Positions 1 through 64,000 of a DNA stretch of 64,000 nucleotides are shown piece by piece; position 1 is the first letter of the stretch, and each line of letters begins with the position of its first letter. The position numbers were made by a program, and so were the translations under genes. The stretch is from Spirochaetia bacterium (GTDB lineage: Bacteria; Spirochaetota; Spirochaetia; CADAEX01). The DNA lies in assembly GCA_045606105.1 (NCBI GenBank), contig JAZURI010000007.1, forward strand, positions 1 through 64,000. Direction: 5' to 3'. Below the pieces are notes generated by a model, which saw nothing but the letters and a program-made list of their open reading frames with translations, made no database searches and had not been told where the DNA came from.

Positions 1-359
1 ATCTGGAGGAAAAGCTCTCTCATGGCTGTGTTGATAGCATCGCATACCAGGTCTGTATTCAGGGCTTCGAGCAGTGTCTTTCCTATAAGGATTTCACTTG
101 CCATTGCAGCTGAATGTGTCATACCTGAACAGCCGATTGTCTCAACCAGTGCTTCCTGAATGATTCCGTCCTTGACATTAAGTGTAAGCTTGCAGGCACC
201 CTGCTGTGGGGCACACCAGCCGATACCGTGTGTAAAGCCCGAAATATCTTTTATCTCTTTGACCTGAACCCATTTTCCTTCTTCAGGAATAGGTGCCGGT
301 CCGTGATAGGCAGCCTTTGCCAATGGACACATATGTTCCACTTCTGCCGAATAAACCAT
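1..359 (-). CDS. NifU/IscU-like Fe-S scaffold-family protein (type usually adjacent to GGGtGRT protein), 3' end off window
   Basis: Manual translation from ATG at 359 (GGAG SD at 367-370): MVYSAEVEHMCPLAKAAYHGPAPIPEEGKW...HGIGWCAPQQGACKLTLNVKDGIIQEALVETIGCSGMTHSAAMASEIL...LVCDAIN; open to the window edge. Confidence 0.8.
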   Translation of the reverse strand, partial: MVYSAEVEHMCPLAKAAYHGPAPIPEEGKWVQVKEIKDISGFTHGIGWCAPQQGACKLTLNVKDGIIQEALVETIGCSGMTHSAAMASEILIGKTLLEALNTDLVCDAINTAMRELFLQ

Positions 360-453
360 TGTTACTCTCCTTTTTTGTCCCTCAAAAGGGATTTTTATAA
401 TTATATACCATTATTCTAAAAAACGCTACAATTCTGTTGGATTATATTAATAA

Positions 454-482
454 TTGACAGTAAATATAATATTGTTTACGTT
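454..482 (+). promoter_or_regulatory. sigma70-type promoter for metallophosphoesterase copy 1
   Basis: TTGACA-17bp-TACGTT, 10 nt before ATG 493, no SD. Confidence 0.45.
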
Positions 483-492
483 ATAAAACAAT

Positions 493-1628
493 ATGAATAC
501 AAAAAAACTTATTTTAATGACGGTTTTTGTTCTTTTTTTATCTGTCGGGAAGCTTTATGCCGGTAACCTGCAATTCAAAGATGGAAAATTTACCATTATG
601 CATGTTACTGATCTGCATACCGATTATCCGATAGATAAAACTGTTATGGGGTTTATTGCAGATTCGTTGGATAGGATAAAGCCGGATCTTGTTGTTTTGG
701 GTGGGGACATTGCCACAGGCCCCAAGGAAACCAAATATCAGGAAATCAAGGATATTTGTTCTCTTTTTACCGACCGTAAAATCAGATTTTCCCTTGTTTT
801 CGGGAATCATGACTGTGAACACGGTTATACGAACGAGGAGCTTCTTCAAATGTATAAAAAAGCCGGTGAAGGATTCTGTCTGGCCTATGATGCAGTACCT
901 TCTTTGACAGGCTGTGGAAATCACAGGCTTTCTATCCTCTCTTCGGACGGGAATAAGGTTGCAATGGATTTATGGATGCTGGATTCAGGTTCATATATTC
1001 AGAATTCCTCGGGGGGGGGGAGCTTAACTATACTACTGTCCAATCTGACCAGACAGAATGGCTGATTAATAACTACAACCCCAACCCCAACTGCCATTCA
1101 TTTATCTTCCAGCATATCATCGTACAAGAAATCTACGATATTCTTTTTAAAGAAACAAAAAAACGTCCGACAGGTCGGTTTATAACAAATCTTGACAACA
1201 ACAGAACTTTTTTATGTATTCCTGATTTTAGTTTGATAAATGATGGTTTTGTATTGGAAAAACCTTGTCCGGGATATTTTAACACTGGGGAGTTCGGAAG
1301 AATACTGGAGCTCAATAACAGTGTGGAAAACGGTGTAAAGGCAATATTTACGGGACATGACCATTCTAATAGCTTCCGTGTGAAATACCGTGGTGTGGAT
1401 CTTGTAAACACAGCCAGTGCAAAACCTGATTCCGAACTTATTGAAAATATAAACAGGGGATGTCGTGTCATCACGTTTAATGAAAATAATCCTGCAGATT
1501 ATGATACATATACACTGACCAGAAGCAAGTTGGGATACGGTCCTGCAGCCGGTGTAGTCAATGTTTTGAGGGTGATGAGTACCTTTATGATGAAGATTTT
1601 GAAGTTTTTCTCTTTTTTCTTTTTTTGA
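493..1628 (+). pseudogene. Secreted calcineurin-like metallophosphoesterase (Dcr2/PAP-like), frameshifted at a G10 tract
   Basis: ORF 493-1065 has a signal peptide, DLH, GGD and GNHD; ORF 972-1628 has FQH and GHDH; the halves align end to end with the paralog at 2178-3305 and the break is at the G10 run. Confidence 0.85.
1011..1020 (+). repeat. poly-G (G10) homopolymer at the frameshift
   Basis: cctc GGGGGGGGGG agctt; G11 would restore the frame. Confidence 0.9.
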
Positions 1629-2079
1629 GGATAGCCTTCAGGTCGATTGCCTTCTTTGCACAGATCTCGTGGCAGCAATAACATTTGATGCACACCCTGT
1701 GATTGATGGCAATTTTTCCGTTCTTTACGCTCAGGGCCTTTGCCGGACATATTTTCACGCATTCCCCGCACACCACGCAGTTTTCGTTGAATACAGGCTT
1801 CTTTACCGTCAGGTACTGGATCAGGCTGACCATGAAGCCCGGCATGTAGTTCCTGTACAGGGAATTGTCCTTCAGCTTGGTCATTATTTCATAATCCTTG
1901 ATTACCAGATCCTCCGCCTTCAGGAAAGGGTAGGTGATTTCCTTCATATCTTTAAGCCAGTATCCGCAGTCCACCGCCAGCTTCAGGTCCACTATCATCT
2001 GGGCAAAGTTATCTATTTCGGGAAACCTCAGGTGAAAGCCCGATTTCGAGAGCCCCGGAACCAGTCCGAAAAGGGATTT
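1585..2079 (-). pseudogene. 5'-truncated, internally deleted copy of the DUF362/2x[4Fe-4S] gene
   Basis: KSLFGLVPGLSKSGFHLRFPE..MIVDL joined to KLAVDC..YPFLKA..CVVCGECVKICP..CIKCYCCHEIC matches 3280-4404; the N-terminal half and about 60 internal codons are missing. Confidence 0.8.
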
Positions 2080-2177
2080 TTATAATTATATAATATAAAT
2101 GTAAAAAACGCTATAAATAGTTGAAAATTATATATATTTATATTTTTATATTGACGGCAGGGAAAATCATATACATA

Positions 2178-3305
2178 ATGTATGTATTGAAAGGCTTTAA
2201 ATTTTTATTTTTATTATTATTCTCGTTTCTTGCTGTTTCCGTACAGGCATATCAGCTCTCCTTCAATGAGGGAAAGTTTACCGTACTTCATATAACCGAT
2301 CTTTATACCGATTATCCTGTAGATTCTACTGTTTCCGGCTTCATATCAGAGGTACTGGACAGGGAAAAGCCCGATCTGGTGGTTCTGGGCGGTGATATTG
2401 CCACCGGTCCCAAGGAGACCAAATATCAGGAAATAAAGGAAATATGTTCTCTTTTTACAGACCGTGAAATCAGGTTTACCCTGGTTTTCGGAAACCATGA
2501 TTCCCGGTATGGTTATACTAATGAAGAACTTCTGGAAATGTACAGAAAGGCTGGCGGCAGGTTCTGCATGGCTTACGATGCAGTTGTTTCTTTGTCCGGC
2601 TGCGGAAATCACGGGCTTTCTGTCAGGTCTTCGGACGGAAGCAGAGTGGCTCTGGAGCTTTGGATGCTTGATTCCGGCGCCTATCTTCCAAAGGAAAAAG
2701 GGGGAGAGAACCTGAATTATGAAAATGTCCGGCCCGACCAGATGGACTGGATGATCAGAAACTATGATGTCAGTGTTCCTTCCGTAGTTTTTCAGCATAT
2801 AACTGTGCCCGAAATATATAATGCCCTTTTCAAGGATGTAAAACCCCGCCATACAGGCCGCATGATACAGAATCTTGCAGAGGGAACCTATTTACTGATT
2901 CCTAATCTTGCTGTTATTGATGAAGGTTTTATACTTGAGAGACCTTGTCCCGGATATTACAACACAGGACAGTTCGAAAGGATATCGGTGCTGAACAAAT
3001 GTGTGGACAACGGGGTAAAGGCAATATTTACCGGCCATGATCATTCCAACAACTACAGTGTGGAGTACCGTGGTGTGAATCTTGTAAACACAGCCAGTGT
3101 TAAGCCGGCTGAGAAGCTTCGTGATAACATAAACAGAGGATGCCGCGTTATTGTCTTTGAAGAAAGCAATCCTGCAGATTATGAGACATATACCATAACC
3201 AGAAGCAAGCTGGGATACGGTCCTGCAGCCGGTGTAGTCAATGTTATGAGGATTTTTACCTCAGGCATGATGAAGCTTATCAGGTTCTTCTTTTTCTTTT
3301 TCTGA
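2178..3305 (+). CDS. Secreted calcineurin-like metallophosphoesterase (Dcr2/PAP-like), copy 2
   Basis: Signal peptide (AVSVQA), TDLY, GGD, GNHD, FQH, GHDH motifs; start uncertain (ATG 2178 or TTG 2187). Confidence 0.85.
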   Translation: MYVLKGFKFLFLLLFSFLAVSVQAYQLSFNEGKFTVLHITDLYTDYPVDSTVSGFISEVLDREKPDLVVLGGDIATGPKETKYQEIKEICSLFTDREIRFTLVFGNHDSRYGYTNEELLEMYRKAGGRFCMAYDAVVSLSGCGNHGLSVRSSDGSRVALELWMLDSGAYLPKEKGGENLNYENVRPDQMDWMIRNYDVSVPSVVFQHITVPEIYNALFKDVKPRHTGRMIQNLAEGTYLLIPNLAVIDEGFILERPCPGYYNTGQFERISVLNKCVDNGVKAIFTGHDHSNNYSVEYRGVNLVNTASVKPAEKLRDNINRGCRVIVFEESNPADYETYTITRSKLGYGPAAGVVNVMRIFTSGMMKLIRFFFFFF

Positions 3306-4404
3306 TAATAGCCTTCAGGTCTATGGCCTTCTTAGAACAGATTTCATGACAGCAGTAGCATTTTATGCACAGCCTGTGGTTGATGGCTATTTTCCCATCC
3401 TTTATGCTCAGTGCCTTTGCCGGACAGATTTTAATGCACTCACCGCAAACTACGCAGCTTTCGTTGAACCTGGGTCTTTTAACAGTCAGGTACTGGATAA
3501 TCTTTACCATGAATCCCGGCATGTAGTTTTTGAAAAGGGAATTGTCCTTCAGCTTTGTTATGATATCGTAATCGGGGATAACCAGATCTCCGGCCTTTAG
3601 GAAAGGGTATTTTATTTCATCAATGCTCCGTATTCCGAAAGCGCCGTCAAGGGCCAGCTTGAGAACTGGTATCTGCATCGGGTCGTAGGTCATTATGGAT
3701 GAGGTGGCAATATCAATGGCCGGCAGATTGTCCGATGCCATCAGGAGTCCCACATCTCTCGGGGTTCCGCTGCCCGGACCCATCCCCTCCATGGCTGTGA
3801 TTCCGTCCATTACCGCAAACTGTGCCTTTACTGCCAGGTTCAGATCCACAATCATCTGAGCAAAGTTCTCCACCTCAGGAAACCTCAGGTGAAAACCCGA
3901 TTTTGCCAGTCCGGGAATAAGGCCGAAAAGGTTTTTCATTGCACCGGTATAATACATGAGCATATGGGTTTTCATCTTGGCCAGGGAAAAGACTGTATCC
4001 ACCTCTTTTACGATATCGGCCATCAGGAAGCTTTTCACCAGCTTTCCTTCAGGAACCTCCACCACAGCGGTTTTTGTGAAATCGAACCATACCGCACCGC
4101 ATTCCTCGGTTACGGTTCTCAGGCCCGACTTGTTGCCTGCTGTTATATGGTTGTGGAAAGCGGGACTGTCTCCCACAAATATGGTATTCCCCTTTTTCTG
4201 CAGGTAGAGAATTACCGCTCTCAGTACCTCGGGATGGGTGGTTACCGCTTTTTCCGGTACCTCTGCATATAAAATATTTGGCTTGAGAAGGATTTTTCTG
4301 TTTTCGAGCCTGTCTGCTCCCACGGAATCCAGAAGCTGCTTCATTACAGCCTCAACCTTTTCTCTCTCATAATTACTGCATTCAAGAATACTTACTGTAG
4401 CCAT
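3280..4404 (-). CDS. DUF362 family protein with C-terminal 2x[4Fe-4S] ferredoxin domain
   Basis: LLKPN, TTHP, KMKTH..YTGAMKNLFG, MEGMGP motifs; CxxCxxCxxxCP and CxxCxCCxExC. Confidence 0.9.
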   Translation of the reverse strand: MATVSILECSNYEREKVEAVMKQLLDSVGADRLENRKILLKPNILYAEVPEKAVTTHPEVLRAVILYLQKKGNTIFVGDSPAFHNHITAGNKSGLRTVTEECGAVWFDFTKTAVVEVPEGKLVKSFLMADIVKEVDTVFSLAKMKTHMLMYYTGAMKNLFGLIPGLAKSGFHLRFPEVENFAQMIVDLNLAVKAQFAVMDGITAMEGMGPGSGTPRDVGLLMASDNLPAIDIATSSIMTYDPMQIPVLKLALDGAFGIRSIDEIKYPFLKAGDLVIPDYDIITKLKDNSLFKNYMPGFMVKIIQYLTVKRPRFNESCVVCGECIKICPAKALSIKDGKIAINHRLCIKCYCCHEICSKKAIDLKAIIRKRKRRT

Positions 4405-4405
4405 G

Positions 4406-5167
4406 TCATACCTTCCGTATTACAGAATAATAAATAGGTCCCCATCCGGTTCTGTCCGGCAGGATATGTATTCCGTATTCTGTCTTTTCTCCTGTTTCAG
4501 GTTCGGTTTCCTCAACCTCAAACAGTCCTTTTCTTTTTTTATGAAGCTTTTCTATAATATTGTCGTTTTCCATCGGCGATACCGAGCAGGTGGAGTAAAC
4601 CAGACGGCCTCCCGGTTTGAGGGCATCCAATGCCGCTGCCAGCATGGCAAACTGCCTTATGGCCAGCTGCTTGGTTTTGGCCGGTGTCCACTGGGCCAGA
4701 TAATGAGGCGAGGAAAAAACATGTCTTTCCGATGAGCAGGGAGCATCCAGAAGAATCCTGTCGTAGCACTCCTTTTCATAAAGGGCCCAGGTGGCGGCAT
4801 CGTAACCTGTTATCTTTACGGATGCGGCTATCTCTGCGGGAAGGTGCTCCTCCAGGACGGTTTTCAGTCTGAATCTCCGGTCTGCAGACTTGTCGTTTGC
4901 AACCAATAGCCCTGCAGGTCCTTTGGCCAGCGCCAGCTGCAGTGTCTTTCCTCCCGGAGCGGCGCACATATCCAGTACCGTATCCCCCGGCCGGACCTCC
5001 AGCGCCCTTGCCGGAAACACCGATGCCTTGTCCAGATAGTAGGGCTTCAGAAGCCCCTCCTGCAGGGTATGGTATCCCGGCTCCTCTGCAAAGGCCTTTT
5101 TCAGCTCTTCCCAGCGGTCGCCCCAGATTTTTCCGTAATATGTATCAAAGCTCTCTTTCTGTTTCAC
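4406..5167 (-). CDS. RsmB/RsmF (NOL1/NOP2/Sun) family RNA m5C methyltransferase
   Basis: LDMCAAPGGKT, ILLDAPCS, LVYSTCS, ENDN. Confidence 0.9.
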   Translation of the reverse strand: MKQKESFDTYYGKIWGDRWEELKKAFAEEPGYHTLQEGLLKPYYLDKASVFPARALEVRPGDTVLDMCAAPGGKTLQLALAKGPAGLLVANDKSADRRFRLKTVLEEHLPAEIAASVKITGYDAATWALYEKECYDRILLDAPCSSERHVFSSPHYLAQWTPAKTKQLAIRQFAMLAAALDALKPGGRLVYSTCSVSPMENDNIIEKLHKKRKGLFEVEETEPETGEKTEYGIHILPDRTGWGPIYYSVIRKV

Positions 5168-7548
5168 TTGTTTTCTTTAAGTTTTTCCGACAGCTCCCTG
5201 AAACAGCTTACTGCCTTTGCATTGAAGCTTCCCTCCGGGAATTTTCCTTCGGCATCCTTTTCTCCGGCTGCCATTCCTGTGAGGATTTCCAGCCCCTCGT
5301 TGACGGTTCTGATAGGGTAGATATGGAAAAGTCCCTTGGAAACAGCTTCCAGTATCTCGTCCGGAAGAAGAAGGTTATCTATATTGGTTTCCGGGATAAT
5401 GACACCCTGGGTACCGCTAAGTCCTCTGTGCTCACAGATCTTGAAGAAGCCGGCAACCTTTTCCCGTACTCCACCCACGGCCTGGATTTCACCGAACTGG
5501 TTTACGGAGCCTGTAACTGCAATATCCTGTCTGAGAGGGATTCCCGTAACAGCGGAAAGAAGTGCATAGATTTCTGCTGCAGAGGCGGAATCTCCGTCTA
5601 TTATTCCATAGGACTGTTCAAAGCAGAGGCTGGCTCTGAAGGACATGTTGAAGCGGTCTGAATACACGGTCCTGATAAATCCTTCGATTATCATTACAGC
5701 CTTGTCATAGATCTCCCCTGAAAGCCCGGCTTCATGTTCGATATTGATTATGCCGTCATCTCCGGCACAGCATACCGCAGTCAGAAGCGACGGCTGTCCG
5801 AAGGAATAGCCACCTCTGGTGGTCAGAACCGTAAGTGCATTTATGGTTCCTGTTCTTTTTCCCTCGGTCTGTATCCTGATGGTTCCTCTGAGAATCTGGT
5901 CTGTTATGTTTTTCTCTGCCAGGCCGATAAAATAGAGCCTTTCCGATTCAGCTTTCTTCAGGGTCTCTCCCGTAATACTTTTCAGCCCCATCTGCTTTGC
6001 CCAGTAGTTTCCCTCGATAAGAAGGTCTGAAATCCTGGAAAACCGTGTGGAAAGCTTGTTTCTGTTATCGGTAAGTATCATGCCGTATTTCAGGATAAAT
6101 CCGATTCCCTCATCGGTTACAGGCATAAGCTTCCTGGCCCTGCAGGTATGGTCCACATATTCCGCATACTGACCGATGCTCTCCTCGTCAAGATCCATTT
6201 CGGAATCAAACTCCGCGATAACCTTGAAGAACTTACCGAAATCCTCGTCCGATTCATAGAGGATATTGGAGATTCTCTCGCTGCCGATAAGTATTATCTT
6301 TACATCGGTTTTCACAGCCTTAGGCTTCAGTGAGGAGCCCATCATGTTGAGAGGATTTCCTGATGCCTGAATCTGTACCTCGCCGCTTTTTAGGGTTCTT
6401 TTCATGTATTCCCATGAGGCTTCGTCCTGAAAGAGATCCTCTGCATTGATGATTATGAATCCACCCGATGCCTTTATGAGGGAGCCGGCCTTGATCATCA
6501 TGAAATTGGCCTTGGTTTCCCCTGTGAATTCGGTTCTGTGCTCTATGGTTCCGAAAAGGTTGGTGCAGCTGGGATGGGTTTCGTATATTACCGGACAGGT
6601 GTTCACATTGGAATTGTCCACAATTACGTTTACATCATACCGGAGCATTTCACTCTCTATTATTTCCTTGGTTTCGGCAGTGATTTCCTCTGTAAACAGC
6701 TCTATCTTGTCCAGGATGTCTTCAAGCATGGCGTTAAGGTAGGTATTCACATCCCTGTTCCTGAACTCAGCCTTGATCTTGTCGATGCAGGAAGCCAGGT
6801 ACGGTCTCACATGCTTCTTTGCCAGATTGTCCAGCTTGTCCTCCAGCTCGTTCTTATTGAGCTGCATTTTCCGGACCACCTCCTCAAACATGTCGGTGTG
6901 TCTGTAGAAACGGGTCCTGAGATCCTCCCACAGCTCCTCTGTCATATCCTCCTGGTTCAGAAGCTCCTCGAAGCTCATTGGTTTTCCGTTGTAGAGAGGG
7001 AGAATATCGGTTACCGGCTCCTCGTTTTCCTTGGCTGTATTGACCATGGTAAAGCCGTCCTTGTCCAGGATTGCCTCGAATTCGTCAAGAAGCTTGTTCT
7101 CTTCCCCTTCGTGATACTTTACCAGCTTTTCCTTTTCGTTTTTGTATGCATTGGTCCCCAGATGGATCCTTACATTTTTCCTTATCTGGGAAATGAAGCT
7201 CCTTACCGCATCCCTGAACCTGTTTCCCATGTTTTTTCTGAAGCAGAGAATGTCGGGGGAGTCCGGGTCTGCGAAATTGTAGACAAAGGCCATATCCTTC
7301 AGCTGCTTTCTTTTCTTGTATTTGTTGATGAGATTGCGTACTGCGGCATGTCTTCCCGTTCCCGATTCCCCGGTTACAAAGATGTTGTATCCGCTGTAAT
7401 CCATCCTTATGCCGAACCGGAGTGCCTTCAGCGCCCTTGGCTGTCCGATTATATCTATATTGCTTCCGTTTTTTCTGGATCTGCGTATTTCTTCAGGTGG
7501 AACCGAATAATCAAGTTCCTGTAATGAAAGTTCTCTGTATTTGTCCAT
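5164..7548 (-). CDS. LonC/LonB-like ATP-dependent protease (AAA + S16 domain)
   Basis: IGQPRA, GESGTGR, FEQSYGIIDGDSASAAE (catalytic Ser), AVTGSVNQFGEIQAVGGVREK; start moved to ATG 7548. Confidence 0.9.
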   Translation of the reverse strand: MDKYRELSLQELDYSVPPEEIRRSRKNGSNIDIIGQPRALKALRFGIRMDYSGYNIFVTGESGTGRHAAVRNLINKYKKRKQLKDMAFVYNFADPDSPDILCFRKNMGNRFRDAVRSFISQIRKNVRIHLGTNAYKNEKEKLVKYHEGEENKLLDEFEAILDKDGFTMVNTAKENEEPVTDILPLYNGKPMSFEELLNQEDMTEELWEDLRTRFYRHTDMFEEVVRKMQLNKNELEDKLDNLAKKHVRPYLASCIDKIKAEFRNRDVNTYLNAMLEDILDKIELFTEEITAETKEIIESEMLRYDVNVIVDNSNVNTCPVIYETHPSCTNLFGTIEHRTEFTGETKANFMMIKAGSLIKASGGFIIINAEDLFQDEASWEYMKRTLKSGEVQIQASGNPLNMMGSSLKPKAVKTDVKIILIGSERISNILYESDEDFGKFFKVIAEFDSEMDLDEESIGQYAEYVDHTCRARKLMPVTDEGIGFILKYGMILTDNRNKLSTRFSRISDLLIEGNYWAKQMGLKSITGETLKKAESERLYFIGLAEKNITDQILRGTIRIQTEGKRTGTINALTVLTTRGGYSFGQPSLLTAVCCAGDDGIINIEHEAGLSGEIYDKAVMIIEGFIRTVYSDRFNMSFRASLCFEQSYGIIDGDSASAAEIYALLSAVTGIPLRQDIAVTGSVNQFGEIQAVGGVREKVAGFFKICEHRGLSGTQGVIIPETNIDNLLLPDEILEAVSKGLFHIYPIRTVNEGLEILTGMAAGEKDAEGKFPEGSFNAKAVSCFRELSEKLKENK

Positions 7549-7555
7549 ACTATAG

Positions 7556-7584
7556 ATTACACAGGATAGATTGTTTGTTGTCAA
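7556..7584 (-). promoter_or_regulatory. sigma70-type promoter, likely leaderless lon transcript
   Basis: TTGACA-17bp-TGTAAT, then 7 nt to ATG 7548. Confidence 0.55.
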
Positions 7585-7626
7585 GAAGAGTTTTTTACTA
7601 TATTATTGATATTATGGAGGGATTGC

Positions 7627-8385
7627 ATGAAGCTTTGCGAACTTGACAGATATTTCAGGAGCTTTCTCGAAATTGACAGCCTTGAAGGGACCGATATCTC
7701 CCTTAACGGAATCCAGGTCGAAAACCGGGGCGACATAAAAAAGATCGCCTTTGCCGTTGATGCATGTCAGGAGGTCTTTAACCGGGCCGCCGCCGCAGGG
7801 GCTCAGATGGTTTTCGTACACCACGGCCTTTTCTGGGGACACGAGCAGAAGATTACAGGTGCCCATTACAACCGTATCTCAACCCTTATAAAAAATGACA
7901 TGGCCCTTTATGCAGTTCATCTTCCTCTGGATATTCATCCCGAGTTGGGAAACAATGTTACCCTGGCCCGGATTGCAGGACTCCGGAATCTGCAGCCCTT
8001 CGGAACCTTCCGCGGTATCAAGGTCGGTGTGAAAGGGGAGTTTGAAACCGAAACCACCATGGCCCAGGTGCTGGACAGGGCCTCCATCGACAGGAACGAA
8101 ATCCTTGCCCTCTATCCCTTCGGCAAGAAGCTCTGCAGGACAGGTGCGGTGATTACCGGCGGCGGAGAGAGCGATATAATGCAGGCTGTGGATGAGGATA
8201 TCGACCTTTTCATCACCGGCGATGCAGCCCACGTGGTCTATCATACGGCACTGGAAAACAGGATAAACATGGTATCAGCCGGACACTACAGGACCGAAAT
8301 CTACGGAGTCAGGAATGTGGCGGAAAAGGTAAGCCGTGAGCTGGGTCTCGAAACAATATTCATAGATGTTCCTACAGGACTTTAA
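7627..8385 (+). CDS. Nif3-like dinuclear metal centre hexameric protein (YbgI family)
   Basis: NGIQV, FVHHGLFW, HLPLDIHPELGNN, AGHYRTE; GGAGG SD. Confidence 0.92.
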   Translation: MKLCELDRYFRSFLEIDSLEGTDISLNGIQVENRGDIKKIAFAVDACQEVFNRAAAAGAQMVFVHHGLFWGHEQKITGAHYNRISTLIKNDMALYAVHLPLDIHPELGNNVTLARIAGLRNLQPFGTFRGIKVGVKGEFETETTMAQVLDRASIDRNEILALYPFGKKLCRTGAVITGGGESDIMQAVDEDIDLFITGDAAHVVYHTALENRINMVSAGHYRTEIYGVRNVAEKVSRELGLETIFIDVPTGL

Positions 8386-8394
8386 GGGGTAAGT

Positions 8395-8895
8395 ATGTTG
8401 TCTAAGGAAAAAAGTCTTCCGTTTGTTCTTTCAGCTTTTGTTTTGGTTCTGGACCAGATAACCAAGATTGCGGTTGTTGCCTCAATACCTGAGAACGGGA
8501 TAGGGGCCTCCTACCTTGACGGCTTTCTCAGAATCGTCCATGTAAAGAATATCGCCATAGCCTTCAGCCTGGGAGAAAGCATGCCGGATGCAGTCCGTTT
8601 TCTCCTTTTCTCCATTATTCCGCTTCTTCTTATCTGCGGTATCATCATTTATCTTTACAGGACCGAAAGCCTGACCCGTTACCAGCGCTGGCTTGTGTGC
8701 GGTATCGTAGGCGGCGGGCTCGGAAACCTGGTGGACCGTATCTTCAGGCCGGACGGTGTTATCGATTTTGTTGATGTGAAGTTCTACGGTCTTTTCGGCT
8801 TTGAAAGATGGCCTACCTTCAATGTGGCAGATGTGGCTATCGTTATCTGTGGCTTTCTTCTCATGTTCACGCTGCTCAAGACCCGAAAATCATGA
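8395..8895 (+). CDS. lspA: Lipoprotein signal peptidase II
   Basis: LDQITK, N..IAFSL, GGLGNLVDR, VIDF, WPTFNVAD. Confidence 0.95.
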   Translation: MLSKEKSLPFVLSAFVLVLDQITKIAVVASIPENGIGASYLDGFLRIVHVKNIAIAFSLGESMPDAVRFLLFSIIPLLLICGIIIYLYRTESLTRYQRWLVCGIVGGGLGNLVDRIFRPDGVIDFVDVKFYGLFGFERWPTFNVADVAIVICGFLLMFTLLKTRKS

Positions 8896-9977
8896 TTTCC
8901 GTCATAGTTCCGGTTTACAACAGACCGGAGCTTCTTGAAAAGGCAGTTCTTTCGGTTCTGTCTCAGACATACAGCGATTTCCGGCTCATTATCGTGGATG
9001 ACTGTTCTTCTGACTCCACTCCGTCGGTTATCAGGAGGCTTGCGGAAACAGACAGCAGGATAGTACCGGTTTTTCTCCGTAAGCACAGGGGCAATCCGGG
9101 GGCTGTCAGGAACGAAGGAGTCCGCCGTGCTGCCGGAAAATATATTGCATTTCTCGATTCCGACGATGTATGGGAGCCCGAAAAGCTTGCTCTCCAGCTG
9201 CCTTTTATGGAAAAATACCGTTTTGTCCATACCGGTGAAAAATGGATGCGTCTGGGCAGGGAGGTTTCCCAGAAATCCATGAAGTTCAGGCGGGAAGGGG
9301 ATATCTTTGAGGATGCCCTGGAAAAATGCTTTATAGGTCCTTCCACGGTAATGATGGAAAAAAAGCTTTTTTACGAAAAGGGAGGCTTTGATCCCACCCT
9401 GGAAATATGCGAGGATTACGAATTCTGGCTCCGGATAACAGCTACCGAAAATGTAGGGTATCTGGACAGGAAGCTTACGGTAAAGCAGGCCGGAGAATGG
9501 GAGCAGCTGTCGGTAAAGTACGGTCAGATAGAGATATTCAGGATAAAGGCTCTGGAAAAGCTCCTTAAAAAAGGGTTCTTCTCAGGGGATAAAAAGACCA
9601 TGGCAGAAGCTGTTTTCCGCACCAAATGCAGCATCTATGCTGCCGGCTGCCGGAAAAGGGGCCGGGAGAAGGAGGCGCTTCATTACGAAAGCCTGCCCGA
9701 ATCGGTTGCCGATTTCTCCTGGTATTTGTATATTCTTGAATGTGGGGACGGAAGCTACTATACCGGTGTTACCACAGATCCGGCCAGAAGGGAGGCCGAG
9801 CACAACGGCAGCAGCCGGGGTGCCAGGTATACCAGAACCAGACGGCCGGTAAAGATGGTTTTCTGCCAGAAAGCGGAATCCAGGGAACAGGCTCTCAGGG
9901 CCGAGGCTTCCGTTAAGCGTAAAACAAAGGAAGAGAAAAAAAATATTGTAAAAAAAGGTTTTTATGTGTTGACATAA
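8892..9977 (+). CDS. GT2 glycosyltransferase fused to a C-terminal GIY-YIG (UPF0213-like) endonuclease domain
   Basis: ISVIVPVYN..DDCSSD..RNEG..FLDSDD..EDYEFW, then WYLYILECGDGSYYTGVTTD..R..EHN..GARYTRTRRP..E; ATGA overlap with lspA. Confidence 0.85.
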   Translation: MISVIVPVYNRPELLEKAVLSVLSQTYSDFRLIIVDDCSSDSTPSVIRRLAETDSRIVPVFLRKHRGNPGAVRNEGVRRAAGKYIAFLDSDDVWEPEKLALQLPFMEKYRFVHTGEKWMRLGREVSQKSMKFRREGDIFEDALEKCFIGPSTVMMEKKLFYEKGGFDPTLEICEDYEFWLRITATENVGYLDRKLTVKQAGEWEQLSVKYGQIEIFRIKALEKLLKKGFFSGDKKTMAEAVFRTKCSIYAAGCRKRGREKEALHYESLPESVADFSWYLYILECGDGSYYTGVTTDPARREAEHNGSSRGARYTRTRRPVKMVFCQKAESREQALRAEASVKRKTKEEKKNIVKKGFYVLT

Positions 9978-10024
9978 GCAATCTTTTATGCAATTTTATC
10001 CACAAAATTAGAGGAGGAATTGTT

Positions 10025-10381
10025 ATGGCAGACAAATTCAAGGATGAAATGAAGAAAATTCTTCTTTCAAAGAAACAGGAAATCCTTAAAAATCTTGCTT
10101 CAAAAGGCGATTCCTTTAAATCACTTCTTGATGATGTGGATCCCAAAGACGAAGCCGATATCGCTGCAGATGACATTGACGGCAAGATGCTGGAAAGCAT
10201 GAGCCGTGAAGATATGAACAAGCTCAATCTCATAGATGCGGCTCTCTCCAGAATCCAGTCCGGCAGATATGGTCTGTGTATGAAGTGCGGTCAGAAAATC
10301 GCAGAAGCCAGACTCAGGGCCATTCCTTACGCCGTACTCTGCATCAACTGCAAGAGTCAGGACGAAAGGTTCAACCGCTGA
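10025..10381 (+). CDS. dksA: DksA/TraR family C4 zinc-finger transcription factor
   Basis: DEADIA coiled-coil tip, YGLCMKCG..RLRAIPYAVLCINC; GGAGG SD. Confidence 0.9.
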   Translation: MADKFKDEMKKILLSKKQEILKNLASKGDSFKSLLDDVDPKDEADIAADDIDGKMLESMSREDMNKLNLIDAALSRIQSGRYGLCMKCGQKIAEARLRAIPYAVLCINCKSQDERFNR

Positions 10382-10400
10382 TTATCCGGTCAGTCTGAAA

Positions 10401-11531
10401 TTACTGCTTGTTCTCGTTTTTCTTGGCAAAGTTCACAGCCAGAGTTCTTCCCCTGTAAACCTTTGAGTTAAGGCTGTCGATTACGGTCTGTGCATGTTCC
10501 TCGGTAATATCTGCAAAGGAATAGTTGTCATGTACCTTGAGCTGACCGATTTCGCTTCCGTCAATGCCTGCTGTAGAAACGATGTATCTGATAAGAGACT
10601 GCGGATTAAGTCCCCTTGTTCTTCCGATATTGAGGAAAAGGGTCCTGTAATTCCTGTCAGGCTTGTTTGCATTCTGCGCACCGGCTGAATTTTTGGTGGT
10701 AACAAGATTCTTGAGAAGATATGCACTGAAATAGCCCCTGAGTGTGAATGGGACATTTCTTCTTACTATTTTCCTGAATTCGTTCAGTTCGTTAGGATCT
10801 TCTTCCTCTTTGATGCTCTTGATGATTTTCTTTATGAGTTCAGCGTATGCTTTTTCCTGTTCTTCGTTGATAGCCATTTTAATTTTCTTCTGCTCCCGTT
10901 TGTTTGCTGGTGTTAGTTTCTTGACACCCTGTTCACTGTAGATGATAGACGGATTGATAAGGAACTTGTAGAAAAGAGGTACCATTTCCCGGTCCTTGAT
11001 AAAGACCCAGTAACGTGTTTTCTTTGAAAGCTCTGAAAGAATGAATTCTATATCGTTTGAAAATCCCTCATAAGGATTGTTCTCGCAGTCAATGATACAG
11101 ACCCTGATTCTGTCAATATCAAAATTGCCCAGTCTCATGTGGTCAATTATCTTGTCTGGGGTGGAAATGAGAATATCAGGATGAGTCTCCAGGATGGAAT
11201 GCTCCCCCTTGATATTTTTTTCCTTGGTAAATGAAACCAGGGATATCTTCTTTTCCTCTTTTTCCGTAAACGGCTCAAACTGGCCGTGGATTCTTTTTAC
11301 ACTTTCGACAGATGAAGAGATTACCAGGACCTTAAGACCCGGCTCAGCTTTTTTAACGCTTAAAATGGAGGGAATGATATAGCTTACTACCTTACCTGAA
11401 TTTTCCCCGGTCTCCGCAATTAAATTTTTCCTCTGCAGTGCCAGAGGAATGATTGACCGCTGGAATATGGTAAGTTCCGAATATCCCCCGTTGTTAAGAA
11501 TACGGAGAATCTGTGTCTCCTCTTTTTCCAT
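10401..11531 (-). CDS. Degenerate DEAD-box N-domain fused to a DbpA RNA-binding domain
   Basis: Q-motif-like LTIFQ..IIP, SGK, ISTPDKIIDH; C-terminal LFLNIGRTRGL..IG..HDNYSF..YRGRTLAVNFA. Confidence 0.7.
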   Translation of the reverse strand: MEKEETQILRILNNGGYSELTIFQRSIIPLALQRKNLIAETGENSGKVVSYIIPSILSVKKAEPGLKVLVISSSVESVKRIHGQFEPFTEKEEKKISLVSFTKEKNIKGEHSILETHPDILISTPDKIIDHMRLGNFDIDRIRVCIIDCENNPYEGFSNDIEFILSELSKKTRYWVFIKDREMVPLFYKFLINPSIIYSEQGVKKLTPANKREQKKIKMAINEEQEKAYAELIKKIIKSIKEEEDPNELNEFRKIVRRNVPFTLRGYFSAYLLKNLVTTKNSAGAQNANKPDRNYRTLFLNIGRTRGLNPQSLIRYIVSTAGIDGSEIGQLKVHDNYSFADITEEHAQTVIDSLNSKVYRGRTLAVNFAKKNENKQ

Positions 11532-11613
11532 TATAACCCTTCTATATAAATTTGAACTGATTGTCTTCTGTTAGAATAAATGGTGCAGGAAGTTTTGTCA
11601 ATTATTTAGGGAT

Positions 11614-11640
11614 AAAAAATGGGGTCTCTGTTGAGACCCC
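11614..11640 (-). terminator. Intrinsic terminator after tRNA-Asp
   Basis: GGGGTCTC-4-GAGACCCC stem followed by a T-run on the minus strand. Confidence 0.75.
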
Positions 11641-11642
11641 TT

Positions 11643-11717
11643 CGGGAGCGACGGGGCTTGAACCCGCGGTCTCCGGCTTGACAGGCCGGCGCGATAAACC
11701 AGCTTCGCCACGCCCCC
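11643..11717 (-). tRNA. tRNA-Asp(GTC)
   Basis: Reverse complement GGGGGCG..CCGGC-CT-GTC-AA-GCCGG..GGTTCAAGCC..CGCTCCC-G folds as a cloverleaf. Confidence 0.95.
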
Positions 11718-11853
11718 TTTACCTTTGCCACTATATCAACTAACCGTTTTTGTTGTCAATAAGTTTTTTAAAAATTCTTGATTTTTTATTCAGTTTCAGC
11801 CCCCTGACCTATTCCTCCCCCATGATAAAATTCTGCAATAAAAATAATATAAA

Positions 11854-12567
11854 ATGAAAGACTATGAAAAACTTATTACTCTCGCAGCACTCCTGTGTGC
11901 AATGTGTGTCATGTTTTCATGTAATGACGGCAGCAGCCAGCCTCCTGTATTCAAGGCCGGCGACGATTTTGCCCAGGCAATTTCAGAACTCAAGTCAGGT
12001 GAAACACTCTTTGTTTCCGACGATGTGGATCTTGAAGCTCCTCTGACAATTCCTACAGGAAAGGATATCGTAATCCAGCTGTTGGGTAATTCCGAAATCG
12101 AATATGAAGGCTCTGGTTCAGCATTTGTTGTTGAAGAAGGGGCAAAGCTTACAATCAAGGGACCTGCATCCGGAAGCGGAAAGTCCAAGAAGAACGGAGC
12201 CGCTGAAGGTGCCGTTATCGAATCTGACGGTCCGGTAGATTCCCTTTTCACCATCGGCTATGGTGCAGAAGAACCTCTTTACGGTTCAGCCGTTGCGGCT
12301 TCCCGGACAGGAAAAATCGAGATTGAGGGCGGTTCATATACTTCTGAAATTTTTTGTCTTGTAACATATCCACAGGCATCTTCAACCGCCAGAGCCACAA
12401 TCACTTGTACAGGTGCAGCGTTGGATTATAACGCATACCCCTGCCCGGCGGCAGGGGTTTTTTTATATGAAGTTTTTCATTTAATTGACATTGGGACTGT
12501 ACCCGTGTTATCATTGATGCCAAATAAAAGTAGGAAAATATGGCTAAAGAAAATTCAGAAAAATTGA
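11854..12567 (+). CDS. Putative surface lipoprotein (beta-helix/adhesin-like), probably truncated or decaying
   Basis: Hydrophobic leader ending MFSC; the ORF tail runs through a terminator and the next gene's promoter. Confidence 0.5.
   Translation: MKDYEKLITLAALLCAMCVMFSCNDGSSQPPVFKAGDDFAQAISELKSGETLFVSDDVDLEAPLTIPTGKDIVIQLLGNSEIEYEGSGSAFVVEEGAKLTIKGPASGSGKSKKNGAAEGAVIESDGPVDSLFTIGYGAEEPLYGSAVAASRTGKIEIEGGSYTSEIFCLVTYPQASSTARATITCTGAALDYNAYPCPAAGVFLYEVFHLIDIGTVPVLSLMPNKSRKIWLKKIQKN
12437..12464 (+). terminator. Intrinsic terminator inside the 11854 ORF
   Basis: ACCCCTGCC-CGGC-GGCAGGGGT followed by a T-run. Confidence 0.75.
12485..12514 (+). promoter_or_regulatory. sigma70 promoter for the PpiD/SurA-like gene
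   Basis: TTGACA-18bp-TATCAT with an extended -10 TG. Confidence 0.6.
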
Positions 12568-14042
12568 CAGATCAGGAGAAAAAGAACCAGAAGCATCCGG
12601 TGCTTTATATTTTCTCCGTTATCCTTCTTGTGGTTATTGCCGTAACATTTATCGGTGGTCCTGTGGTTGATGATGCGGTTTCGGGCGGCGTAAGCTCCAT
12701 TTCTTTCGGTTCTTACGGAAATGATGAAATCGAATTTGCTCCGGGCAACTATTTTTCCCAGCAGCGCGAGCTTCTCGGACAGCAGGTAAGGGAAACCGAT
12801 ACAGCCAACTGGAAATGGGAAATGTACCGCGTATGGAGAGGTGCATTTGAAAGAACCGTAGTTCATGTTGGAATGCTTGCCGAAGTGGAAGCAAACAATA
12901 CATATATCACAAATGACAGGCTCAATACCCTGATCATCGAGAACGGTCCTTATCAGGAAGATGGTGAGTTCAGCGTTGAAATCTATGAGAACACCCCTGC
13001 AAACCAGAGGGAATCCATCCGCCGCGACTTCAAGGAAAACATTCTCAAGGAATATTACCTTTCAGACTATCTCTACGGAAACAAGACAGCTCCAGCCGAG
13101 CATGACTATACATTCGGAATCTGCGGCAATGAAAGAAGCGTTCAGATCGTCCTTTTCCCTTTCGACAGGCTTGCACAGGAGGATGTGAACAAATATGCCA
13201 AGGAAAACGGAGATCTTTTCAGGAAGATCAACATAAGCAAGATTACACTTAATTCAGAATCCGATGCAAAGAAGGTTCTGGAAATGGTAAAGAAATCTCC
13301 TGATACATTTGCAGATACAGCAAAGGCTCAGTCAGTGGACGTTTTCGCCGAGAACGGCGGAGAAATGGGCTCCGTATTCTGTTATACCCTCAGGGGTGAA
13401 ATCGATGACGCCGATGCCGATGCAGTATTCGCCCTCGGTGCAAACCAGGTTTCCGAAATCATCAGATCCGGCAGCTCCTATGTCATCTACAGATGCAATT
13501 CTCCTGCAGTGGAGGCAGACCTTACAGACAGCGATGTTGTTTCAGCCGTAAAGACCTATATCGCAAGATATGAGAGAGGTATGGTTGAGGACAAGGCCAT
13601 GGCTGCCGCACAGAAGTTTACCGCAGACTGCAGCAAGGACGGAATCTATGCAGCCGCAGCAGCCGCAGGGGTAACCGTATACGAGACAGAGCCTTTCGTG
13701 GTGAACTACGGTGCACTCAACTATTTCAAGGGTGTAAGGGTGACCCAGGGTGAGCTTGATCTCAGATCAGCCCAGTACAACAAGGATTTCTTCATCCAGG
13801 CATTCTCAATCAAGGGAAATGAGGTTTCAAAGCCTGTTATCCTGAACAACGGTGTGGTGGTGATGAAGCTTGTTGCCGAATCTGCACCTGATGCCAGCTT
13901 CACAGAGGTTGTAAAGACATACGGACCTCAGATTGATGCACAGTATGCGGAAAACGACATTGCCGTACATTTCCTTAAATCCGGTAAGCTCAAGGACAAC
14001 TTCCAGAGCACATTTGATAAATACTTTGTATTTGAAGAATAA
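12540..14042 (+). CDS. SurA/PpiD-like membrane-anchored parvulin peptidyl-prolyl isomerase/chaperone
   Basis: N-terminal TM helix, parvulin-like FADTAKAQSVD..ENGGEMG..VSEII. Confidence 0.75.
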   Translation: MAKENSEKLTDQEKKNQKHPVLYIFSVILLVVIAVTFIGGPVVDDAVSGGVSSISFGSYGNDEIEFAPGNYFSQQRELLGQQVRETDTANWKWEMYRVWRGAFERTVVHVGMLAEVEANNTYITNDRLNTLIIENGPYQEDGEFSVEIYENTPANQRESIRRDFKENILKEYYLSDYLYGNKTAPAEHDYTFGICGNERSVQIVLFPFDRLAQEDVNKYAKENGDLFRKINISKITLNSESDAKKVLEMVKKSPDTFADTAKAQSVDVFAENGGEMGSVFCYTLRGEIDDADADAVFALGANQVSEIIRSGSSYVIYRCNSPAVEADLTDSDVVSAVKTYIARYERGMVEDKAMAAAQKFTADCSKDGIYAAAAAAGVTVYETEPFVVNYGALNYFKGVRVTQGELDLRSAQYNKDFFIQAFSIKGNEVSKPVILNNGVVVMKLVAESAPDASFTEVVKTYGPQIDAQYAENDIAVHFLKSGKLKDNFQSTFDKYFVFEE

Positions 14043-14048
14043 TCGGAA

Positions 14049-14321
14049 TTATTTTTTATAGAGATCGATCATCTTTCTGAAAGGTGAATCGGTCTTCTGA
14101 TATTCCTGGGAGCCTCTGGTAATCTTGCAGAGGCTCATCCCCAGCTTTTCAGCAATCTTTCTCTGACTCATCTTTTCATCAAGCAGTCTTACAAGAGCCC
14201 ATCTGGAGGTTACTTCCTTAAGCTCATGGGGTGTCAGGATAGCTCCCAGAAAATCCTCGATAAGCTCCCTGTCTTCGCATTTTGCCAGAGCCTCTGCCAG
14301 CTCCCTGAGAGATTCTTTCAT
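14049..14321 (-). CDS. TrpR/YerC family repressor
   Basis: ILTPHELKEVTSRW..SQRKIAEKLGMSLCKITRGS. Confidence 0.85.
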   Translation of the reverse strand: MKESLRELAEALAKCEDRELIEDFLGAILTPHELKEVTSRWALVRLLDEKMSQRKIAEKLGMSLCKITRGSQEYQKTDSPFRKMIDLYKK

Positions 14322-14322
14322 T

Positions 14323-15294
14323 TCAGATACCCAGAACAGGCCTGAAGCCTTCGACTATGCTTTCAATCACAGCTTCCACGGTGCTGTTCTGAACCATGAA
14401 GCCGGCCGCCTTCCTGTGACCGCCTCCGCCGAAGCCGGCACAGAATTTTCCCAGGTCTATGTTTTCGTCCCTGGTTCTCAGCCCTACGGTTATCTTTTCA
14501 GGATTCTCCTCCTTCACCGCCGCTATGACCCTGACATTTTCGGTGGAAAGGGCCAGCTGGTATACAAGATCTATGTTCCTGCATTCCTTGGGTACCTCTT
14601 CGAAATCCTTCATTGTGTCGAAAGTAATCAGCAGTCTGTCGCCGTAGTACCGTCTGAGCCTGCTTATGGCCCGGGCCGTATGGGTCATGGTGTCGAATTT
14701 CCTGTTTCCGTTTATGTCGAAGAAGACCTTGTTGGGAGATACCCCTTTCCTTACCAGCTCTGCAGCAACGGTAAAGGCAGCCTCTCCCCCGATGGTGGTC
14801 AGGTGCTTGAAGAATCCCGTATCGGTACAAAGTCCCAGAAAAAGGATCTCGGCCTCCTCTGCGGTAGGCTCATCTCCCATTTCCTTTATCAGATTATAGA
14901 TAAGCAGTGTATTGGATGCAGCATTCGGTCTCACATGCCTGAAATCCCCGAAATCGCTTCCGGAGGAGTGATGGTCTATGATGATGGCTTTGTAGCCGGA
15001 TATGCAGTCCCTGAATCTTCCTATCCTGTCCGGAGTGGAGCAGTCGGTGATTATTACCATCCCTTTGCCGTTTTCATCCTCGAAAGGGGAGAATTCGGTT
15101 TCAAAGAAGCTTTCGAACCTCTTGATCTCCTGTCTGGTAAAAGGGCCCTCCGCAAAGAGCTTTACCCTTTTCCCCAGTCTTCTCAGGAACAGTCCGGTGG
15201 CCAGCTGGCTTCCCACGCAGTCCCCGTCCGGATCGGTATGTCCGAATATATAGAAGCATTCATGGCTGTTTATCTGTCTGATTATCTCTTCCAT
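14323..15294 (-). CDS. nrnA: DHH/DHHA1 oligoribonuclease / pAp phosphatase (NrnA family)
   Basis: HTDPDGD, IDHH, TDTG, GGGGHRKAAG. Confidence 0.88.
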   Translation of the reverse strand: MEEIIRQINSHECFYIFGHTDPDGDCVGSQLATGLFLRRLGKRVKLFAEGPFTRQEIKRFESFFETEFSPFEDENGKGMVIITDCSTPDRIGRFRDCISGYKAIIIDHHSSGSDFGDFRHVRPNAASNTLLIYNLIKEMGDEPTAEEAEILFLGLCTDTGFFKHLTTIGGEAAFTVAAELVRKGVSPNKVFFDINGNRKFDTMTHTARAISRLRRYYGDRLLITFDTMKDFEEVPKECRNIDLVYQLALSTENVRVIAAVKEENPEKITVGLRTRDENIDLGKFCAGFGGGGHRKAAGFMVQNSTVEAVIESIVEGFRPVLGI

Positions 15295-15296
15295 AA

Positions 15297-16646
15297 TTAT
15301 CTTTCCGCAATCGGTATGTATTTTGCTTCCCCCTTGGTAACAACCCTGTATGCAGGTCTGATAAGCTTGCCTCCGCTGACAAGCTCCTCTATCCTGTGGG
15401 CTGCCCAGCCTGAAATCCTGGCCATGGCAAAGATAGGGGTGTAGAGAGAAATAGGAATATTGAGCATGTTATATACGAAGCCGGAATAGAAGTCCACATT
15501 GATGCACATGGTCTTTCTGCTGCCGGTAACCTCGTTCATGGCCCTGGATGCCAGCTTCTCCACAGCGTTGTAGAGGCCGAATTCCCTGAGCTTGCCTTTT
15601 TCCTCTGCCAGCTCCTTTGCCTTAGTCTTCAGGAGAAGGGCTCTCGGATCCGACTTTGTATAGATGGCATGTCCGTAGCCGTAGATAAGTCCGGCCCTGT
15701 CAAAGGTCTCTTTCCTGAGGATCTTCTTGAGGTATTCCAGAACTTCTGTCTCATCCTCCCAGTCCTTTACGTTTTCCATTATATCAGCCATCATCCTGAT
15801 AACCATGATATTGGCTCCGCCGTGCTTAGGTCCCTTCATTGAACATACCGCAGCCGCAATGGAAGAGTATGTGTCTGTATGGGCAGAGGTTGCCACATGG
15901 TTGATGAAGGTGGAGTTGTTACCTCCTCCGTGCTCTGCATGGAGTATGAGTGCCAGATCCAGTACGCTTACTTCAAGATCTGTGTATGACTTGTCAGGCC
16001 TGATCATCCTGAGGAAGTTTGCCGCTGTTCCGATTCCCGGTGCCGGTGCATGGATGAAAAGGCTTTCCCCGTCGTGATAATGGGTCTTTGCCTGGTATCC
16101 GTGGGCAATCATGGTAGGGAATCTTGCAATGAGCTCGATACACTGTCTGAGAACATTAGGAATTGATACATCATCGGCCTGCGGGTCATAGGAATATGAT
16201 GCAAGCACGCTTCTTGCCAGCTTGTTCATTACATCCCGGCTCGGAGCCTTCAGTATCATGTCCTCCGTAAAGCCTCTCGGAAGAACCCTGTATGTGTCCA
16301 GAAGCTCGTTGAATTCATCCAGCTCCTCCTTTGTCGGGAACTTTCCGAAAAGAAGGAAATAGGTAGTTTCCTCGAAACCCAGTCTTCCTTCGTTAAGTAC
16401 ATTTGAAACTATATCATTGATAAGAACTCCCCTGTAGGTGAGCCTTCCTTCGTCCGGGATAAGGAATCCCTCGTCAAAGATGTAACCATGGGCATTACCG
16501 ATCTGTGAGAGACCTACCACAACTCCGGAGCCGTCTTCGTTCCTGAGACCTCTTTTTGTATTGTAAAGAGTGTAAAGCGACGGATCTATGGTATTTGTGT
16601 TAATGGTAAGATCAGTCATTTTTTCAACATATTTTTCGATGTCCAC
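15297..16646 (-). CDS. gltA: Citrate synthase (canonical active site)
   Basis: AEHGGGNNST, GPKHGGAN, GYGHAIY..SDPRA, NVDFYSG, ARISGWAAH. Confidence 0.9.
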   Translation of the reverse strand: MDIEKYVEKMTDLTINTNTIDPSLYTLYNTKRGLRNEDGSGVVVGLSQIGNAHGYIFDEGFLIPDEGRLTYRGVLINDIVSNVLNEGRLGFEETTYFLLFGKFPTKEELDEFNELLDTYRVLPRGFTEDMILKAPSRDVMNKLARSVLASYSYDPQADDVSIPNVLRQCIELIARFPTMIAHGYQAKTHYHDGESLFIHAPAPGIGTAANFLRMIRPDKSYTDLEVSVLDLALILHAEHGGGNNSTFINHVATSAHTDTYSSIAAAVCSMKGPKHGGANIMVIRMMADIMENVKDWEDETEVLEYLKKILRKETFDRAGLIYGYGHAIYTKSDPRALLLKTKAKELAEEKGKLREFGLYNAVEKLASRAMNEVTGSRKTMCINVDFYSGFVYNMLNIPISLYTPIFAMARISGWAAHRIEELVSGGKLIRPAYRVVTKGEAKYIPIAER

Positions 16647-16704
16647 GTTTCCCCCTGAAAATAGTAATTAATAAAATATACTAAATATCCTATAAATTGG
16701 CAAG

Positions 16705-16741
16705 ATAAACAAATTTTATGTAGTGATAACTAAAGGTTATC
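16705..16741. promoter_or_regulatory. Tandem LysR-type operator boxes
   Basis: ATAAA-CAAAT-TTTAT (16705-16719) and GATAAC-TAAAG-GTTATC (16725-16741, perfect arms), 21 bp apart; T-N11-A core. Confidence 0.7.
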
Positions 16742-16782
16742 AAAGTTATGAAATTAAATATCGAAGTAATATTTTTTCCAAC

Positions 16783-16811
16783 TTGACCTTGAAGCGATAT
16801 TCCATTACATT
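16783..16811 (+). promoter_or_regulatory. sigma70 promoter for the 16885 operon
   Basis: TTGACC-17bp-TACATT; AGGAGG SD before ATG 16885. Confidence 0.55.
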
Positions 16812-16884
16812 TAAACCAAAGAAAAAATTTTGCCTGAAACTTTGTTACGGACGGCGGATTTATAAAATTTAGGAGGAGTAAAGT

Positions 16885-17781
16885 ATGGATCGTAAACCAT
16901 TGATCCAGAGAAAGACTGGTATTTCTTACAAAACAGAAGAAAAAACAGTTTTGCGCGGTTATAACGTATGTGAGCTCGCAGATGCAGGTTACACATTCAT
17001 CGACGCACTGTATATTCTTTTTCAGGGAAGAATTCCTGCAGAAAACGAAAGAGCTATGCTCGACTACGAAGTTGCAGAGTTCCTTGAGCACTCAATGTCA
17101 CCTTCAGCAGCAGCTGCTATCGGTGTAATCAACGGACATCCAATGCTCCCAGCAGCAGTTGGAGCATCAATCATGACATTCGGTGGAGCACACGGACCTG
17201 GAGCTCAGCACGGATACATGATGAAGAAATATCTTGACAGAGCTTGCGACGAACACAAGACTGTTAAAGAAGTTGCTATCGAATGTGTAAACGAATACAT
17301 GGATGCAGGTAGAGCAGTTATGGGTATGGGACAGCCACAGCACCTCGACGGTGACCCAAGAGCAGAACCTACTCACCTCAAGCAGGAAGAACTCGGAGCA
17401 TGCGGTGTATACCTTGAGTTCCAGAGAGCTCTCGAAGCTAAATTCTATGAAAGAAGATTTGCTGAAGGCAGATCATATGTTGCAGTAAACATGGTTGGAG
17501 CTGGTAACACAGCACTTTCCGACATGGGATTCTCACCAAACGCAGCTTGGACAATCGGTTGTGTAACAAGAGGTTACAGCTGTTCTTGCCACGCCCTCTT
17601 CACATTGAAGAAAGGTAGAGCTTGGGGTGCTTCCAGAAACGAACCTATGGTACAGATGCTTGACCTTTCAATGATCAAATACATCGGACCAGAAGACAGA
17701 GAAGTTCCACTTCAGTCAGAAAGAGAAGAATATGCTATGAACGAACTTAAGACAGGAGAATTTAAGAAATGGGTGATTTAA
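16885..17781 (+). CDS. Citrate-synthase/citryl-CoA-lyase-fold protein, subunit A (non-canonical active site)
   Basis: TGIS....LRGY, EHSMSPS, FGGAHGPG, GMGQ..DPRA, VNMVG; CCL-like length. Confidence 0.75.
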   Translation: MDRKPLIQRKTGISYKTEEKTVLRGYNVCELADAGYTFIDALYILFQGRIPAENERAMLDYEVAEFLEHSMSPSAAAAIGVINGHPMLPAAVGASIMTFGGAHGPGAQHGYMMKKYLDRACDEHKTVKEVAIECVNEYMDAGRAVMGMGQPQHLDGDPRAEPTHLKQEELGACGVYLEFQRALEAKFYERRFAEGRSYVAVNMVGAGNTALSDMGFSPNAAWTIGCVTRGYSCSCHALFTLKKGRAWGASRNEPMVQMLDLSMIKYIGPEDREVPLQSEREEYAMNELKTGEFKKWVI

Positions 17782-18884
17782 CAAACGTTGCTGTTAATAG
17801 AATGACAGGAAAAGTTTGCGATGAAAGAATCGCACAGATGAAACATTCTAAGAGAAGACCAATCGGTAACCTTGCAAATCCTAGTTTGCTTTTCGATTAC
17901 ACAAACAGAGAGATTGGAACACTTCCAGATGACAACAGAGCACACTTCCAGTGGGTTTCTGAAGTTGCATACAAAAACATTCACAGAATCGTAACAAGAG
18001 GTTACGATACAACAGAGCTCGTAGAAGCTGGTTATGGAGTTTGTGATGTACTCTTCATCGACTTCCAGGCTAGAATTCCACTCGTTGAAGAAAGAAAAGT
18101 TCTTGACTACATCCTCGTATGCGGTCTCGAAGATGGTCTTTCCAACCCAGCTCTTATCGCAAGACTCGTAACCAGAGGTAAATCATACCTTACACAGGCT
18201 TGTGGTTCATCAGTACTTGCTTTCGGACAGGCTTACGGTGCTTTCCAGGCATTCGGAAAAATGCTCGAAAAATACTATGCTAAGATTGCTGAAGAAGGTA
18301 TCACAGCTGAAGAAGCTGCAGCACTTTGTGTTGAAGAATGCTATGCTGAAGATCACTTCGGAATCAACGAATTCTACGTAAAAGACGAAACACCTAAGCA
18401 CCTTCTCGCTTACGCTGAAGCACAGCTCGCTGGAAAGAAGGAAGTTAAGTACATTCCTTTCCTCAAGCTCGTTGTTGCTGCTGCTCAGAAGAAGCTCGGA
18501 TATGTTGAAGCTGAACTCATGGCTGCTATGTGTGCTGCATTCATGGACCTCGACTTCACACCAGACGCTGCATGGTGTATCATGGGTGTTACAAGAGCAT
18601 TCTCAGCTGGTGCTCACGCTTGTGAAGAGCTCGAAAGAGAATGTCAGGTTACAGGATTTGACTCATACGGAAAGACACTCACACCAAAAGAATGGTATGA
18701 TGGTCCATGCGACAAGCCAGTTCCTCCAATTTCCGAAAGAGGAAACTTCAAGGGCGGACAGGCTCAGACACCAGAAGAGTGGAGAGCTAGCTGGCAGAGA
18801 AAAGCTAAAGAGCTTACAGGTTCCGGTTTCGCTATTGACTTCGTTCTTGACGATGCAAGAAAGGTTGTTCACGGAAAAAAATAA
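17769..18884 (+). CDS. Citrate-synthase/citryl-CoA-lyase-fold protein, subunit B (degenerate catalytic motifs)
   Basis: SEVAY..IVTRGY, EDGLSNP, FGQAYGA, DLDFTPDAAW..VTRA..AHACEE; 13-nt overlap with subunit A and its own GGAG SD. Confidence 0.65.
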   Translation: MGDLTNVAVNRMTGKVCDERIAQMKHSKRRPIGNLANPSLLFDYTNREIGTLPDDNRAHFQWVSEVAYKNIHRIVTRGYDTTELVEAGYGVCDVLFIDFQARIPLVEERKVLDYILVCGLEDGLSNPALIARLVTRGKSYLTQACGSSVLAFGQAYGAFQAFGKMLEKYYAKIAEEGITAEEAAALCVEECYAEDHFGINEFYVKDETPKHLLAYAEAQLAGKKEVKYIPFLKLVVAAAQKKLGYVEAELMAAMCAAFMDLDFTPDAAWCIMGVTRAFSAGAHACEELERECQVTGFDSYGKTLTPKEWYDGPCDKPVPPISERGNFKGGQAQTPEEWRASWQRKAKELTGSGFAIDFVLDDARKVVHGKK

Positions 18885-18914
18885 TTCTGGCTTAACTGCT
18901 TAGAATAATTTTTC

Positions 18915-18960
18915 ACCCCTGTCTGTATGGCAGGGGTATATTCACGTAGAGACTCTACGT
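18915..18960 (+). repeat. Two intergenic hairpins (mRNA stability/processing element)
   Basis: ACCCCTGTC-5-GGCAGGGGT and ACGTAGA-GAC-TCTACGT, no T-tail. Confidence 0.5.
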
Positions 18961-18987
18961 AAAAATCTATTATAGGAGATGATAAAA

Positions 18988-20424
18988 ATGGCAGATATTT
19001 CTATCCAGGAAATGTATGAACGCGGAAGAAAAGCTTTCGAGTGGATTGAATTCAAGACACAGGAAGAAGTTGATGAAATCGTAGCAATCGTTGGTTGGCA
19101 GTACATGCAGAAAGAGGTTGCTGAAGAAGGTTCAAAACTTGCTTACGAAGGCTCCGGAATGGGTGTTCAGAAGGACAAATACGGAAAAGCTGGAAAGGTA
19201 AGAGGTATCCTCTGGGATATGAAAGGTGCAAAGACATGTGGTATCATCGCTGAAGATCACGTAAGAGGAATCACAACATGGGCAAAACCAATGGGTGTTG
19301 TTGCTAACGTATGTCCTTGTACAAACCCTTGTATCACAGCTGCTTTCATCGGTCTTACACTTCTTAAGACAAGAAACGCAATGATCTGTTCACCACACCC
19401 AAGAACAAAGCTTGCTACAGTTAACGCTATCCAGTGGGGTAGAAAAGCTCTCAAGGCTATCGGTGCTCCTGAAGACCTCTTCCAGTGTATCGAAGAACCT
19501 TCCAACGAAAAGACAGTTGAACTCATGTCAAAGTGTGACTTCGCTGTAGCTACAGGTGGAAAGGCTCTTATCAAAGTTGTACACATGGCTGGTACACCAT
19601 CTGTAACAGTAGGTGCTGGTAACGTAAGAGCAATCATCGACCCATCAGCTGACCTCAAGAAGGCTGCTATGTGTGTTGCTGCTTCCAAGACATACGACAA
19701 CGCTACATCATGTTCATCTGAAAACGCTGTATCTATCCATGTAAGCGTATACGACGAAATGATCAAATACCTCGAAGAAGAGGGTGGATACCTCCTCGGA
19801 GACGAAGACAGAGAAAAACTCAGAGCTGCTATGTGGCCTGATGGACATACACTCAACAGAGACATCGTTGCTAAGCCAGTTCAGACAATTGCTGACATCG
19901 CCGGAATCAAGGTTCCTGAAGGAACAAGATTCATCATGGTTAAGGGACAGAAGATTGGTCCGGAAGACATGTTCTCAAACGAAAAGCTTTCTCTTATCCT
20001 CACAGTATGGACATGGGAAGATTTCGAAACAGAAATTGCTACACTCAAGAAGAACCTTTACTTCTCAGGTGTTGGTCACTCATGTGCTCTCCACTCAACA
20101 AAACCAGAACAGTGGTACAGACTTGCTGAGTACATCCCTACAGGCCGTGTAAACATCAACATGCCTAACACAGTTGTAAACAGCGGTAGCTGGTTCGCAG
20201 GACAGGAATTCACAACAACAATCGGTTGTGGTACATGGACAGGAAACAGCCACTCTGACAACATCAACTTCAGACACTTCATCAACACAACAAGAATGGC
20301 AGTTCCAAGAGCTTGGTATGTTGCTTCTGATGACGAAGTTTGGGGAAAACACCTTGCTAAGGCTAAGGCTCTTATTGGTGACAACAGAGTTGAAATGCCA
20401 CACAAACCAAAATATCTTGATTGA
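18988..20424 (+). CDS. CoA-acylating aldehyde dehydrogenase, SauS (sulfoacetaldehyde dehydrogenase)-like
   Basis: KPMGVV..PCTNP, SPHPR, ATGG, GAGN, KTYDNATSCSSEN (catalytic Cys), EKLS, GHS, GCGTW; start moved to ATG 18988 for SD spacing. Confidence 0.85.
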   Translation: MADISIQEMYERGRKAFEWIEFKTQEEVDEIVAIVGWQYMQKEVAEEGSKLAYEGSGMGVQKDKYGKAGKVRGILWDMKGAKTCGIIAEDHVRGITTWAKPMGVVANVCPCTNPCITAAFIGLTLLKTRNAMICSPHPRTKLATVNAIQWGRKALKAIGAPEDLFQCIEEPSNEKTVELMSKCDFAVATGGKALIKVVHMAGTPSVTVGAGNVRAIIDPSADLKKAAMCVAASKTYDNATSCSSENAVSIHVSVYDEMIKYLEEEGGYLLGDEDREKLRAAMWPDGHTLNRDIVAKPVQTIADIAGIKVPEGTRFIMVKGQKIGPEDMFSNEKLSLILTVWTWEDFETEIATLKKNLYFSGVGHSCALHSTKPEQWYRLAEYIPTGRVNINMPNTVVNSGSWFAGQEFTTTIGCGTWTGNSHSDNINFRHFINTTRMAVPRAWYVASDDEVWGKHLAKAKALIGDNRVEMPHKPKYLD

Positions 20425-20441
20425 TTTTAATCAATATTTTG

Positions 20442-20469
20442 AAGGCTCCTTTCGGGGAGCCTTTTTTTT
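20442..20469 (+). terminator. Intrinsic terminator
   Basis: AAGGCTCCT-TTCG-GGGAGCCTT followed by a T-run. Confidence 0.85.
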
Positions 20470-20491
20470 ACTTTACTTATAAGGAATAAAC

Positions 20492-21193
20492 ATGATAAAA
20501 GCATTGATTTTTGATTTCGTGCAGACTCTGGGAGATGCTGCCAGCGGATATAAGGACGGAGAAAAGAATTCTCAGAATAAGCTGATAGAAAAATTCGGTA
20601 TTACAGATACAGAAAAGTTTCTTGAAGATTATCGTGCAGTCAGAAAAAAGCATTTTCTTGCAGCCGATTTTTCACGCAGGAATCAGTGGCTTGAACTTCA
20701 GGAAATCTACGGTGTGGATGCCGGAGAGGAATTCCTCGACAATCTTGAAAATGAATACTGGGCATTTGTTATCAATGCCATGAAGCTTTTCCCTGAAGTT
20801 GAAGAGGTTCTTGTTTCCTTAGGAAAGAAGTATAAGCTGGGAATGATCTGCAATTCACAGGTTGACGGTGCATCAAGGGCACTCCAGAGTCCTGAATTCG
20901 GAAGAGCACAGAAGTTCTTCGACCATTGTATCCTGTCCGGAGAAAACGGTGTTCCTGCAAAGCCATCTCCTGTTCCTTTCAACATGATGCTTGAAGCACT
21001 GGATGTAAAGCCGGAGGAGGCAATCTTTATCGGCGATGACTACCGTGTGGATATCGAAGGGGCCACAGGGGCAGGTATCTCTCCTGTATGGCTGAAGCAC
21101 TATTCCGTAAAGAGAAACTGGCCGGAAAACACAATGAATGTACCTGAAATCACAGACCTGAGACAGGTTGCAGAGCTGGACATTCTGAAATAA
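20492..21193 (+). CDS. HAD superfamily (subfamily IA) hydrolase with atypical motif I
   Basis: LIFDFVQTL, ICNS, AKPSP, IGDDYRVDIEGA. Confidence 0.85.
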   Translation: MIKALIFDFVQTLGDAASGYKDGEKNSQNKLIEKFGITDTEKFLEDYRAVRKKHFLAADFSRRNQWLELQEIYGVDAGEEFLDNLENEYWAFVINAMKLFPEVEEVLVSLGKKYKLGMICNSQVDGASRALQSPEFGRAQKFFDHCILSGENGVPAKPSPVPFNMMLEALDVKPEEAIFIGDDYRVDIEGATGAGISPVWLKHYSVKRNWPENTMNVPEITDLRQVAELDILK

Positions 21194-21212
21194 ATATAGA
21201 ATAAAATGGCTC

Positions 21213-21254
21213 TTGACTATAACTAAAGTAGGATGTATCATAAAATTCAGTTAT
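21213..21254 (+). promoter_or_regulatory. LysR gene promoter overlapped by two putative autoregulatory boxes
   Basis: TTGACT(21213)-17bp-TATCAT(21236); half-match ATAAC-TAAAG (21219) and ATAAA-ATTCA-GTTAT (21240-21254), 21 bp apart. Confidence 0.65.
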
Positions 21255-22167
21255 GAATTTATATCATCTGAAAACATTTTACTTTACAGCAAAGTACAAG
21301 AGCCTTACAAAAGCTGCCGAATATCTGTGCATAACCCAGCCTGCGGTTACCAAGCAGATCAAGCAGCTGCAGAGTCACTACAACCTCAAGTTTCTCGATA
21401 TCATCGGGAAAAAAGTCATTCTTACCGATGCAGGGCTGAATCTTTTCACCATAGCAGAAAAAATCTTTGACATGGAATCCCAGGCTGAAGAGGCTATAAA
21501 GGATTTCCAGGAATACAACAAGGGAAAAATAAGTATCCTGGCTTCCGAAAGCTTCGGCTCGTACCATATTCCGTACATTGTCAGCCAGTTCCGGAACACA
21601 AGGCCTGAAATCAGCATTTCCATCCAGACAGCCACAAACAAGTATATAATAGAAAGCATTTCCGAGCTGAAGGAGGATATCGGCTTTATTTCCGCCCCGG
21701 TTCTCAACCCAAAGATATCGGTTCATGAGGTCATGGAGGATGATATAGTTCTGGTTGCAAGCCCGCGGTGTCATTTTTCCAATGTCAAGGAGCTGGACCC
21801 GGCCGATCTTGCCGGCAAGGATATCATAGTCCATGAGCAGGGGTCCGTGGTAAGGAAGGTGGTGGATGCCTATCTCAAAAGAAACCACATCAACACCGGG
21901 GTAAAGTACGAAATTTCCAACAATGAGGCAATAAAGAAGCTGCTTCGTAAAAATATGGGAGTTGCTTTCCTGACAAAAAGCGTTATCCATGAGGAGCTGG
22001 AAAGAGGCTCTCTTATGGCAGTTCCTGTTCCTGACAGGAATTTCAAAAGAAAATATTACATGATATATCACAGTGAAAAATATTTTTCCAAACCTCTTGC
22101 CGATTTCAGGGATCTGCTTCTGAGGTGGCCTGAAATTTTTCCTACATTATTCGGCAGACAGGTATGA
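21253..22167 (+). CDS. LysR family transcriptional regulator (CysL/CmpR-like)
   Basis: LKTF...SLTKAAEYLCITQPAVTKQIKQL..LTDAG; PBP2 domain with E.GS..R. Confidence 0.93.
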   Translation: MNLYHLKTFYFTAKYKSLTKAAEYLCITQPAVTKQIKQLQSHYNLKFLDIIGKKVILTDAGLNLFTIAEKIFDMESQAEEAIKDFQEYNKGKISILASESFGSYHIPYIVSQFRNTRPEISISIQTATNKYIIESISELKEDIGFISAPVLNPKISVHEVMEDDIVLVASPRCHFSNVKELDPADLAGKDIIVHEQGSVVRKVVDAYLKRNHINTGVKYEISNNEAIKKLLRKNMGVAFLTKSVIHEELERGSLMAVPVPDRNFKRKYYMIYHSEKYFSKPLADFRDLLLRWPEIFPTLFGRQV

Positions 22168-22937
22168 AAATTAAAGAACTGATTGATGACATTCTTGAGG
22201 CAGGCGATTTCGCTTACTGTGCCCAGGAGAAGGTAACAAGGGGACTGAAATCTGACGGTTCGGTCATAACAGAGGTGGATCTGGAAATCAACAGCAGGAT
22301 CAGCCGGAGAATCAGGGAGCTTTATCCCGAAGCCAATCTCATAACTGAGGAGGCTGACAGCAGCTACGATCCTTCAAGGGAATATACCTTTGTTCTGGAC
22401 CCGCTGGACGGTACCGATGTTTACAGCCAGGGGATGCCGGGCTGGTGTGTGGCCCTGGGACTGTTACGGAATCTGAAGCCGGTGGCAGGAATCATCTATG
22501 CTCCGGCCTGGGGACCGAAATACGGGAATCTCCTTTATACCGAAGAGGGTGGTGCGGTCTATCACAACGGCATGAAATACGATATTGAAAAGAAGGAATC
22601 GGATTCCATGCATATCCTTATTCCATCCTCCATTCACAAGGAGTATGATTATTCTTCCTTTTCGGGAAAAATCAGGAATACAGGTTCATCTATAATATCC
22701 CTTTCCGGTCTGCTGCTGCACCAGTCGGTAACAGGGGTTATCATCAACCGGGGCTATATCTGGGATATGGCAGCGGCCGATGCAATAATAAGAAAATTCG
22801 GATTCATGCCGGAATATCTTTCCGGTGAAAAAATAGATTATTCAGAAATAACGGACAGAAACAGACAGAAGGATTACGTAGTCTGCGGGTATTCAGCTGC
22901 AGTTTCGGAAATCCGTAAAAATTTTATAAGGAAGTAA
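22164..22937 (+). CDS. Inositol monophosphatase / CysQ (FIG) family phosphatase
   Basis: VITEVD, ITEE, LDPLDGT, IWDMAAA. Confidence 0.88.
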   Translation: MKIKELIDDILEAGDFAYCAQEKVTRGLKSDGSVITEVDLEINSRISRRIRELYPEANLITEEADSSYDPSREYTFVLDPLDGTDVYSQGMPGWCVALGLLRNLKPVAGIIYAPAWGPKYGNLLYTEEGGAVYHNGMKYDIEKKESDSMHILIPSSIHKEYDYSSFSGKIRNTGSSIISLSGLLLHQSVTGVIINRGYIWDMAAADAIIRKFGFMPEYLSGEKIDYSEITDRNRQKDYVVCGYSAAVSEIRKNFIRK

Positions 22938-22938
22938 T

Positions 22939-23418
22939 ATGGCAGAATGTTGCTGCAAAAAGAAAAATCTGCAGGAAGCAGAAGAGATTGTGGCACTGAT
23001 CGGGGGTGCTAAGGAGAGGATTATTCCGCTGCTCCAGGAAATTCAGAAACGAAAGGGATATCTTCAGGAGGAGCTGATAAATGATGTGGCGCAGGTTACA
23101 GGAATCAAGGCTGCTGAATTTTTCAGTGTAGGAACTTTTTATTCACAGTTCCGGTTTACTCCGTTGGGAAAAAACATAATCAAGCTCTGCAAGGGAACAG
23201 CCTGCTTTGTGGCAGGGGCCGATTCTCTCATCGATACGGCTGAAAGCTGTCTCGGAATAAAAAGCGGAGAAACCACACCGGACGGAAAATTTACGCTGGA
23301 AACAGTATCATGTCTGGGCTGCTGCTCGCTGGCTCCGGTGGCTATGATCAATGACAAGGTCTACGGCAAGGTAACCAGGTCAAGACTGGCTGAGCTTATC
23401 AAGGAGTGCGGAGAATGA
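22939..23418 (+). CDS. NuoE/HydC-like [2Fe-2S] subunit
   Basis: TFYSQF, CKGTAC, SCLGCCSLAP. Confidence 0.92.
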   Translation: MAECCCKKKNLQEAEEIVALIGGAKERIIPLLQEIQKRKGYLQEELINDVAQVTGIKAAEFFSVGTFYSQFRFTPLGKNIIKLCKGTACFVAGADSLIDTAESCLGIKSGETTPDGKFTLETVSCLGCCSLAPVAMINDKVYGKVTRSRLAELIKECGE

Positions 23419-25142
23419 AAAAGGAAATAAAGGTAGGTCTCGGCTCCTGCGGTATCGCATCGGGAGCTCAGGAGGTTTACGATTATCTGGAAAAGGAGCT
23501 GGCCGGTTCCGGTATCAGCCTGAAGAAAACCTCATGTATAGGTATCTGTTTCCAGGAGCCTATAGTCGAATATGTTTCCGACAATGAGCACATTTCCTAT
23601 GGAAAGGTGGATGTGAAATTTGCCGGAGAGCTTCTGGCCGGAATCCGCAGCGGTGAACTGCCGGCTTCAAACAGGATTTTCGATGATCCGGGGACAAAGG
23701 ATTTCGTGGGGCCTCAGGTAAAGGTAGCCCTGAAAAACTGCGGAAAGATAGATCCTGAAAACATAGATGAATATATTGAATGCGGCGGTTATGAGGGGTA
23801 CAGGAAGGCCCTGGAGATGACCGGCGACGAAATAATAGATCTTCTCAAGGAATCGGGACTGAAGGGAAGGGGCGGTGCCGGCTTCCTTACCGGTCAGAAA
23901 TGGTTTTTTCTGAAGAATGCCAAGGGTGATAAGAAATACCTTGTCTGCAATGCCGATGAGGGCGATCCGGGTGCATTCATGGACAGAGCCATCCTGGAGG
24001 GAGATCCCCACAGCCTTATCGAGGGAATGCTCATCGGCTCTCTGGCTACAGGGGCGGATGAAGGCTATGTTTACTGCCGTGCGGAGTATCCGCTGGCCCT
24101 GAAAAGGCTGAAGCTTGCCATTCAGGCTGCAGAATCAAGGGGCTTTCTCGGAAAGAATTTTACCCTTCATGTAAAGGAGGGGGCCGGAGCCTTTGTCTGC
24201 GGAGAAGAAACTGCCCTTATTGCCTCTATCGAGGGAAAGCGCGGTATGCCTAACATCAGGCCCCCTTTTCCGGCCGAATCGGGTGTAAAGGGAAAGCCTA
24301 CCAACATAAACAATGTGGAAACCTATGCCAATGTACCTCGTATTCTCTGCGACGGTGCGGAATCCTTCAATAAATACTGCTGCGGAAACAGCTACGGAAC
24401 CAAGGTCTTTGCCCTGGCCGGAAAAGTAAAGAGGGTAGGTCTGGTGGAGGTTCCTATGGGACTTACCATAAGACAGATCGTGGAAGAAATAGGGGGAGGC
24501 TCCTCCACAGGGCTTCCACTGAAGGCGGTACAGATGGGCGGTCCTGCAGGGGGCTGTATTCCCGAAGCCTTGTTTGATACCCCTATTGACTACGCCTCCA
24601 TCGGTGCCACCGGTGCCATCATGGGTTCCGGCGGTATGATAGTCATGGACAGCTCCTCCTGCATGGTGGATGTGGCAAAGTATTTCCTGCAGTTTACCCA
24701 GGCGGAATCCTGCGGAAAGTGTACCTTCTGCCGTATCGGAACCAAGAGGATGATGGAGATTCTTGAAAGAATAACCGAAGGAAAGGGTTGTATGGAGGAT
24801 CTTGAGCTTCTGGAGGAGCTTTCGGAGCTTGTAGGAAAAACTTCTCTCTGCGGTCTGGGTCAGCTGGCCCCAAATCCGGTCAAGACCACACTCCGTTATT
24901 TCAGGGACGAGTATATTGCCCACATTGAAGAGAAGAAATGTCCTGCCGGTGTATGCAGATCCCTTATCACCCTTGATATTGACAAGGAAAAATGTATCGG
25001 ATGCGGTGCCTGCCGCAAGGTCTGCCCGGTTGAGGCCATTTCCGGTGAGATAAAGAAGAGCCATGCCATTGATGCCGGAAAGTGTATCCGCTGCAAGGTA
25101 TGTGTTGAAAAATGCCGGTTCGATGCCATAAGGATTTCCTGA
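23415..25142 (+). CDS. NuoF/HydB-like FMN/NADH-binding subunit with N-terminal [2Fe-2S] and C-terminal 2x[4Fe-4S]
   Basis: GRGGAGF, NADEGDPGAFMDR, AFVCGEETAL, SCGKCTFCRIG, CIGCGACRKVCP; ATGA overlap. Confidence 0.93.
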   Translation: MKKEIKVGLGSCGIASGAQEVYDYLEKELAGSGISLKKTSCIGICFQEPIVEYVSDNEHISYGKVDVKFAGELLAGIRSGELPASNRIFDDPGTKDFVGPQVKVALKNCGKIDPENIDEYIECGGYEGYRKALEMTGDEIIDLLKESGLKGRGGAGFLTGQKWFFLKNAKGDKKYLVCNADEGDPGAFMDRAILEGDPHSLIEGMLIGSLATGADEGYVYCRAEYPLALKRLKLAIQAAESRGFLGKNFTLHVKEGAGAFVCGEETALIASIEGKRGMPNIRPPFPAESGVKGKPTNINNVETYANVPRILCDGAESFNKYCCGNSYGTKVFALAGKVKRVGLVEVPMGLTIRQIVEEIGGGSSTGLPLKAVQMGGPAGGCIPEALFDTPIDYASIGATGAIMGSGGMIVMDSSSCMVDVAKYFLQFTQAESCGKCTFCRIGTKRMMEILERITEGKGCMEDLELLEELSELVGKTSLCGLGQLAPNPVKTTLRYFRDEYIAHIEEKKCPAGVCRSLITLDIDKEKCIGCGACRKVCPVEAISGEIKKSHAIDAGKCIRCKVCVEKCRFDAIRIS

Positions 25143-25143
25143 T

Positions 25144-27195
25144 ATGAGTGATGTTAGACTTAAGATAAATGATATGGATGTAACAGTTCCTGAGGGAACA
25201 ACCATCCTTGAAGCAGCCGTGAAATGCGGCTTTGATATTCCGACCTTTTGCAATGCCAAGGGACTTCATCCTTTTACAAGCTGCTTTGTATGTGCGGTAA
25301 AGATAGAGGGAGGAAAGGGAAACCTGGTTCCTTCCTGTGCCACAAAGGTAAGGGAAGGGATGGTTGTCACTGTTGAAGGGGGCGAGGTTGACAGAGCCAG
25401 AAAAATGTGTATCAATCTTCTGGTTTCGGACCACTGCGGAGACTGTATGCCGCCTTGCCAGTCCACCTGTCCGGCCGAAATTCCTATCCGGGATTTCATG
25501 GAGCTGGTAGCAGAGGGAAAAGAGGCTGAGGCTGCGGTGAAGATCAGGGAAAAGACCCCTTTTGCAGGTGTCCTGGGAAGAATATGTCCCCGTCCGTGCG
25601 AAACCGAATGCCGCAGGAACAGGGTGGATGAACCTATGGCTATATGCCAGATGAAAAGATATATCGCCGACTGCGAGAAAAAGGAGCACGGAGGGCCTCA
25701 GCTTCCTGAGCCTGCTCCTGCTACCGGAAAGAAGGTGGCAATTATCGGGGCCGGACCCGCAGGTATGGCTGCAGCTTATTATCTGCTGCTGGCAGGTCAT
25801 GCCGTTACGGTATTCGAGGCCCACGGTAAATCGGGCGGTATGCTCCGTTACGGAATTCCGTTCTACAGACTTCCTGACCATATCCTGGCCGGAGAATTCG
25901 ATGCTGTTGAAAAGCTCGGTGCAGAGGTCCGCTACAACACCGTCATCGGAAAGGATATCCCGATCAAGGAGCTTGAAAGGGATTATGATGCACTTCTCAT
26001 TGCCACCGGTGCCCAGGGCTCATCCTCAATGAGGATAGAGGGAGAGGAGCTTCCGGGTGTATATTCCGGAATCGAGATTCTCAGACGGGTTGCCGAGGGT
26101 GAAAAGGTTGATCTTGGCAGGAAGACCATTATCATCGGCGGCGGAAACACAGCCATTGATGCGGCAAGAACAGCGGTGCGCCTCGGTTCTGAGGCCATAA
26201 TCCTCTATCGCCGTTCAAGGGCGGAAATGCCGGCCAGCAGCTTCGAAATCGACGAGGCTCTGGAGGAGGGTGTTCAGATTGCATATCTCAACGCACCGCT
26301 GGCAGTACGCAGCTCCGGAAACGGACTTGTTCTTTCCTGTACCGGAATGGAGCTTGGGGAGCCGGACAGTTCCGGCAGACGGGGAACCAGCCCTGTAAAA
26401 GGTTCGGAATATGAGCTTGAATGCAGCTCCGTGATTGCAGCCATCGGACAGAGAGTAATAACTGGTTATCTTGATGACCTGGGTGTGGAAATAACCAAAA
26501 GGGGAACCATCAGGGTAAATCCTGAAACATTGATGACTACCCGTCCCGGTATTTTTGCTGCCGGAGACTGTCAGTCAGGTGCCGATATTGCGGTAAGGGC
26601 AGCAGCTGCCGGCCGAAAGGCAGCATACTCTGTCAATCAGTACCTGGCAGGAGAAAAGGTTACGGGAGAGCCTGTTCTTTTCAACTCCTCCATGGGAAGC
26701 CTTGATGAGGTTCCGGCAGAGCTCTTTGAAGGAAAGGAAAAGGCAGCCCGTGTGAAGATGCCTGTACTTGACAGGGAAACCAGGGAGAGCAGCTTTGATG
26801 AAATCGAAACCGGTTTTTCAGAGGCTGATGCCAGGGCTGAAGCTGAAAGATGTCTCAGATGCGGCTGTGACAAGGCCCATGACTGCAGGCTCAGGGATTA
26901 TGCAACCCGGTACGGTGCCGATGCCCATCTCTTTCAGGGGGAAAGGAGAGGCTACAGCCGCGACGAATCCCACGAGGATATCAGGCTGGAAACAGGAAAA
27001 TGTATCAGCTGCGGCTCCTGCGTAAGGGCCTGTGCAGAGATAAAGGGTCTTACCGTTCTTTCGTTTGACGGCCGCGGATTCAGGACCAGGATGCGTGCCC
27101 CATTCGGTCATTCGCTGGTGGATACCCGCTGTGACGGCTGCGGAGAGTGTGTAAAGGTTTGTCCTACCGGCGCCATGATGCTGAAGAAGGGCTGA
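25144..27195 (+). CDS. [2Fe-2S]-GltD/NfnL-like FAD/NADPH oxidoreductase with C-terminal Fe-S clusters (StnC/NsoC-like)
   Basis: IPTFC..CFVC..SC, PCQSTCP, GRICPRPCE..C, GAGPAG, GGGNTAIDAAR, YRR, CLRCGC..C, CISCGSCVRAC, CDGCGECVKVCP; no H-cluster or Mo domain. Confidence 0.85.
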   Translation: MSDVRLKINDMDVTVPEGTTILEAAVKCGFDIPTFCNAKGLHPFTSCFVCAVKIEGGKGNLVPSCATKVREGMVVTVEGGEVDRARKMCINLLVSDHCGDCMPPCQSTCPAEIPIRDFMELVAEGKEAEAAVKIREKTPFAGVLGRICPRPCETECRRNRVDEPMAICQMKRYIADCEKKEHGGPQLPEPAPATGKKVAIIGAGPAGMAAAYYLLLAGHAVTVFEAHGKSGGMLRYGIPFYRLPDHILAGEFDAVEKLGAEVRYNTVIGKDIPIKELERDYDALLIATGAQGSSSMRIEGEELPGVYSGIEILRRVAEGEKVDLGRKTIIIGGGNTAIDAARTAVRLGSEAIILYRRSRAEMPASSFEIDEALEEGVQIAYLNAPLAVRSSGNGLVLSCTGMELGEPDSSGRRGTSPVKGSEYELECSSVIAAIGQRVITGYLDDLGVEITKRGTIRVNPETLMTTRPGIFAAGDCQSGADIAVRAAAAGRKAAYSVNQYLAGEKVTGEPVLFNSSMGSLDEVPAELFEGKEKAARVKMPVLDRETRESSFDEIETGFSEADARAEAERCLRCGCDKAHDCRLRDYATRYGADAHLFQGERRGYSRDESHEDIRLETGKCISCGSCVRACAEIKGLTVLSFDGRGFRTRMRAPFGHSLVDTRCDGCGECVKVCPTGAMMLKKG

Positions 27196-28650
27196 TTACA
27201 TAATCGGGGAGAGAAGCCTGAAAAAGGAATTTCTCAGCTTCGCGCAGAAGCTGAGGGATTCTGAATATTCCATGGAAACCTCCATGCAGTGCTTCAGATC
27301 CTCATCAAAAATATCTGTCATCTCGGCCGCCTTTTCCGTATCATAAATCATTGTATTTATCTCATAGTTTATGTGGAAGCTTCTCATATCCATGTTGCAG
27401 CTTCCCACCGATGTTATTTCCCTGTCCACCGTAATGGTCTTGGCATGGAGGAAGCCTTTCCTGTAAAGATAGATGTGTACTCCGGCCTTCAGAAGAGGCT
27501 CAAAGTAGGTATGGGCAGCCCAGAACGGTATCCTTTTGTCGGGAACCCCCGTAATCATCAGTTTCACATCCACTCCGCTCAATGCTGCGGTAACCAATGC
27601 ATTCATGAGCCCCTTGTCAGGGATGAAATATGGGGTCTGGATACAGATTTCCTTATTGGCATTGGTTATCATGGTGAAAAACAGCTGCTGGATTGCATCC
27701 CATGGGGAATCGGCTCCGCTGATGGCATACTGGATGGGAAGATGATCAGTGCATTCCCGGCTTTCTGCTGACATATCCGGGAAATAATCGTCCGAAACAA
27801 GAAAGCTTCCGTTGCTGTTTTTCCAGTCTGTAATGAAAATTCCCTGAAGTATGCAGATATTTTCTCCCATAAGCCTGATCTGGGTATCTCTCCAATGTCC
27901 GAACTTTCCTCCGTCTATATATTCATCTCCCACATTCATTCCGCCGGTGTAGGCAATATCTCCGTCAATTATGGCAATTTTCCTGTGGTTTGAATAATTT
28001 ATCCTGAATATGGAGAAAGGGGCCGAAAGATCCAGGAAATATCTGAACTCAATTCCCGCTTCCCTCAGCTCCCGTCTGTATTTTCTCGAAATCCGTCCCA
28101 GGGAACCGACTCCGTCAAACAGAAGCCTTACCTTGACCCCCTCTGCAGCCTTTCTTACAAGGACATCCTTTATCCTGTTGCCTATGTTGTCCGATTTCCA
28201 GATGAAGAACTCCATGTGGATGGAATGCCTTGCTGTTTCCATATCCTCAAGGAGATTGCTGAAGAAATCCCCTCCGTTGGTAAAGACCTTATATTGATTG
28301 CATGTGGTAAGGATGGAATGGTTTGCCCTGAGGAGAAGATTCATCAGCTTGTACCGGTCATTGTTCTCCTCGTCATGCTTTTCCGAGGCACTTATAAACC
28401 GTTTCTGCCCTTCAATTTCCCTGCCGAAATACCTGTTGAACAGCTCCTCCGGATTCTGTGCGGTCAGCTTTCTTTTTTTCCAGTTGATTCCGGCCATGAG
28501 GAAGAAGAAAAGACCCACTACCGGAAGGAATACGAACAGTATGATCCATGTAAGGGCCGATTCGGGATCCCTGTTGTCGAGAATCACAACCAGTATTGCC
28601 AGGACAATATTGATAGCAATAATAATATTGAAGATTTCGAGAGCTGTCAT
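27196..28650 (-). CDS. cls: Cardiolipin synthase
   Basis: Two N-terminal TM helices; two HKD motifs (NHRKIAIIDG, LHAKTITVD). Confidence 0.93.
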   Translation of the reverse strand: MTALEIFNIIIAINIVLAILVVILDNRDPESALTWIILFVFLPVVGLFFFLMAGINWKKRKLTAQNPEELFNRYFGREIEGQKRFISASEKHDEENNDRYKLMNLLLRANHSILTTCNQYKVFTNGGDFFSNLLEDMETARHSIHMEFFIWKSDNIGNRIKDVLVRKAAEGVKVRLLFDGVGSLGRISRKYRRELREAGIEFRYFLDLSAPFSIFRINYSNHRKIAIIDGDIAYTGGMNVGDEYIDGGKFGHWRDTQIRLMGENICILQGIFITDWKNSNGSFLVSDDYFPDMSAESRECTDHLPIQYAISGADSPWDAIQQLFFTMITNANKEICIQTPYFIPDKGLMNALVTAALSGVDVKLMITGVPDKRIPFWAAHTYFEPLLKAGVHIYLYRKGFLHAKTITVDREITSVGSCNMDMRSFHINYEINTMIYDTEKAAEMTDIFDEDLKHCMEVSMEYSESLSFCAKLRNSFFRLLSPIM

Positions 28651-28761
28651 ACATATATAATATAATAAAATTATTCTTAATGCTATTTACAAAATTACAT
28701 AAAGTTGGTAATCTTACTAAACCATTGGTAAATATTTAAGATTTTATATAGAGGTGAAAAA

Positions 28762-28950
28762 ATGGCCAGAAGATGTGATGTATGCGGAAAAGGTGTTATG
28801 TCCGGAAACAAAGTAAGCCATGCACAGAATAAGACAAAAAGAGTATGGAAACCAAATCTCCTTAAAGTAAGAAGTCTCATCTGTGGCAGACTTATCACAC
28901 TTAAAGTTTGTGCAGCTTGTCTCAAGAAAGGCGACATTACAAAAGCATAA
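28762..28950 (+). CDS. rpmB: 50S ribosomal protein L28
   Basis: [30 protein letters not shown]. Confidence 0.96.
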
Positions 28951-28971
28951 TTTCCAGACTTTATTTAAGTG

Positions 28972-29009
28972 AAAAAGAGGGTACTGTTTATGTATACCTC
29001 TTTTTTTTT
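28972..29009 (+). terminator. Intrinsic terminator after rpmB
   Basis: AAAAAGAGG..CCTC stem followed by T9. Confidence 0.65.
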
Positions 29010-29055
29010 GCTTTTATAATTAGTATATTTAAGAAAATACTTTGGAGTAAAAAAC

Positions 29056-30039
29056 ATGAGTGACAGAAATAATTCACCCTTCAATTACCGCCCTCCTCAG
29101 TTCAGGATGCCGGGTCGCCGTTCACTGACCATGGTTGTGGCTGTAGTTCTTGTTATGGGTGTTCTGGCTACCGGAATCTATCAGGTGGACCAGAGAGAAG
29201 AAGCAGTCATACTGCAGCTTGGAAAATTCAACAGGATTACAGGACCGGGACTCCATTTCAAGCTCCCTTTCGGTCTTGAACAGAACTATAATGTTCCTAC
29301 ACAGGTAATCCAGAACATGTCCTTCGGTTTCCGTGCCGATGAATACGGCGGAACCAAAACCAACGACTATCCTCAGGAATCGGTAATGCTTACCGGAGAC
29401 CTTAATATCGTGGATGTAGAATGGATCATCCAGTACAGGATCACCGATCCGAAGGCTTGGCTTTTCAATGTCCTGGACAAGGAAAAGACAATCCGTGATA
29501 TTTCCCAGTCCACCCTCAACATGCTGGTGGGAGACAGAACCATCATGGATGTTATCGGAGAAGAGAGAAACAATATCGAAATCCAGGGGCAGGAGCTTAT
29601 AAACAATGTTCTTGGCAGCTATAAGCTGGGAATCAATGTCATTGCCGTCAAGCTCAGGAACATCGTACCTCCGAGAGGCGCCGTACAGGATGCATTCGAG
29701 GATGTAACCAAGGCACAGCAGGATATGAACCGTTTCATCAATGAAGGTAAGGAGGCCTACAACAAGGAGATTCCTAAGGCAAGAGGTCAGGCAGACCAGA
29801 TTGTCCAGGAAGCTATCGGTTATTCCAAGGAGCGTGTGAACAAGGCTCAGGGAGATGCCGCAAGATTTGATTCCGTCTATGCTGAATATGCAAAAAGCAA
29901 GGATGTAACCAAGACCAGACTTTATATAGAAATGATGGAAGAGGTATTCAAGGGAGACAAGGCAGGAGATCTTGTTGACAAGAATCTGGAAAACTTCCTT
30001 CCGCTCAAGAATCTCCAGCAGCAGGGAGGTGCAAGATGA
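29056..30039 (+). CDS. hflK: FtsH protease modulator HflK
   Basis: PGLHFKLP, MLTGDLNIVDV, VQDAFEDV, AQGDAARF, TRLYIE. Confidence 0.94.
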   Translation: MSDRNNSPFNYRPPQFRMPGRRSLTMVVAVVLVMGVLATGIYQVDQREEAVILQLGKFNRITGPGLHFKLPFGLEQNYNVPTQVIQNMSFGFRADEYGGTKTNDYPQESVMLTGDLNIVDVEWIIQYRITDPKAWLFNVLDKEKTIRDISQSTLNMLVGDRTIMDVIGEERNNIEIQGQELINNVLGSYKLGINVIAVKLRNIVPPRGAVQDAFEDVTKAQQDMNRFINEGKEAYNKEIPKARGQADQIVQEAIGYSKERVNKAQGDAARFDSVYAEYAKSKDVTKTRLYIEMMEEVFKGDKAGDLVDKNLENFLPLKNLQQQGGAR

Positions 30040-31085
30040 GTAACGCACAGAAAAATCCTAACAACCTCAAGGTAACCCTTACAGCTCTCGTTGTCCTGGT
30101 GGTTCTTATAGTGGCATCAGGTCCTATGTATATCCTTTCCGAAGGGGAACAGGCCATTATTGCCAGATTCGGAAAGATCATCAACTCAGAGTCTGAAGCA
30201 GGACTCAAGTTCAAGGTTCCTGTTATCGACAAGGTAACAAAATATCCTAAGAAGATCATGGCATGGGATGGCGAATCCCAGCGTATCCCTACCAGGGAAA
30301 AGCTCTTTGTATGGGTAGATGCCACAGCCAGATGGCAGATCGTGGATCCGGGCAAGTTCTACGCTTCCGTAACCTCCCTTTCCGCAGCCCAGGGCCGTCT
30401 CAACGAAATCATCGATTCATCGCTCCGTACCGTTATTTCCCAGAACTTCCTCAGGGAGGTAGTAAGAAATTCCAATGTCATCAACGAGATAAAGCGTGAA
30501 TCCGAAATGGTGGTTGAGGGAGAAAACATAGAAGAGGTAGTAATGGATGAACCTGAAAGCGGCGCCCAGAAAAAGGTAATGACCGATCCTTCCGGACAGA
30601 CCCAGACCGTGGTTGTCTACGATACCATTGAAATCGGAAGAGATGCCCTTTCCAAGGAAATGCTCCAGGCAGCCAGCAAGCTTACCCACGAGTTCGGAGT
30701 AGAGCTTATCGATATCATTCTCCGCCAGATCAAATATTCCGATGACCTTACAGAAAGTGTTTACAGCAGGATGATCAAGGAAAGAAACCAGATTGCACAG
30801 GCATACCGTTCCTACGGAGAAGGAAAGAAGCTTGAGTGGCTCGGTAAGCTTACCAATGAAAGGATGTCCATAATTTCCGAGGCCAACAAGGAAGCCAACG
30901 AAATCAAGGGTCAGGCCGATGCGGAAGCTACAGCCATCTATGCAGAATCCTATTCCAAGGATACGGAGTTCTTTGAATTCTGGCGTCTCATGGAAAGCTA
31001 CAAGAATACAATTCCTGCTTTCAGCAAGATATTCTCCACAGATCTTGATTATTTCAAGTATCTTGAAAGCATGAACATAAGATAA
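30036..31085 (+). CDS. hflC: FtsH protease modulator HflC
   Basis: AGLKFKVP, WQIVDP..FY, VYSRMIKER, GQADAEA..IYA..FFEFWR. Confidence 0.94.
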   Translation: MSNAQKNPNNLKVTLTALVVLVVLIVASGPMYILSEGEQAIIARFGKIINSESEAGLKFKVPVIDKVTKYPKKIMAWDGESQRIPTREKLFVWVDATARWQIVDPGKFYASVTSLSAAQGRLNEIIDSSLRTVISQNFLREVVRNSNVINEIKRESEMVVEGENIEEVVMDEPESGAQKKVMTDPSGQTQTVVVYDTIEIGRDALSKEMLQAASKLTHEFGVELIDIILRQIKYSDDLTESVYSRMIKERNQIAQAYRSYGEGKKLEWLGKLTNERMSIISEANKEANEIKGQADAEATAIYAESYSKDTEFFEFWRLMESYKNTIPAFSKIFSTDLDYFKYLESMNIR

Positions 31086-31094
31086 GGAGCCGAA

Positions 31095-32270
31095 ATGTCT
31101 TTGCCTGAAGTAGTATTGAAAAAAGGAAGGGAAGTTCCTGTAAAAGGGGGACATCCGTGGATTTTCTCCGGTGCGGTGGAGAAGGATGTGGACAGGTCCC
31201 TCCGTCTCCGGCCGGGAGCTCTGGTTTCGGTTCTCAGCAGCGATTCCTTCTATCTGGGAACCGGTACCTGGCATGGTGGCAACAGCATCAGGGTCAGGAT
31301 GATTTCCCGTGACCGCATCGAGGAGCTGGATTTATCCTTTTTCCGTGACCGGTTCATGAAGCTTGCTTCGGAGAAGCAGGCACTCCTTCCTGCCGATACT
31401 ACAGGCTACAGGCTTGTACACAGCGATGCGGACGGTTTTCCGGGGCTGGTGGTGGATGTGTTCGGAAGCATTGTTGTGTTCCAGATCTCCGCCGAGGGCT
31501 TCCATAAGGCCTCAGAGCTGATTACACAGGCCCTGGTTGAGGTACTTTCCCCAAAGAGCATCATTCAGCGCTTTGAAAACGCTTCCCAGCTCCCTGCAGT
31601 CAGGTACGGCGAAGATATAGACAAGGCAGTTTTCTTTGAGAACGGCCTGAAGATGATATCCATAACCCAGACCGGTCAGAAAACCGGCTTCTTCCTGGAT
31701 CAGCGGGATGCCCGTTACTGTCTCAGGAAGCTTGCAAAGGGAAAAAAGGTGCTGGACCTTTTCTGCAATTCCGGCGGTTTCTCCCTTTCCGCTGCGGCCG
31801 GAGGAGCCTCTGAGGTTACCGGTGTGGATGTTTCCGAAAGGGCTCTGGCCCTTCTCCGGGAAATGGTCAGGATAAACCGGCTCCCTATCGGAACCGAAAA
31901 GGTAAGAACCGTAAACAGGGATGTATTTGAGTTCCTTGAAACCGTAAGACCCGGAGAGTTCGATATTATTGTATGCGATCCTCCGGCCTTTGCAAAAAGC
32001 AAGGATGCTGCCGAGCAGGCCAAGAAAGCTTATATAAAGCTTAACCGCCGTTGTCTCGAAAAGCTGCTTCCGGGTGATATCCTTATCACATGCTCCTGCT
32101 CAGGTTCCGTATCCATGGAGGATTTCCGGGATCTGGTCCGTGTGGCGGCGGGGCAGAGCGGCAGGGATGTACGTATCATCAGTACCCTTACCCAGCCGGC
32201 TGACCATACACTCAAGATGTCCTTTCCCGAAGGACAGTATCTCAAGACCTTTGTTCTGCAGGTAATATGA
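31095..32270 (+). CDS. rlmI: 23S rRNA m5C1962 methyltransferase family (RlmI)
   Basis: GHPWIFS (PUA), GQKTGFFLDQR, VLDLFC..GGF, DPPAFAK, TCSCS, PEGQYLK. Confidence 0.88.
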   Translation: MSLPEVVLKKGREVPVKGGHPWIFSGAVEKDVDRSLRLRPGALVSVLSSDSFYLGTGTWHGGNSIRVRMISRDRIEELDLSFFRDRFMKLASEKQALLPADTTGYRLVHSDADGFPGLVVDVFGSIVVFQISAEGFHKASELITQALVEVLSPKSIIQRFENASQLPAVRYGEDIDKAVFFENGLKMISITQTGQKTGFFLDQRDARYCLRKLAKGKKVLDLFCNSGGFSLSAAAGGASEVTGVDVSERALALLREMVRINRLPIGTEKVRTVNRDVFEFLETVRPGEFDIIVCDPPAFAKSKDAAEQAKKAYIKLNRRCLEKLLPGDILITCSCSGSVSMEDFRDLVRVAAGQSGRDVRIISTLTQPADHTLKMSFPEGQYLKTFVLQVI

Positions 32271-33049
32271 TGGATAAAAAAGAACTTTTCGAAGAATTCT
32301 GCAATATAGTTGCCAAACTCCGTTCTCCGGGGGGATGTCCCTGGGATATGAAGCAGACTCCCGAAACCATGAAAGGAAACCTTCTGGAGGAAAGCTACGA
32401 GGCCATAGAGGCTGTTTCAGCCGGCGATGATGACAACCTCCGGGAAGAGATCGGGGATGTGCTGCTGGTTCTTGCCATGCTGGTCCGCATCAAGGAGGAA
32501 GAGGGAAGCTTTACCATGGAGGATGTTCTCAGGGATATCAATTCCAAGCTTGTACGCCGTCATCCTCATGTATTCGGAGAGGTCAAGGTAAAGGATGCCG
32601 ATGAAGTTCTTAAAAACTGGAATGATATCAAGGTCAATGTAGAGGGGAAAAAGAAAAAGGAGGGGCTTGAAAAGGTCCCTAAAAGCTATCCTTCTCTGGA
32701 AAGAGCCTATCAGCTACAGAAGAAGGCATCAAAGGTCGGTTTCGACTGGGACAGCTGGGAAGGGCCTCTTGCCAAGCTTGAGGAGGAGGTTGCAGAGCTC
32801 AGGAAGGAAATAGAATCAGGTACTCCGGCAAACAGGGAGAAGGAACTGGGTGACGTACTTTTTTCAGCTGTCAATGTTTCCCGTTTCATCAAGGCAGATC
32901 CTTCCGTGGCCCTTCACCTTACCAACGAGAAATTTATCAGCCGTTTTTCCTATGTTCAGGAGAAAATGGAAGAAAAAAGGCTCCCTTTATGCAAAGAGAA
33001 CCTTGAAATAATGGATAGTTTCTGGAATCAGGCCAAAGATCTGGACTGA
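32267..33049 (+). CDS. mazG: Nucleoside triphosphate pyrophosphohydrolase MazG
   Basis: LRSPGGCPWD..QT, EESYE, EEIGD, KLVRRHPHVF, KVGFDW. Confidence 0.95.
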   Translation: MMDKKELFEEFCNIVAKLRSPGGCPWDMKQTPETMKGNLLEESYEAIEAVSAGDDDNLREEIGDVLLVLAMLVRIKEEEGSFTMEDVLRDINSKLVRRHPHVFGEVKVKDADEVLKNWNDIKVNVEGKKKKEGLEKVPKSYPSLERAYQLQKKASKVGFDWDSWEGPLAKLEEEVAELRKEIESGTPANREKELGDVLFSAVNVSRFIKADPSVALHLTNEKFISRFSYVQEKMEEKRLPLCKENLEIMDSFWNQAKDLD

Positions 33050-33691
33050 TTATTTTGTTCCGAAAAGCCTGTCGCCCGCATCTCCGAGTCCCGGTACGAT
33101 ATAGCCGTTTTCATTCAGCTTTTCATCTACGGTTCCGATGAAGATGTCCACGTCGGGATGGGCTTTTGTTACAGTATCGATTCCTTCAGGGGCTCCGATG
33201 ATGGACATGAGCCTGATGGCTTTTGCCCCTCTTTTCTTGATAAACCCGATGGCTGCAGCCGCACTTCCGCCGGTAGCCAGCATTGGATCCACCACTATAA
33301 CCAGACGGTTTTCAATATCCACCGGAAGCTTGCAGTAATATTCCTGAGGCTGAAGTGTCTCTTCATCCCTGTAAAGTCCGATATGTCCCACTTTTGCGGT
33401 AGGTACAAGCGCCAGGAGTGCATCTGTCATTCCCAGACCTGCTCTCAGGATAGGGATAACTGCGATATGCTCTTCGATAAAATCCGCATTTGTTTTGGTG
33501 ATAGGAGTTTCAATTTCCTTTTTGCAGAGTGTCAGGTCTCTTGTGGCTTCATATCCCTCCAACAGGGAAATTTCATAAGCCAGCTCTCTGAATTCCTTTA
33601 CTGTAGTATTCTTGTCCCTCAGCATGGAAATCTTATGCTTGATGAGAGGATGTGTCATTACATGAACTTTTGGATTGTCTGTTGTATACAA
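33050..33691 (-). CDS. upp: Uracil phosphoribosyltransferase
   Basis: [35 protein letters not shown]. Confidence 0.97.
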
Positions 33692-33705
33692 TTTCTGCTC
33701 CTTTT

Positions 33706-35001
33706 TCAGATTTTTTTAGGAAGAATCACATTGAGTGTAACACCCAGTACAGTTGCAACGAAAAGGCCTGAAATATTGATCATTGTGGAACCGATAATCA
33801 CAGGGATACCTCCGATGGCTCCGATTCCCAGACCTGTTGTCAGGATGAGTGCCACGATTGCCAGGTTTCTTGAATGTGTAAAGTCAAGATTTGACTCCGC
33901 CAGAGTTCTGATACCGATACTGGAGATCATACCGAACAGCATGAGTTCCACACCCCCCTTTACAGGGCCGGGAATAGTCTGGAGGATTGCACCGAATTTT
34001 CCGAAAAGACCGAGAATAATGGCAAATACGGCTGCCAGTCTCAGAATCTGAGGATTGTAGTTCTTTGTTGTTGCAAGAACTCCTGTATTTTCGGAATATG
34101 TTGTATTTGCAGGACCGCCGAGACAACCTGCTACAAATGTTGCAAGACCGTCTCCCATAAGTGTTCTGTGGAGACCCGGATTCTTGAAGAAATCCTTGCC
34201 TACTACAGCACCGTTGGTTGTAATATCTCCGATATGCTCCATGAATGTTACAAGGGCGATAGGGGCGATGGAAAGAATGATTCCGATATCAAACTTAGGC
34301 ATGCTGAGGAAAGTACATGTCTGTCCGTGTGAGTTTGTAAAGGTGGAAACAAACGGAATATTGATCCAGTTTGCATCTGCAATGGTCTTGAAATCCATGG
34401 AGAAAAGACCTGCTGAGCTGAGAATCATGCAGAAAATATAACCTGCGGCAATACCGATAAGGATCGGAACCAGCTTGAAGAAGCCTTTTGCAAAAAGCAT
34501 GCATACAATAACCACAGCCAGAGTAAAGCCGGCAATGAGAAGGTTTGTTCCTGCAGTCATGTTGATACCGCCGGCAAGGCTTGCACCGCCGAGACAGTCG
34601 TTTATGGCAACACCGGAAAGACCGATACCGATTACGATGATGATCGGACCTGTAACTTCAGGTGGAAAGAATTTCTTGATCTTGTCAGGACCCGCACTGT
34701 ATGCCACAGCCGCAAAGATCAGGTAGATAAGACCCGAAACCATGATACCCCCCTGTGCATAAGGGATTCCCTTTGATGCAACCGCAGCAGCCACCGCACC
34801 TATAAAGGCAAAGGAAGATCCTACGAAAACAGGTACCTTGAATCCGGTACATACATGAAAGATAAGTGTTCCAATACCTGCTGTAAAAAGAGCAACTGCA
34901 GGACTGAAGCCTGTCAGTATAGGAACCAATACTGTTGCACCGAACATGGCAAACAGATGCTGAACACCCAGAAGGTATTCTTTTCCGGTTAATTTCTGCA
35001 T
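33706..35001 (-). CDS. uraA: Uracil/xanthine permease (NCS2)
   Basis: [38 protein letters not shown]. Confidence 0.92.
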
Positions 35002-35121
35002 TTAAATAACCTCTTGTGAAATTTTTTTCAATAAATTATATCACTCAAATTTACCCACAACAACAGATATTTGAAAATATTTATTGCAGAATCTCAAAAA
35101 TTTTATTATAGTATAGGTGTT

Positions 35122-35195
35122 GATCCATTAGCTCAGCAGGATAGAGCGCTTCCCTCCTAAGGAAGAGGCCGCCCGTTCGAATCGGGCATGGATCA
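35122..35195 (+). tRNA. tRNA-Arg(CCT)
   Basis: GATCCAT..TAGCTCAG..CTTCC-CT-CCT-AA-GGAAG..GTTCGAAT..ATGGATC-A. Confidence 0.95.
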
Positions 35196-36074
35196 GTAAT
35201 TTCCCAGCAATTTATAAGCATAATCCAGAATCTTTTCTTTTCGCTCCGATAGAATCGTTGTATAGAAGCACTTTTGAAGCTCGCTTATGCAAGGTATCTC
35301 ATTGATCATATTGCACATTGCATGAAGATTGATCTTAGGCATGATACGCATAAGTGCTGCATTGCAGTCTTCATTTTCAAGCGAAACGATGTAATCGTAA
35401 TATTTGATACGCTTACCGTCAATCTGCAAAGCCGATGTAGGATTTTCATAAATACGGTAATTAAGCTCTTTTTTATTTTCCAGAACCATCGACATGATTT
35501 CCTCATCTGCCTGAGGGTACATGGAACTGCCGCAGTCAAATACCGGAGCCAATGTTTGCGTATCTGTTGCTTCATCATATAGAAATCCCCAGTTCCCGTT
35601 GTGTCTGTCCCAGTTGCCGATCAGTGCATCAACGATAAACATATCCCAAAACCGTTGGGTAAGGATACGGGAATCTATGGAATTCTGATCTTCTATCGCA
35701 TGGAGAACATCTGCAAGCTCTGTTCCGTATCCACCGCGAGAAGAAGTTATGACTTGGTTTTTCAGGGAGGCAAAGTCCTGCAGCTGTTTGCCAGGAAATG
35801 TGAAGTCCTTGCAGGCTACAACGATTTTTTTCTTGCCGTTCACATTATAGGTACCAAGCATCGTTTTCTGTACCGGAATCCCTATCAGTTCAAAAACCTG
35901 ACATCCGATATACTCACAAACACAGCTGTTCGTATAGCTCATTTCTTTGTTTCTGGTAGGTGGCGGCGGAAATTTTATCATATAGACCTCGCCGTTATAG
36001 ACGATGGAAATCTTGTTTCCGTTTGCACCTGAATAGCCTTTGTTTCGTTTTGGGAATGAAGTAAAGTCAATCAA
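35193..36074 (-). CDS. HipA-like / CtkA family Ser/Thr kinase (putative toxin)
   Basis: YSGANGNK, YMIKFP, EYIG, VACKDF, IGNWDRHNGNWG, LAPVFDCGSS. Confidence 0.85.
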   Translation of the reverse strand: MIDFTSFPKRNKGYSGANGNKISIVYNGEVYMIKFPPPPTRNKEMSYTNSCVCEYIGCQVFELIGIPVQKTMLGTYNVNGKKKIVVACKDFTFPGKQLQDFASLKNQVITSSRGGYGTELADVLHAIEDQNSIDSRILTQRFWDMFIVDALIGNWDRHNGNWGFLYDEATDTQTLAPVFDCGSSMYPQADEEIMSMVLENKKELNYRIYENPTSALQIDGKRIKYYDYIVSLENEDCNAALMRIMPKINLHAMCNMINEIPCISELQKCFYTTILSERKEKILDYAYKLLGNY

Positions 36075-36080
36075 CCTGTA

Positions 36081-36542
36081 TCAGCTCCTTTCCATACGAA
36101 GATAGGTCTCACGGAGATACCTGGCCTGATCCCCTGTGATTATGCGGCTCATTTCTGCCGTATTAATATCGCTTTGCAATCTGCAGTAATCGCAGTCCCA
36201 ATGCATATATCTCTTGCCTCTGTCTACCAAACTCCATGCTTCTTTCATTATGTTGATTGATTCCTGCAGATAAGCGGGTAAACCACACTCCAGATAGGAT
36301 TGATCTTCAGGTAAGCCTGTTTCTTTGTTATAATTGCCGGGGGTGTCCAGCATCATCAGTTCTTCCATGGTGCATCCAAGTGCCTGAGCAATCTGATACA
36401 CGGTTTTTGCAGAGCAGCGGTCAATGGAACTCCGGCCCGAACAAATGTCAATTACAGTTGTTTTCGGAACGCCGCTTATTTTGGATAGGTGATATTTGGT
36501 TATATTCTTCCGGTCAAGCATTGTTTGTAAATACATGAACAA
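36081..36542 (-). CDS. XRE/HTH protein, putative antitoxin
   Basis: TKYHLSKISGVPKTTV HTH; directly upstream of the kinase. Confidence 0.75.
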   Translation of the reverse strand: MFMYLQTMLDRKNITKYHLSKISGVPKTTVIDICSGRSSIDRCSAKTVYQIAQALGCTMEELMMLDTPGNYNKETGLPEDQSYLECGLPAYLQESINIMKEAWSLVDRGKRYMHWDCDYCRLQSDINTAEMSRIITGDQARYLRETYLRMERS

Positions 36543-36553
36543 GCCCCCTTTTC

Positions 36554-36588
36554 AATGTACATTATATCGGTAAACCGACCTATTGCCA
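36554..36588 (-). promoter_or_regulatory. Promoter with palindromic operators for the HTH-kinase pair
   Basis: TTGGCA-17bp-TATAAT; TCGGT-AA-ACCGA (36567-36578) in the spacer and AATGTACATT (36554-36563) at the -10/TSS. Confidence 0.65.
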
Positions 36589-36638
36589 AGAGGTATATTT
36601 AAAATTCGTATCGAATCGGGCATGGATCAATTTTTTTG

Positions 36639-37763
36639 TCAGTAATTTCCCAGGATTTTCAGGCTTCCGGCCTCTTCCCTGATACCACGCAGGGCATTTT
36701 TCACCTCGCTCTGGGACAGGTTCCCTTCAAAATCGATAAAAAAGCGGTATTCCCAGTTTCTTCCTTCAATGGGACGGCTTTCAATCTTGGTCATATTCAG
36801 CTTGTTGTAGATGAAATGGGAAAGCATGTTGTAGAGTGAACCGCTGGTGTGAGGCAGCTCCAGGCAGATGCTTATCTTACCGGCATCCTTCCTGAATATC
36901 TTCTGGTTTGAGACTATGATGAATCTGGTGGAGTTGCTGCTGTCCAGGTTGATGCCTCTTTCCAGTATCTCAAGTCCGTAGATTTCTGCCGCATGGGCCC
37001 CTGCCACCGCTGCCTGGGTCATGTCCTTATCCTCCGCCACCTTTCTTGCGGCAAAGGCGTTGTTTTTCATGCTTATCTGCTGCCACGGATGCTCCGACAG
37101 GTATTTTGCACTCTGGAGCAGGGACTGGGGATGGGAGAAGACTGTCCTGATGTTCTCCTTTGAGGTTCCCGGGACTCCCATGAGACAATGCTCTATCTTT
37201 ATTATCTGTTCTCCCACGATATAGTTCTCGAACTTTACCAGAAGGTCGTAAACCTCGCTGACGGAGCCTGCGGTTGAGTTTTCTATCGGAAGGACGGCGA
37301 AATCACAGCTTCCCTCCTCCAGGGCCTCCATGGCATCACGGAAAGTATCTACATGGAAACAGTTTATCTTGTCGCCGAAATACTGCTTCATGGCCTCCTG
37401 GGAATAGGCTCCCTCAGCCCCCTGGAACACCACCCTGGTTTTCTCGGTATCCAGCTTGTCCACCGAAATGAAGGGAAACTTCCCCAGGACTCCCTCCTCC
37501 GTCAGCAGCCGGTACTGCAGCTTCCGGCTCATGGCCATGAGATGCTCGAACAGCTCCTGGATTCCGTATCTGTTGAATTCGTTGTGGACAAGCCCCTTTA
37601 CCTGTTCTATTTTCTGTTTTTCCCGTACCTTGTCAAAGACCTTCCTGCCATTGGCAATCTTGTATTCCGCAACACGGCGGGAAATTTCCATTCTCTCCTC
37701 GTAAAGGGCTGCAATCTCCCTGTCTACCTTATCAATCTGTTCCCTGAGTTCGCTGAGTTCCAT
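36639..37763 (-). CDS. pheA: Chorismate mutase / prephenate dehydratase
   Basis: LREQIDKVD CM domain; FQGAEGAYS, LPIENSTAG, SHPQ, NSTRF, TKIESRP. Confidence 0.95.
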   Translation of the reverse strand: MELSELREQIDKVDREIAALYEERMEISRRVAEYKIANGRKVFDKVREKQKIEQVKGLVHNEFNRYGIQELFEHLMAMSRKLQYRLLTEEGVLGKFPFISVDKLDTEKTRVVFQGAEGAYSQEAMKQYFGDKINCFHVDTFRDAMEALEEGSCDFAVLPIENSTAGSVSEVYDLLVKFENYIVGEQIIKIEHCLMGVPGTSKENIRTVFSHPQSLLQSAKYLSEHPWQQISMKNNAFAARKVAEDKDMTQAAVAGAHAAEIYGLEILERGINLDSSNSTRFIIVSNQKIFRKDAGKISICLELPHTSGSLYNMLSHFIYNKLNMTKIESRPIEGRNWEYRFFIDFEGNLSQSEVKNALRGIREEAGSLKILGNY

Positions 37764-37772
37764 GTTTTACCT

Positions 37773-38921
37773 TCAGTTTTTGTATAGATGAACAAGACAT
37801 TCCATATCCGGTGTCTGCGGATAGAAGTCAAACATATGTATGGTATCAATCCTGTAGCTTTCCCGGGTCAGTTTTCCCAGGTCCCGTGCCAGGGTAGTGA
37901 AGTTGCAGGAGAGATAAAAAATTTCCTTTGCATCGGAGCCGGTCAGGTAATCGGCCACCTTTTCCGATATTCCCGTTCTTGGCGGGTCCAGGAATATGGT
38001 ATCCGGCTTTATTTTCTTTTTAGGCGATTTTATCCAGGCCTCGGTTTTCATGTTGAAGAACCTGCACCGGCCGGCTCCGGCTGTGTTTGCGGCGCCGTAT
38101 CGGGCTGAAAAAGGGTTTTCCTCCACAAAGAAAAGCTCCCTGTACCGGTCTGTAAAGAAAATACCCGGCAGTCCGATTCCGGAGTAAAGGTCAAGCCAGA
38201 TATCGCCCCCCTTTACCATGCATTCCAGTGTCTCCAGCATTTTTTCGAAAACCAATCTGTTGCTCTGGAAAAAACAGAGGGAATTGGTTCTTATATCCTT
38301 TCCCTTGAGGCGGATGACAATATCCTCCGTACCGTTTCCCAGAGCCGGTGAGAAGACCTTTTTATCAGGGGCAAAGAATACAGTTCTCTCCCTGAGCTTC
38401 AGCTTGCCTCCTCCCTCCAGCATTCCGTTTATTTCCTCAGAGCATACGGGACAGCTTTTTACCGGAAGAACATTGTTGGTAGCTCCCGACATGAAGCCCG
38501 GATTTCCGTCCGGTGCCGGATGAAACTGAGTCCTTATCCTGTAGCCGTAAGGCCGGGAAGGAATTACCTTTATATCGGAAAAATCTATCCGTCCGGTTCT
38601 TTTCAGGGCCTCTGTAAGCATCTCTTTTTTCAGTTCAAGCTGTCTTTCGTATTTTATATGCTGGAGGGAGCATCCCCCGCATCTGCCGAAAAGAGGGCAG
38701 AGTGGTTGTGTACGGTCCGGGCTGTAATCTGAAATCCCGGTTATTTCCCCGGTAAGATACCCTTTTTTCTGGTCTGTTATCCTGATTTCTGCTGTCTCTC
38801 CCGGTATTCCGAAAGGGACAAATAGAGCCATCCCGTCCGCATGGGCGAGACAGCTGCCGTTTGAAAGAAGCTTTTCAAATCTGACTGTGTATTTATCAGA
38901 TAGAAAGTCTCTGGTGTCCAT
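37773..38921 (-). CDS. TRAM-domain RNA m5U methyltransferase (RlmD/TrmA family)
   Basis: CPLFGRCGGCSLQH, FFQSN, LDLYSGIG, LDPPRTG, YLSCN..TLARD, FDFYPQT; start moved to ATG 38921. Confidence 0.88.
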   Translation of the reverse strand: MDTRDFLSDKYTVRFEKLLSNGSCLAHADGMALFVPFGIPGETAEIRITDQKKGYLTGEITGISDYSPDRTQPLCPLFGRCGGCSLQHIKYERQLELKKEMLTEALKRTGRIDFSDIKVIPSRPYGYRIRTQFHPAPDGNPGFMSGATNNVLPVKSCPVCSEEINGMLEGGGKLKLRERTVFFAPDKKVFSPALGNGTEDIVIRLKGKDIRTNSLCFFQSNRLVFEKMLETLECMVKGGDIWLDLYSGIGLPGIFFTDRYRELFFVEENPFSARYGAANTAGAGRCRFFNMKTEAWIKSPKKKIKPDTIFLDPPRTGISEKVADYLTGSDAKEIFYLSCNFTTLARDLGKLTRESYRIDTIHMFDFYPQTPDMECLVHLYKN

Positions 38922-40533
38922 TGTAGAGAGAATCCCTGAGTGCCTGAACATCCTCGGAAAGAAGATATTCGTCAAAGCCCATTCTCTTATCGATAATCTT
39001 GTTGTCAGGACAGAACTCGATGATTCTGTTGGCAACAGTTTCTGCAAACTGATGGTCGTGTGTATTCATGAGAATAACACCGGTAAAATCGGTAAGACCT
39101 GAGTTGAGAGACTGGATGGATTCCAGGTCCAGGTGGTTTGTCGGCTCATCGAAGATCAGGGTATTTGCACCGCTGAGCATCATCTTTGCCAGCATGCAGC
39201 GTACCTTTTCACCACCGGAAAGGACATTTACCTTTTTCAGGGCCTCTTCTCCTGAGAAAAGCATTCTTCCCAGGAAACCTCTGATATAGCTCTCATCCTC
39301 TACAGCTGTATACTGCCTCAGCCATTCAACAAGATTTACCTTGTCTGTGAAATACTCGCTGTTATCCTTAGGATAGTATGCCGGAGTAATTGTTACACCC
39401 CAGTTATATGTACCTTCATCCGGATCCAGTTCTCCCGCAATGATCTGGAAAAGGGTAGTCTTGGCCAGGTGGTCAGGTCCTACGAAGGCAATCTTGTCTC
39501 CGTGCTGTACCTGCAGATTAAAATCTTTGAGAACCTGGATACCGTCCACATTCTTGGAAATTCCTTTGATATCCAGGATGTTTCTTCCGCATTCTCTTTC
39601 AGGCTTGAAGGCAACATAAGGGAATTTTCTTGAGGTTGAAGGCATTTCTTCCAGGGAGAGCTTGTCAATGATCTTCTTTCTGGAGGTTGCCTGCTTTGAT
39701 TTTGCGGCATTGGATGCAAATCTCTGGATAAACTCCTTAAGCTCTGCAATCTTGTCCTCTCTCTTTTTCTTTTCATCCTTTCTCTGCTTTGCAGCAAGCT
39801 GGCTGGCCATATACCAGAAGTCGTAGTTACCGGCATAAAGCTTGATCTGACCGAAGTCAATATCTGCCACATGGGTACATACCGTGTTAAGAAAGTGTCT
39901 GTCGTGGGAAACTACGATAACTGTGTTGCTGTAGTGTGAAAGGAAATCCTCCAGCCAGTTGATAGACTCCAGATCCAGGTGGTTGGTAGGCTCATCAAGG
40001 AGAAGAATATCAGGATTTCCGAAAAGGGCCTGTGCCAGAAGTACGCGGACCTTGTCACCACCCTCAAGCTCCTTCATCTTTTTTTCGTGCATCTCCTCAG
40101 GAATACCCAGGCCGGCAAGAAGGGTAGCTGCTTCAGGCTCTGCTTCCCATCCGTTCATGTCTGCAAAATCGCTTTCCAGGGCAGAGGCTCTGATTCCGTC
40201 CTCTTCCGTAAAGTTTTCCTTTGCATAGAGTGCATCCTTTTCTATCATAACATCATAAAGCTTCTTATGCCCCATGATGACTGTATGCATTACTGTATAT
40301 TCATCAAATTCAAAGTGGTTCTGCTTGAGAACCGACATTCTTTCTCCAGGAGTAATGGTTACCACGCCGTCGCTTGCTTCGATTTCTCCCGAAAGGATCT
40401 TGAGAAATGTTGATTTACCGCTTCCGTTGGCACCGATAAGGCCGTAACAGTTGCCCGGAGTAAATTTAAGATTCACATCCTTGAACAGGATGCGTTCTCC
40501 ATATTTAAGAGTTATACTGCTTGTACTGATCAT
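38896..40533 (-). CDS. ABC-F family ribosome-associated ATPase (YbiT/YkpA-like)
   Basis: GANGSGKST, two DEPTNHLD, LSGGEK, no TM segments. Confidence 0.93.
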   Translation of the reverse strand: MISTSSITLKYGERILFKDVNLKFTPGNCYGLIGANGSGKSTFLKILSGEIEASDGVVTITPGERMSVLKQNHFEFDEYTVMHTVIMGHKKLYDVMIEKDALYAKENFTEEDGIRASALESDFADMNGWEAEPEAATLLAGLGIPEEMHEKKMKELEGGDKVRVLLAQALFGNPDILLLDEPTNHLDLESINWLEDFLSHYSNTVIVVSHDRHFLNTVCTHVADIDFGQIKLYAGNYDFWYMASQLAAKQRKDEKKKREDKIAELKEFIQRFASNAAKSKQATSRKKIIDKLSLEEMPSTSRKFPYVAFKPERECGRNILDIKGISKNVDGIQVLKDFNLQVQHGDKIAFVGPDHLAKTTLFQIIAGELDPDEGTYNWGVTITPAYYPKDNSEYFTDKVNLVEWLRQYTAVEDESYIRGFLGRMLFSGEEALKKVNVLSGGEKVRCMLAKMMLSGANTLIFDEPTNHLDLESIQSLNSGLTDFTGVILMNTHDHQFAETVANRIIEFCPDNKIIDKRMGFDEYLLSEDVQALRDSLYNGHQRLSI

Positions 40534-40576
40534 ATATATAGTTATAGTTTTTTAAGGAAAAAATTACAATAGTAAG

Positions 40577-40607
40577 AAAAAAAAAGCTCCTCTTCCGAGG
40601 AGCTTTT
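40577..40607 (-). terminator. Intrinsic terminator after the porin gene
   Basis: AAAAGCTCCTC-4-GAGGAGCTTTT with a T-run on the minus strand. Confidence 0.85.
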
Positions 40608-40631
40608 ATTAATCTTTAACTAATGGTTAGA

Positions 40632-41765
40632 TTAGAAATCGATTTTTGTTACGAAGTAAAGTCCGCCTTCAGCTGCTGTAACTGTGTCTGTGTTAAGAGT
40701 CTTGAAGAAATGTCCCTTTTCAGCATCTTCGTTGAAGTAGATGTAACCGAGCTTGTAGCATACACCCTTTTCAGGTTTTGCAACGATACCAACTTCGAAT
40801 GTCTGGAATGCTTCGTCTCCACATGTGTTCTCTTTGTAGTCACCGAATGCGAACTGTGCACCAGCGTTAACTCCGAGCCAATCGAGGAAGAAGTATTCAG
40901 CATCGATACCCATTGCTGAGAATGGTGAGTACTTGTCTTCTCCCCAGTAATCTTCACCGAAAGCACCTGCAGCAGAAACGCCGATCTTAGCTCCGAAAGC
41001 TTCGAATGCTACACCAGCTCCCCACCACTGTCCTCTGTCTTCACCGTTGTCTTTAGAGATAACGTGTCCACCGATTGTGAAGAGGTAGTCTGCGATTGCG
41101 AGTTCGTACATTGCTTCAACACCGAACATGTTTGCATCTTCGGCAGCTTCCTTGAAGAAGTAACCTTCTACCCAGAGAGGAAGTTCCATTGCAGCAAAGT
41201 CAAGTCCAACACCGAGGAGGTACTGTGCATCGTTGTCGTATGCTGTACCAGCGTCTGTTGTGTCAAAGTTGAGTGCAGCGTATGGCTGTACAAGACCGTC
41301 AGCGAATGAAAGGTTCAGTTTTGCACCGAAGTCCTTATCTGTTGCTGGGTTATCGATGTCGTCGGAATATTCATATGCGAATCCTGTGAAAGATACGTTG
41401 TCGAATGTTTCCCATGAGTTGAGACCGATGTCTGTTGAGATTCCGATTCCTTCAAGACCGAAGAATTTTCCCCAGTCAGAGATTACTCTGAAGTAATTGA
41501 AAGAAGGTGTTCCTTCTCCCTTAGTTCCTGTTGATTTGTTCCATGAACCGTCTTCTTCAATTTCGATAGCCATCTTTGTGTAGTCACCGATAGCTCCCTT
41601 GATGTCTACTTCACCCTTGTCCCATTTGTCAGCAAATTCTGCTGAATCACTGTCATCGAAACCATTAACCATGTAATAGTCGAATTCGCCGCTGATTGTG
41701 AGTTCTGAGAAAACAGGCATAGCAGCAAAAACCAAAACCATAGCCAAAACTAAAAGTTTTTTCAT
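40632..41765 (-). CDS. Major outer-membrane beta-barrel protein / porin
   Basis: Signal peptide, alternating hydrophobic beta-strands, C-terminal YFVTKIDF, strong codon bias, GGAG SD. Confidence 0.75.
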   Translation of the reverse strand: MKKLLVLAMVLVFAAMPVFSELTISGEFDYYMVNGFDDSDSAEFADKWDKGEVDIKGAIGDYTKMAIEIEEDGSWNKSTGTKGEGTPSFNYFRVISDWGKFFGLEGIGISTDIGLNSWETFDNVSFTGFAYEYSDDIDNPATDKDFGAKLNLSFADGLVQPYAALNFDTTDAGTAYDNDAQYLLGVGLDFAAMELPLWVEGYFFKEAAEDANMFGVEAMYELAIADYLFTIGGHVISKDNGEDRGQWWGAGVAFEAFGAKIGVSAAGAFGEDYWGEDKYSPFSAMGIDAEYFFLDWLGVNAGAQFAFGDYKENTCGDEAFQTFEVGIVAKPEKGVCYKLGYIYFNEDAEKGHFFKTLNTDTVTAAEGGLYFVTKIDF

Positions 41766-41823
41766 TTTTTGTTCTCCTTTGTTTTTTTAGGGCCCCGATC
41801 AACAACCGAGGTACTCCCCTAAA

Positions 41824-41870
41824 ATAATATAATTCTATTATATTATAGCAATCTTAAAATCTGCTGTCAA
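41824..41870 (-). promoter_or_regulatory. Consensus sigma70 promoter overlapped by an inverted repeat
   Basis: TTGACA-17bp-TATAAT; ATAATATAAT-TCT-ATTATATTAT at 41824-41846. Confidence 0.75.
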
Positions 41871-41900
41871 CAAAAATTTTTTAAATTTTAACATACAGGT

Positions 41901-43094
41901 TTATCTCAGACCGTAGTTGTCAATTACGAAATCCAGGTCCTTGTCTCCCCGGCCCGAAAGATTTACCAGAATTGACTTTCTCGGATTTTCCTTTGCATAC
42001 TTCATTCCGTAGGCCACTGCATGGGCGCTTTCCAGTGCAGGGATGATTCCCTCTGCCTTAGGCAATGTATAGAAGGCATCCAGACATTCCTCGTCATTTA
42101 CGGTTGTGTATCTTACTCTTCCCAGGTCCTTCAGCAGGCAGTGCTCAGGTCCGCTTCCCGGATAGTCGAGACCGCTGGCAATGGAATATACCGGAAGTGG
42201 TTCTCCGTTCTTGTCCTGGAGCATGTAGGATCTGAAGCCGTGGAGGATTCCCGGTGTTCCGTAGGAAAGGCTGGCTGCGTGGTCTCCGATCTGAAGTGAA
42301 CGACCTGCCGGCTCAACACCGATAAGCTCTGTTTCTTCGTCATCCAGGAAGCCTGTGAACATACCGATGGCATTGGATCCGCCGCCCACACATGCTGTTA
42401 CCGCATCAGGAAGCTCTCCTGTCATTTCAAAGAACTGCTCTCTTGACTCTATTCCGATAACTCTCTGGAAATCCCTTACAAGCAGAGGGAACGGATGCGG
42501 TCCCAGAACGCTTCCGATACAATAGAGGGTATTTACCGGATCTTTCAGGTATGCCTCAAAAGCTGCATCAACTGCCTCCTTCAGGGTCTTGAGTCCGTGG
42601 GTTACAGGTATTACGTTTGCTCCCAGGAGCTTCATTCTCATTACGTTAGGGTGCTGCTTTGCAATATCCACCTCTCCCATGTAGATGTCACATTCCAGGC
42701 CGAAATATGCTGCTGCGGTAGCTAGTGCCACTCCGTGCTGTCCGGCCCCTGTCTCTGCTATGATCTTTTTCTTCCCCATGTATTTGGCCAGGAGTCCCTC
42801 TCCCATGCAGTGATTCAGCTTATGGGCACCTGTATGGTTCAGGTCCTCTCTCTTGAGGTAGATTCTTCCGCCGCACATTTCCGAAAGCTTCTTGCAGAAA
42901 TAGACCGGTGTAGGTCTTCCCTGGAAGTGCTTTCTTATGCTTCTGAGCTCTGAAATGAACTCGTGGGATTTGCTGATTGAGTAATATGCATCATTTATCT
43001 TATTCATTTCGTTCTGAAGTTCGTCTGAAATGAAGGAACCGCCGTATTCTCCGAAAAAGCCTTTTGCATCCGGATATGTCTTGAAGTATTTCAT
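41901..43094 (-). CDS. trpB: Tryptophan synthase beta subunit (stand-alone)
   Basis: [53 protein letters not shown]; start at ATG 43094. Confidence 0.96.
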
Positions 43095-43242
43095 CTGTGT
43101 TTCTCCTTGTAGAAACACTTTATACTTCCCGCGGTGTTTCTGTCAATAGAAACATCAAAAAATTTTTATTTATTTTGAATTTCTCATTTTGAAGCGTAAA
43201 TCGGCTCTGCCCGTTAATAGTGTTTGAACGCGGAGGTAAGAT

Positions 43243-44079
43243 ATGGAAGATTATTCACTTTCTCAGCTTGTTGCCGCATACAGGAATAAAGAACTTTCGT
43301 ACGAGGAAATAGAAGAGCGACTTTCAATTTTTGTTTATGAGTATCCGAAAAGAATCCATAGGTGGAATCCGGATCTGTGCAGTGAGTTTTTCGAGTTTTT
43401 TTACCCCAGGATAAAGCTGGCTGCCGACAGGTTCACCGACAGGGGAATCCCCTTTGAGAATTATCTGGGCAGTATTGTCTTTTATCAGATGAAGACCTTC
43501 ATGCTCAGGAAACGGGAGGCAGAGGAAAAGGAAAACATGCTTGCCGTTGCCGATTATCACAACAACAGCGATTTCTACGAGAGCCGGGAGGGGGAGCCGT
43601 TGATTTTCCATGCCGGGGAGATCAATGCCCCGTACCGGGGAACCAGAAGGAGGAAGAAAGGAAAGAAACGGATTTTCTATATGGCCATGACCGATCCCGA
43701 CCGGCTGGATGAGGAAAATATCGAGAAGCTGGCCGACTTTACCGGGTACAGGGCGGAATATATCCGTAAGTGCCGTGATGCCCTGAGCCGGCGGGTATCG
43801 GAAAAGAGAGAAAAGGCTGCCGCTATGGCAGAGAGGAGAAACAGCTGTTATTTCAGGTATCTGATGCTTGAGGACCGGCTCAGGAAGGAAAGCGATCCCG
43901 AGGTAAGGGGCAGGCTGGAGCGGAAAGCCGGGGAGCTGCATTATAAGATAGAAAGAATCAACAGAAAAATGGCCGGAAAGCATATTAAGGTGACCCATAA
44001 GGATATAGCAGAGGTACTTGAGATTCCAAAGGGAACGGTGGATTCCAGCCTTTATTATCTGAAAAGAACCCTTGAATGA
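43243..44079 (+). CDS. Hypothetical protein with sigma-70 region-2/region-4-like segments
   Basis: PFENYL..IV near the N-terminus; C-terminal HTH THKDIAEVLEIPKGTVDSSL; GGAGG SD. Confidence 0.55.
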   Translation: MEDYSLSQLVAAYRNKELSYEEIEERLSIFVYEYPKRIHRWNPDLCSEFFEFFYPRIKLAADRFTDRGIPFENYLGSIVFYQMKTFMLRKREAEEKENMLAVADYHNNSDFYESREGEPLIFHAGEINAPYRGTRRRKKGKKRIFYMAMTDPDRLDEENIEKLADFTGYRAEYIRKCRDALSRRVSEKREKAAAMAERRNSCYFRYLMLEDRLRKESDPEVRGRLERKAGELHYKIERINRKMAGKHIKVTHKDIAEVLEIPKGTVDSSLYYLKRTLE

Positions 44080-44099
44080 CCGCTGTTTTATTACTATTA

Positions 44100-44129
44100 T
44101 TTACATGTAAACCAAATTGTAAACCAAAT
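44100..44129. repeat. 12-bp tandem direct repeat overlapping a 12-bp palindrome
   Basis: TGTAAACCAAAT x2 (44106-44129); TTTACATGTAAA (44100-44111). Confidence 0.6.
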
Positions 44130-44143
44130 AACGGAGATTTTAT

Positions 44144-44743
44144 ATGGATATAATAGTAGCAACAGGAAACAGAAACAAGATCAGGGAATTTTCCCAGCTC
44201 ATGCCGGAGCACAATTTTCTGACACCGGCCGATCTCGGAATGGATTTTGATTTTGAAGAAAACGGAAGCACATATTTTGAAAATGCACTGGGAAAGGCCA
44301 TGTATATACATAAGAAGCTGGGAAAGCCGGTTATCGGTGAGGATTCAGGACTTTCCGTACCGGCCCTGGGTGGAGAACCGGGAATCTATTCTGCCCGTTA
44401 CGGTTCCGTGGATGGAGTGAAGCTGGGTGACAGCGAGAGAAATGCCTACCTTCTTGACAAGATGAAAAACATTGAGGACAGGAGAGCCTTCTTTGTATGC
44501 TCCATGGTTCTGGTTCTGGGAGAGTATAAATTCTATGCAATCCAGGAGACCATGGACGGCGAGGTGACACTGGCTCCTGCGGGAGAGGGGGGCTTCGGTT
44601 ACGACCCTGTATTTTTCCACAAGGGTATGGGAAAGACTGCCGGCGAGATGACACCGGATGAAAAAAATTCCATATCCCACAGAGGAAAGGCCTGTGCAAG
44701 GATGAAGCTTCTTATCGGTGCTCTTGCAGAGGAGATGAGATGA
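44144..44743 (+). CDS. rdgB: Non-canonical purine NTP pyrophosphatase
   Basis: ATGNRNK, EDSGL, PGIYSARY, GFGYDP, SHRGKA. Confidence 0.95.
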   Translation: MDIIVATGNRNKIREFSQLMPEHNFLTPADLGMDFDFEENGSTYFENALGKAMYIHKKLGKPVIGEDSGLSVPALGGEPGIYSARYGSVDGVKLGDSERNAYLLDKMKNIEDRRAFFVCSMVLVLGEYKFYAIQETMDGEVTLAPAGEGGFGYDPVFFHKGMGKTAGEMTPDEKNSISHRGKACARMKLLIGALAEEMR

Positions 44744-46548
44744 TGGCTGCAGAAAGGATACCTCTCAGAAGCGAGATCCGTGCAGAAGACAAATGGGATC
44801 TTTCCTCCCTTTTCGTATCTGAGGAGGAATGGACAGCAGGACTTGAAAAGCTTAAGGGGATGATTCCTGTGCTGGGCTCCTTCAGGGGAACCCTGGGTAA
44901 ATCGGCCGCCGCTCTCGCAGAATGTCTCGATTTCGTTTCCGGATATGAGCTTCTTGCAGAAAGACTGGGCAGCTATGCCATGCTCATGTTTTCCGGAGAC
45001 GGCGGAGATCCTGAAAACCAGAAGCGGTACGGACTCTATATTTCCGCGGCGGTGGAGGGAGAAGCCTGTCTGAGTTATCTTGTACCTGAAATACAGGCTA
45101 TACCTGACGATAAAATAGAAGAATTCATGAAGGATGATTCCCTTTCGGAATACAGGATCTATCTTTCCAGGCTTCTCAGGATGAAGCCCCATGTCCTTTC
45201 CGAGAAGGAGGAAAAGCTTATGGCTCTCGGTTCCGAGGCAAACATGGCCTCATCCAAGGCTTTTTCCGCCCTTACCGATATTGACATGGAATTCGGTACC
45301 GTTGAGGAAAACGGTACGGAAAAGGTTCTCAGCCAGTCCACCTTCACCTCTTTTCTCCTGAGCAGGGACCGCAGTATAAGGGAAAAAGCCTACAGACAGT
45401 TCTATGAGGGCTTTGATAAACATAAGAATACTATTGCCGCCCTTTATGCAGGCAATGTTCATCTTGATATTTTCAGGGCTAAGGCCAGAAATTATCCTTC
45501 ATCCTTGGAGGCGGCCCTGTTTCCGGACAATGTTCCCGTAAGTGTGTACGAAAATCTGATTGCTGCTGTTCATGACCGTTTTCCGGTTCTTCACCGCTAT
45601 TATGAGCTTAAAAGGAAGGCCCTGGGAGTGGAAAGGCTTGCCCATTATGATGTTTACATGCCTTTTACCGATGCGGTGGAGGTAAGACATACCTATGATC
45701 AGGCTGTGGATACCGCAGTTGCCGCCCTGGCTCCTCTGGGAACCGAGTACTGCTCTGTCCTTAGACAGGGGCTGAAAGGGGGATGGGTAGACAAGTACGA
45801 AAACAAGGGAAAAAGATCCGGAGCTTTTTCTGCCGGTGTCTATACGGGAAATCCGTATATCCTTCTCAATTATAAAGAGGACAGGCTCAGGGATCTGTTT
45901 ACACTGGTTCATGAGGGAGGCCATTCAATGCACTCCTGGTACAGCGTGAAATCCAACAGCTTCAGAAACTACGATTATACCATCTTTGAAGCCGAAACCG
46001 CCTCTACCTTCAATGAACAGCTGCTGGCCCGCTACCTTACCGACATGAACAGCGACAATCCGGACATGCTCCTTTACCTTGCAGGAAAGCAGGCTGATGA
46101 TTTCGTGGCTACCGTTTTCAGACAGACCATGTTTGCCGAATTCGAAAAGAATATACATGAGGCGGGAGAGAAGGGAATTCCCCTTACCCTGGAGCTTTTC
46201 AGAAGCGAATACAGGAAGCTGCTTGAGGCCTATTTCGGTCCGGATGTGCTCCTTGAGGATGTAAGCGATCTGGAGGGGCTCAGGATTCCTCATTTCTACA
46301 GGGCTTTCTATGTCTACAAGTATGCCACCGGTCTTTCTGCCGCAGTGGCCCTTTCCGGCAAAGTTCTTGACGGAGAAGAGGGTGCTGTAGAACGTTACCT
46401 CGGTTTCCTCTGTTCGGGCGGGACAAAATTTCCTCTCGATTCACTGAAGACTGCCGGTGTGGACATGAATTCTGCCGATCCCGTGAACCGTGCCATCGAT
46501 TATTTTGAGAAACAATTGGATCTGATAGAAAAATTAATGAAAAAATAA
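44740..46548 (+). CDS. pepF: Oligoendopeptidase F (M3B)
   Basis: WDLS, GKRSGAFS, TLVHEGGHSMHS, AETAS, IPHFY..FYVYKYATG. Confidence 0.94.
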   Translation: MMAAERIPLRSEIRAEDKWDLSSLFVSEEEWTAGLEKLKGMIPVLGSFRGTLGKSAAALAECLDFVSGYELLAERLGSYAMLMFSGDGGDPENQKRYGLYISAAVEGEACLSYLVPEIQAIPDDKIEEFMKDDSLSEYRIYLSRLLRMKPHVLSEKEEKLMALGSEANMASSKAFSALTDIDMEFGTVEENGTEKVLSQSTFTSFLLSRDRSIREKAYRQFYEGFDKHKNTIAALYAGNVHLDIFRAKARNYPSSLEAALFPDNVPVSVYENLIAAVHDRFPVLHRYYELKRKALGVERLAHYDVYMPFTDAVEVRHTYDQAVDTAVAALAPLGTEYCSVLRQGLKGGWVDKYENKGKRSGAFSAGVYTGNPYILLNYKEDRLRDLFTLVHEGGHSMHSWYSVKSNSFRNYDYTIFEAETASTFNEQLLARYLTDMNSDNPDMLLYLAGKQADDFVATVFRQTMFAEFEKNIHEAGEKGIPLTLELFRSEYRKLLEAYFGPDVLLEDVSDLEGLRIPHFYRAFYVYKYATGLSAAVALSGKVLDGEEGAVERYLGFLCSGGTKFPLDSLKTAGVDMNSADPVNRAIDYFEKQLDLIEKLMKK

Positions 46549-46600
46549 CATTACGGTTATTGACAAACTTCAAGCTTATTTTTATAGTGTTTCTATCAAT

Positions 46601-46684
46601 GCGGCGATGGTGAAATTGGTAGACACGTTAGCTTGAGGGGCTAATGGGAGTATTCCCATGGAGGTTCAAGTCCTCTTCGCCGCA
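46601..46684 (+). tRNA. tRNA-Leu(GAG)
   Basis: GCGGCGA..TTAGC-TT-GAG-GG-GCTAA, long variable arm, GGTTCAAGTCC..TCGCCGC-A. Confidence 0.95.
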
Positions 46685-46716
46685 AAAGGTTCTGTTTAAC
46701 AGAACCTTTTTTTTTG
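46685..46716 (+). terminator. Intrinsic terminator after tRNA-Leu
   Basis: AAAGGTTCTGT-TTA-ACAGAACCTTT followed by a T-run. Confidence 0.8.
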
Positions 46717-46730
46717 CTTAGGCGGTAAAC

Positions 46731-48074
46731 ATGAAAAGTGCAGATCTGATTCTTAAGAATGCGGCAGTGGTTACAATGAACTCCTCCATGGAGCTTTTCC
46801 TGAAGGGGGCTGTTGCCGTTACCGGAAATAAAATTATTGCAGTGGGGCCGGAAGAGGTTATCTGTGGGGAATATGCTGCAACCGAAACCCTGGACTGCGG
46901 CGGAAAGGTTCTCATGCCGGGTCTGGTAAACACCCATACCCATCTTCCCATGAATCTTCTCAGGGGGATTTCCGATGACAGGGCCCTGGATGAATGGCTG
47001 GGCAAGTACATAATGCCTGCCGAAAGGATTTTCGTGAACAGGGAATTCTGCCGTATCGGAACAGAAATGGCCTGTGCCGAGCTTATCCAGGGGGGAGTCA
47101 CCTCCTTTGCCGACATGTATTATTTCGAAGATACCGTTCTTGAGGCTGCAGCTTCTGCCGGTCTCAGGGGAATCGGTGCTGCCTCTGTCCTCATGTTTCC
47201 TACACCCGATGCCTCCGGTGCGGAGGAGGGGCTCCGTATTGCCCGGGAGCTGATAGAGAAGTTCAGGGAGCATCCTCTGGTTGTTCCTGCAGTGGGTCCT
47301 CATGCTCCGTATACCACAACTCCGGAGATACTTAAAAAATGTGCCGGTCTTGCACGGGAGTACGATGTGCCGGTTCTCATGCACCTGGCCGAAACCAAGG
47401 GTGAAAGAGAAAACGTGATCAGGGAATACGGCAAGGGGGTTATTTCCTATGTCTGTGACTGCGGTCTTCTTGCTGCAAAGCTTGTGGGAGCTCATCTGAT
47501 TCATGTGGATGAGGATGAAATAAAGCTTCTGGCTTCAAAGGGGTGCGGTGCCGCGTTTAATCCCGGCTCGAACCTTAAGCTGGTTTCCGGCTTTCCGAAA
47601 ATAACTGAATTTGCCGACAGAGGTGTCAGATGCGGTCTGGGTACCGACGGTGCCGCTTCCAACAATGATCTCGACATGTTTGAGGAAATGAGACTTGCCT
47701 CCTTTGTAGGGAAGCTCATGACCGGAAGTCCTGTTTCCCTTCCGGCGGTACAGGTTCTCCGTATGGCCACCATCGGAGGTGCCGAGGCTCTTTATATGGA
47801 CGGTATCACAGGCTCGCTGGAGCCGGGCAAGAGGGCGGATCTTATCCTGGTGGACATTTCAACTCCTCACAATGCCCCTTCCTTTGTCCATAATGACGAG
47901 AATATCTATTCAAGGCTGGTATATGCAACCAAGGCAAGCGATGTTACCCATGTCATGACAGAGGGAAAATGGCTTATGAAGGACCGTGTGCTGCTTACCC
48001 TGGATACAGACCGGATTCTGGCCGAGGCAGAAGGATGTGCCGGGGCCATCAGCCGGTATTTCCTGGAAAACTAG
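46731..48074 (+). CDS. Amidohydrolase, MTA/SAH deaminase (MtaD) family
   Basis: PGLVNTHTH, GPHAPYT, HLAET, AH, LGTDGAASNNDLDMFEEMR. Confidence 0.88.
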   Translation: MKSADLILKNAAVVTMNSSMELFLKGAVAVTGNKIIAVGPEEVICGEYAATETLDCGGKVLMPGLVNTHTHLPMNLLRGISDDRALDEWLGKYIMPAERIFVNREFCRIGTEMACAELIQGGVTSFADMYYFEDTVLEAAASAGLRGIGAASVLMFPTPDASGAEEGLRIARELIEKFREHPLVVPAVGPHAPYTTTPEILKKCAGLAREYDVPVLMHLAETKGERENVIREYGKGVISYVCDCGLLAAKLVGAHLIHVDEDEIKLLASKGCGAAFNPGSNLKLVSGFPKITEFADRGVRCGLGTDGAASNNDLDMFEEMRLASFVGKLMTGSPVSLPAVQVLRMATIGGAEALYMDGITGSLEPGKRADLILVDISTPHNAPSFVHNDENIYSRLVYATKASDVTHVMTEGKWLMKDRVLLTLDTDRILAEAEGCAGAISRYFLEN

Positions 48075-48892
48075 AAGTTAAGATCCACCCCTTCAGGGAG
48101 AAGCTTCTCATCCTTTGTCTTCAGGTACTCTATAAGGATAGGGTATTCCGTAAGGAGTGCCCCGTATTTTTTAAGGGTTTCTATTCTCTTTTCTATCTCT
48201 GAAGTATAGACTGCGCTGTCCTTTTCCTGTGTCAGCACCAGCTCCTTCTTTGTTTCAAGCATTTCCAGGTACTGCTTTTTGCCCTCTGCATAAAGCTCTG
48301 TATCGGGAAAGCTCAGCGAAACAGCTTCAATGCCGATAATTTCTGCCTCTTCAAGGGAAGAAAGCCTTTCCATGATTTTTCCTGCAAGTGCCTCTCCCGA
48401 TGCTGCCGGCCGTTTTTCCCTCAGGGCATTGCCGGTCTCCTCTGCCAGGACTGATGAACAGATACCGGTTATCTTCTCTTCGGCATCCTTCAGTATATCC
48501 TCTGTCCCCTTGTCACCCATGAGTCCTGCCACAGCCAGGTTGTAGAGGCATTCTTCCTTTATTTTATAGGTAACCCTGAACTCGCAGCTGTAGGAAAAGT
48601 CGGGATTTCCCTCAAGCACGGTACTGTAGACACTTCCGGAAGGGTATTCTCCCGAAACCGAAATGCGGGAATCGGCTGTTTCGGTGCTGAAAATCCTTAT
48701 TGTATGGTTATTGGGAATAAGCTTCTGCCATTTCCAGTTGATCTGTCCCGGCTTCATGAGGGAGCTGTCATAGCCGGCGATGTCGGAGTAGATGAGTCCG
48801 ACGCTGTTCTCCGGAATCCTGACCCAGCCGAAGTAGAACACCGTACCGGAGAGAATAAGTAAAAGAATCAAAAAAACGATAAATTTCTTCAT
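48071..48892 (-). CDS. Membrane-anchored SPFH/band-7-like hypothetical protein
   Basis: N-terminal TM, GW..IP...GL, PG.INW.WQ.LIP, C-terminal coiled coil. Confidence 0.55.
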   Translation of the reverse strand: MKKFIVFLILLLILSGTVFYFGWVRIPENSVGLIYSDIAGYDSSLMKPGQINWKWQKLIPNNHTIRIFSTETADSRISVSGEYPSGSVYSTVLEGNPDFSYSCEFRVTYKIKEECLYNLAVAGLMGDKGTEDILKDAEEKITGICSSVLAEETGNALREKRPAASGEALAGKIMERLSSLEEAEIIGIEAVSLSFPDTELYAEGKKQYLEMLETKKELVLTQEKDSAVYTSEIEKRIETLKKYGALLTEYPILIEYLKTKDEKLLPEGVDLNF

Positions 48893-48946
48893 TGACACCA
48901 CCTTTTCTACAATTATATATAAAATTCGCAGGTTGGCAACCGAAAT

Positions 48947-49014
48947 ATAACCTCAAGTTCTGCTATGTATGACAATTTGTATATTATGTTATCGGAATGA
49001 TAAACTAAGGTTAT
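48947..49014. promoter_or_regulatory. LysR-type operator boxes upstream of the TRAP operon
   Basis: ATAAC-CTCAA-GTTCT (48947-48961) and ATAAA-CTAAG-GTTAT (49000-49014), matching 16726-16740. Confidence 0.6.
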
Positions 49015-49149
49015 TGAAAAAATAAAATACAGTAAAATTAATGATGAAAAAATTCTATTTCTTCCCGAATGCCGGGAGCTTTTTGGGAAGAAACCTAAAA
49101 AGTTATCGAAAAATTATTTTTTTTAATCTGAATACCGAGAAAAAAAATA

Positions 49150-49177
49150 TTGACACTTGAGGAATTTGAAATATAAT
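49150..49177 (+). promoter_or_regulatory. sigma70 promoter for dctP
   Basis: TTGACA-16bp-TATAAT; AGGAG SD. Confidence 0.7.
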
Positions 49178-49207
49178 TAAAGAACATAAAAAAATAAAAG
49201 GAGAAAT

Positions 49208-50419
49208 ATGATGAAAAAAAGATGTGTTCTTACTACACTGCTTTTAATCGTTGTTCTGCTCGCAAGCTGTGGTGGAAATTCTGCACCAGCAGCAGCTGAA
49301 GCTGCACCTGCAGCAGCAGCCGCTCCGGTTGAAACATTCAACTGGAAGATGGTTTCATGTTGGTCACCACAGTATCACCTTGGAGACCAGGACCGTGAAT
49401 TCATGGTTCGTCTTGATGCTCTCGTTGGCGATCAGATGAAAGTTGACTACTTCGTAGAAAACGCACTCGTAGGACCAAAAGAGGTTTTCGATGCAGTTAA
49501 AGACGACGTTGCTCAGTTTGGTTCCGACTATCCAGGATACTGGGCCGGAAAAGACACAGCATTCAACCTGCTCTCTTCATGGCCAATGTGGATGGATGCA
49601 TATGACTACATTAACTGGATCTACTACGATCCAAGTTTCGCTGGTCGTATGAACGACGAAATCGCAAAACCAGGTAACAGCGTTGGACAGGGTATGAAAG
49701 AGTACAAGAGAGTATACGGAAACTTCGGAATCGAAGCATTCCCATTCGGACCTATCACAATCGAATCTGGTCCTAGAGGTACAAAGCCTATCAAAGGTCT
49801 TGCTGACTACAAAGGACTCAAAATCAGAATGTCTGGTTCATCACAGGGACAGATCCTGAAGAAACTCGATGCAGCTCAGGTTGGTATCCAGAGCTCAGAA
49901 GTTTATCAGGCTATGCAGACCGGTGTTATCGATGCAGCTGAATCTTGTACACCTTACCTCGACTGGGGTCTCGGATACAACGAAATCACAAAGTACTCAT
50001 CACACCCAGGTTGGCACCAGCCAGGTTCTATGTGTTCTCTTCTCGTAAACAAGGCTAAATATGATGCTCTCCCACAGAACATCAAGTCAGCTATCGAAAT
50101 TGCAGCTCAGGCAACAGCTCTGCAGACACTCGCAATGGAAGACAGAACATCAGGTATCTACACAAACAAATTCAAGAGCGAAGTTGGCGTACAGTCATTC
50201 AAGCTTCCTGAAGCAGACCTCAAGATTCTTGCTGGTTACAGTGTAGAAATTATGTACGAATTTGCTGCAAAGAACCCTTCTTTCGCACAGACAGCTTACT
50301 CAATGGCTTCTTATATGCATGAGTATCAGGCTTGGAGACAGCTCAATGACATCTACGGTCATGGATGGGCAGATCTTCCACTTCCTGACCTTGCTAAGCT
50401 GAAAAGCTACATCAAATAA
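49208..50419 (+). CDS. dctP: TRAP transporter substrate-binding lipoprotein (DctP/TakP-like)
   Basis: Lipobox LASC with Ala/Pro linker; WKMVSCW, YWAGK, GLKIRMSG, MQTGVIDAAE, PGWHQPG. Confidence 0.9.
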   Translation: MMKKRCVLTTLLLIVVLLASCGGNSAPAAAEAAPAAAAAPVETFNWKMVSCWSPQYHLGDQDREFMVRLDALVGDQMKVDYFVENALVGPKEVFDAVKDDVAQFGSDYPGYWAGKDTAFNLLSSWPMWMDAYDYINWIYYDPSFAGRMNDEIAKPGNSVGQGMKEYKRVYGNFGIEAFPFGPITIESGPRGTKPIKGLADYKGLKIRMSGSSQGQILKKLDAAQVGIQSSEVYQAMQTGVIDAAESCTPYLDWGLGYNEITKYSSHPGWHQPGSMCSLLVNKAKYDALPQNIKSAIEIAAQATALQTLAMEDRTSGIYTNKFKSEVGVQSFKLPEADLKILAGYSVEIMYEFAAKNPSFAQTAYSMASYMHEYQAWRQLNDIYGHGWADLPLPDLAKLKSYIK

Positions 50420-50444
50420 GATTGCTTTTTGACGGAAGTTTCCG

Positions 50445-50524
50445 TAAAGTCTGTCGGGTAACCGGCAGACTTTATCAGGAGGCGCAAGCGGGCATCGGGC
50501 TAAAGCCTAATGCCCTTACTTTTT
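50445..50524 (+). terminator. Double hairpin / partial terminator between dctP and dctQ
   Basis: TAAAGTCTGTCGG-4-CCGGCAGACTTTA; GGGCATCGGGC-4-GCCTAATGCCC followed by TTACTTTTT. Confidence 0.65.
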
Positions 50525-50652
50525 GTAAAAAAAGAGCTTGTGTTTATTGGTTTGGAAACTATTAATTCTTGGTAAAATAATTTTCGAAAATCATTTAGAT
50601 TTTCTTGCGAATAAAATAAATAGAGCTATTTATTTAGGAGAAATATTTTAAA

Positions 50653-51183
50653 ATGAGAAATTTGGCGCATAAGTACTGTTTTCTTGCCGACACTCTCAGT
50701 GACTGGGTAGGAAAAACATGTATGTGGTCTGCGGCAATTGGTATGCTTATCATGATTTACGAAGTATTCACAAGATACGTATTCCACATGGCTAATGACT
50801 GGGTTTTTGAAACCACAATTATGATTTATGCTTTCCATTTCTGTATGTGTGCTTCTTATGCACTCAAAAATGGTGCGCATGTTGCTATTGACATCATTTC
50901 CGGAAGATGCAGCCTCAGAACACAGGCTATCCTGGATATGATTTCATACATTATCTTTTTCTTTCCTTCTGTTGGTGTTGTATTCTTCAGAGGAATCAAG
51001 TTCGCAGCTGACTCATGGAGGATCAAAGAGGTTTCATGGTCAGAGTTCCCTGCACCTATCTATCTTCAGAAGACTATCATTCCTGTAATGTCAGGTCTTC
51101 TCCTTATTCAGGGTCTTGCTATCTTCATCAGAAGAATTGAACAGGCAATTGACGGTGACAACTACAAAAAGGAGGCAAAATAA
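50653..51183 (+). CDS. dctQ: TRAP transporter small permease
   Basis: YEVFTRYVF..W..E, HVAIDI, 4 TM helices. Confidence 0.9.
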   Translation: MRNLAHKYCFLADTLSDWVGKTCMWSAAIGMLIMIYEVFTRYVFHMANDWVFETTIMIYAFHFCMCASYALKNGAHVAIDIISGRCSLRTQAILDMISYIIFFFPSVGVVFFRGIKFAADSWRIKEVSWSEFPAPIYLQKTIIPVMSGLLLIQGLAIFIRRIEQAIDGDNYKKEAK

Positions 51184-52547
51184 TGGGATTTGAAGGTTTT
51201 GTAATGACTCCTGGGTTCGTAGCCGTTGCTATGTTCATAGGTCTTTTGGCTGGTCTTTTCCTTGGCCACCCACTTGCATTCGTTCTTGGTGGACTTGCTG
51301 TTATTTTCGGTTTCTTCAGCCAGAAATATCACGTGGCATTCCCATCACTTATGATGAATAAATTCAATGCGCAGATGTCCAACTACACCTATGTAGCCAT
51401 CCTATTCTTTATATTCATGGCGAACTTTATGGGTGAGTCGGGTATGGCGGACGGTCTCTTCAAGTCTGTACAGTATCTGTTCGGACCGGTAAGAGGTGGT
51501 ATTGCAGTTGCAGTAATCGTAGTATCTACACTCCTTGCTGCATGTACAGGTACAACTGGTGCTTCCTGTGTAACAATGGGTGTACTCGCTCTTCCTGTAA
51601 TGAAAGCTAACCATTACTCAATGAAGCTTTCCTGTGGTGCTATTGCCGGTTCATCTGCTCTTGGTATTCTTATCCCGCCTAGTATCATGCTCCTCGTACT
51701 TGCTGAGCTTTCAGGTTGTACAGTAGGACAGCTCTTCGCAGGTTCTATCCTTCCTGGTATTCTCCTTGCTGTAATGTATATCATCTACGCAGTTTACCAG
51801 TGCTGGAGACACCCTTGGAAAGGTCCTGCTCTTCCTCTCGAAGTAAGAAGACAGGTTACAAGAGGTCAGCTTGCAAAAATGCTCATTATCAACCTCTGTC
51901 CTCCTCTTCTCCTTATCGGTGCCGTACTTGGTGTACTCTTCACAGGTGTTGCTACACCTACTGAAGCATCTGCTACAGGTGCTTTCTGTGCACTCGGTCT
52001 TTACATCGGTTACGGAAGATTCTCATGGAAGGGTCTTGTAAAGATCATGGAAGACACAGCTAACACAGTATCTATGGTACTTATCGTTATGACAGGTGCC
52101 GGATTCTTCACAGCTATCTTCATGGGTCTTGGTGGTGGAGACGTTATCCAGGGTATGATCCTTGGTTGCGGTCTCGGAAAATGGGGTACATATGCCGTAA
52201 TGATGCTTATCTGCTTCTTCCTCGGTATGTTCCTCGACTGGACAGCTATCGTTATGATTACTCTTCCAATCTACCTCCCAATCGCAGACCAGATGGGAAT
52301 GGACAGACTTTGGTTCGTAGTATCTATCGCAGTAATGCTCCAGGACTCTTTCTGTACACCTCCGTTCGGATACAACCTGTTCTACCTGAAAGGTATTGCT
52401 CCGGAAGGTGTTACTACAGAAGATATCTATCTTGGTACTATTCCATATTGGGCAATCATGGAGTTGGGACTCGTTCTCTGCTGTGTATTCCCACAGCTCG
52501 TTACTTGGCTCCCAAGCGTTGCAGTTAAATTGCCTAACGCACAGTAA
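51183..52547 (+). CDS. dctM: TRAP transporter large permease
   Basis: GHPLAF, LGILIPPSI, ATPTEA, LGMFLDW, TPPFGYNLFYLKG. Confidence 0.93.
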   Translation: MGFEGFVMTPGFVAVAMFIGLLAGLFLGHPLAFVLGGLAVIFGFFSQKYHVAFPSLMMNKFNAQMSNYTYVAILFFIFMANFMGESGMADGLFKSVQYLFGPVRGGIAVAVIVVSTLLAACTGTTGASCVTMGVLALPVMKANHYSMKLSCGAIAGSSALGILIPPSIMLLVLAELSGCTVGQLFAGSILPGILLAVMYIIYAVYQCWRHPWKGPALPLEVRRQVTRGQLAKMLIINLCPPLLLIGAVLGVLFTGVATPTEASATGAFCALGLYIGYGRFSWKGLVKIMEDTANTVSMVLIVMTGAGFFTAIFMGLGGGDVIQGMILGCGLGKWGTYAVMMLICFFLGMFLDWTAIVMITLPIYLPIADQMGMDRLWFVVSIAVMLQDSFCTPPFGYNLFYLKGIAPEGVTTEDIYLGTIPYWAIMELGLVLCCVFPQLVTWLPSVAVKLPNAQ

Positions 52548-52568
52548 GAGCTGAAACAGTTATCAATA

Positions 52569-52600
52569 AGGTTGTCCCTCAGGGGGCAACCTGTTTTTTT
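52569..52600 (+). terminator. Hairpin/terminator between dctM and the ADH gene
   Basis: AGGTTGTCCC-TCAG-GGGGCAACCT followed by GTTTTTTT. Confidence 0.7.
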
Positions 52601-52633
52601 CTAAAAATTTTCAACTAAAAGAAGGTAAAAAAA

Positions 52634-53734
52634 ATGGGATGTTGTTGTAAAGCTGCTATCTTTGAAGAAACAGGAAAACCAATCGAAATCAAAGAATTCG
52701 AAATTCCTCAGACAATTGAAGAAAATGCAATGCTTGTAAAGGTTACATTCGCTACAATCTGCGGTTCTGACCTTCATACAATCACCGGTAAGAGAAAAGA
52801 GGCTGCTCCTCTTATCCTCGGACACGAGATTATCGGAACTATTGCTAAGCTCGGATCACCTAACCTTAAAGACGGTTACGGAAACGCTCTTAAGATCGGA
52901 GACAGAATTACTTGGACAATTATGGCTTCATGCGGTGAATGCTTCTACTGCCAGAAGGGTATTCCACAGAAGTGTGTAAAGCTTAAGAAATATGGTCATA
53001 CATGCTGCTATGACAAGGAAATCAAGTCAGGACTGGTTGGCGGTTACGGCGAATATGTATATATTCTCCCTGGAACAACAGTTTTCAAGCTTTCTGACAA
53101 GCTTTCCGACGAAGTTGCAACACCTGCTAACTGTGCTCTTGCTACAGTAGTAAACGCTGTTGAAACAATCGGTGTAGAGAAGGGCGATGCAGTTCTTATC
53201 CAGGGTGCAGGTCTTCTCGGACTTAACGCATGTGCTCTTTCCGCAGCTGCAGGTGCAAAGGTAATCATCATCACAGACGTTGTTGATTCCAGACTTGAAG
53301 ATGCAAAGAGATTCGGTGCAACACACACAATCAACCTCAAGGATGTTGCTGATACAGCAGACCTTGTAAACAAGATTAAAGAAATCGCTCCTTACGGAAT
53401 CGATGCTGCTCTTGAATTCTGCGGACGTGCAGAAGCTGCTACACAGGCTATCGCTGCTCTCAGAATCGGTGGAAGATACATGATCGCTGGTATGGTTAAC
53501 CCTACACCACTGGACATGGATGCAAACAACATCACAAGAAAGTGTCTTACAATCAAGGGTATCCACAACTATGCTCCACAGCATCTCGGAATTGCTCTTA
53601 AGTTCCTTGAAGAGAACCAGGACAAATTCCCATACAAAGAGCTTGTTGGCGAAACATTCCCACTGGAAAAGATTAACGAGGCTGTTGAAGTTTCCAAGTC
53701 TCAGAAATACATCAGAGTTGCTATCAAATACTGA
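52634..53734 (+). CDS. Zn-dependent alcohol dehydrogenase, HpnZ-like (phosphonate-catabolism-associated, TIGR03366-type)
   Basis: ATICGSDLHT..GKR, LGHE, GDRITW..SCGECFYC..GIPQKC..L.KYGH, PANCALATV, GAGLLGL, GIHNYAPQHL. Confidence 0.8.
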   Translation: MGCCCKAAIFEETGKPIEIKEFEIPQTIEENAMLVKVTFATICGSDLHTITGKRKEAAPLILGHEIIGTIAKLGSPNLKDGYGNALKIGDRITWTIMASCGECFYCQKGIPQKCVKLKKYGHTCCYDKEIKSGLVGGYGEYVYILPGTTVFKLSDKLSDEVATPANCALATVVNAVETIGVEKGDAVLIQGAGLLGLNACALSAAAGAKVIIITDVVDSRLEDAKRFGATHTINLKDVADTADLVNKIKEIAPYGIDAALEFCGRAEAATQAIAALRIGGRYMIAGMVNPTPLDMDANNITRKCLTIKGIHNYAPQHLGIALKFLEENQDKFPYKELVGETFPLEKINEAVEVSKSQKYIRVAIKY

Positions 53735-53747
53735 TTCTGATTTTTAT

Positions 53748-53776
53748 TCCCTCCCCTCCCGGGAGGGATTTTTTTT
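53748..53776 (+). terminator. Intrinsic terminator
   Basis: TCCCTCCC-5-GGGAGGGA followed by T8. Confidence 0.8.
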
Positions 53777-53783
53777 CTGAAAT

Positions 53784-56084
53784 ATGAAACATAACGCCGA
53801 CTCCGAAGACTTAAAAAATAATTTATTCCCGCGCAAAATCATAATCAACTTCACAATTCTTGCACTTATTGCCGCAGTTTTCTTTTTCTTTGCCACCTTC
53901 TATGTGAACAACAAGGCCAAGGAGAGAAACGAGCGCATGTACAGGACCCAGCAGATTCTTCAGTCCAGGGTTTCAACCCAGGCTATTGAGGAGAATCTTG
54001 ATGCCATATTCTACAATATAGATATTCTGAGGATTTACTGCCGTGATCTGTTCAATGAGGAACGGACAGTTTCCAACAGCTTCTTCCAGCTGGTTCAGAC
54101 AGGGCGTCAGGAGGTGGCGGCCTTCATGCTGATTGATAACAACGGTAATATCAGGTACAGGAATATTGCCCTGGGAGATATCGGTGAAAGCGCACAGAAA
54201 AAGGTTCTGGAGTATCTGGATCTGTACGGACCGGAAATAAAGGGAGGAATCAGCTATATACCGCCGCTGTATATTGACAGGGACATGCAGCTTGTAATCA
54301 AGCTTCTCCCGGCATGGCAGGATGGCAGGAAGGCCGGTGTAATGGCTGTGGCTATAGATATCGGTAATCTTATAAAGAAATACAGCTTTATCAGCAAGCT
54401 CGGCTTTTCGGGAACCGAGTTATTTCTTGATAAGAACGGTACCGTTATCATGGATTCCAATATCAGGAATATCGGAAAGAATATAAATGATATAATGCTG
54501 GAAAATATAAATACCAAGAGCTTTCCTACGGAGGATATCCTTTCACAGCCCAACGGCAGCAGGAAATACAAGCTTTTCGATACCAGCAGGAATCCTCATA
54601 ATGTCCTTGTGGCCTGGGATTCCGTAGAGATAATGGGTGAAAAGATAATCGTGGTTACAGGAGCTTCTGAAAGGTTCATCAACCGGGCCATCCGGGAGTT
54701 CCATAAGCAGTCTGTAATACTGGGTATCATGGTTGCCTTCATCATCGGTGTGGTATGTGTGCTCCTTATCCTTTCCAGGAGGGCCGTGGTAAGACGAAGC
54801 CTTATAGTCCTGGAGGATACTATCAATGAAAGGACCAGGGAGCTGAATCTCAGCGAGAAGAAATATCAGGCCGTATTCCAGGGTGTCAGCGATGCCCTTG
54901 TGGTGGTTCGTGAAGGGCATATCAGCTATTTCAATGAAAGTACCCTTACTCTTCTGGGATATACTGCCGAGGAGCTTATTGGCAAGAGTCCTCTGGATTT
55001 TGTTTTTGAAGCCTATGAGGAGGGAATGGACAATGTGGCACCGTACCGGGAATATGCCAGGGATGCGCTGGAGGGAAAGCCTGTATCCTTTGAGGCAATC
55101 CTGATATGCAGGGACGGTTCCCTTATATATGCGGATGTGGCCATGGCCGACCTGGAGACCAAGGAATCTCTTATCCTTACCCTCAGGGATATAACCTCCA
55201 GGAAGAAGGCGGAGAAGGCCCTGGCAGAGCTTAACGCTCAGCTGGAGAAAAGAGTTCAGCTCCGTACCAAGGAGCTGGAGCAGGCCAATACAGCATTGAA
55301 GGATACCCTGGAAACCCTTAAGAAGACACAGCAGAGCCTGGTGGAGGCCGGAAAGATGGCATCCCTGGGAGTACTTGTGGCAGGAGTTGCCCACGAGGTG
55401 AATACGCCGGTGGGGATCGGTGTTACGGCGGCATCGTATCTTCAGGAGCAGACTGTACAGCTGGAGCAGAAGTACAGGGGAAACCAGATGAAGAGATCGG
55501 ATCTGGAATCATATATCGGTACTGCAGTCGATACAGCAAAGGTAATACTCAACAACCTGGAAAGGGCATCGGAAAGGATATCCAGCTTCAAGCAGGTGGC
55601 GGTGGACCAGACCAACCAGGAGGTAAGGCGGTTCGTCCTCAGACCGTACATAGAGGAGGTTCTCATCAGCATCCAGCCGGCATACAAGAAGACCCGGCAT
55701 AAGGTTGAGATCGAAGGAGATGATACTGTTGAGGTTACATGTTCACCGGGTGCCATTTCGCAGATCATAACGAACCTTGTGATGAATTCCCTGAAGCACG
55801 GCTTTGAAGGCATCGAGGAGGGTTCGGTGAAAATCGACATCCGCCGGGCCGGAAGCAGCGTGGAAATCGTTTACTCGGACAATGGTATAGGAATGAATGA
55901 AGAGATTGTATCCAAAATCTATGACCCGTTCTTCACAACCAAGAGAGGCAGCGGAGGAAGCGGTCTGGGAATGAATATTGTATACAATCTGGTAACAAGA
56001 ACCCTGAAGGGAGATATCTCTGTAAAGAGCAAGGTAGGCGAGGGTACGGTTTTTTATATAAAATTTCCTTGTGAAATTAGATAA
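53784..56084 (+). CDS. Membrane sensor histidine kinase (periplasmic Cache-like, PAS, HisKA, HATPase)
   Basis: Two TM helices, PAS (LLGYTAEELIG..RDIT), AGVAHEVNTP, NLVMNS, DNGIG, PFFTTK..GSGLG. Confidence 0.92.
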   Translation: MKHNADSEDLKNNLFPRKIIINFTILALIAAVFFFFATFYVNNKAKERNERMYRTQQILQSRVSTQAIEENLDAIFYNIDILRIYCRDLFNEERTVSNSFFQLVQTGRQEVAAFMLIDNNGNIRYRNIALGDIGESAQKKVLEYLDLYGPEIKGGISYIPPLYIDRDMQLVIKLLPAWQDGRKAGVMAVAIDIGNLIKKYSFISKLGFSGTELFLDKNGTVIMDSNIRNIGKNINDIMLENINTKSFPTEDILSQPNGSRKYKLFDTSRNPHNVLVAWDSVEIMGEKIIVVTGASERFINRAIREFHKQSVILGIMVAFIIGVVCVLLILSRRAVVRRSLIVLEDTINERTRELNLSEKKYQAVFQGVSDALVVVREGHISYFNESTLTLLGYTAEELIGKSPLDFVFEAYEEGMDNVAPYREYARDALEGKPVSFEAILICRDGSLIYADVAMADLETKESLILTLRDITSRKKAEKALAELNAQLEKRVQLRTKELEQANTALKDTLETLKKTQQSLVEAGKMASLGVLVAGVAHEVNTPVGIGVTAASYLQEQTVQLEQKYRGNQMKRSDLESYIGTAVDTAKVILNNLERASERISSFKQVAVDQTNQEVRRFVLRPYIEEVLISIQPAYKKTRHKVEIEGDDTVEVTCSPGAISQIITNLVMNSLKHGFEGIEEGSVKIDIRRAGSSVEIVYSDNGIGMNEEIVSKIYDPFFTTKRGSGGSGLGMNIVYNLVTRTLKGDISVKSKVGEGTVFYIKFPCEIR

Positions 56085-56187
56085 ATCAGGTAGACTAAAA
56101 ATAATTTTTGGATTATATTAAATAAAATTATTGACAAAAGTCGGCATATCTGATAATTTTCTACATTGTTTAGAATGTGTGTGATAT

Positions 56188-56260
<73 letters not shown>

Positions 56261-56277
56261 TTAGGAGGATTATATAT

Positions 56278-56454
56278 ATGGCATCAAAGAAGAAAGGAAA
56301 TGTAGAACTTGTAGCTCTGCAGTGCACAGAATGCAAGAGAAAAAATTATACAACCTCAAAAAACAGAAAGAATATCCAGGGAAAGATGGAATTCAGCAAA
56401 TACTGCAGTTTTGACAAAAAGCACACAATTCACAAAGAAACAAAAATTAAATAA
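56278..56454 (+). CDS. rpmG: 50S ribosomal protein L33
   Basis: Manual translation MASKKKGNVELVALQCTECKRKNYTTSKNRKN..KYCSFDKKHTIHKETKIK; AGGAGG SD. Confidence 0.95.
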   Translation: MASKKKGNVELVALQCTECKRKNYTTSKNRKNIQGKMEFSKYCSFDKKHTIHKETKIK

Positions 56455-56469
56455 TATTTTTATATTATT

Positions 56470-56543
56470 AGGGTAGTAGCTCCAACGGCTAGAGCGCTGG
56501 TCTCCAAAACCGGATGTTGTAGGTTCGAATCCTACCTGCCCTG
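56470..56543 (+). tRNA. tRNA-Trp(CCA)
   Basis: AGGGTAG..CTGGT-CT-CCA-AA-ACCGG..GGTTCGAATCC..CTGCCCT-G. Confidence 0.95.
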
Positions 56544-56569
56544 TTCTTTTTTCACCTTAAGGAGAATAT

Positions 56570-56749
56570 ATGGACAAGTTAATGCTTTTTTTCAAAGAAA
56601 GCTATGCTGAACTCAAAAAGGTCGTATGGCCTAGCCGCCAGGAAGTTATCTCATCAACATGGGTTGTTATCGTTTCTGTAACAATCTTTGCTGTTGTACT
56701 CGGCTTGGTTGATTTTCTTCTTATTCTTGGAATGGATTTGATTTTCTGA
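56570..56749 (+). CDS. secE: Preprotein translocase subunit SecE
   Basis: Manual translation MDKLMLFFKESYAELKKVVWPSRQEV...LGLVD. Confidence 0.95.
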   Translation: MDKLMLFFKESYAELKKVVWPSRQEVISSTWVVIVSVTIFAVVLGLVDFLLILGMDLIF

Positions 56750-56765
56750 TCGGAGTTAAGGGTAT

Positions 56766-57320
56766 ATGGCAAGAGAATGGTATATTCTTTCTACATACTC
56801 CGGGTATGAGAACAAGATAGAAAAGCACATCAGGAAATTCATGGAAGATCCCTCATTCGCAGAGATCGTACTCGATATCAAGGTTCCCACAGAAGAAGTT
56901 ATAGAAGTTAAGGATGGAAAGAAAAAGACTGTAAAGCGCAAGTTTCTTCCGGGTTATGTTCTCCTCGAAATGGATCTTTCAGAAACAAACTGGAAGGAGC
57001 CATGTTCCAGAATCAAGAGGATTGACGGGGCTTCAGGCTTCGTAGGTGTTGCCGGCAACAAGAAGCCGTGTCCTATTCCTGCAGAGGAGGCCAAGGCTAT
57101 TCTCCAGAAGACAGGAGAAATCAAGGCAGACAAGCACGCCAAGTTCAAGCAGACTTTTGATGTGGATGAAAAGGTCAAGATTATCGACGGTGCTTTCACC
57201 GATTTTGAAGGCGTTGTTGAAGAAGTAAATGTCGAAAAAGGCAAAATAAGAGTCGTAGTTAGTATTTTCGGTCGTCCGACCCCTGTAGAGCTTGACTTTG
57301 CACAGGTTGAGAAGATCTGA
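56766..57320 (+). CDS. nusG: Transcription termination/antitermination factor NusG
   Basis: WYILSTYSGYENK, FLPGYVL, KOW domain, IFGRPTPVEL. Confidence 0.97.
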   Translation: MAREWYILSTYSGYENKIEKHIRKFMEDPSFAEIVLDIKVPTEEVIEVKDGKKKTVKRKFLPGYVLLEMDLSETNWKEPCSRIKRIDGASGFVGVAGNKKPCPIPAEEAKAILQKTGEIKADKHAKFKQTFDVDEKVKIIDGAFTDFEGVVEEVNVEKGKIRVVVSIFGRPTPVELDFAQVEKI

Positions 57321-57348
57321 TCATAACCGGTAAGTTTTACCGTCTTGA

Positions 57349-57386
57349 TGGGAGTTTTCCGGCATACGGGAAACGGTATTACCACA
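57349..57386 (+). promoter_or_regulatory. Putative L1-binding autoregulatory leader of rplK-rplA
   Basis: GGGAG-hairpin-ACCAC arrangement just upstream of the rplK SD. Confidence 0.5.
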
Positions 57387-57398
57387 AAGGAGAAAAAA

Positions 57399-57830
57399 AT
57401 GGCAAAGAAAAAAATTGTTGCTTACATTAAATTGCAGATTCCTGCTGGGAAAGCAACTCCGGCACCTCCGGTCGGTCCTGCTCTCGGACCTCACGGTGTA
57501 AGTGCTCCGCAGTTTGTTCAGCAGTTTAATGATAAGACCAAGGGAATGGAACCGGGCCTTGTTGTACCTGTAGTTATTACAGTTTACGGCGACAAGACTT
57601 TCAGCTTCGTTCTGAAGACACCTCCTGCAGCTGTTCTTATCAAGAAAGCATGCGGAATTAACAGTGGATCGGCAGAACCTCACAAGACAAAGGTTGCCAA
57701 GCTTTCACAGGCTGATCTTAAAAAGATTGCAGAGACTAAGATGCCTGATATCAATGCAAACGATATCGATGCTGCAATGAAAATTATTGCTGGTACTGCA
57801 CGCAGTATGGGTGTTGAGGTGGAGAAGTAA
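57399..57830 (+). CDS. rplK: 50S ribosomal protein L11
   Basis: [20 protein letters not shown]; AGGAG SD. Confidence 0.97.
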
Positions 57831-57832
57831 GA

Positions 57833-58504
57833 ATGAAAAAAGGTAAAAAATTCCAGGAAGCTGTAAAAAAATACAACAAACAGGAAGTTTATGCTTTTGA
57901 AGATGGAGCAAAGCTTGCTAAGGAAATTGCATTTGCAAAATTCGATGAAACAATCGACCTTTCAATCAGACTCAATCTTAAAAAGGGGCAGAGTGTAAGA
58001 GATACCCTCGTTCTTCCTAACCAGTTCAAGGGCGAAAAGAAGATTCTCGTATTCGCCAAGGGTGAAAAGGCTGAAGAAGCAAAGGCTGCCGGTGCGGCAT
58101 ATGTCGGAGACACAGACCTCGTTGAAAAGATCAGAGGCGGATGGCTCGATTTCGATGTAGCAGTTGCAACACCTGACATGATGAAGGATGTAGGTAAGCT
58201 CGGTCCGGTTCTCGGTAGAAGAGGACTCATGCCTAACCCAAAGACACATACAGTAACTTTTGATGTAAAGGAAGCTATTGCCGAACTCAAGAAGGGTCGT
58301 ACAGAGTACAGATCTGACAAGACAGGTATCGTAAGTGTTTCCGTAGGTAAAGTATCAATGGATGCTGCACAGATTGTAGAGAACATCAAGGTTGTTGTTT
58401 CAGAGGTTGAAAGAAAGAGACCTGCTGATGCAAAGGGTGATTTTGTTCTTTCTCTGGCCATCTCATCAACAATGGGACCTGGTATCAAGGTTAAGAAGGC
58501 TTAG
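57833..58504 (+). CDS. rplA: 50S ribosomal protein L1
   Basis: [24 protein letters not shown]. Confidence 0.97.
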
Positions 58505-58515
58505 GAGAGTAGAAA

Positions 58516-59022
58516 ATGGCAGAATATGTAGTAAAAGTACAGGAAAACAAGAAAGAGGCAGTTGCAGACCTCAGAGCAAAGTTCGAAGGTGTTTCAAACT
58601 TCATTTTTGCAGACTACAGAGGACTGACAGTAGCTCAGATTACAGAAATCAGAAAGAAGCTCCGTGAAAGCGATGCAGATTTCAAGGTTGTAAAAAACAG
58701 ATTTGCAAAGATTGCAATGAGAGATCTGGGATTCACAGAAGTTGATGATTTCCTTAAAGGGCCTACAGCTGTTGCTGCTGTTCCTGAAGAATCAAACGCA
58801 GTTGCAAAAGCACTTTTCGATTTCAAGAACGGTGGTATGCCGCTTGCAGTAAAGGGTGCCTATGTTGACGGTATGCTCTTCGATGCAGCTCAGATTGAAG
58901 CATTCTCAAAGCTTCCTTCAAGAGCTCAGCTCATTGCTACGTTGATGGGTATGATGAAGTCTCCGGTACAGAAGCTGGCAGGAACACTTCAGGCTATCGT
59001 GGATCAGAGCGAAGGAAAATAA
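58516..59022 (+). CDS. rplJ: 50S ribosomal protein L10
   Basis: DYRGLTV, VVKN, LKGPTA, LPSR. Confidence 0.96.
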   Translation: MAEYVVKVQENKKEAVADLRAKFEGVSNFIFADYRGLTVAQITEIRKKLRESDADFKVVKNRFAKIAMRDLGFTEVDDFLKGPTAVAAVPEESNAVAKALFDFKNGGMPLAVKGAYVDGMLFDAAQIEAFSKLPSRAQLIATLMGMMKSPVQKLAGTLQAIVDQSEGK

Positions 59023-59115
59023 CCGTTTATTCGGTATTTTATATTAATGCAGCTTTAGTCTTATTAGTCATGCTACAGCTGCTGTAAAAAAATTTATTTA
59101 TAAGGAGAAGTTAAT

Positions 59116-59490
59116 ATGGCTACACAGGAAGAAATTCTTGAATCAATCGCAAAAATGACAATTATGGAGATCTCTGATCTCGTAAAGGCAATGGAAGAAA
59201 AATTTGGTGTTTCCGCAGCAGCACCTGTAGCAGTTGCAGCAGCAGGCGCAGCAGCAGCTCCGCCTGAAGAGGAAAAGACAGAATTCGACGTTATCCTTGC
59301 AGCAGTTCCTGCAGACAAGAAGATTGCAGCTATCAAGGTTGTAAGAGAAGTTACAGGACTCGGACTCAAGGAAGCAAAAGAACTTGTTGAATCAGCTCCA
59401 AAAGCAATCAAGGAAGGCGCTTCCAAGGAAGATGCTGATGCTCTTAAGGCAAAACTTGAAGCAGCTGGTGCACAGGTTGAAATTAAATAA
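59116..59490 (+). CDS. rplL: 50S ribosomal protein L7/L12
   Basis: [25 protein letters not shown]. Confidence 0.97.
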
Positions 59491-59623
59491 TCACGCACTG
59501 ATTATAACAAACATTTAAAAATTTTTTTCACGTTATAAGGGTTGGACTAATTTTTTAGTACAGCCCTATGTTTATCTATAGAATGTTATAAAATTAACAT
59601 TTTGATCGAGGGAGGTATGACGA

Positions 59624-62600
59624 ATGCTTGATAGAAAAAAAGCTATTAAGCGCCAATATGTAGGACGCGATTATCATGAGGTTATGGAAGTACCGAATCT
59701 TATCGATATCCAGTTGTCCTCCTATGAGAACTTTTTACAGCTTGATAAGATCAGAAAGGGTGAGAAGCTTGAGCTCAAGGGTCTGGAAGATGTTTTCCGG
59801 AGTGTTTTCCCTATAGAGAGCCAGGACGGAACAATGACTCTTCACTACGAGAACTATATTCTCGACGAAAAAAGTATCAAGCTTGATGAATTTGGGTGCA
59901 AGCAGAAAGGTGCTACCTATTCAATCCCTCTGAAAGCCAGAATCAGTCTCGAGAAAAGAGGCGGTATAGAAGACGGCGTTTTACAAGAGAAAGTTATTTA
60001 CATCGGCGATATCCCGCTGATGACAGATAGAGGAACTTTTATCATCAACGGTGCGGAAAGAGTTGTTGTCAGCCAGATCCACAGAGCACCGGGTGTAGTT
60101 TTTTCCGATGAGAAGGGTGTATATTCTTCAAGAATCATCCCTTACAGAGGTTCATGGCTTGAGTTCGAGATCGAGAAAAAGAAAGAGCATATCTATGCCA
60201 GAATCGACAGGAAGAAAAGGATCCTCGGTACAATTTTCCTCAGAGCCCTGGGGTTTGAGACCAGAGAAGAGATCATAAAGCTTTTCTACAAGACTGAAAA
60301 AGTCAAGATTTATACAAAATCAGCAAAAAACGAACATTTGGAAGGCAAGGTACTTGCCAAGGCTATATACACAAAAGAAGAGGATGAAAACGGCAAGAAG
60401 AGGAAGCTCTACAGGGCAGGAGAGAAAGTAAAGCTTCATGATATCGACGAGCTCAAGCAGCTTGGTTTCAATGAAATCGAAATCATCGATTTCGAACATG
60501 AAGATTCACTTGATTCCACAATGATTCTCAAGTGCTTTGAATGGGAAGACCTGAAATACATAAACGATGAATCAGGTTCCGACGAGCTTACAAAGGACGA
60601 AGCCCTCAACATCGTATACTCAGTTCTCATGCCGGGCGAGCCTATGACTGTGGAAAATGCAGCCAAGGACCTCAATGCCATGTTCTTCTCAACCAGAAGA
60701 TACGATCTCGGAAAGGTGGGCCGCTACAAGCTCAACATGAAGTACAAGAAGCCTTCCGACATTGCAGACGGACAGAACAACGACGGCAGGATTGACGATT
60801 CCGGTGAATCCGTTCTTACAAAAAACGACATCATCGAGACAATGAAGTTCCTTATCAATGTCTTTATCGGCAAGGAAAAGTTTGATGATATCGACCATCT
60901 CGGAAACAGACGCGTAAGATCTGTAGGCGAGCTTCTGGCCAACCAGCTGAAGGTTGCTTTCACAAGAATGGAGAGAATTGCCAAGGAGAGAATGTCCCTG
61001 AAGGATACAGACACAATCAGACCTCAGGATCTTATCTCCATCAAGCCTATCGGAGCTGCAGTCAAGGAATTCTTCGGTTCCAGCCAGCTTTCACAGTTCA
61101 TGGATCAGGTAAACCCTCTTTCCGAGCTTACACATAAAAGAAGACTCAACGCTCTCGGTCCGGGAGGTCTTTCAAGAGACAGGGCAGGATTCGAGGTCAG
61201 AGACGTTCACTTCACACACTACGGAAGAATGTGTCCTATCGAGACTCCTGAAGGTCCGAACATCGGTCTTATCGTTTCCCTTGCCAACTATACCAAGGTA
61301 AATGATTACGGTTTCCTTGAGACACCTTACAGAAAGGTCATAAACGGAAAGGCAACAAAAGAGGTTCAGTATCTCAATGCCATGGAAGAGGAAAAATTTG
61401 TCATTGCCCAGGCCAACGCCCCTCTCAACGAGGACGGAAGCTTTGTCAACGACCAGGTTTCCATCAGGAAGGCCGGCGACTATTCCGCAAGATCTCCTGA
61501 AGAAATCAGATACATGGACGTATCTCCTAAGCAGGTAATTTCCGTATCAACCTCCCTGGTTCCTTTCATCGAGCATGACGATGCCAACAGAGCTCTCATG
61601 GGTTCCAACATGATGAGACAGGCTGTTCCGCTTCTTTTCCCTGAAGCACCAATTATCGGTACAGGTATGGAGGGAAGGACTGCTTATGACTCCGGAGTTG
61701 TGGTAAAGGCAAAGAGACCGGGAACTGTTTCCTATGTTTCCTCCACAAGAATTGAGATTACTCCTGAAGAGGCATCTGAAGAAAGAGATCTGTACAGACT
61801 TCAGAAATACCAGAGAACAAACCAGGATACATGCTTTTCACAGCGCCCTGTGGTTTCTCTCGGTGAAAAGGTTGAAGCCGGCGAGGTAATTGCCGACGGA
61901 CCTGCTACAGACAACGGAGAACTGGCTCTCGGAAGAAACGTTCTGGTAGGATTCATTCCATGGAACGGATACAACTACGAGGATGCTATCCTGATTTCCG
62001 AAAAGGTAGTAAAGGAAGATATTTTTACTTCCATTCATATAAAAGAGCTTGCAGTAGAGATCCGCGAAACAAAGCTGGGTCCTGAAAAGCTTACAAGAGA
62101 TGTTCCTAATACAAGTGAGAAGGCTCTTGAAAACCTGGATGAGGAAGGTATCATCAGAATCGGCTCCAGTGTCGATTCCAACGATATTCTGGTAGGAAAG
62201 GTAACTCCTAAGTCCGAAACAGAAACCACACCTGAATTCAGGCTTCTCAATTCCATCTTCGGTGAAAAATCCAAGGATGTAAGAGATACTTCCCTCAGGG
62301 TTCCGCACGGAACAAGCGGTATCGTTATTGATATCCAGCGTCTCAAGAGATCCGAGGGTGATGATCTCAGCCCGGGTGTCGAAGAGGTGGTGAAGATTCT
62401 CGTTGCAACAAAGAGAAAGCTCCGCGAAGGAGACAAGATGGCAGGACGCCACGGAAACAAGGGTGTTGTTTCCAGAATCCTTCCTGAAGAGGATATGCCG
62501 TTCCTGGCAGACGGTACCCCTATGGATATCTGTCTTAACCCTCTCGGTGTACCTTCCCGTATGAACCTGGGACAGCTCATGGAGGCCAGCCTCGGACTTG

Positions 62601-63175
62601 CAGGATGGGCTCTTGATGAAAAATATGCGGTACCTGTATTCCAGTCCGCAACCCATGAGATGATTTCCGAAAAACTGAAGCAGGGCGGAATGCCTGAGAA
62701 CTCAAAGGCAATCCTTTACGACGGTCTCACAGGCGAGCCGTTTGAAAACCCTCTCATGATCGGATGTGTATATATGCTCAAGCTCCATCACCTTGTTGAT
62801 GACAAGATGCATGCCCGTTCAACCGGTCCTTACTCACTGGTTACTCAGCAGCCTCTCGGAGGAAAGGCCCAGTTCGGTGGTCAGCGTCTCGGAGAAATGG
62901 AGGTATGGGCACTGGAGGCTTACGGTGCAGCCAACACACTGCAGGAGTTCCTTACAATCAAGTCTGACGACATGAACGGAAGAACAAAGACCTATGAAAA
63001 TATCGTCAAGGGAGAACCGACTACACAGGCCGGTGTTCCTGAATCCTTCAACGTTCTCGTACAGGAGCTCAGAGGTCTTGCACTTGACATGTCTATCTGG
63101 GACGACAGGGAAAGACAGATTCCTCTTACCGAAAAGGATGAGGAAATTATCAATCAGCAGGGAACCAATTTTTAA
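59624..63175 (+). CDS. rpoB: RNA polymerase beta subunit
   Basis: [52 protein letters not shown]. Confidence 0.99.
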
Positions 63176-63189
63176 CGGAGTGGATGTTT

Positions 63190-64000
63190 ATGATTAAAGA
63201 TATGAATAATTTTGATAAGATTCTGATTAAACTTGCTTCTCCGGAGCTGATAAGAAAATGGTCATACGGTGAAGTAAAGAAGCCGGAAACTATAAACTAC
63301 AGAACACTCCGTCCGGAAAGAGACGGTCTCTTCTGCGAGAAGATTTTCGGAACCACAAAGGAATGGGAATGCTACTGCGGAAAGTTCAAGTCTATCCGTT
63401 ACAAGGGTGTTGTCTGTGACCGCTGTGGTGTAGAGGTTACACATTTCAAGGTCAGAAGAGAGAGAATGGGACATATCGAGCTTGCTTCTCCTGTTTCCCA
63501 TATCTGGTACTACAAATCCGTTCCTTCAAGAATGGGAGTTCTTCTCGATCTTACAGTAGCTGCCCTCAGATCCGTACTTTACTATGAAAAGTACATTGTA
63601 ATCGACGAGGGTGATACAGACCTCAAGAAAATGCAGCTTCTTTCAGAGGATGAATACAATGATGCCCAGGAGCTCTACGGCCAGAGATTTACTGCCGGTA
63701 TGGGAGCCGAGGCAATAAGAACACTTCTCGAAGGACTTGACCTCAACGCGCTGGCAGATGAGCTTCGTGCAAAGATGGCCGGAAAAGGGGCAAAGGCTGA
63801 CAAGAAATTCCTCAACAGACTGGAAATTGTTGAGCATTTCAGGGACTCCGGAAACAAGCCTGAATGGATGATCCTGAGTGTTATTCCTGTAATTCCGCCT
63901 GAGCTTCGTCCTATGGTACAGCTGGAGGGAGGCCGTTTCGCCACATCAGACCTTAACGATCTCTACAGGAGAGTCATCAACAGAAACAACAGACTCAAGA
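63190..64000 (+). CDS. rpoC: RNA polymerase beta' subunit, 3' end off window
   Basis: Manual translation [67 protein letters not shown]. Confidence 0.98.

Follow-up and report, generated by a model that had tools for sequence, protein, structure and literature searches.

Two loci of a Spirochaetia genome encode a candidate C2 phosphonate catabolic route through a CoA thioester

Two gene clusters, locus A and locus B, within a 64-kb window (the whole stretch of DNA analysed) of the Spirochaetia bacterium GCA_045606105.1 genome appear, on balance, to encode C2 phosphonate catabolism by way of a CoA thioester. In the scheme that we propose, the TRAP transporter DctPQM would import 2-hydroxyethylphosphonate (HEP), and a PbfG-type Zn-ADH would oxidize HEP to phosphonoacetaldehyde, to which PhnW, encoded elsewhere in the genome, would also convert 2-aminoethylphosphonate (AEP). 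A SauS-like ALDH would then act oxidatively on phosphonoacetaldehyde and CoA to yield phosphonoacetyl-CoA, and a citryl-CoA lyase-derived heterodimer of CCL-A and CCL-B would accept this thioester as a citryl-CoA mimic and hydrolyse its C-P bond. The leaving group would be the enolate of the thioester, held in place by the conserved His103, and the products acetyl-CoA and phosphate. What we show here is which genes are present, how they are conserved, what surrounds them, which residues have changed and that known alternatives are absent; the TRAP ligand and every chemical step after the ADH, C-P cleavage by the pair included, are inferred. Each gene was found where the initial annotation had placed it (Table 1), and the sequence of steps read there, from HEP uptake through phosphonoacetaldehyde and a CoA thioester to C-P cleavage by the pair, is supported by genomic context.

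Table 1. Genes and associated sequence features of locus A and locus B.
Feature	Position	Strand	Remarks
LysR-type box (T-N11-A palindrome ATAAC-N5-GTTAT), GATAACTAAAGGTTAT	16725-16740	.	5' of CCL-A
Promoter-like site TTGACC-17-TACATT	16783-16811	+	5' of CCL-A; consensus match alone
CCL-A	16885-17781	+	298 aa; PF00285 44.7 bits
CCL-B	17769-18884	+	371 aa; PF00285 19.3 bits, under gathering score; NF004869 67 bits
CoA-acylating ALDH, SauS-like	18979-20424	+	NF047625 444 bits, cut-off 600
Terminator-like hairpin	20441-20464	+	10 pairs and T run; 3' of ALDH
HAD-superfamily hydrolase	20492-21193	+	accessory module member
Promoter-like site	21213-21241	+	before LysR
LysR-family regulator	21253-22167	+	box-like ATAAAATTCAGTTAT over start (feature 21240-22167)
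IMPase/CysQ-like, NuoE-like, NuoF-like and GltD-like genes	22164-27195	+	tightly packed behind LysR
Second box copy, GATAAACTAAGGTTAT	48999-49014	.	between divergent gene 48071-48901 and dctP
Sigma-70 promoter-like site TTGACA-16-TATAAT	49150-49177	+	12/12 consensus; 5' of dctP
TRAP solute-binding lipoprotein, DctP family	49208-50419	+	403 aa; DctPQM genes span 49208-52547
DctQ, TRAP membrane subunit	50653-51183	+	
DctM, TRAP membrane subunit	51183-52547	+	
Hairpins flanking ADH	52569-52592 and 53748-53768		
PbfG/HpnZ-type Zn-ADH	52634-53734	+	TIGR03366 335.7 bits, cut-off 328.1

The extreme codon bias ascribed to both loci was confirmed by ranking 1174 genome ORFs of at least 150 aa by Nc. 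At locus A the ALDH ranks 1 (lowest Nc in the genome), CCL-B 4 and CCL-A 11; at locus B the ADH ranks 7, DctP 17, DctM 22 and DctQ 39; and elsewhere in the genome Pta ranks 3, PhnW 5 and AckA 13. Ordinary codon usage is seen for the HAD hydrolase (rank 309), the LysR regulator (rank 511) and the IMPase/NuoEF/GltD genes. The terminator-like hairpin behind the ALDH closes the highly biased CCL-A/CCL-B/ALDH unit, in which the reading frames of CCL-A and CCL-B overlap by 13 nt, and the bias falls from the HAD gene onward.

The association of this unit with phosphonate genes was examined across 80 related loci, drawn from many anaerobic phyla. CCL-B follows CCL-A in 72/72 loci, and in 55/56 an ALDH gene is found no more than 4 kb from CCL-B. 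In other phyla, PhnW, PbfA, AEP/phosphonate ABC transporters, PhnA, the ADH family and TRAP genes directly adjoin the module, and recurrent neighbours exceed their NCBIfam cut-offs (PhnW-AepZ 430 bits, cut-off 360.8; PbfA 715, cut-off 525; PhnA 522, cut-off 407.6; PhnS2 451, PhnT2 469, PhnU2 705, PhnE 249 and PhnC 307 bits). At least one phosphonate marker or ADH is present in 39 of the 80 loci and in 29 of the 40 loci outside the spirochaetes that span 12 kb or more. Comparative genomics thus lends the phosphonate reading strong support. Against the phosphonate reading, only 1 of 16 spirochaete loci of at least 12 kb has phosphonate genes near the module. Among 31 spirochaete genomes, which are kin and not independent samples, CCL-A and the ADH family occur together in 14, CCL-A alone in 3, the ADH family alone in 3 and neither in 11.

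The source organism is a gut spirochaete, and its genome (1.46 Mb, 99.03% complete) holds no known phosphonoacetaldehyde-consuming enzyme that we could find. PhnW, outside both loci, is over its cut-off, whereas neither PhnX (best 29.6 bits, cut-off 220) nor PhnY (best 42 bits, cut-off 636) reaches its own anywhere in the genome. PhnA and PhnJ over their cut-offs, C-P lyase and PEP mutase were likewise not found genome-wide, and the absence of phnX, phnA, phnY and C-P lyase previously noted for the window extends to the whole genome. In five other module-bearing genomes, PhnX is over its cut-off in 0/5 and PhnW in 4/5.

At locus B, the DctP orthologues of relatives adjoin the ADH, and dctP is covered end to end by RNA-library contigs from three runs of one study. 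DctP is proposed as the binder of HEP. TRAP transporters handle carboxylates and sulfonates and are not known to import phosphonates, which counts against HEP uptake. The ADH passes the TIGR03366 model that had been suggested as a check. PbfG was shown in 2026 to be a HEP dehydrogenase that oxidized HEP ∼10^4 times better than isethionate (PMC13576164), and the residues named there for PbfG are present in the ADH at matching positions. On this likeness, we propose that the ADH would act as a HEP dehydrogenase forming phosphonoacetaldehyde.

The ALDH scores 444 bits on the SauS profile, 364 on AdhE and 302 on the EutE-type model (TIGR02518), and among solved structures it gives 310 bits with the CoA-acylating succinate-semialdehyde dehydrogenase 8CEI against 236 bits for the acetaldehyde enzyme. 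By these comparisons its nearest relatives are CoA-acylating dehydrogenases that act on anionic aldehydes (SauS and succinate-semialdehyde dehydrogenase), and we propose it as a CoA-acylating phosphonoacetaldehyde dehydrogenase, although its SauS score under the cut-off (444 versus 600 bits) counts against the assignment. The proposed substrate is the phosphonate analogue of the sulfoacetaldehyde handled by SauS in sulfoacetate degradation; the ALDH differs from SauS in this sub-cut-off score, in its phosphonate neighbours and in the proposed oxidative direction, whereas SauS in Cupriavidus works reductively.

CCL-A, which retains ∼70% identity across phyla, has citryl-CoA lyase 6HXP as its best solved relative (E 6.7e-18), and 6HXP is also the closest for CCL-B (E 3.1e-6). 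Citryl-CoA lyase (Ccl) and the lyase module of ATP-citrate lyase are among the closest known systems. Aligned to 6HXP, an enzyme of similar size, CCL-A retains invariant counterparts of His274 (H103), Arg329 (R159) and Arg401 (R229), whereas His320 is replaced by Gln150, likewise invariant, and Asp375 by Val204. CCL-A has kept the enolate-stabilizing His and lost the Claisen acid/base pair. CCL-B has Asp122 in place of His238 and Tyr156 in place of His274, and nothing corresponds to the His320 region; its alignable catalytic residues are lost. The pair further differs from citryl-CoA lyase in forming a heteromer from two genes, where the lyase is a homo-oligomer, and in a context of phosphonate genes rather than the reductive TCA cycle. 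The predicted CCL-A + CCL-B complex scores 0.81 (best of three controls 0.00; the mark used is attained by 58/80 solved complexes and 2/110 mismatched pairs), with a partner pLDDT of at least 83 and runs agreeing in at least 1% of contacts, although dimers of citrate synthase and of citryl-CoA lyase are among the solved structures and the score may therefore mirror likeness. CCL-B is accordingly a predicted heterodimer partner of CCL-A, and CCL-A is proposed as the subunit that catalyses C-P hydrolysis of phosphonoacetyl-CoA. Counting against C-P cleavage, CCL-A has no obvious substitute for the Asp expected to donate a proton to the enolate.

The pair might instead be a thioesterase only, converting phosphonoacetyl-CoA to phosphonoacetate, with PhnA or the HAD hydrolase then cutting the C-P bond. 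Citrate synthases hydrolyse citryl-CoA, and this second half-reaction offers a parallel. ORF clustering places PhnA (TIGR02335) behind the HAD gene next to the module in 7 loci, a stricter tblastn count in 3, and a PhnX-like gene stands beside the module in 3. This counts against the main reading, as in those loci the module might do no more than feed known hydrolases. The HAD motif I is also without the Asp+2 acid, a trait of hydrolases that need not protonate their leaving group. We regard this as unlikely, since PhnA was not found in the 99%-complete genome, the HAD gene is unbiased in codon usage and absent beside the ALDH in 11/55 loci, a thioester made and then wasted would bring no gain over non-acylating PhnY, and there is no variation at the counterpart of His274, the residue that polarizes the thioester so that an enolate can form.

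Slightly less likely still is that the HAD hydrolase is a divergent phosphonoacetaldehyde hydrolase, the ALDH an ordinary acetylating acetaldehyde dehydrogenase for its product, and CCL-A/CCL-B engaged in another role with acetyl-CoA. PhnX is itself a HAD-superfamily enzyme whose motif I lacks Asp+2, and like it and other such HADs the module enzyme keeps the Asp nucleophile and motifs III and IV, its motif I FDFxQTL (D-F-x-Q-T) being invariant with the Asp+2 position not Asp; the ALDH, moreover, also matches the acetaldehyde dehydrogenase models (above). Unlike PhnX, however, the HAD has no invariant cap lysine (three arginines there are invariant among 38 sequences), and it matches PhnX neither significantly on the PhnX model nor among its best 25 NCBIfam rows; its best solved relative is PH0459, with the same D-F-V motif. 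The hairpin and the drop in codon bias separate it from the ALDH, its absence beside the ALDH in 11/55 loci is set against the coupling of CCL-A/CCL-B and ALDH in 55/56, and the ALDH fits enzymes of anionic aldehydes better, by profile and by structure alike. The HAD gene is often present, lying within 4 kb of the ALDH in 44/55 loci, yet has no necessary role in the proposed scheme, where it would be accessory; this counts against the scheme.

That the pair keeps a Claisen-type C-C chemistry (e.g. condensation of acetyl-CoA with phosphonoacetaldehyde, or 3-hydroxyacyl-CoA cleavage) accords with its fold and closest solved relative, but is improbable given the replaced acid/base pair (invariant Gln150, Val at Asp375), the loss of the counterparts in CCL-B, and family scores of 120 bits (CCL-A) and 67 bits (CCL-B) well under the citryl-CoA lyase cut-off of 212. 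The previously entertained C2 sulfonate route, in which isethionate would pass through sulfoacetaldehyde and sulfoacetyl-CoA and the pair would cleave the C-S bond, has in its favour SauS as the best NCBIfam match of the ALDH and the known TRAP systems for sulfonates. We discount it almost entirely, as the specific neighbours found in related loci are all phosphonate genes and none sulfonate genes, PbfG is ∼10^4-fold less efficient on isethionate than on HEP (PMC13576164), and carbanion-type cleavage would presumably give SO3 rather than sulfite, which is chemically unfavourable.

Regulation supports the linkage of the two loci in part. Both copies of the shared operator motif are present, and the degenerate pattern occurs only at these two places in the window and in the whole genome, a chance figure that is flattering as the pattern was derived after both sites had been seen. 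Locus A has independent support, in that ATAAC-N5-GTTAT with a variable centre lies ∼160 nt 5' of CCL-A in 16/18 spirochaete loci, whereas the exact box occurs in 0/11 upstream regions of DctP in relatives, where a looser block alone is kept. The operator link is weaker for locus B than for locus A; because the dctP box is unconserved in relatives and far (∼140 nt, with a hairpin in between) upstream of the consensus promoter, co-regulation of locus B by LysR is at most tentative. The LysR regulator, homologues of which occur in 27/80 related loci, would control at least locus A. The box at 16725 sits in a region common to CCL-A and a divergent citrate synthase gene. As to the NuoEF-GltD complex suggested to rebalance NAD(P)H, the IMPase/NuoE/NuoF/GltD block is probably a redox module and a lineage-specific neighbour: synteny is confined to the closest relatives (NuoE, NuoF and GltD in loci L004-L008, NuoE and NuoF in the truncated locus L001, GltD alone in L002), codon usage is ordinary, and a part in the phosphonate pathway is doubtful.

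The proposed route shares with the hydrolytic AEP/HEP pathways (PhnX or PhnY-PhnA) the feeders PhnW, PbfA and PbfG, the intermediate phosphonoacetaldehyde and the logic of a carbonyl beta to phosphorus as electron sink for C-P hydrolysis, but a CoA-acylating ALDH together with the citrate-synthase-fold pair would stand in for PhnX, PhnY and PhnA. The 2026 PbfG paper (PMC13576164) places only PhnX and PhnY-PhnA downstream, and its text does not contain the words CoA and citrate, and no description of a CoA-dependent phosphonate route was found in the literature searched. In the proposed route, phosphonoacetyl-CoA would be a catabolic intermediate and the citrate-synthase fold would cleave a C-P bond; with Pta and AckA, both identified in the genome, the resulting acetyl-CoA would be converted to acetate and ATP.

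Locus A in contig 7 of this 1.46 Mb genome (11 contigs, 99.03% complete) carries, in order, CCL-A, CCL-B, an aldehyde dehydrogenase (ALDH), a HAD hydrolase, a LysR regulator, an IMPase/CysQ-like gene and NuoE-, NuoF- and GltD-like genes. Locus B, separated from it by ∼22 kb of unrelated housekeeping genes, comprises the TRAP genes DctP, DctQ and DctM, plus a Zn alcohol dehydrogenase (ADH). The TRAP components are complete and adjacent, with 105.7 bits on PF03480, 74.4 on PF04290 and 266.4 on PF06808. CCL-A (298 aa) and CCL-B (371 aa) are short citrate-synthase-fold proteins whose genes overlap by 13 nt. As in the window, a true citrate synthase gene stands divergently opposite CCL-A in 17/18 spirochaete loci (L001–L015, L017 and L018), and the LysR box sits in the intergenic region common to both. 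The NuoE/NuoF/GltD-like trio at the end of locus A, which we take to resemble the Sporomusa-type electron-bifurcating transhydrogenase StnABC, is found together only in the related loci L004–L008; of these genes, the truncated L001 retains NuoE and NuoF, and L002 GltD alone. A HipA-like kinase gene lies between the loci and has an unusually even codon usage.

The citrate synthase triad consists, in pig numbering, of His274, which polarises the thioester, His320, which acts on the oxaloacetate carbonyl, and Asp375, which deprotonates acetyl-CoA. CCL-A scores 44.7 bits on PF00285, over the threshold of 27, and CCL-B falls under it at 19.3; on the citryl-CoA lyase models (NF004869 and kin) the two reach 120 and 67 bits, respectively, against 212. 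The closest solved relative of CCL-A is the citryl-CoA lyase 6HXP, and alignment through this structure places H103 at His274, Gln150 at His320 and Val204 at Asp375, such that the catalytic triad is not retained. H103, R159 and R229 are invariant in 23 diverse sequences, as is Gln150, and by the same alignment the two arginines are the counterparts of those that bind oxaloacetate in citrate synthase. CCL-A thus keeps the thioester-polarising histidine and both arginines, with His320 and Asp375 exchanged. In CCL-B, Tyr156 takes the place of His274 and nothing aligns at His320; the catalytic counterparts are lost where alignment was possible, and CCL-B has an invariant residue set of its own. 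Modelling supports a CCL-A/CCL-B dimer, the complex scoring 0.81 (best control 0.00) with partner pLDDT of at least 83 and agreement between runs in at least 1% of contacts; the mark used is attained by 58/80 solved complexes and 2/110 mismatched pairs, and since solved homodimers of this fold exist, the model illustrates likeness more than proof. The ALDH was expected to be a SauS-like acylating enzyme; SauS (NF047625) is indeed its best family, although at 444.4 bits it lies below the cut-off of 600. Over its full length it matches solved CoA-acylating enzymes, with 310 bits to 8CEI (residues 6–456), 257–268 to AdhE N-terminal domains and 236 to 5J78, and in sequence it is closer to the CoA-acylating enzymes that act on anionic aldehydes than to those of acetaldehyde.

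One scan of species-representative genomes yields 213 related loci, spread over spirochaetes, sulfate reducers, syntrophs, Anaerolineae, Planctomycetes and Verrucomicrobia, with CCL-A ∼70% identical across phyla. Its relatives are named merely citrate synthase or hypothetical at source, and names in the protein atlas are equally generic. In the best 80 of the 213 loci, CCL-B follows CCL-A wherever there is room (72/72), the ALDH is at most 4 kb away in 55/56, and the HAD gene is within 4 kb of the ALDH in 44/55. All ORFs of these 80 loci were clustered, and recurrent clusters were scanned against family models. Co-clustering of the module (CCL-A, CCL-B and ALDH) with phosphonate genes is evident: PhnW-AepZ occurs in 22 loci by cluster, often placed between CCL-B and ALDH, and PbfA in 15, and further recurrent neighbours are the PhnS2/T2/U2 transporter for 2-aminoethylphosphonate (AEP), the PhnCDE transporter, a phn_DUF6-like membrane protein and the same ADH family as in the window. 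In Syntrophales, a LysR-ADH-TRAP unit is divergent from CCL-A. By a stricter tblastn count, which overlooked some PhnW genes that ORF clustering had recovered, 39/80 loci have one or more phosphonate markers or the ADH. The same count gives 29/40 when restricted to non-spirochaete loci of 12 kb or longer and 1/16 for spirochaete loci, the latter fitting a split arrangement like that of the window. Of 31 spirochaete genomes, 14 carry both CCL-A and the ADH family, three carry CCL-A alone, three the ADH family alone and 11 neither, a co-occurrence that is descriptive only because the genomes are kin.

Several other genes recur in these neighbourhoods. MtmB-family (monomethylamine methyltransferase-like) genes, often doubled, adjoin PbfA/PhnW upstream of the module and could provide anaerobic corrinoid-dependent demethylation of N-methylated aminophosphonates. 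In Desulfobacterales loci, the gene after HAD encodes a Janus/Ocnus-family (phosphohistidine-phosphatase-like) protein, and small genes of 114–129 aa and NUDIX genes recur nearby. Such a protein comes after HAD in four of the related loci by clustering and six by tblastn, and may hint at a phospho-enzyme. A PHO4/PiT-type phosphate transporter is also recurrent and may serve export or re-import of released phosphate.

The ADH scores 335.7 bits on TIGR03366 (HpnZ_proposed; cut-off 328.1), with threonine dehydrogenase as the next family at 143, confirming it as HpnZ-type. In the available part of a recent report (PMC13576164, September 2026), PbfG is a pf00107 Zn-dehydrogenase that converts 2-hydroxyethylphosphonate (HEP) to phosphonoacetaldehyde, with HEP activity shown for the Cellulosimicrobium enzyme and an efficiency on isethionate four orders of magnitude lower. 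The same source gives Cys45, His66 and Cys166 as Zn ligands and Ser47, Arg56, His124 and Asn298 as HEP contacts. The window ADH has C43, S45, R54, H64, H122, C167 and N297/N298, matched to these residues by position rather than by alignment. As to phosphonoacetaldehyde formed by PbfG, PhnX and PhnY-PhnA are the sole fates named in the part of PMC13576164 available.

Elsewhere in the genome, a third phosphonate locus on contig 1 encodes a PhnW that exceeds its cut-off (383 versus 360.8 bits), a HAD-IIB protein and an uncharacterised 176-aa protein, and a TAXI-type TRAP transporter lies divergently beside them. A search of the genome for PEP mutase was negative, and this PhnW is therefore catabolic. 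No PhnX, PhnA, PhnY or PhnJ reaches its family cut-off in the genome, so that the absence of phnX, phnA, phnY and C-P lyase, originally claimed for the window, extends to the genome at these cut-offs. With PhnW and the ADH present, the organism has two ways to phosphonoacetaldehyde and no known consumer of it besides the module. Among five other module-bearing genomes, PhnX is over cut-off in 0/5 and PhnW in 4/5. A putative fourth locus (C8), beside a LysR paralogue, was rejected as a V-type ATPase operon.

The extreme codon bias attributed to both loci is confirmed and striking, with several genes of locus A outside it. When the 1174 genomic ORFs of 150 aa or more are ranked by effective number of codons (Nc), the ALDH is lowest, with CCL-B at 4, ADH at 7, CCL-A at 11, DctP at 17, DctM at 22 and DctQ at 39, whereas nothing unusual marks the HAD gene (309), LysR (511) or the redox genes. 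On contig 1, PhnW takes rank 5 and the TAXI binding protein rank 8. The same low-Nc class contains Pta (3), AckA (13) and the V-ATPase A (29) and B (12) subunits and is therefore that of highly expressed genes. A strong terminator-like hairpin lies 3′ of ALDH and, together with the ordinary bias from the HAD gene onwards, delimits CCL-A, CCL-B and ALDH as the high-expression unit. The second-lowest Nc of the genome belongs to a protein of 377 aa that matches neither Pfam nor NCBIfam families and looks abundant; RNA-library contigs cover its gene in 4/4 runs examined.

The operator said to be shared by both loci is real, but its conservation is one-sided. A degenerate 16-mer drawn from the two boxes hits them and nothing else, in the window as in the whole genome, a uniqueness statistic that is flattering because the pattern was built from the sites themselves. 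A palindrome of the classical LysR form T-N11-A, ATAAC-N5-GTTAT with no fixed centre, lies ∼160 nt 5′ of CCL-A in 16/18 spirochaete loci, whereas the exact box before dctP is kept in none of 11 relatives' upstream regions (0/11). In the window, the locus B box precedes a perfect consensus promoter by ∼140 nt, and a hairpin stands between the two; the case for locus B is weaker than that for locus A. The start of LysR is overlapped by another box-like site, the third, which is preceded by a promoter-like site. The LysR protein has both HTH_1 and LysR_substrate domains; its assignment to phn_lysR (TIGR03339) fails, at 163.5 bits against a cut-off of 341.1. No full box was found at the PhnW/TAXI-TRAP locus; a 14-mer, GTTATTRAAAAAAT, is limited in the whole genome to that locus and the dctP box, as a pattern chosen after the fact. 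Five RNA runs from two studies contain 0.33–0.65 of the sampled words of locus A, and dctP is covered end to end by RNA-library contigs of 1231–1297 letters with 0–2 differences (three runs, one study). These are Logan contigs, by which transcription is not proven, whose depth cannot rank genes and whose RNA libraries may hold DNA, and we give them little weight. In three runs such contigs end at a second hairpin, after dctP, and the hairpins around this gene may confer differential stability or attenuation favouring the binding-protein message.

Coordinates of the module, associated genes and sites (window coordinates unless prefixed; L handles denote related loci in other genomes, except L081, the PhnW locus of this genome, G000)
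Feature	Coordinates	Strand	Remark
True citrate synthase	15297-16646	-	666 bits on NF010635; divergent from CCL-A
LysR-type box before CCL-A	16725
CCL-A	16885-17781
CCL-B	17769-18884
ALDH	18979-20424
HAD	20492-21193
Box-like site at LysR start	21240
LysR regulator	21253
NuoE-, NuoF-, GltD-like trio	22939-27195
HipA-like kinase	35193-36074	-	PF07804, 50.7 bits; Nc 56
377-aa protein	40632-41765	-
LysR-type box before dctP	48999
Hairpin between box and dctP promoter	49062-49078
Hairpin after dctP	within 50440-50500
Zn-ADH	52634-53734
PhnW locus, G000 contig 1	178015-183000 (L081:6516-11448)
MtmB-family genes	L080:6400-9191, L040:7154-9958, L035:8582-9955, L022:7877-10697		PF05369, 308 bits
Janus/Ocnus-family genes	L053:15703-16311, L075:15796-16338, L030:7626-8258, L038:15510-16235		PF05005, 36 bits
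PHO4/PiT transporter	L053:8099-9037, L052:7928-8866		PF01384, 243 bits; also spirochaete L009, L013, L014

In the proposed route, the ALDH would convert phosphonoacetaldehyde to phosphonoacetyl-CoA, which would occupy the old citryl-CoA site with its tetrahedral phosphorus in place of the tetrahedral C3 of citryl-CoA. We infer that C-P cleavage takes place at phosphorus, where attack by water would expel the acetyl-CoA enolate, and Pta and AckA could then yield ATP. Such a step parallels the retro-Claisen step as well as known hydrolases in which a beta-carbonyl serves as electron sink. In a bolder variant, the phosphoryl group would pass via a phospho-enzyme or enol-phosphate and be resolved by the HAD or the Janus-like phosphatase. 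The observation itself is confirmed. Of the CoA route for a C2 phosphonate or sulfonate first suggested, dependence on phosphonate and on CoA is supported by context, and C-P cleavage by the CCL-A/CCL-B pair is the best reading, unproven and favoured by a modest degree.

Among the alternatives, all disfavoured, the pair could act as a thioesterase, with the C-P bond cut by PhnA or the HAD protein; PhnA is found in 7 loci by cluster and PhnX-like hydrolases in 3, and PhnA is among the families missing at cut-off from this genome. Alternatively, the HAD protein could be a hidden phosphonatase. Its nucleophile and motifs III and IV are intact, the Asp+2 acid is missing, three cap arginines are invariant, and its best solved relative, PH0459, shares a D-F-V motif. 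PhnX carries a Schiff-base lysine in its cap. Among the genome's matches to the PhnX model TIGR01422 there is nothing at the HAD gene (C7:20492-21193; the best, elsewhere, has 29.6 bits against 220), and the HAD cap has no invariant lysine across 38 sequences, so that an identity as PhnX is rejected. As about one locus in five does without the HAD gene and its codon usage is not highly biased, we treat the HAD protein as an accessory. A sulfonate substrate is disfavoured in that no sulfonate-specific neighbour was met among the related loci. Retained Claisen chemistry would fit citryl-CoA lyase as the closest solved relative of CCL-A, and is set against the exchange of His320 and Asp375. Its 3-hydroxyacyl-CoA retro-Claisen form (malyl-CoA, HMG-CoA) is rejected, as the neighbours are phosphonate genes and the catalytic pair is missing.

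In the literature searched, which covered few subscription journals and no supplements, no account turned up of a fate of phosphonoacetaldehyde that depends on CoA, or of a part played in phosphonate catabolism by these citrate-synthase-like genes. Phosphonoacetyl-CoA was not found there as a catabolic intermediate, the term being met in the accessible part of a biosynthetic preprint, and the passages seen that join phosphonoacetaldehyde and citrate synthase concern the biosynthetic FrbC. CoA is not mentioned in the accessible portions of two recent context-driven papers from the field. The accessible text of PMC13576164 lists radical, oxidative and hydrolytic C-P cleaving chemistries and does not contain the terms CoA, citrate, TRAP or anaerob*. 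The feeder enzymes, the phosphonoacetaldehyde hub and the hydrolytic logic are known, and the downstream enzymes and the intermediate appear to be new.

Phosphonates are a large organic phosphorus pool in the sea and in guts. We put at even odds the full proposal that the CCL-A/B heterodimer is a new class of C-P cleaving enzyme acting on phosphonoacetyl-CoA and, with the ALDH, forms a third route from phosphonoacetaldehyde to acetyl-CoA that gives anaerobes carbon and energy and makes this spirochaete a phosphonate specialist. The hypothesis is directly testable with four recombinant proteins. As the module genes go by the names citrate synthase or hypothetical, they escape surveys of phosphonate metabolism. 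If true, the CoA-dependent route would mean a new class of enzyme as well as a new intermediate and would explain carbon and energy use of phosphonates by strict anaerobes without the known enzymes; with acetyl-CoA as direct product, anaerobes of many phyla could use AEP and HEP for carbon and energy and not for phosphorus alone. This small-genome gut spirochaete would then be a phosphonate specialist, with phosphonate genes that rank with Pta, AckA and the V-ATPase in codon bias.

Follow-up and report, generated by a model that had tools for sequence, protein, structure and literature searches.

A conserved pair of citryl-CoA-lyase-like proteins as a probable C-P-cleaving heterodimer of anaerobic phosphonate catabolism

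The enzymes known to us that break carbon-phosphorus (C-P) bonds are few, comprising PhnX, PhnA, phosphonopyruvate hydrolase, PhnZ-type oxygenases and C-P lyase. The phosphonatase PhnX carries a Schiff-base Lys in its cap domain, and PhnA is a member of the alkaline-phosphatase superfamily. Citrate synthase and citryl-CoA lyase (Ccl) share a fold, every characterised relative of which, to our knowledge, acts on acyl-CoA; the canonical catalytic residues, numbered as in pig citrate synthase, are a first His (His274), a second His within the GxGH motif (His320) and an Asp within the NVD motif (Asp375). Our literature search found phosphonate catabolism connected neither with citrate-synthase-like proteins nor with phosphonoacetyl-CoA, and the cluster tables of published surveys (PMC8154272, PMC10590968, PMC12366243) might include the cassette described here.

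Here we characterize a gene pair, A and B, in a 64,000-nucleotide stretch of DNA from a Spirochaetia bacterium (the window; positions 1 to 64,000 of contig JAZURI010000007.1, assembly GCA_045606105.1), and report its predicted active-site residues, its partner genes and its dispersal among genomes. We conclude that A/B is probably the C-P-cleaving heterodimer of a CoA-dependent pathway that consumes phosphonoacetaldehyde (PnAA); substrates, chemistry and the part played by each residue we infer from alignments and genomic context.

Gene A (16885..17781, forward strand) encodes a citryl-CoA-lyase-like protein of 298 residues from an ATG start with taggaggag upstream, and gene B (17769..18884, forward strand, ATG start) encodes a paralogue of 371 residues. 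As described in the first-pass annotation, both frames are intact and overlap by 13 nt (17769-17781), with AGGAG located 8-9 nt 5' of the B start. Alignment of the two family profiles with hhalign identifies A and B as paralogues (probability 100%, 32% identity), and reveals approximately 55 extra N-terminal residues in B, corresponding to the extension recognized earlier, and about 40 at its C-terminus. A weak promoter-like site (TTGACC-17-TACATT; 16783..16811, forward strand; 9/12 matches in a consensus scan) is located 5' of A. The order of the two genes is a conspicuous feature across taxa: B follows A in 73 of 73 loci having at least 1.1 kb of sequence after A. In 73 of 74 A-family genes (two more, at contig ends, were excluded) a start codon, ATG in 66 and GTG in 7, precedes the A stop by 13 nt; the sole exception is a second, divergent copy of A in one locus (L030). 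The pairing is far beyond chance.

Carriers of the A family include Spirochaetia, Desulfobacterales, Syntrophales, Planctomycetota, Anaerolineae, Verrucomicrobiota and Gammaproteobacteria, and A is ~70% identical across phyla. The pair is widespread among many anaerobic phyla and is no local oddity. At E<=1e-30, A retrieves only 22 proteins among 1.84 billion representatives. Fused forms were not found at E<=1e-20 among proteins of 523-2000 residues, which is weak evidence, and a 306-residue relative 42% identical to A (P0123) had no locus in the genome or metagenome contig collections. The current annotation of these genes is "citrate synthase" or "hypothetical".

The adjacent citrate synthase gene (15297..16646, reverse strand) encodes a canonical enzyme (NF010635; 666 bits, cut-off 426) bearing the motifs EHG, KHGGA, GYGH, DPR and NVD. 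Translation of A shows instead EHS, AHGPG, GMGQ, DPR and NMVG, and that of B shows EDG and AYGAF with neither GH nor DPR; every motif listed for the three proteins in the first-pass annotation was present. Residues were mapped by aligning A with 6hxp, a citryl-CoA lyase and the solved structure that A matches most closely (E 6.7e-18), and by aligning the A and B profiles. H103 of A occupies the position of the first catalytic His, Q150 that of the second His, R159 that of the DPR Arg and V204 that of the catalytic Asp; this alignment, together with conservation in the family, indicates that A retains H69, H103, R159 and R229. The earlier statement that A keeps the first His and the Arg, substitutes Gln for the second His and has lost the Asp is thereby confirmed. 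H103 is invariant in 27/27 sequences and Q150 throughout the A family, and the V204 column is variable. The corresponding positions in B are Y156 (first His; invariant in the B family), no equivalent of the second His, no Arg, and L251 (Asp), with D or E two positions before L251, so that none of the canonical catalytic residues occurs at the mapped positions, as had been claimed. On this mapping A keeps only one of the three catalytic residues, and B none.

Curated models place the pair at a distance from its characterised relatives. The gathering score of PF00285 (27 bits) is exceeded by A (44.7 bits, over residues 68-243 only) and B falls below it (19.3 bits). The best score among the citryl-CoA lyase models NF004864-NF004869 is 120.4 bits for A (NF004869) and 67.3 bits for B, against a cut-off of 212. 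Compared with a profile of six citrate synthase sequences, hhalign assigns probabilities of 16.9% to A and 1.6% to B, in alignments that are unreliable past the NV motif. The AF2 monomer of A, computed from a 27-row alignment, is a poor model (mean pLDDT 56.8).

That A and B form a heterodimer, as originally suggested, is supported by the residue mapping, the fixed pairing, the conserved overlapping start and a predicted complex. Prediction of the A/B complex yielded 0.84, compared with 0.00 for the best of three controls; 58 of 80 solved complexes attain this mark, as do 2 of 110 mismatched pairs, counts that give only a rough calibration since custom alignments were used. At least 91% of contacts recur between runs, and the partner has a pLDDT of at least 87. 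The result may stem from likeness to the solved homodimers of citrate synthase and Ccl. Guided by the residue mapping, which also favours the earlier notion of one catalytic and one structural half, we propose A as the catalytic half and B as its structural partner.

Inspection of 80 A/B loci revealed at least one phosphonate-labelled neighbour in 45; among the other 35, 15 are from close Spirochaete relatives and many of the rest are short contigs. Representatives of neighbour clusters exceed NCBIfam cut-offs for PhnW-AepZ (419 > 360.8 bits; 22 loci, often between B and the dehydrogenase gene described below), PbfA (715 > 525), phnS2 (451 > 392.75), PhnU2 (713 > 593), PhnC (318 > 266) and PhnE (256 > 217). 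An HpnZ-like dehydrogenase and PhnCDE are also found beside the cassette, and all specific neighbours that pass curated cut-offs are phosphonate genes.

The association extends to whole genomes. In 50 carrier genomes, a count taking in many incomplete MAGs and related genomes, 40 have PhnW above cut-off and three have PhnA; PhnX exceeds its cut-off in none. Of the ten carriers in which PhnW is not above cut-off, four PhnW-less ones (G009, G011, G014 and G041) have an HpnZ-like dehydrogenase beside the cassette (loci L021, L023, L026 and L066). Eight of the 50 encode a PhnX-like hydrolase below threshold (105-118 bits; 170 < 218.9 for its representative on TIGR03351), and another 8/50 encode PhnA-like proteins of 170-220 bits, bringing the PhnA count to 11/50; carriers of either may possess alternative C-P hydrolases. 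In a class-level sample of 121 genomes, A was found in seven, PhnW in 17 and PhnX in five; A coincided with PhnW in 5/7 and with PhnX in 0/7, and PhnX with PhnW in 4/5. Carriers thus usually encode PhnW yet lack the known C-P hydrolases PhnX and PhnA. The residue losses and this phosphonate gene context support the view, advanced from the sequence at the outset, that the chemistry is other than citrate synthesis or cleavage, and the context points to phosphonoacetyl-CoA, one of the candidate substrates then listed.

Twenty-four loci revealed a second, independent cluster architecture, in which CoA-transferase subunits A and B accompany a single Ccl-like protein. Of the 19 loci with sufficiently long flanks, 18 have the CoA-transferase genes (PF01144, 86 bits each) directly 5' of the Ccl-like gene. 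Twelve loci encode a classical NAD aldehyde dehydrogenase, and the clusters also contain phnS2, PhnC, PhnU2, PhnW and PbfA. These Ccl-like proteins retain both His residues and the Arg, and the catalytic Asp is absent in 18/18. Neither PhnA nor PhnX above cut-off was found in the 24 genomes. With an acylating dehydrogenase accompanying A/B and a CoA-transferase accompanying the Ccl-like protein, phosphonoacetyl-CoA emerges as a shared substrate, and we infer that the two architectures make sense only if it is the substrate of the Ccl-like protein.

A gene for a CoA-acylating aldehyde dehydrogenase (ALDH; 18979..20424 in the window, forward strand; 481 residues) lies 3' of B in the same orientation, an arrangement seen in 58 of 59 loci. 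We propose this enzyme to be a CoA-acylating phosphonoacetaldehyde dehydrogenase. Its best NCBIfam model is SauS, an acylating sulfoacetaldehyde dehydrogenase (NF047625; 444.4 bits, under the cut-off of 600), other models being the AdhE N-domain (364 bits) and acetaldehyde dehydrogenase (302 bits); the closest solved structure is the acetylating succinate-semialdehyde dehydrogenase (SucD) 8cei (310 bits), acetaldehyde dehydrogenase scoring 236 bits. The cassette ALDH scores best against enzymes of anionic substrates (SauS, SucD), above acetaldehyde dehydrogenases. A Cys-containing motif is conserved among 56 sequences of the cassette ALDH family, and this Cys would, by our own mapping, be the catalytic one. 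Beyond ALDH lie a terminator-like hairpin (20441..20474, forward strand; consensus scan; 10-bp stem with five G-C pairs, followed by a T run), a gene for a putative accessory HAD-superfamily hydrolase (20492..21193, forward strand; 233 residues) and a LysR-family regulator gene (21253..22167, forward strand), whose product scores 163.5 bits, below the 341.1 cut-off, on the aminoethylphosphonate-associated model TIGR03339 and whose cluster occurs in 25/80 loci. Interrogation of positions 16500-21400 with Rfam gave nothing above gathering score, the hairpin alone being touched by a sub-threshold Phe_leader match.

Further phosphonate-related genes occur elsewhere in this genome. A TRAP transporter (PF03480, PF06808) is encoded in the window on the forward strand by DctP (49208-50419), a DctQ-sized ORF (50653-51183) and DctM (51183-52547), adjoining an HpnZ-type Zn-dependent alcohol dehydrogenase gene (52634..53734, forward strand; TIGR03366, 335.7 > 328.1 bits). 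The dehydrogenase is 50-56% identical to those directly 3' of the cassette in the four loci named above, and DctM shares 35-37% identity with the TRAP permeases that adjoin the cassette in Syntrophales loci. By this resemblance the transporter is probably an uptake system feeding the pathway, and the dehydrogenase probably makes phosphonoacetaldehyde from a hydroxy-phosphonate. The genome, which is 99% complete, encodes PhnW (383 bits) on another contig, beside a TAXI-TRAP transporter; searches of it revealed no PhnX, PhnA, PhnJ or PEP mutase.

Codon adaptation (CAI) was measured against the ribosomal and rpoB genes of the window. Among its 52 ORFs the HpnZ-like dehydrogenase ranks highest (0.821), ALDH third, B fourth and A seventh, followed by the TRAP genes (0.74-0.75, ranks 8-11) and HAD (rank 15). 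The strong codon bias reported earlier holds for A and B; the abundance suggested along with it is favoured by codon adaptation and by the presence of the genes in RNA-library contigs, both of which are indirect indications only. Contigs from RNA-library runs X1 and X2 each start at 16848. Positions 20414-20887, in the HAD region, have no cover in any of the four runs, and the HAD region has none at all in X1, X2 and X5, a gap that is no proof. Contig depth cannot rank genes and the libraries possibly contain DNA; we make no claim about levels of transcription.

Our observations on gene structure, mapped residues, conservation, genomic context and missing C-P hydrolases of known type lead us to propose the following pathway. 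Phosphonoacetaldehyde would be derived from 2-aminoethylphosphonate by the PhnW encoded elsewhere in the genome and, as a probable second source, from a hydroxy-phosphonate by the HpnZ-like dehydrogenase (52634-53734). The downstream ALDH would convert it to phosphonoacetyl-CoA, the C-P bond of which would be hydrolysed by the A/B heterodimer to yield acetyl-CoA and phosphate. The leaving group would be the thioester enolate, stabilised by H103 of A as in citrate synthase, with the phosphonate held in the normal oxaloacetate site by H69, H153, R159 and R229. The catalytic Asp, which removes or returns the methyl proton in citrate synthase, would be unneeded, and it is gone. B would be a catalytically dead paralogue completing the dimer, and HAD an accessory hydrolase. 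We see about an even chance that A/B and the single Asp-less Ccl-like proteins together constitute a new C-P-cleaving class that hydrolyses phosphonoacetyl-CoA in a site of the citrate synthase fold. Several observations stand against the proposed pathway: phosphonoacetyl-CoA is no known catabolic intermediate; no residue is assigned as enolate proton donor or water activator; HAD is frequent and its role unexplained; the best model for ALDH describes a sulfonate enzyme; and PhnW does not share a contig with the cassette.

Other assignments of the C-P cleavage step can be weighed against the same data. HAD could be a true C-P hydrolase, a new type of phosphonatase acting on phosphonoacetaldehyde or phosphonoacetyl-CoA, with A/B otherwise engaged in regulation, thioester handling or metabolite proofreading. 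Its motif I, F-D-F-[G/V]-Q-T-L, has an invariant nucleophile Asp and, as in true phosphonatase, lacks the Asp+2 general acid (33 of 34 family members); the three invariant Arg residues of its cap (R48, R51, R62) fit an anionic substrate, and the gene accompanies the cassette in 43 of the 53 first-type loci whose flanks are long enough. We nevertheless regard this as unlikely. HAD is absent from the other 10 of these loci and from all 24 of the second architecture, and a search of five genomes with HAD-less loci detected an orthologue (60-65% identity) in two and, with the same query, none in the remaining three, which are MAGs of unknown completeness. The 34 family members share no cap Lys that could form a Schiff base, and HAD had no match to the PhnX model TIGR01422 (cut-off 220) at E<=0.001 in a search of its own genome, where the best match elsewhere was 29.6 bits. 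In addition, the hairpin separates HAD from A-B-ALDH, its codon adaptation is only 15th of 52, and it is ~40% identical within its family compared with ~70% for A, the most conserved protein of the cassette. A different possibility is that A/B cleaves phosphonoacetaldehyde directly, polarising the carbonyl without CoA, and that ALDH then turns acetaldehyde into acetyl-CoA. The net chemistry is that of PhnX followed by acetaldehyde dehydrogenase, and the ALDH family does include acetaldehyde dehydrogenases, as the AdhE N-domain score attests; but ALDH favours SauS and SucD over them, the CoA-transferase and non-acylating dehydrogenase of the second architecture would serve no purpose if the Ccl-like protein did not require a CoA thioester, and the characterised relatives of the fold act on acyl-CoA. 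Such direct cleavage we judge quite unlikely.

Should A/B instead be a phosphonoacetyl-CoA thioesterase, performing the hydrolase half-reaction of citrate synthase, PhnA would have to cleave the resulting phosphonoacetate. PhnA or PhnA-like genes adjoin the cassette in 9/80 loci, but the scarcity of PhnA in carriers even when its 170-220-bit relatives are counted, its absence from the second-type genomes and from the window's own genome, and the waste of a thioester if an acylating dehydrogenase precedes a thioesterase make this very improbable. There is likewise only a slim chance that the cassette acts on a sulfonate analogue, converting sulfoacetaldehyde to sulfoacetyl-CoA for cleavage of its C-S bond by A/B. 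SauS is the best model for ALDH, and TRAP transporters and alcohol dehydrogenases are also found in isethionate pathways; however, the SauS score is under cut-off, the specific neighbours that pass cut-offs are phosphonate genes, and none of the representatives scored for 33 neighbour clusters is a sulfite reductase, Xsc or glycyl-radical sulfonate lyase. Breaking a C-S bond by the enolate mechanism would, moreover, be expected to yield sulfate, and we know of no enzyme that releases it in this way. Scarcely credible is an ordinary citryl-CoA lyase, or a second citrate synthase of central metabolism, despite the fold family and the canonical citrate synthase next door in 17/80 loci: A and B score far under all citryl-CoA lyase cut-offs and lack two and three, respectively, of the three catalytic residues, the adjoining citrate synthase occurs in Spirochaete loci only, and no citryl-CoA synthetase (CcsAB) appears among neighbour clusters with scored representatives. 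On residues and scores, we reject this function for A/B.

If A/B does hydrolyse phosphonoacetyl-CoA, C-P cleavage would gain a new, thioester-dependent hydrolytic mechanism built on the citrate synthase fold. An old active site would have been reused, keeping its enolate stabilisation, dropping the catalytic base and taking a dead paralogue as partner. Such an enzyme would explain how many anaerobes of sediment, gut and rumen lacking known C-P hydrolases use 2-aminoethylphosphonate, the commonest natural phosphonate, and, given present annotations, would change phosphonate turnover as read from metagenomes. With acetyl-CoA as product, phosphonates could supply carbon and energy under anoxia, and strict anaerobes would ferment 2-aminoethylphosphonate and related phosphonates with a gain of ATP, beyond scavenging phosphorus. 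Since the pathway genes have ribosomal-protein-like codon usage in a rumen spirochaete of small genome, this could be a main energy pathway there, which the phosphonolipids of rumen ciliates could feed.

Comparison with described systems delineates what would be shared and what would be new. Ccl (6hxp) and the citrate-synthase-homology module of ATP-citrate lyase have the fold family and similar size in common with A/B; the first catalytic His, the DPR Arg and a later Arg of Ccl recur in A, and Ccl likewise converts an acyl-CoA to acetyl-CoA and an anion, as is probable for A/B. Ccl differs in being a homomer, whereas A/B would be a heteromer of two paralogues, one with Gln and Val in place of the second His and the Asp and the other without all three residues; and it cleaves a C-C bond in the reductive TCA cycle, where A/B is proposed to cleave a C-P bond in phosphonate catabolism. 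Citrate synthase (PF00285) is distantly homologous to A, and the proposed use of His on an acetyl-CoA enolate is alike, but A and B, of ~300 residues, lack its N-terminal part and the catalytic Asp, and condensation is not expected of them. The SauS and SucD enzymes, to which the cassette ALDH comes closest by family model and by solved structure, respectively, are CoA-acylating and act on small anionic aldehydes; the cassette ALDH differs in scoring under the SauS cut-off and in a context of phosphonate rather than sulfonate or succinate genes. PhnX, a HAD enzyme, acting with acetaldehyde dehydrogenase takes the same PhnW-derived phosphonoacetaldehyde to the same acetyl-CoA, phosphate and NADH, yet is above cut-off in none of the 50 carriers and absent from the seven A-bearing genomes of the class sample, and the proposed route would generate no free acetaldehyde. 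PhnY, a phosphonoacetaldehyde dehydrogenase, and PhnA, a phosphonoacetate hydrolase, likewise oxidise phosphonoacetaldehyde and then cleave the C-P bond of a beta-carbonyl phosphonate, and their net reaction would, if the proposal holds, equal that of the classical ALDH, CoA-transferase and Ccl-like protein of the second architecture; PhnA, from a superfamily other than that of A/B, is missing from 47/50 carrier genomes, and where PhnY makes the free acid, the A/B route would proceed through a CoA thioester whose energy is kept in acetyl-CoA.

The two citryl-CoA-lyase-like genes form an overlapping pair on the forward strand, as the first-pass annotation had described: A (16885-17781) encodes 298 amino acids and B (17769-18884) 371, they share 13 nt, and the sequence AGGAG occurs 8-9 nt upstream of the B start. 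The sequence motifs quoted for A, B and the neighbouring citrate synthase are all present as written, and that neighbour, divergent from the cassette (15297-16646, reverse strand), is indeed canonical (666 bits against a cut-off of 426). The citrate synthase domain PF00285 is detected in A (44.7 bits; threshold 27) and falls below threshold in B (19.3 bits), and against the citryl-CoA lyase models of NCBIfam both proteins stay far under the cut-off of 212 bits (A 120.4, B 67.3). The best solved match of A is the citryl-CoA lyase 6hxp (E 6.7e-18). In this alignment H103 of A corresponds to the first catalytic His and R159 to the Arg of DPR, Q150 replaces the second His and V204 the catalytic Asp (in pig citrate synthase the two His and the Asp are His274, His320 and Asp375). 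A and B are paralogous, with an hhalign probability of 100% and 32% identity. In B the first His is matched by Y156 and the catalytic Asp by L251, the GxGH motif and the DPR Arg are missing, and only a later Arg is common to both proteins (R229 in A, R276 in B). The A family is isolated: among 1.84 billion representatives at 50% identity it has 417 matches at E<=0.001 and just 22 at E<=1e-30, the latter largely fragments of the A family itself.

The pair and its surroundings were followed through 80 loci around A, taken from species-representative genomes. Across phyla A is unusually well conserved, remaining about 70% identical and constant in length at 298 residues. B follows A in all 73 loci extending at least 1.1 kb past A. 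In 58 of the 59 loci that extend 4.3 kb or more, a CoA-acylating aldehyde dehydrogenase (ALDH; 18979-20424 in the window) lies downstream in the same orientation; the sole exception (L058) is a second copy in a metagenome-assembled genome that also holds another locus (L040). Of the 53 loci that reach 6.5 kb or further, 43 carry the cassette's HAD hydrolase (20492-21193). With two contig-end genes omitted, 73 of 74 genes have a start codon 13 nt ahead of the A stop (ATG in 66, GTG in seven); this start falls within the conserved C-terminus of A (G-E-Y/F-K-K-W), where the same codons supply GGAG, so that its conservation is partly forced by the A protein sequence. One locus carries a third, divergent A-like gene (L030:9096-9944; 31% identical to A), alone downstream of the cassette and beside a NudE-like Nudix hydrolase. 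The divergent citrate synthase is retained in Spirochaete loci (17 of 80) and nowhere else, which may reflect a functional link via acetyl-CoA or coincidence.

Modelling of the A/B complex supports binding of A to B: the prediction scored 0.84 against 0.00 for the best of three controls, with at least 91% of contacts common to three runs and partner pLDDT of at least 87. Among solved complexes 58 of 80 attain this mark, and among mismatched pairs 2 of 110; the calibration is only rough because custom alignments were used, and the pass may mirror likeness to citrate synthase and citryl-CoA lyase, whose homodimers are solved. The strong codon bias noted initially was also recovered. Relative to the window's L1, L10, L11, NusG and RpoB genes, B ranks 4 and A 7 among 52 ORFs, in the company of an HpnZ-like dehydrogenase (1), the ALDH (3), TRAP transporter genes (8-11) and the HAD gene (15). 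RNA libraries of two studies contain contigs 95-100% identical to the cassette region, and single contigs of 3554 nt (run X1; 16848-20401) and 3486 nt (run X2; 16848-20330) each span A, B and ALDH; they show presence in RNA libraries, which is not proof of transcript, strand or level. Both cross two short inverted repeats seen by eye (about 18925-18947 and 18947-18966) in the B-ALDH intergenic region (18885-18978). Between ALDH and HAD lies a strong terminator-like hairpin (20441-20464) with a T run behind it.

Neighbouring ORFs of the 80 loci were grouped by single-linkage BLAST clustering (identity of 25% or more over 60% of the length) and one representative of each cluster was scored against models. 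The recurrent neighbours of the cassette are phosphonate genes: PhnW-AepZ in 22 loci, often between B and ALDH (representative 419, cut-off 360.8); PhnC in 15 (318, 266); PbfA in 11 (715, 525); phnS2 (451, 392.75) and PhnU2 (713, 593) in seven each; PhnE in six (256, 217); and PhnA or PhnA-like genes in nine (527, 407.55), in a cluster that also contains sub-threshold relatives. Clusters whose representatives fall under their cut-offs are an HpnZ-like alcohol dehydrogenase (10 loci; 296 against 328), phn_DUF6 (eight loci) and PhnD (six loci; equivalog cut-off). At least one phosphonate-labelled neighbour occurs in 45 of 80 loci; the remaining 35 include 15 from close relatives of the window among Spirochaetes (L001-L015), and many of the others are short contigs. 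In some Spirochaete and Desulfobacterales loci (L009, L013, L014, L015) a PhoU_div (DUF47) gene and a Pit/sulfate-permease-like transporter lie by the cassette, downstream of a LysR gene, which would fit handling or export of released phosphate.

Within the cassette, the ALDH resembles enzymes for small anionic aldehydes, since its best scores are to SauS, an acylating sulfoacetaldehyde dehydrogenase (444 bits, short of the cut-off of 600; AdhE 364, acetaldehyde dehydrogenase 302), and, among solved proteins, to the acylating succinate-semialdehyde dehydrogenase 8cei (310 bits; AdhE 267, acetaldehyde dehydrogenase 236). In the HAD family of the cassette the nucleophile Asp is invariant, the general acid at Asp+2 is absent in 33 of 34 members, and the cap has three invariant Arg and no invariant Lys; the protein does not belong to the PhnX-type phosphonatases and, going by HAD mechanisms, is probably no ordinary phosphomonoesterase either. 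Among solved proteins it is closest to PH0459, a protein of unknown function. Known C-P hydrolases are scarce in 50 carrier genomes, hand-picked from loci with longer flanks: PhnW exceeds its cut-off in 40, PhnX in none and PhnA in three, with a further eight PhnA relatives at 170-220 bits. The best PhnX match reaches 118 bits, and matches of about 105-118 bits on the PhnX model TIGR01422 occur in eight genomes; one such protein (L040:2844-3593) reaches 170 bits with TIGR03351, the "phosphonatase-like hydrolase" model (cut-off 218.9). This type of hydrolase, near PhnW, HpnZ or PhnA in some carriers, may represent a diverged phosphonatase that acts in parallel. Four of the 10 carriers in which PhnW is not above cut-off (G009, G011, G014, G041) have an HpnZ-like dehydrogenase right after the cassette (L021, L023, L026, L066).

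Among 121 genomes of the window's class (completeness at least 90%), A occurs in seven, PhnW above cut-off in 17 and PhnX in five; five of seven A carriers have PhnW and none has PhnX, four of five PhnX carriers have PhnW, and eight genomes have PhnW without either. These small numbers, with five A carriers from one genus, are an indication and no statistical test. The window's own genome (1.46 Mb, 99% complete) encodes PhnW apart from the cassette (contig C1:178060-179133; locus L087:10016-11179; 383 bits). Because searches of this genome found no PhnX, PhnA, PhnJ or PEP mutase, its PhnW is not biosynthetic and none of the C-P-cleaving enzymes sought is present. A divergent TAXI-family TRAP binding protein and a fused TRAP permease adjoin this PhnW and may form an aminoethylphosphonate importer distinct from the types named so far. 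In the window, DctP, a DctQ-sized ORF and DctM precede an HpnZ-type Zn alcohol dehydrogenase (49208-53734; dehydrogenase 52634-53734, 335.7 against 328.1), and a Cache/PAS histidine kinase (53784-56084) comes next; transporter and dehydrogenase probably serve hydroxy-phosphonate uptake and first oxidation, feeding the cassette 30 kb upstream. Nearer the cassette, an inositol-monophosphatase-family gene (22164-22937) follows a LysR gene and recurs in seven close relatives. The translations of three ORFs (22939-27195) resemble, by eye, parts of a multimeric [FeFe] hydrogenase (NuoE-like, NuoF-like and hydrogenase subunits), an enzyme that could dispose of pathway NADH.

A relative of A of 285 amino acids (P0148; about 31% identical) led to an independent second gene arrangement, in 24 further loci (L092-L115) from Armatimonadota, Bacillota, Rokubacteria, Actinomycetes and others. 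In the example L095:5202-9316, CoA-transferase A and B genes, a single Asp-less lyase-like protein and a classical NAD aldehyde dehydrogenase stand together, and such sets lie within aminoethylphosphonate clusters (PbfA-like genes in 11 loci, PhnC in seven, phnS2 and PhnW in five each, PhnU2 in three). The CoA-transferase pair (PF01144; 86.6 and 85.7 bits) is immediately upstream of the lyase-like gene in 18 of 19 loci with enough flank, and the dehydrogenase (PF00171; 528 bits) adjoins in 12. All 18 lyase-like proteins compared retain both catalytic His and the Arg residues and have Pro or Val for the catalytic Asp. None of the 24 loci has the cassette HAD, acylating ALDH, PhnA or a PhnX-like gene; across the 24 genomes neither PhnA nor PhnX above cut-off was found, with a single PhnX match at 155 bits. 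In three actinomycete loci (L111, L113, L115) the classical aldehyde dehydrogenase is directly upstream of the CoA-transferase A gene, in a long open frame of about 728 amino acids (L115:2815-5001) that is possibly a fusion. As a cycle this gene set makes chemical sense: phosphonoacetaldehyde would be oxidized to phosphonoacetate, the CoA-transferase would form phosphonoacetyl-CoA with acetyl-CoA as donor, and the lyase-like protein would convert this to acetyl-CoA and phosphate, regenerating the donor.

That two routes to the same thioester each lie beside an Asp-less lyase-like protein is the strongest argument for phosphonoacetyl-CoA as substrate. Cleavage of citryl-CoA releases, as leaving group, the acetyl-CoA enolate, which the first His stabilizes and to which the Asp returns a proton. 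The phosphorus of phosphonoacetyl-CoA would occupy the position of the oxaloacetate carbonyl carbon, and attack by water on phosphorus would free the same enolate. H69, H103, H153, R159 and R229 are invariant in A and would be expected to bind the thioester oxygen and an anionic group; the lost residue would be adjacent to the phosphonate. The original observation is confirmed, and its interpretation as a heterodimer with chemistry other than citrate synthesis or cleavage is supported and sharpened: membership of the A/B pair in phosphonate catabolism is well supported, and a putative C-P hydrolase acting on phosphonoacetyl-CoA is, with somewhat less assurance, the best explanation of its role.

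Full-text literature searches found no paper placing a citrate-synthase-like protein in phosphonate catabolism. The recurrent genes of aminoethylphosphonate clusters have been surveyed (PMC12366243, PMC10590968); the words "citrate", "citryl" and "acylating" are absent from the main text of both articles. On the biosynthetic side, phosphonoacetyl-CoA is a predicted, not observed, product (preprint 10.64898/2026.01.15.699783), and the "citrate synthase-like" reaction of PMC8942020 is that of the biosynthetic enzyme FrbC.
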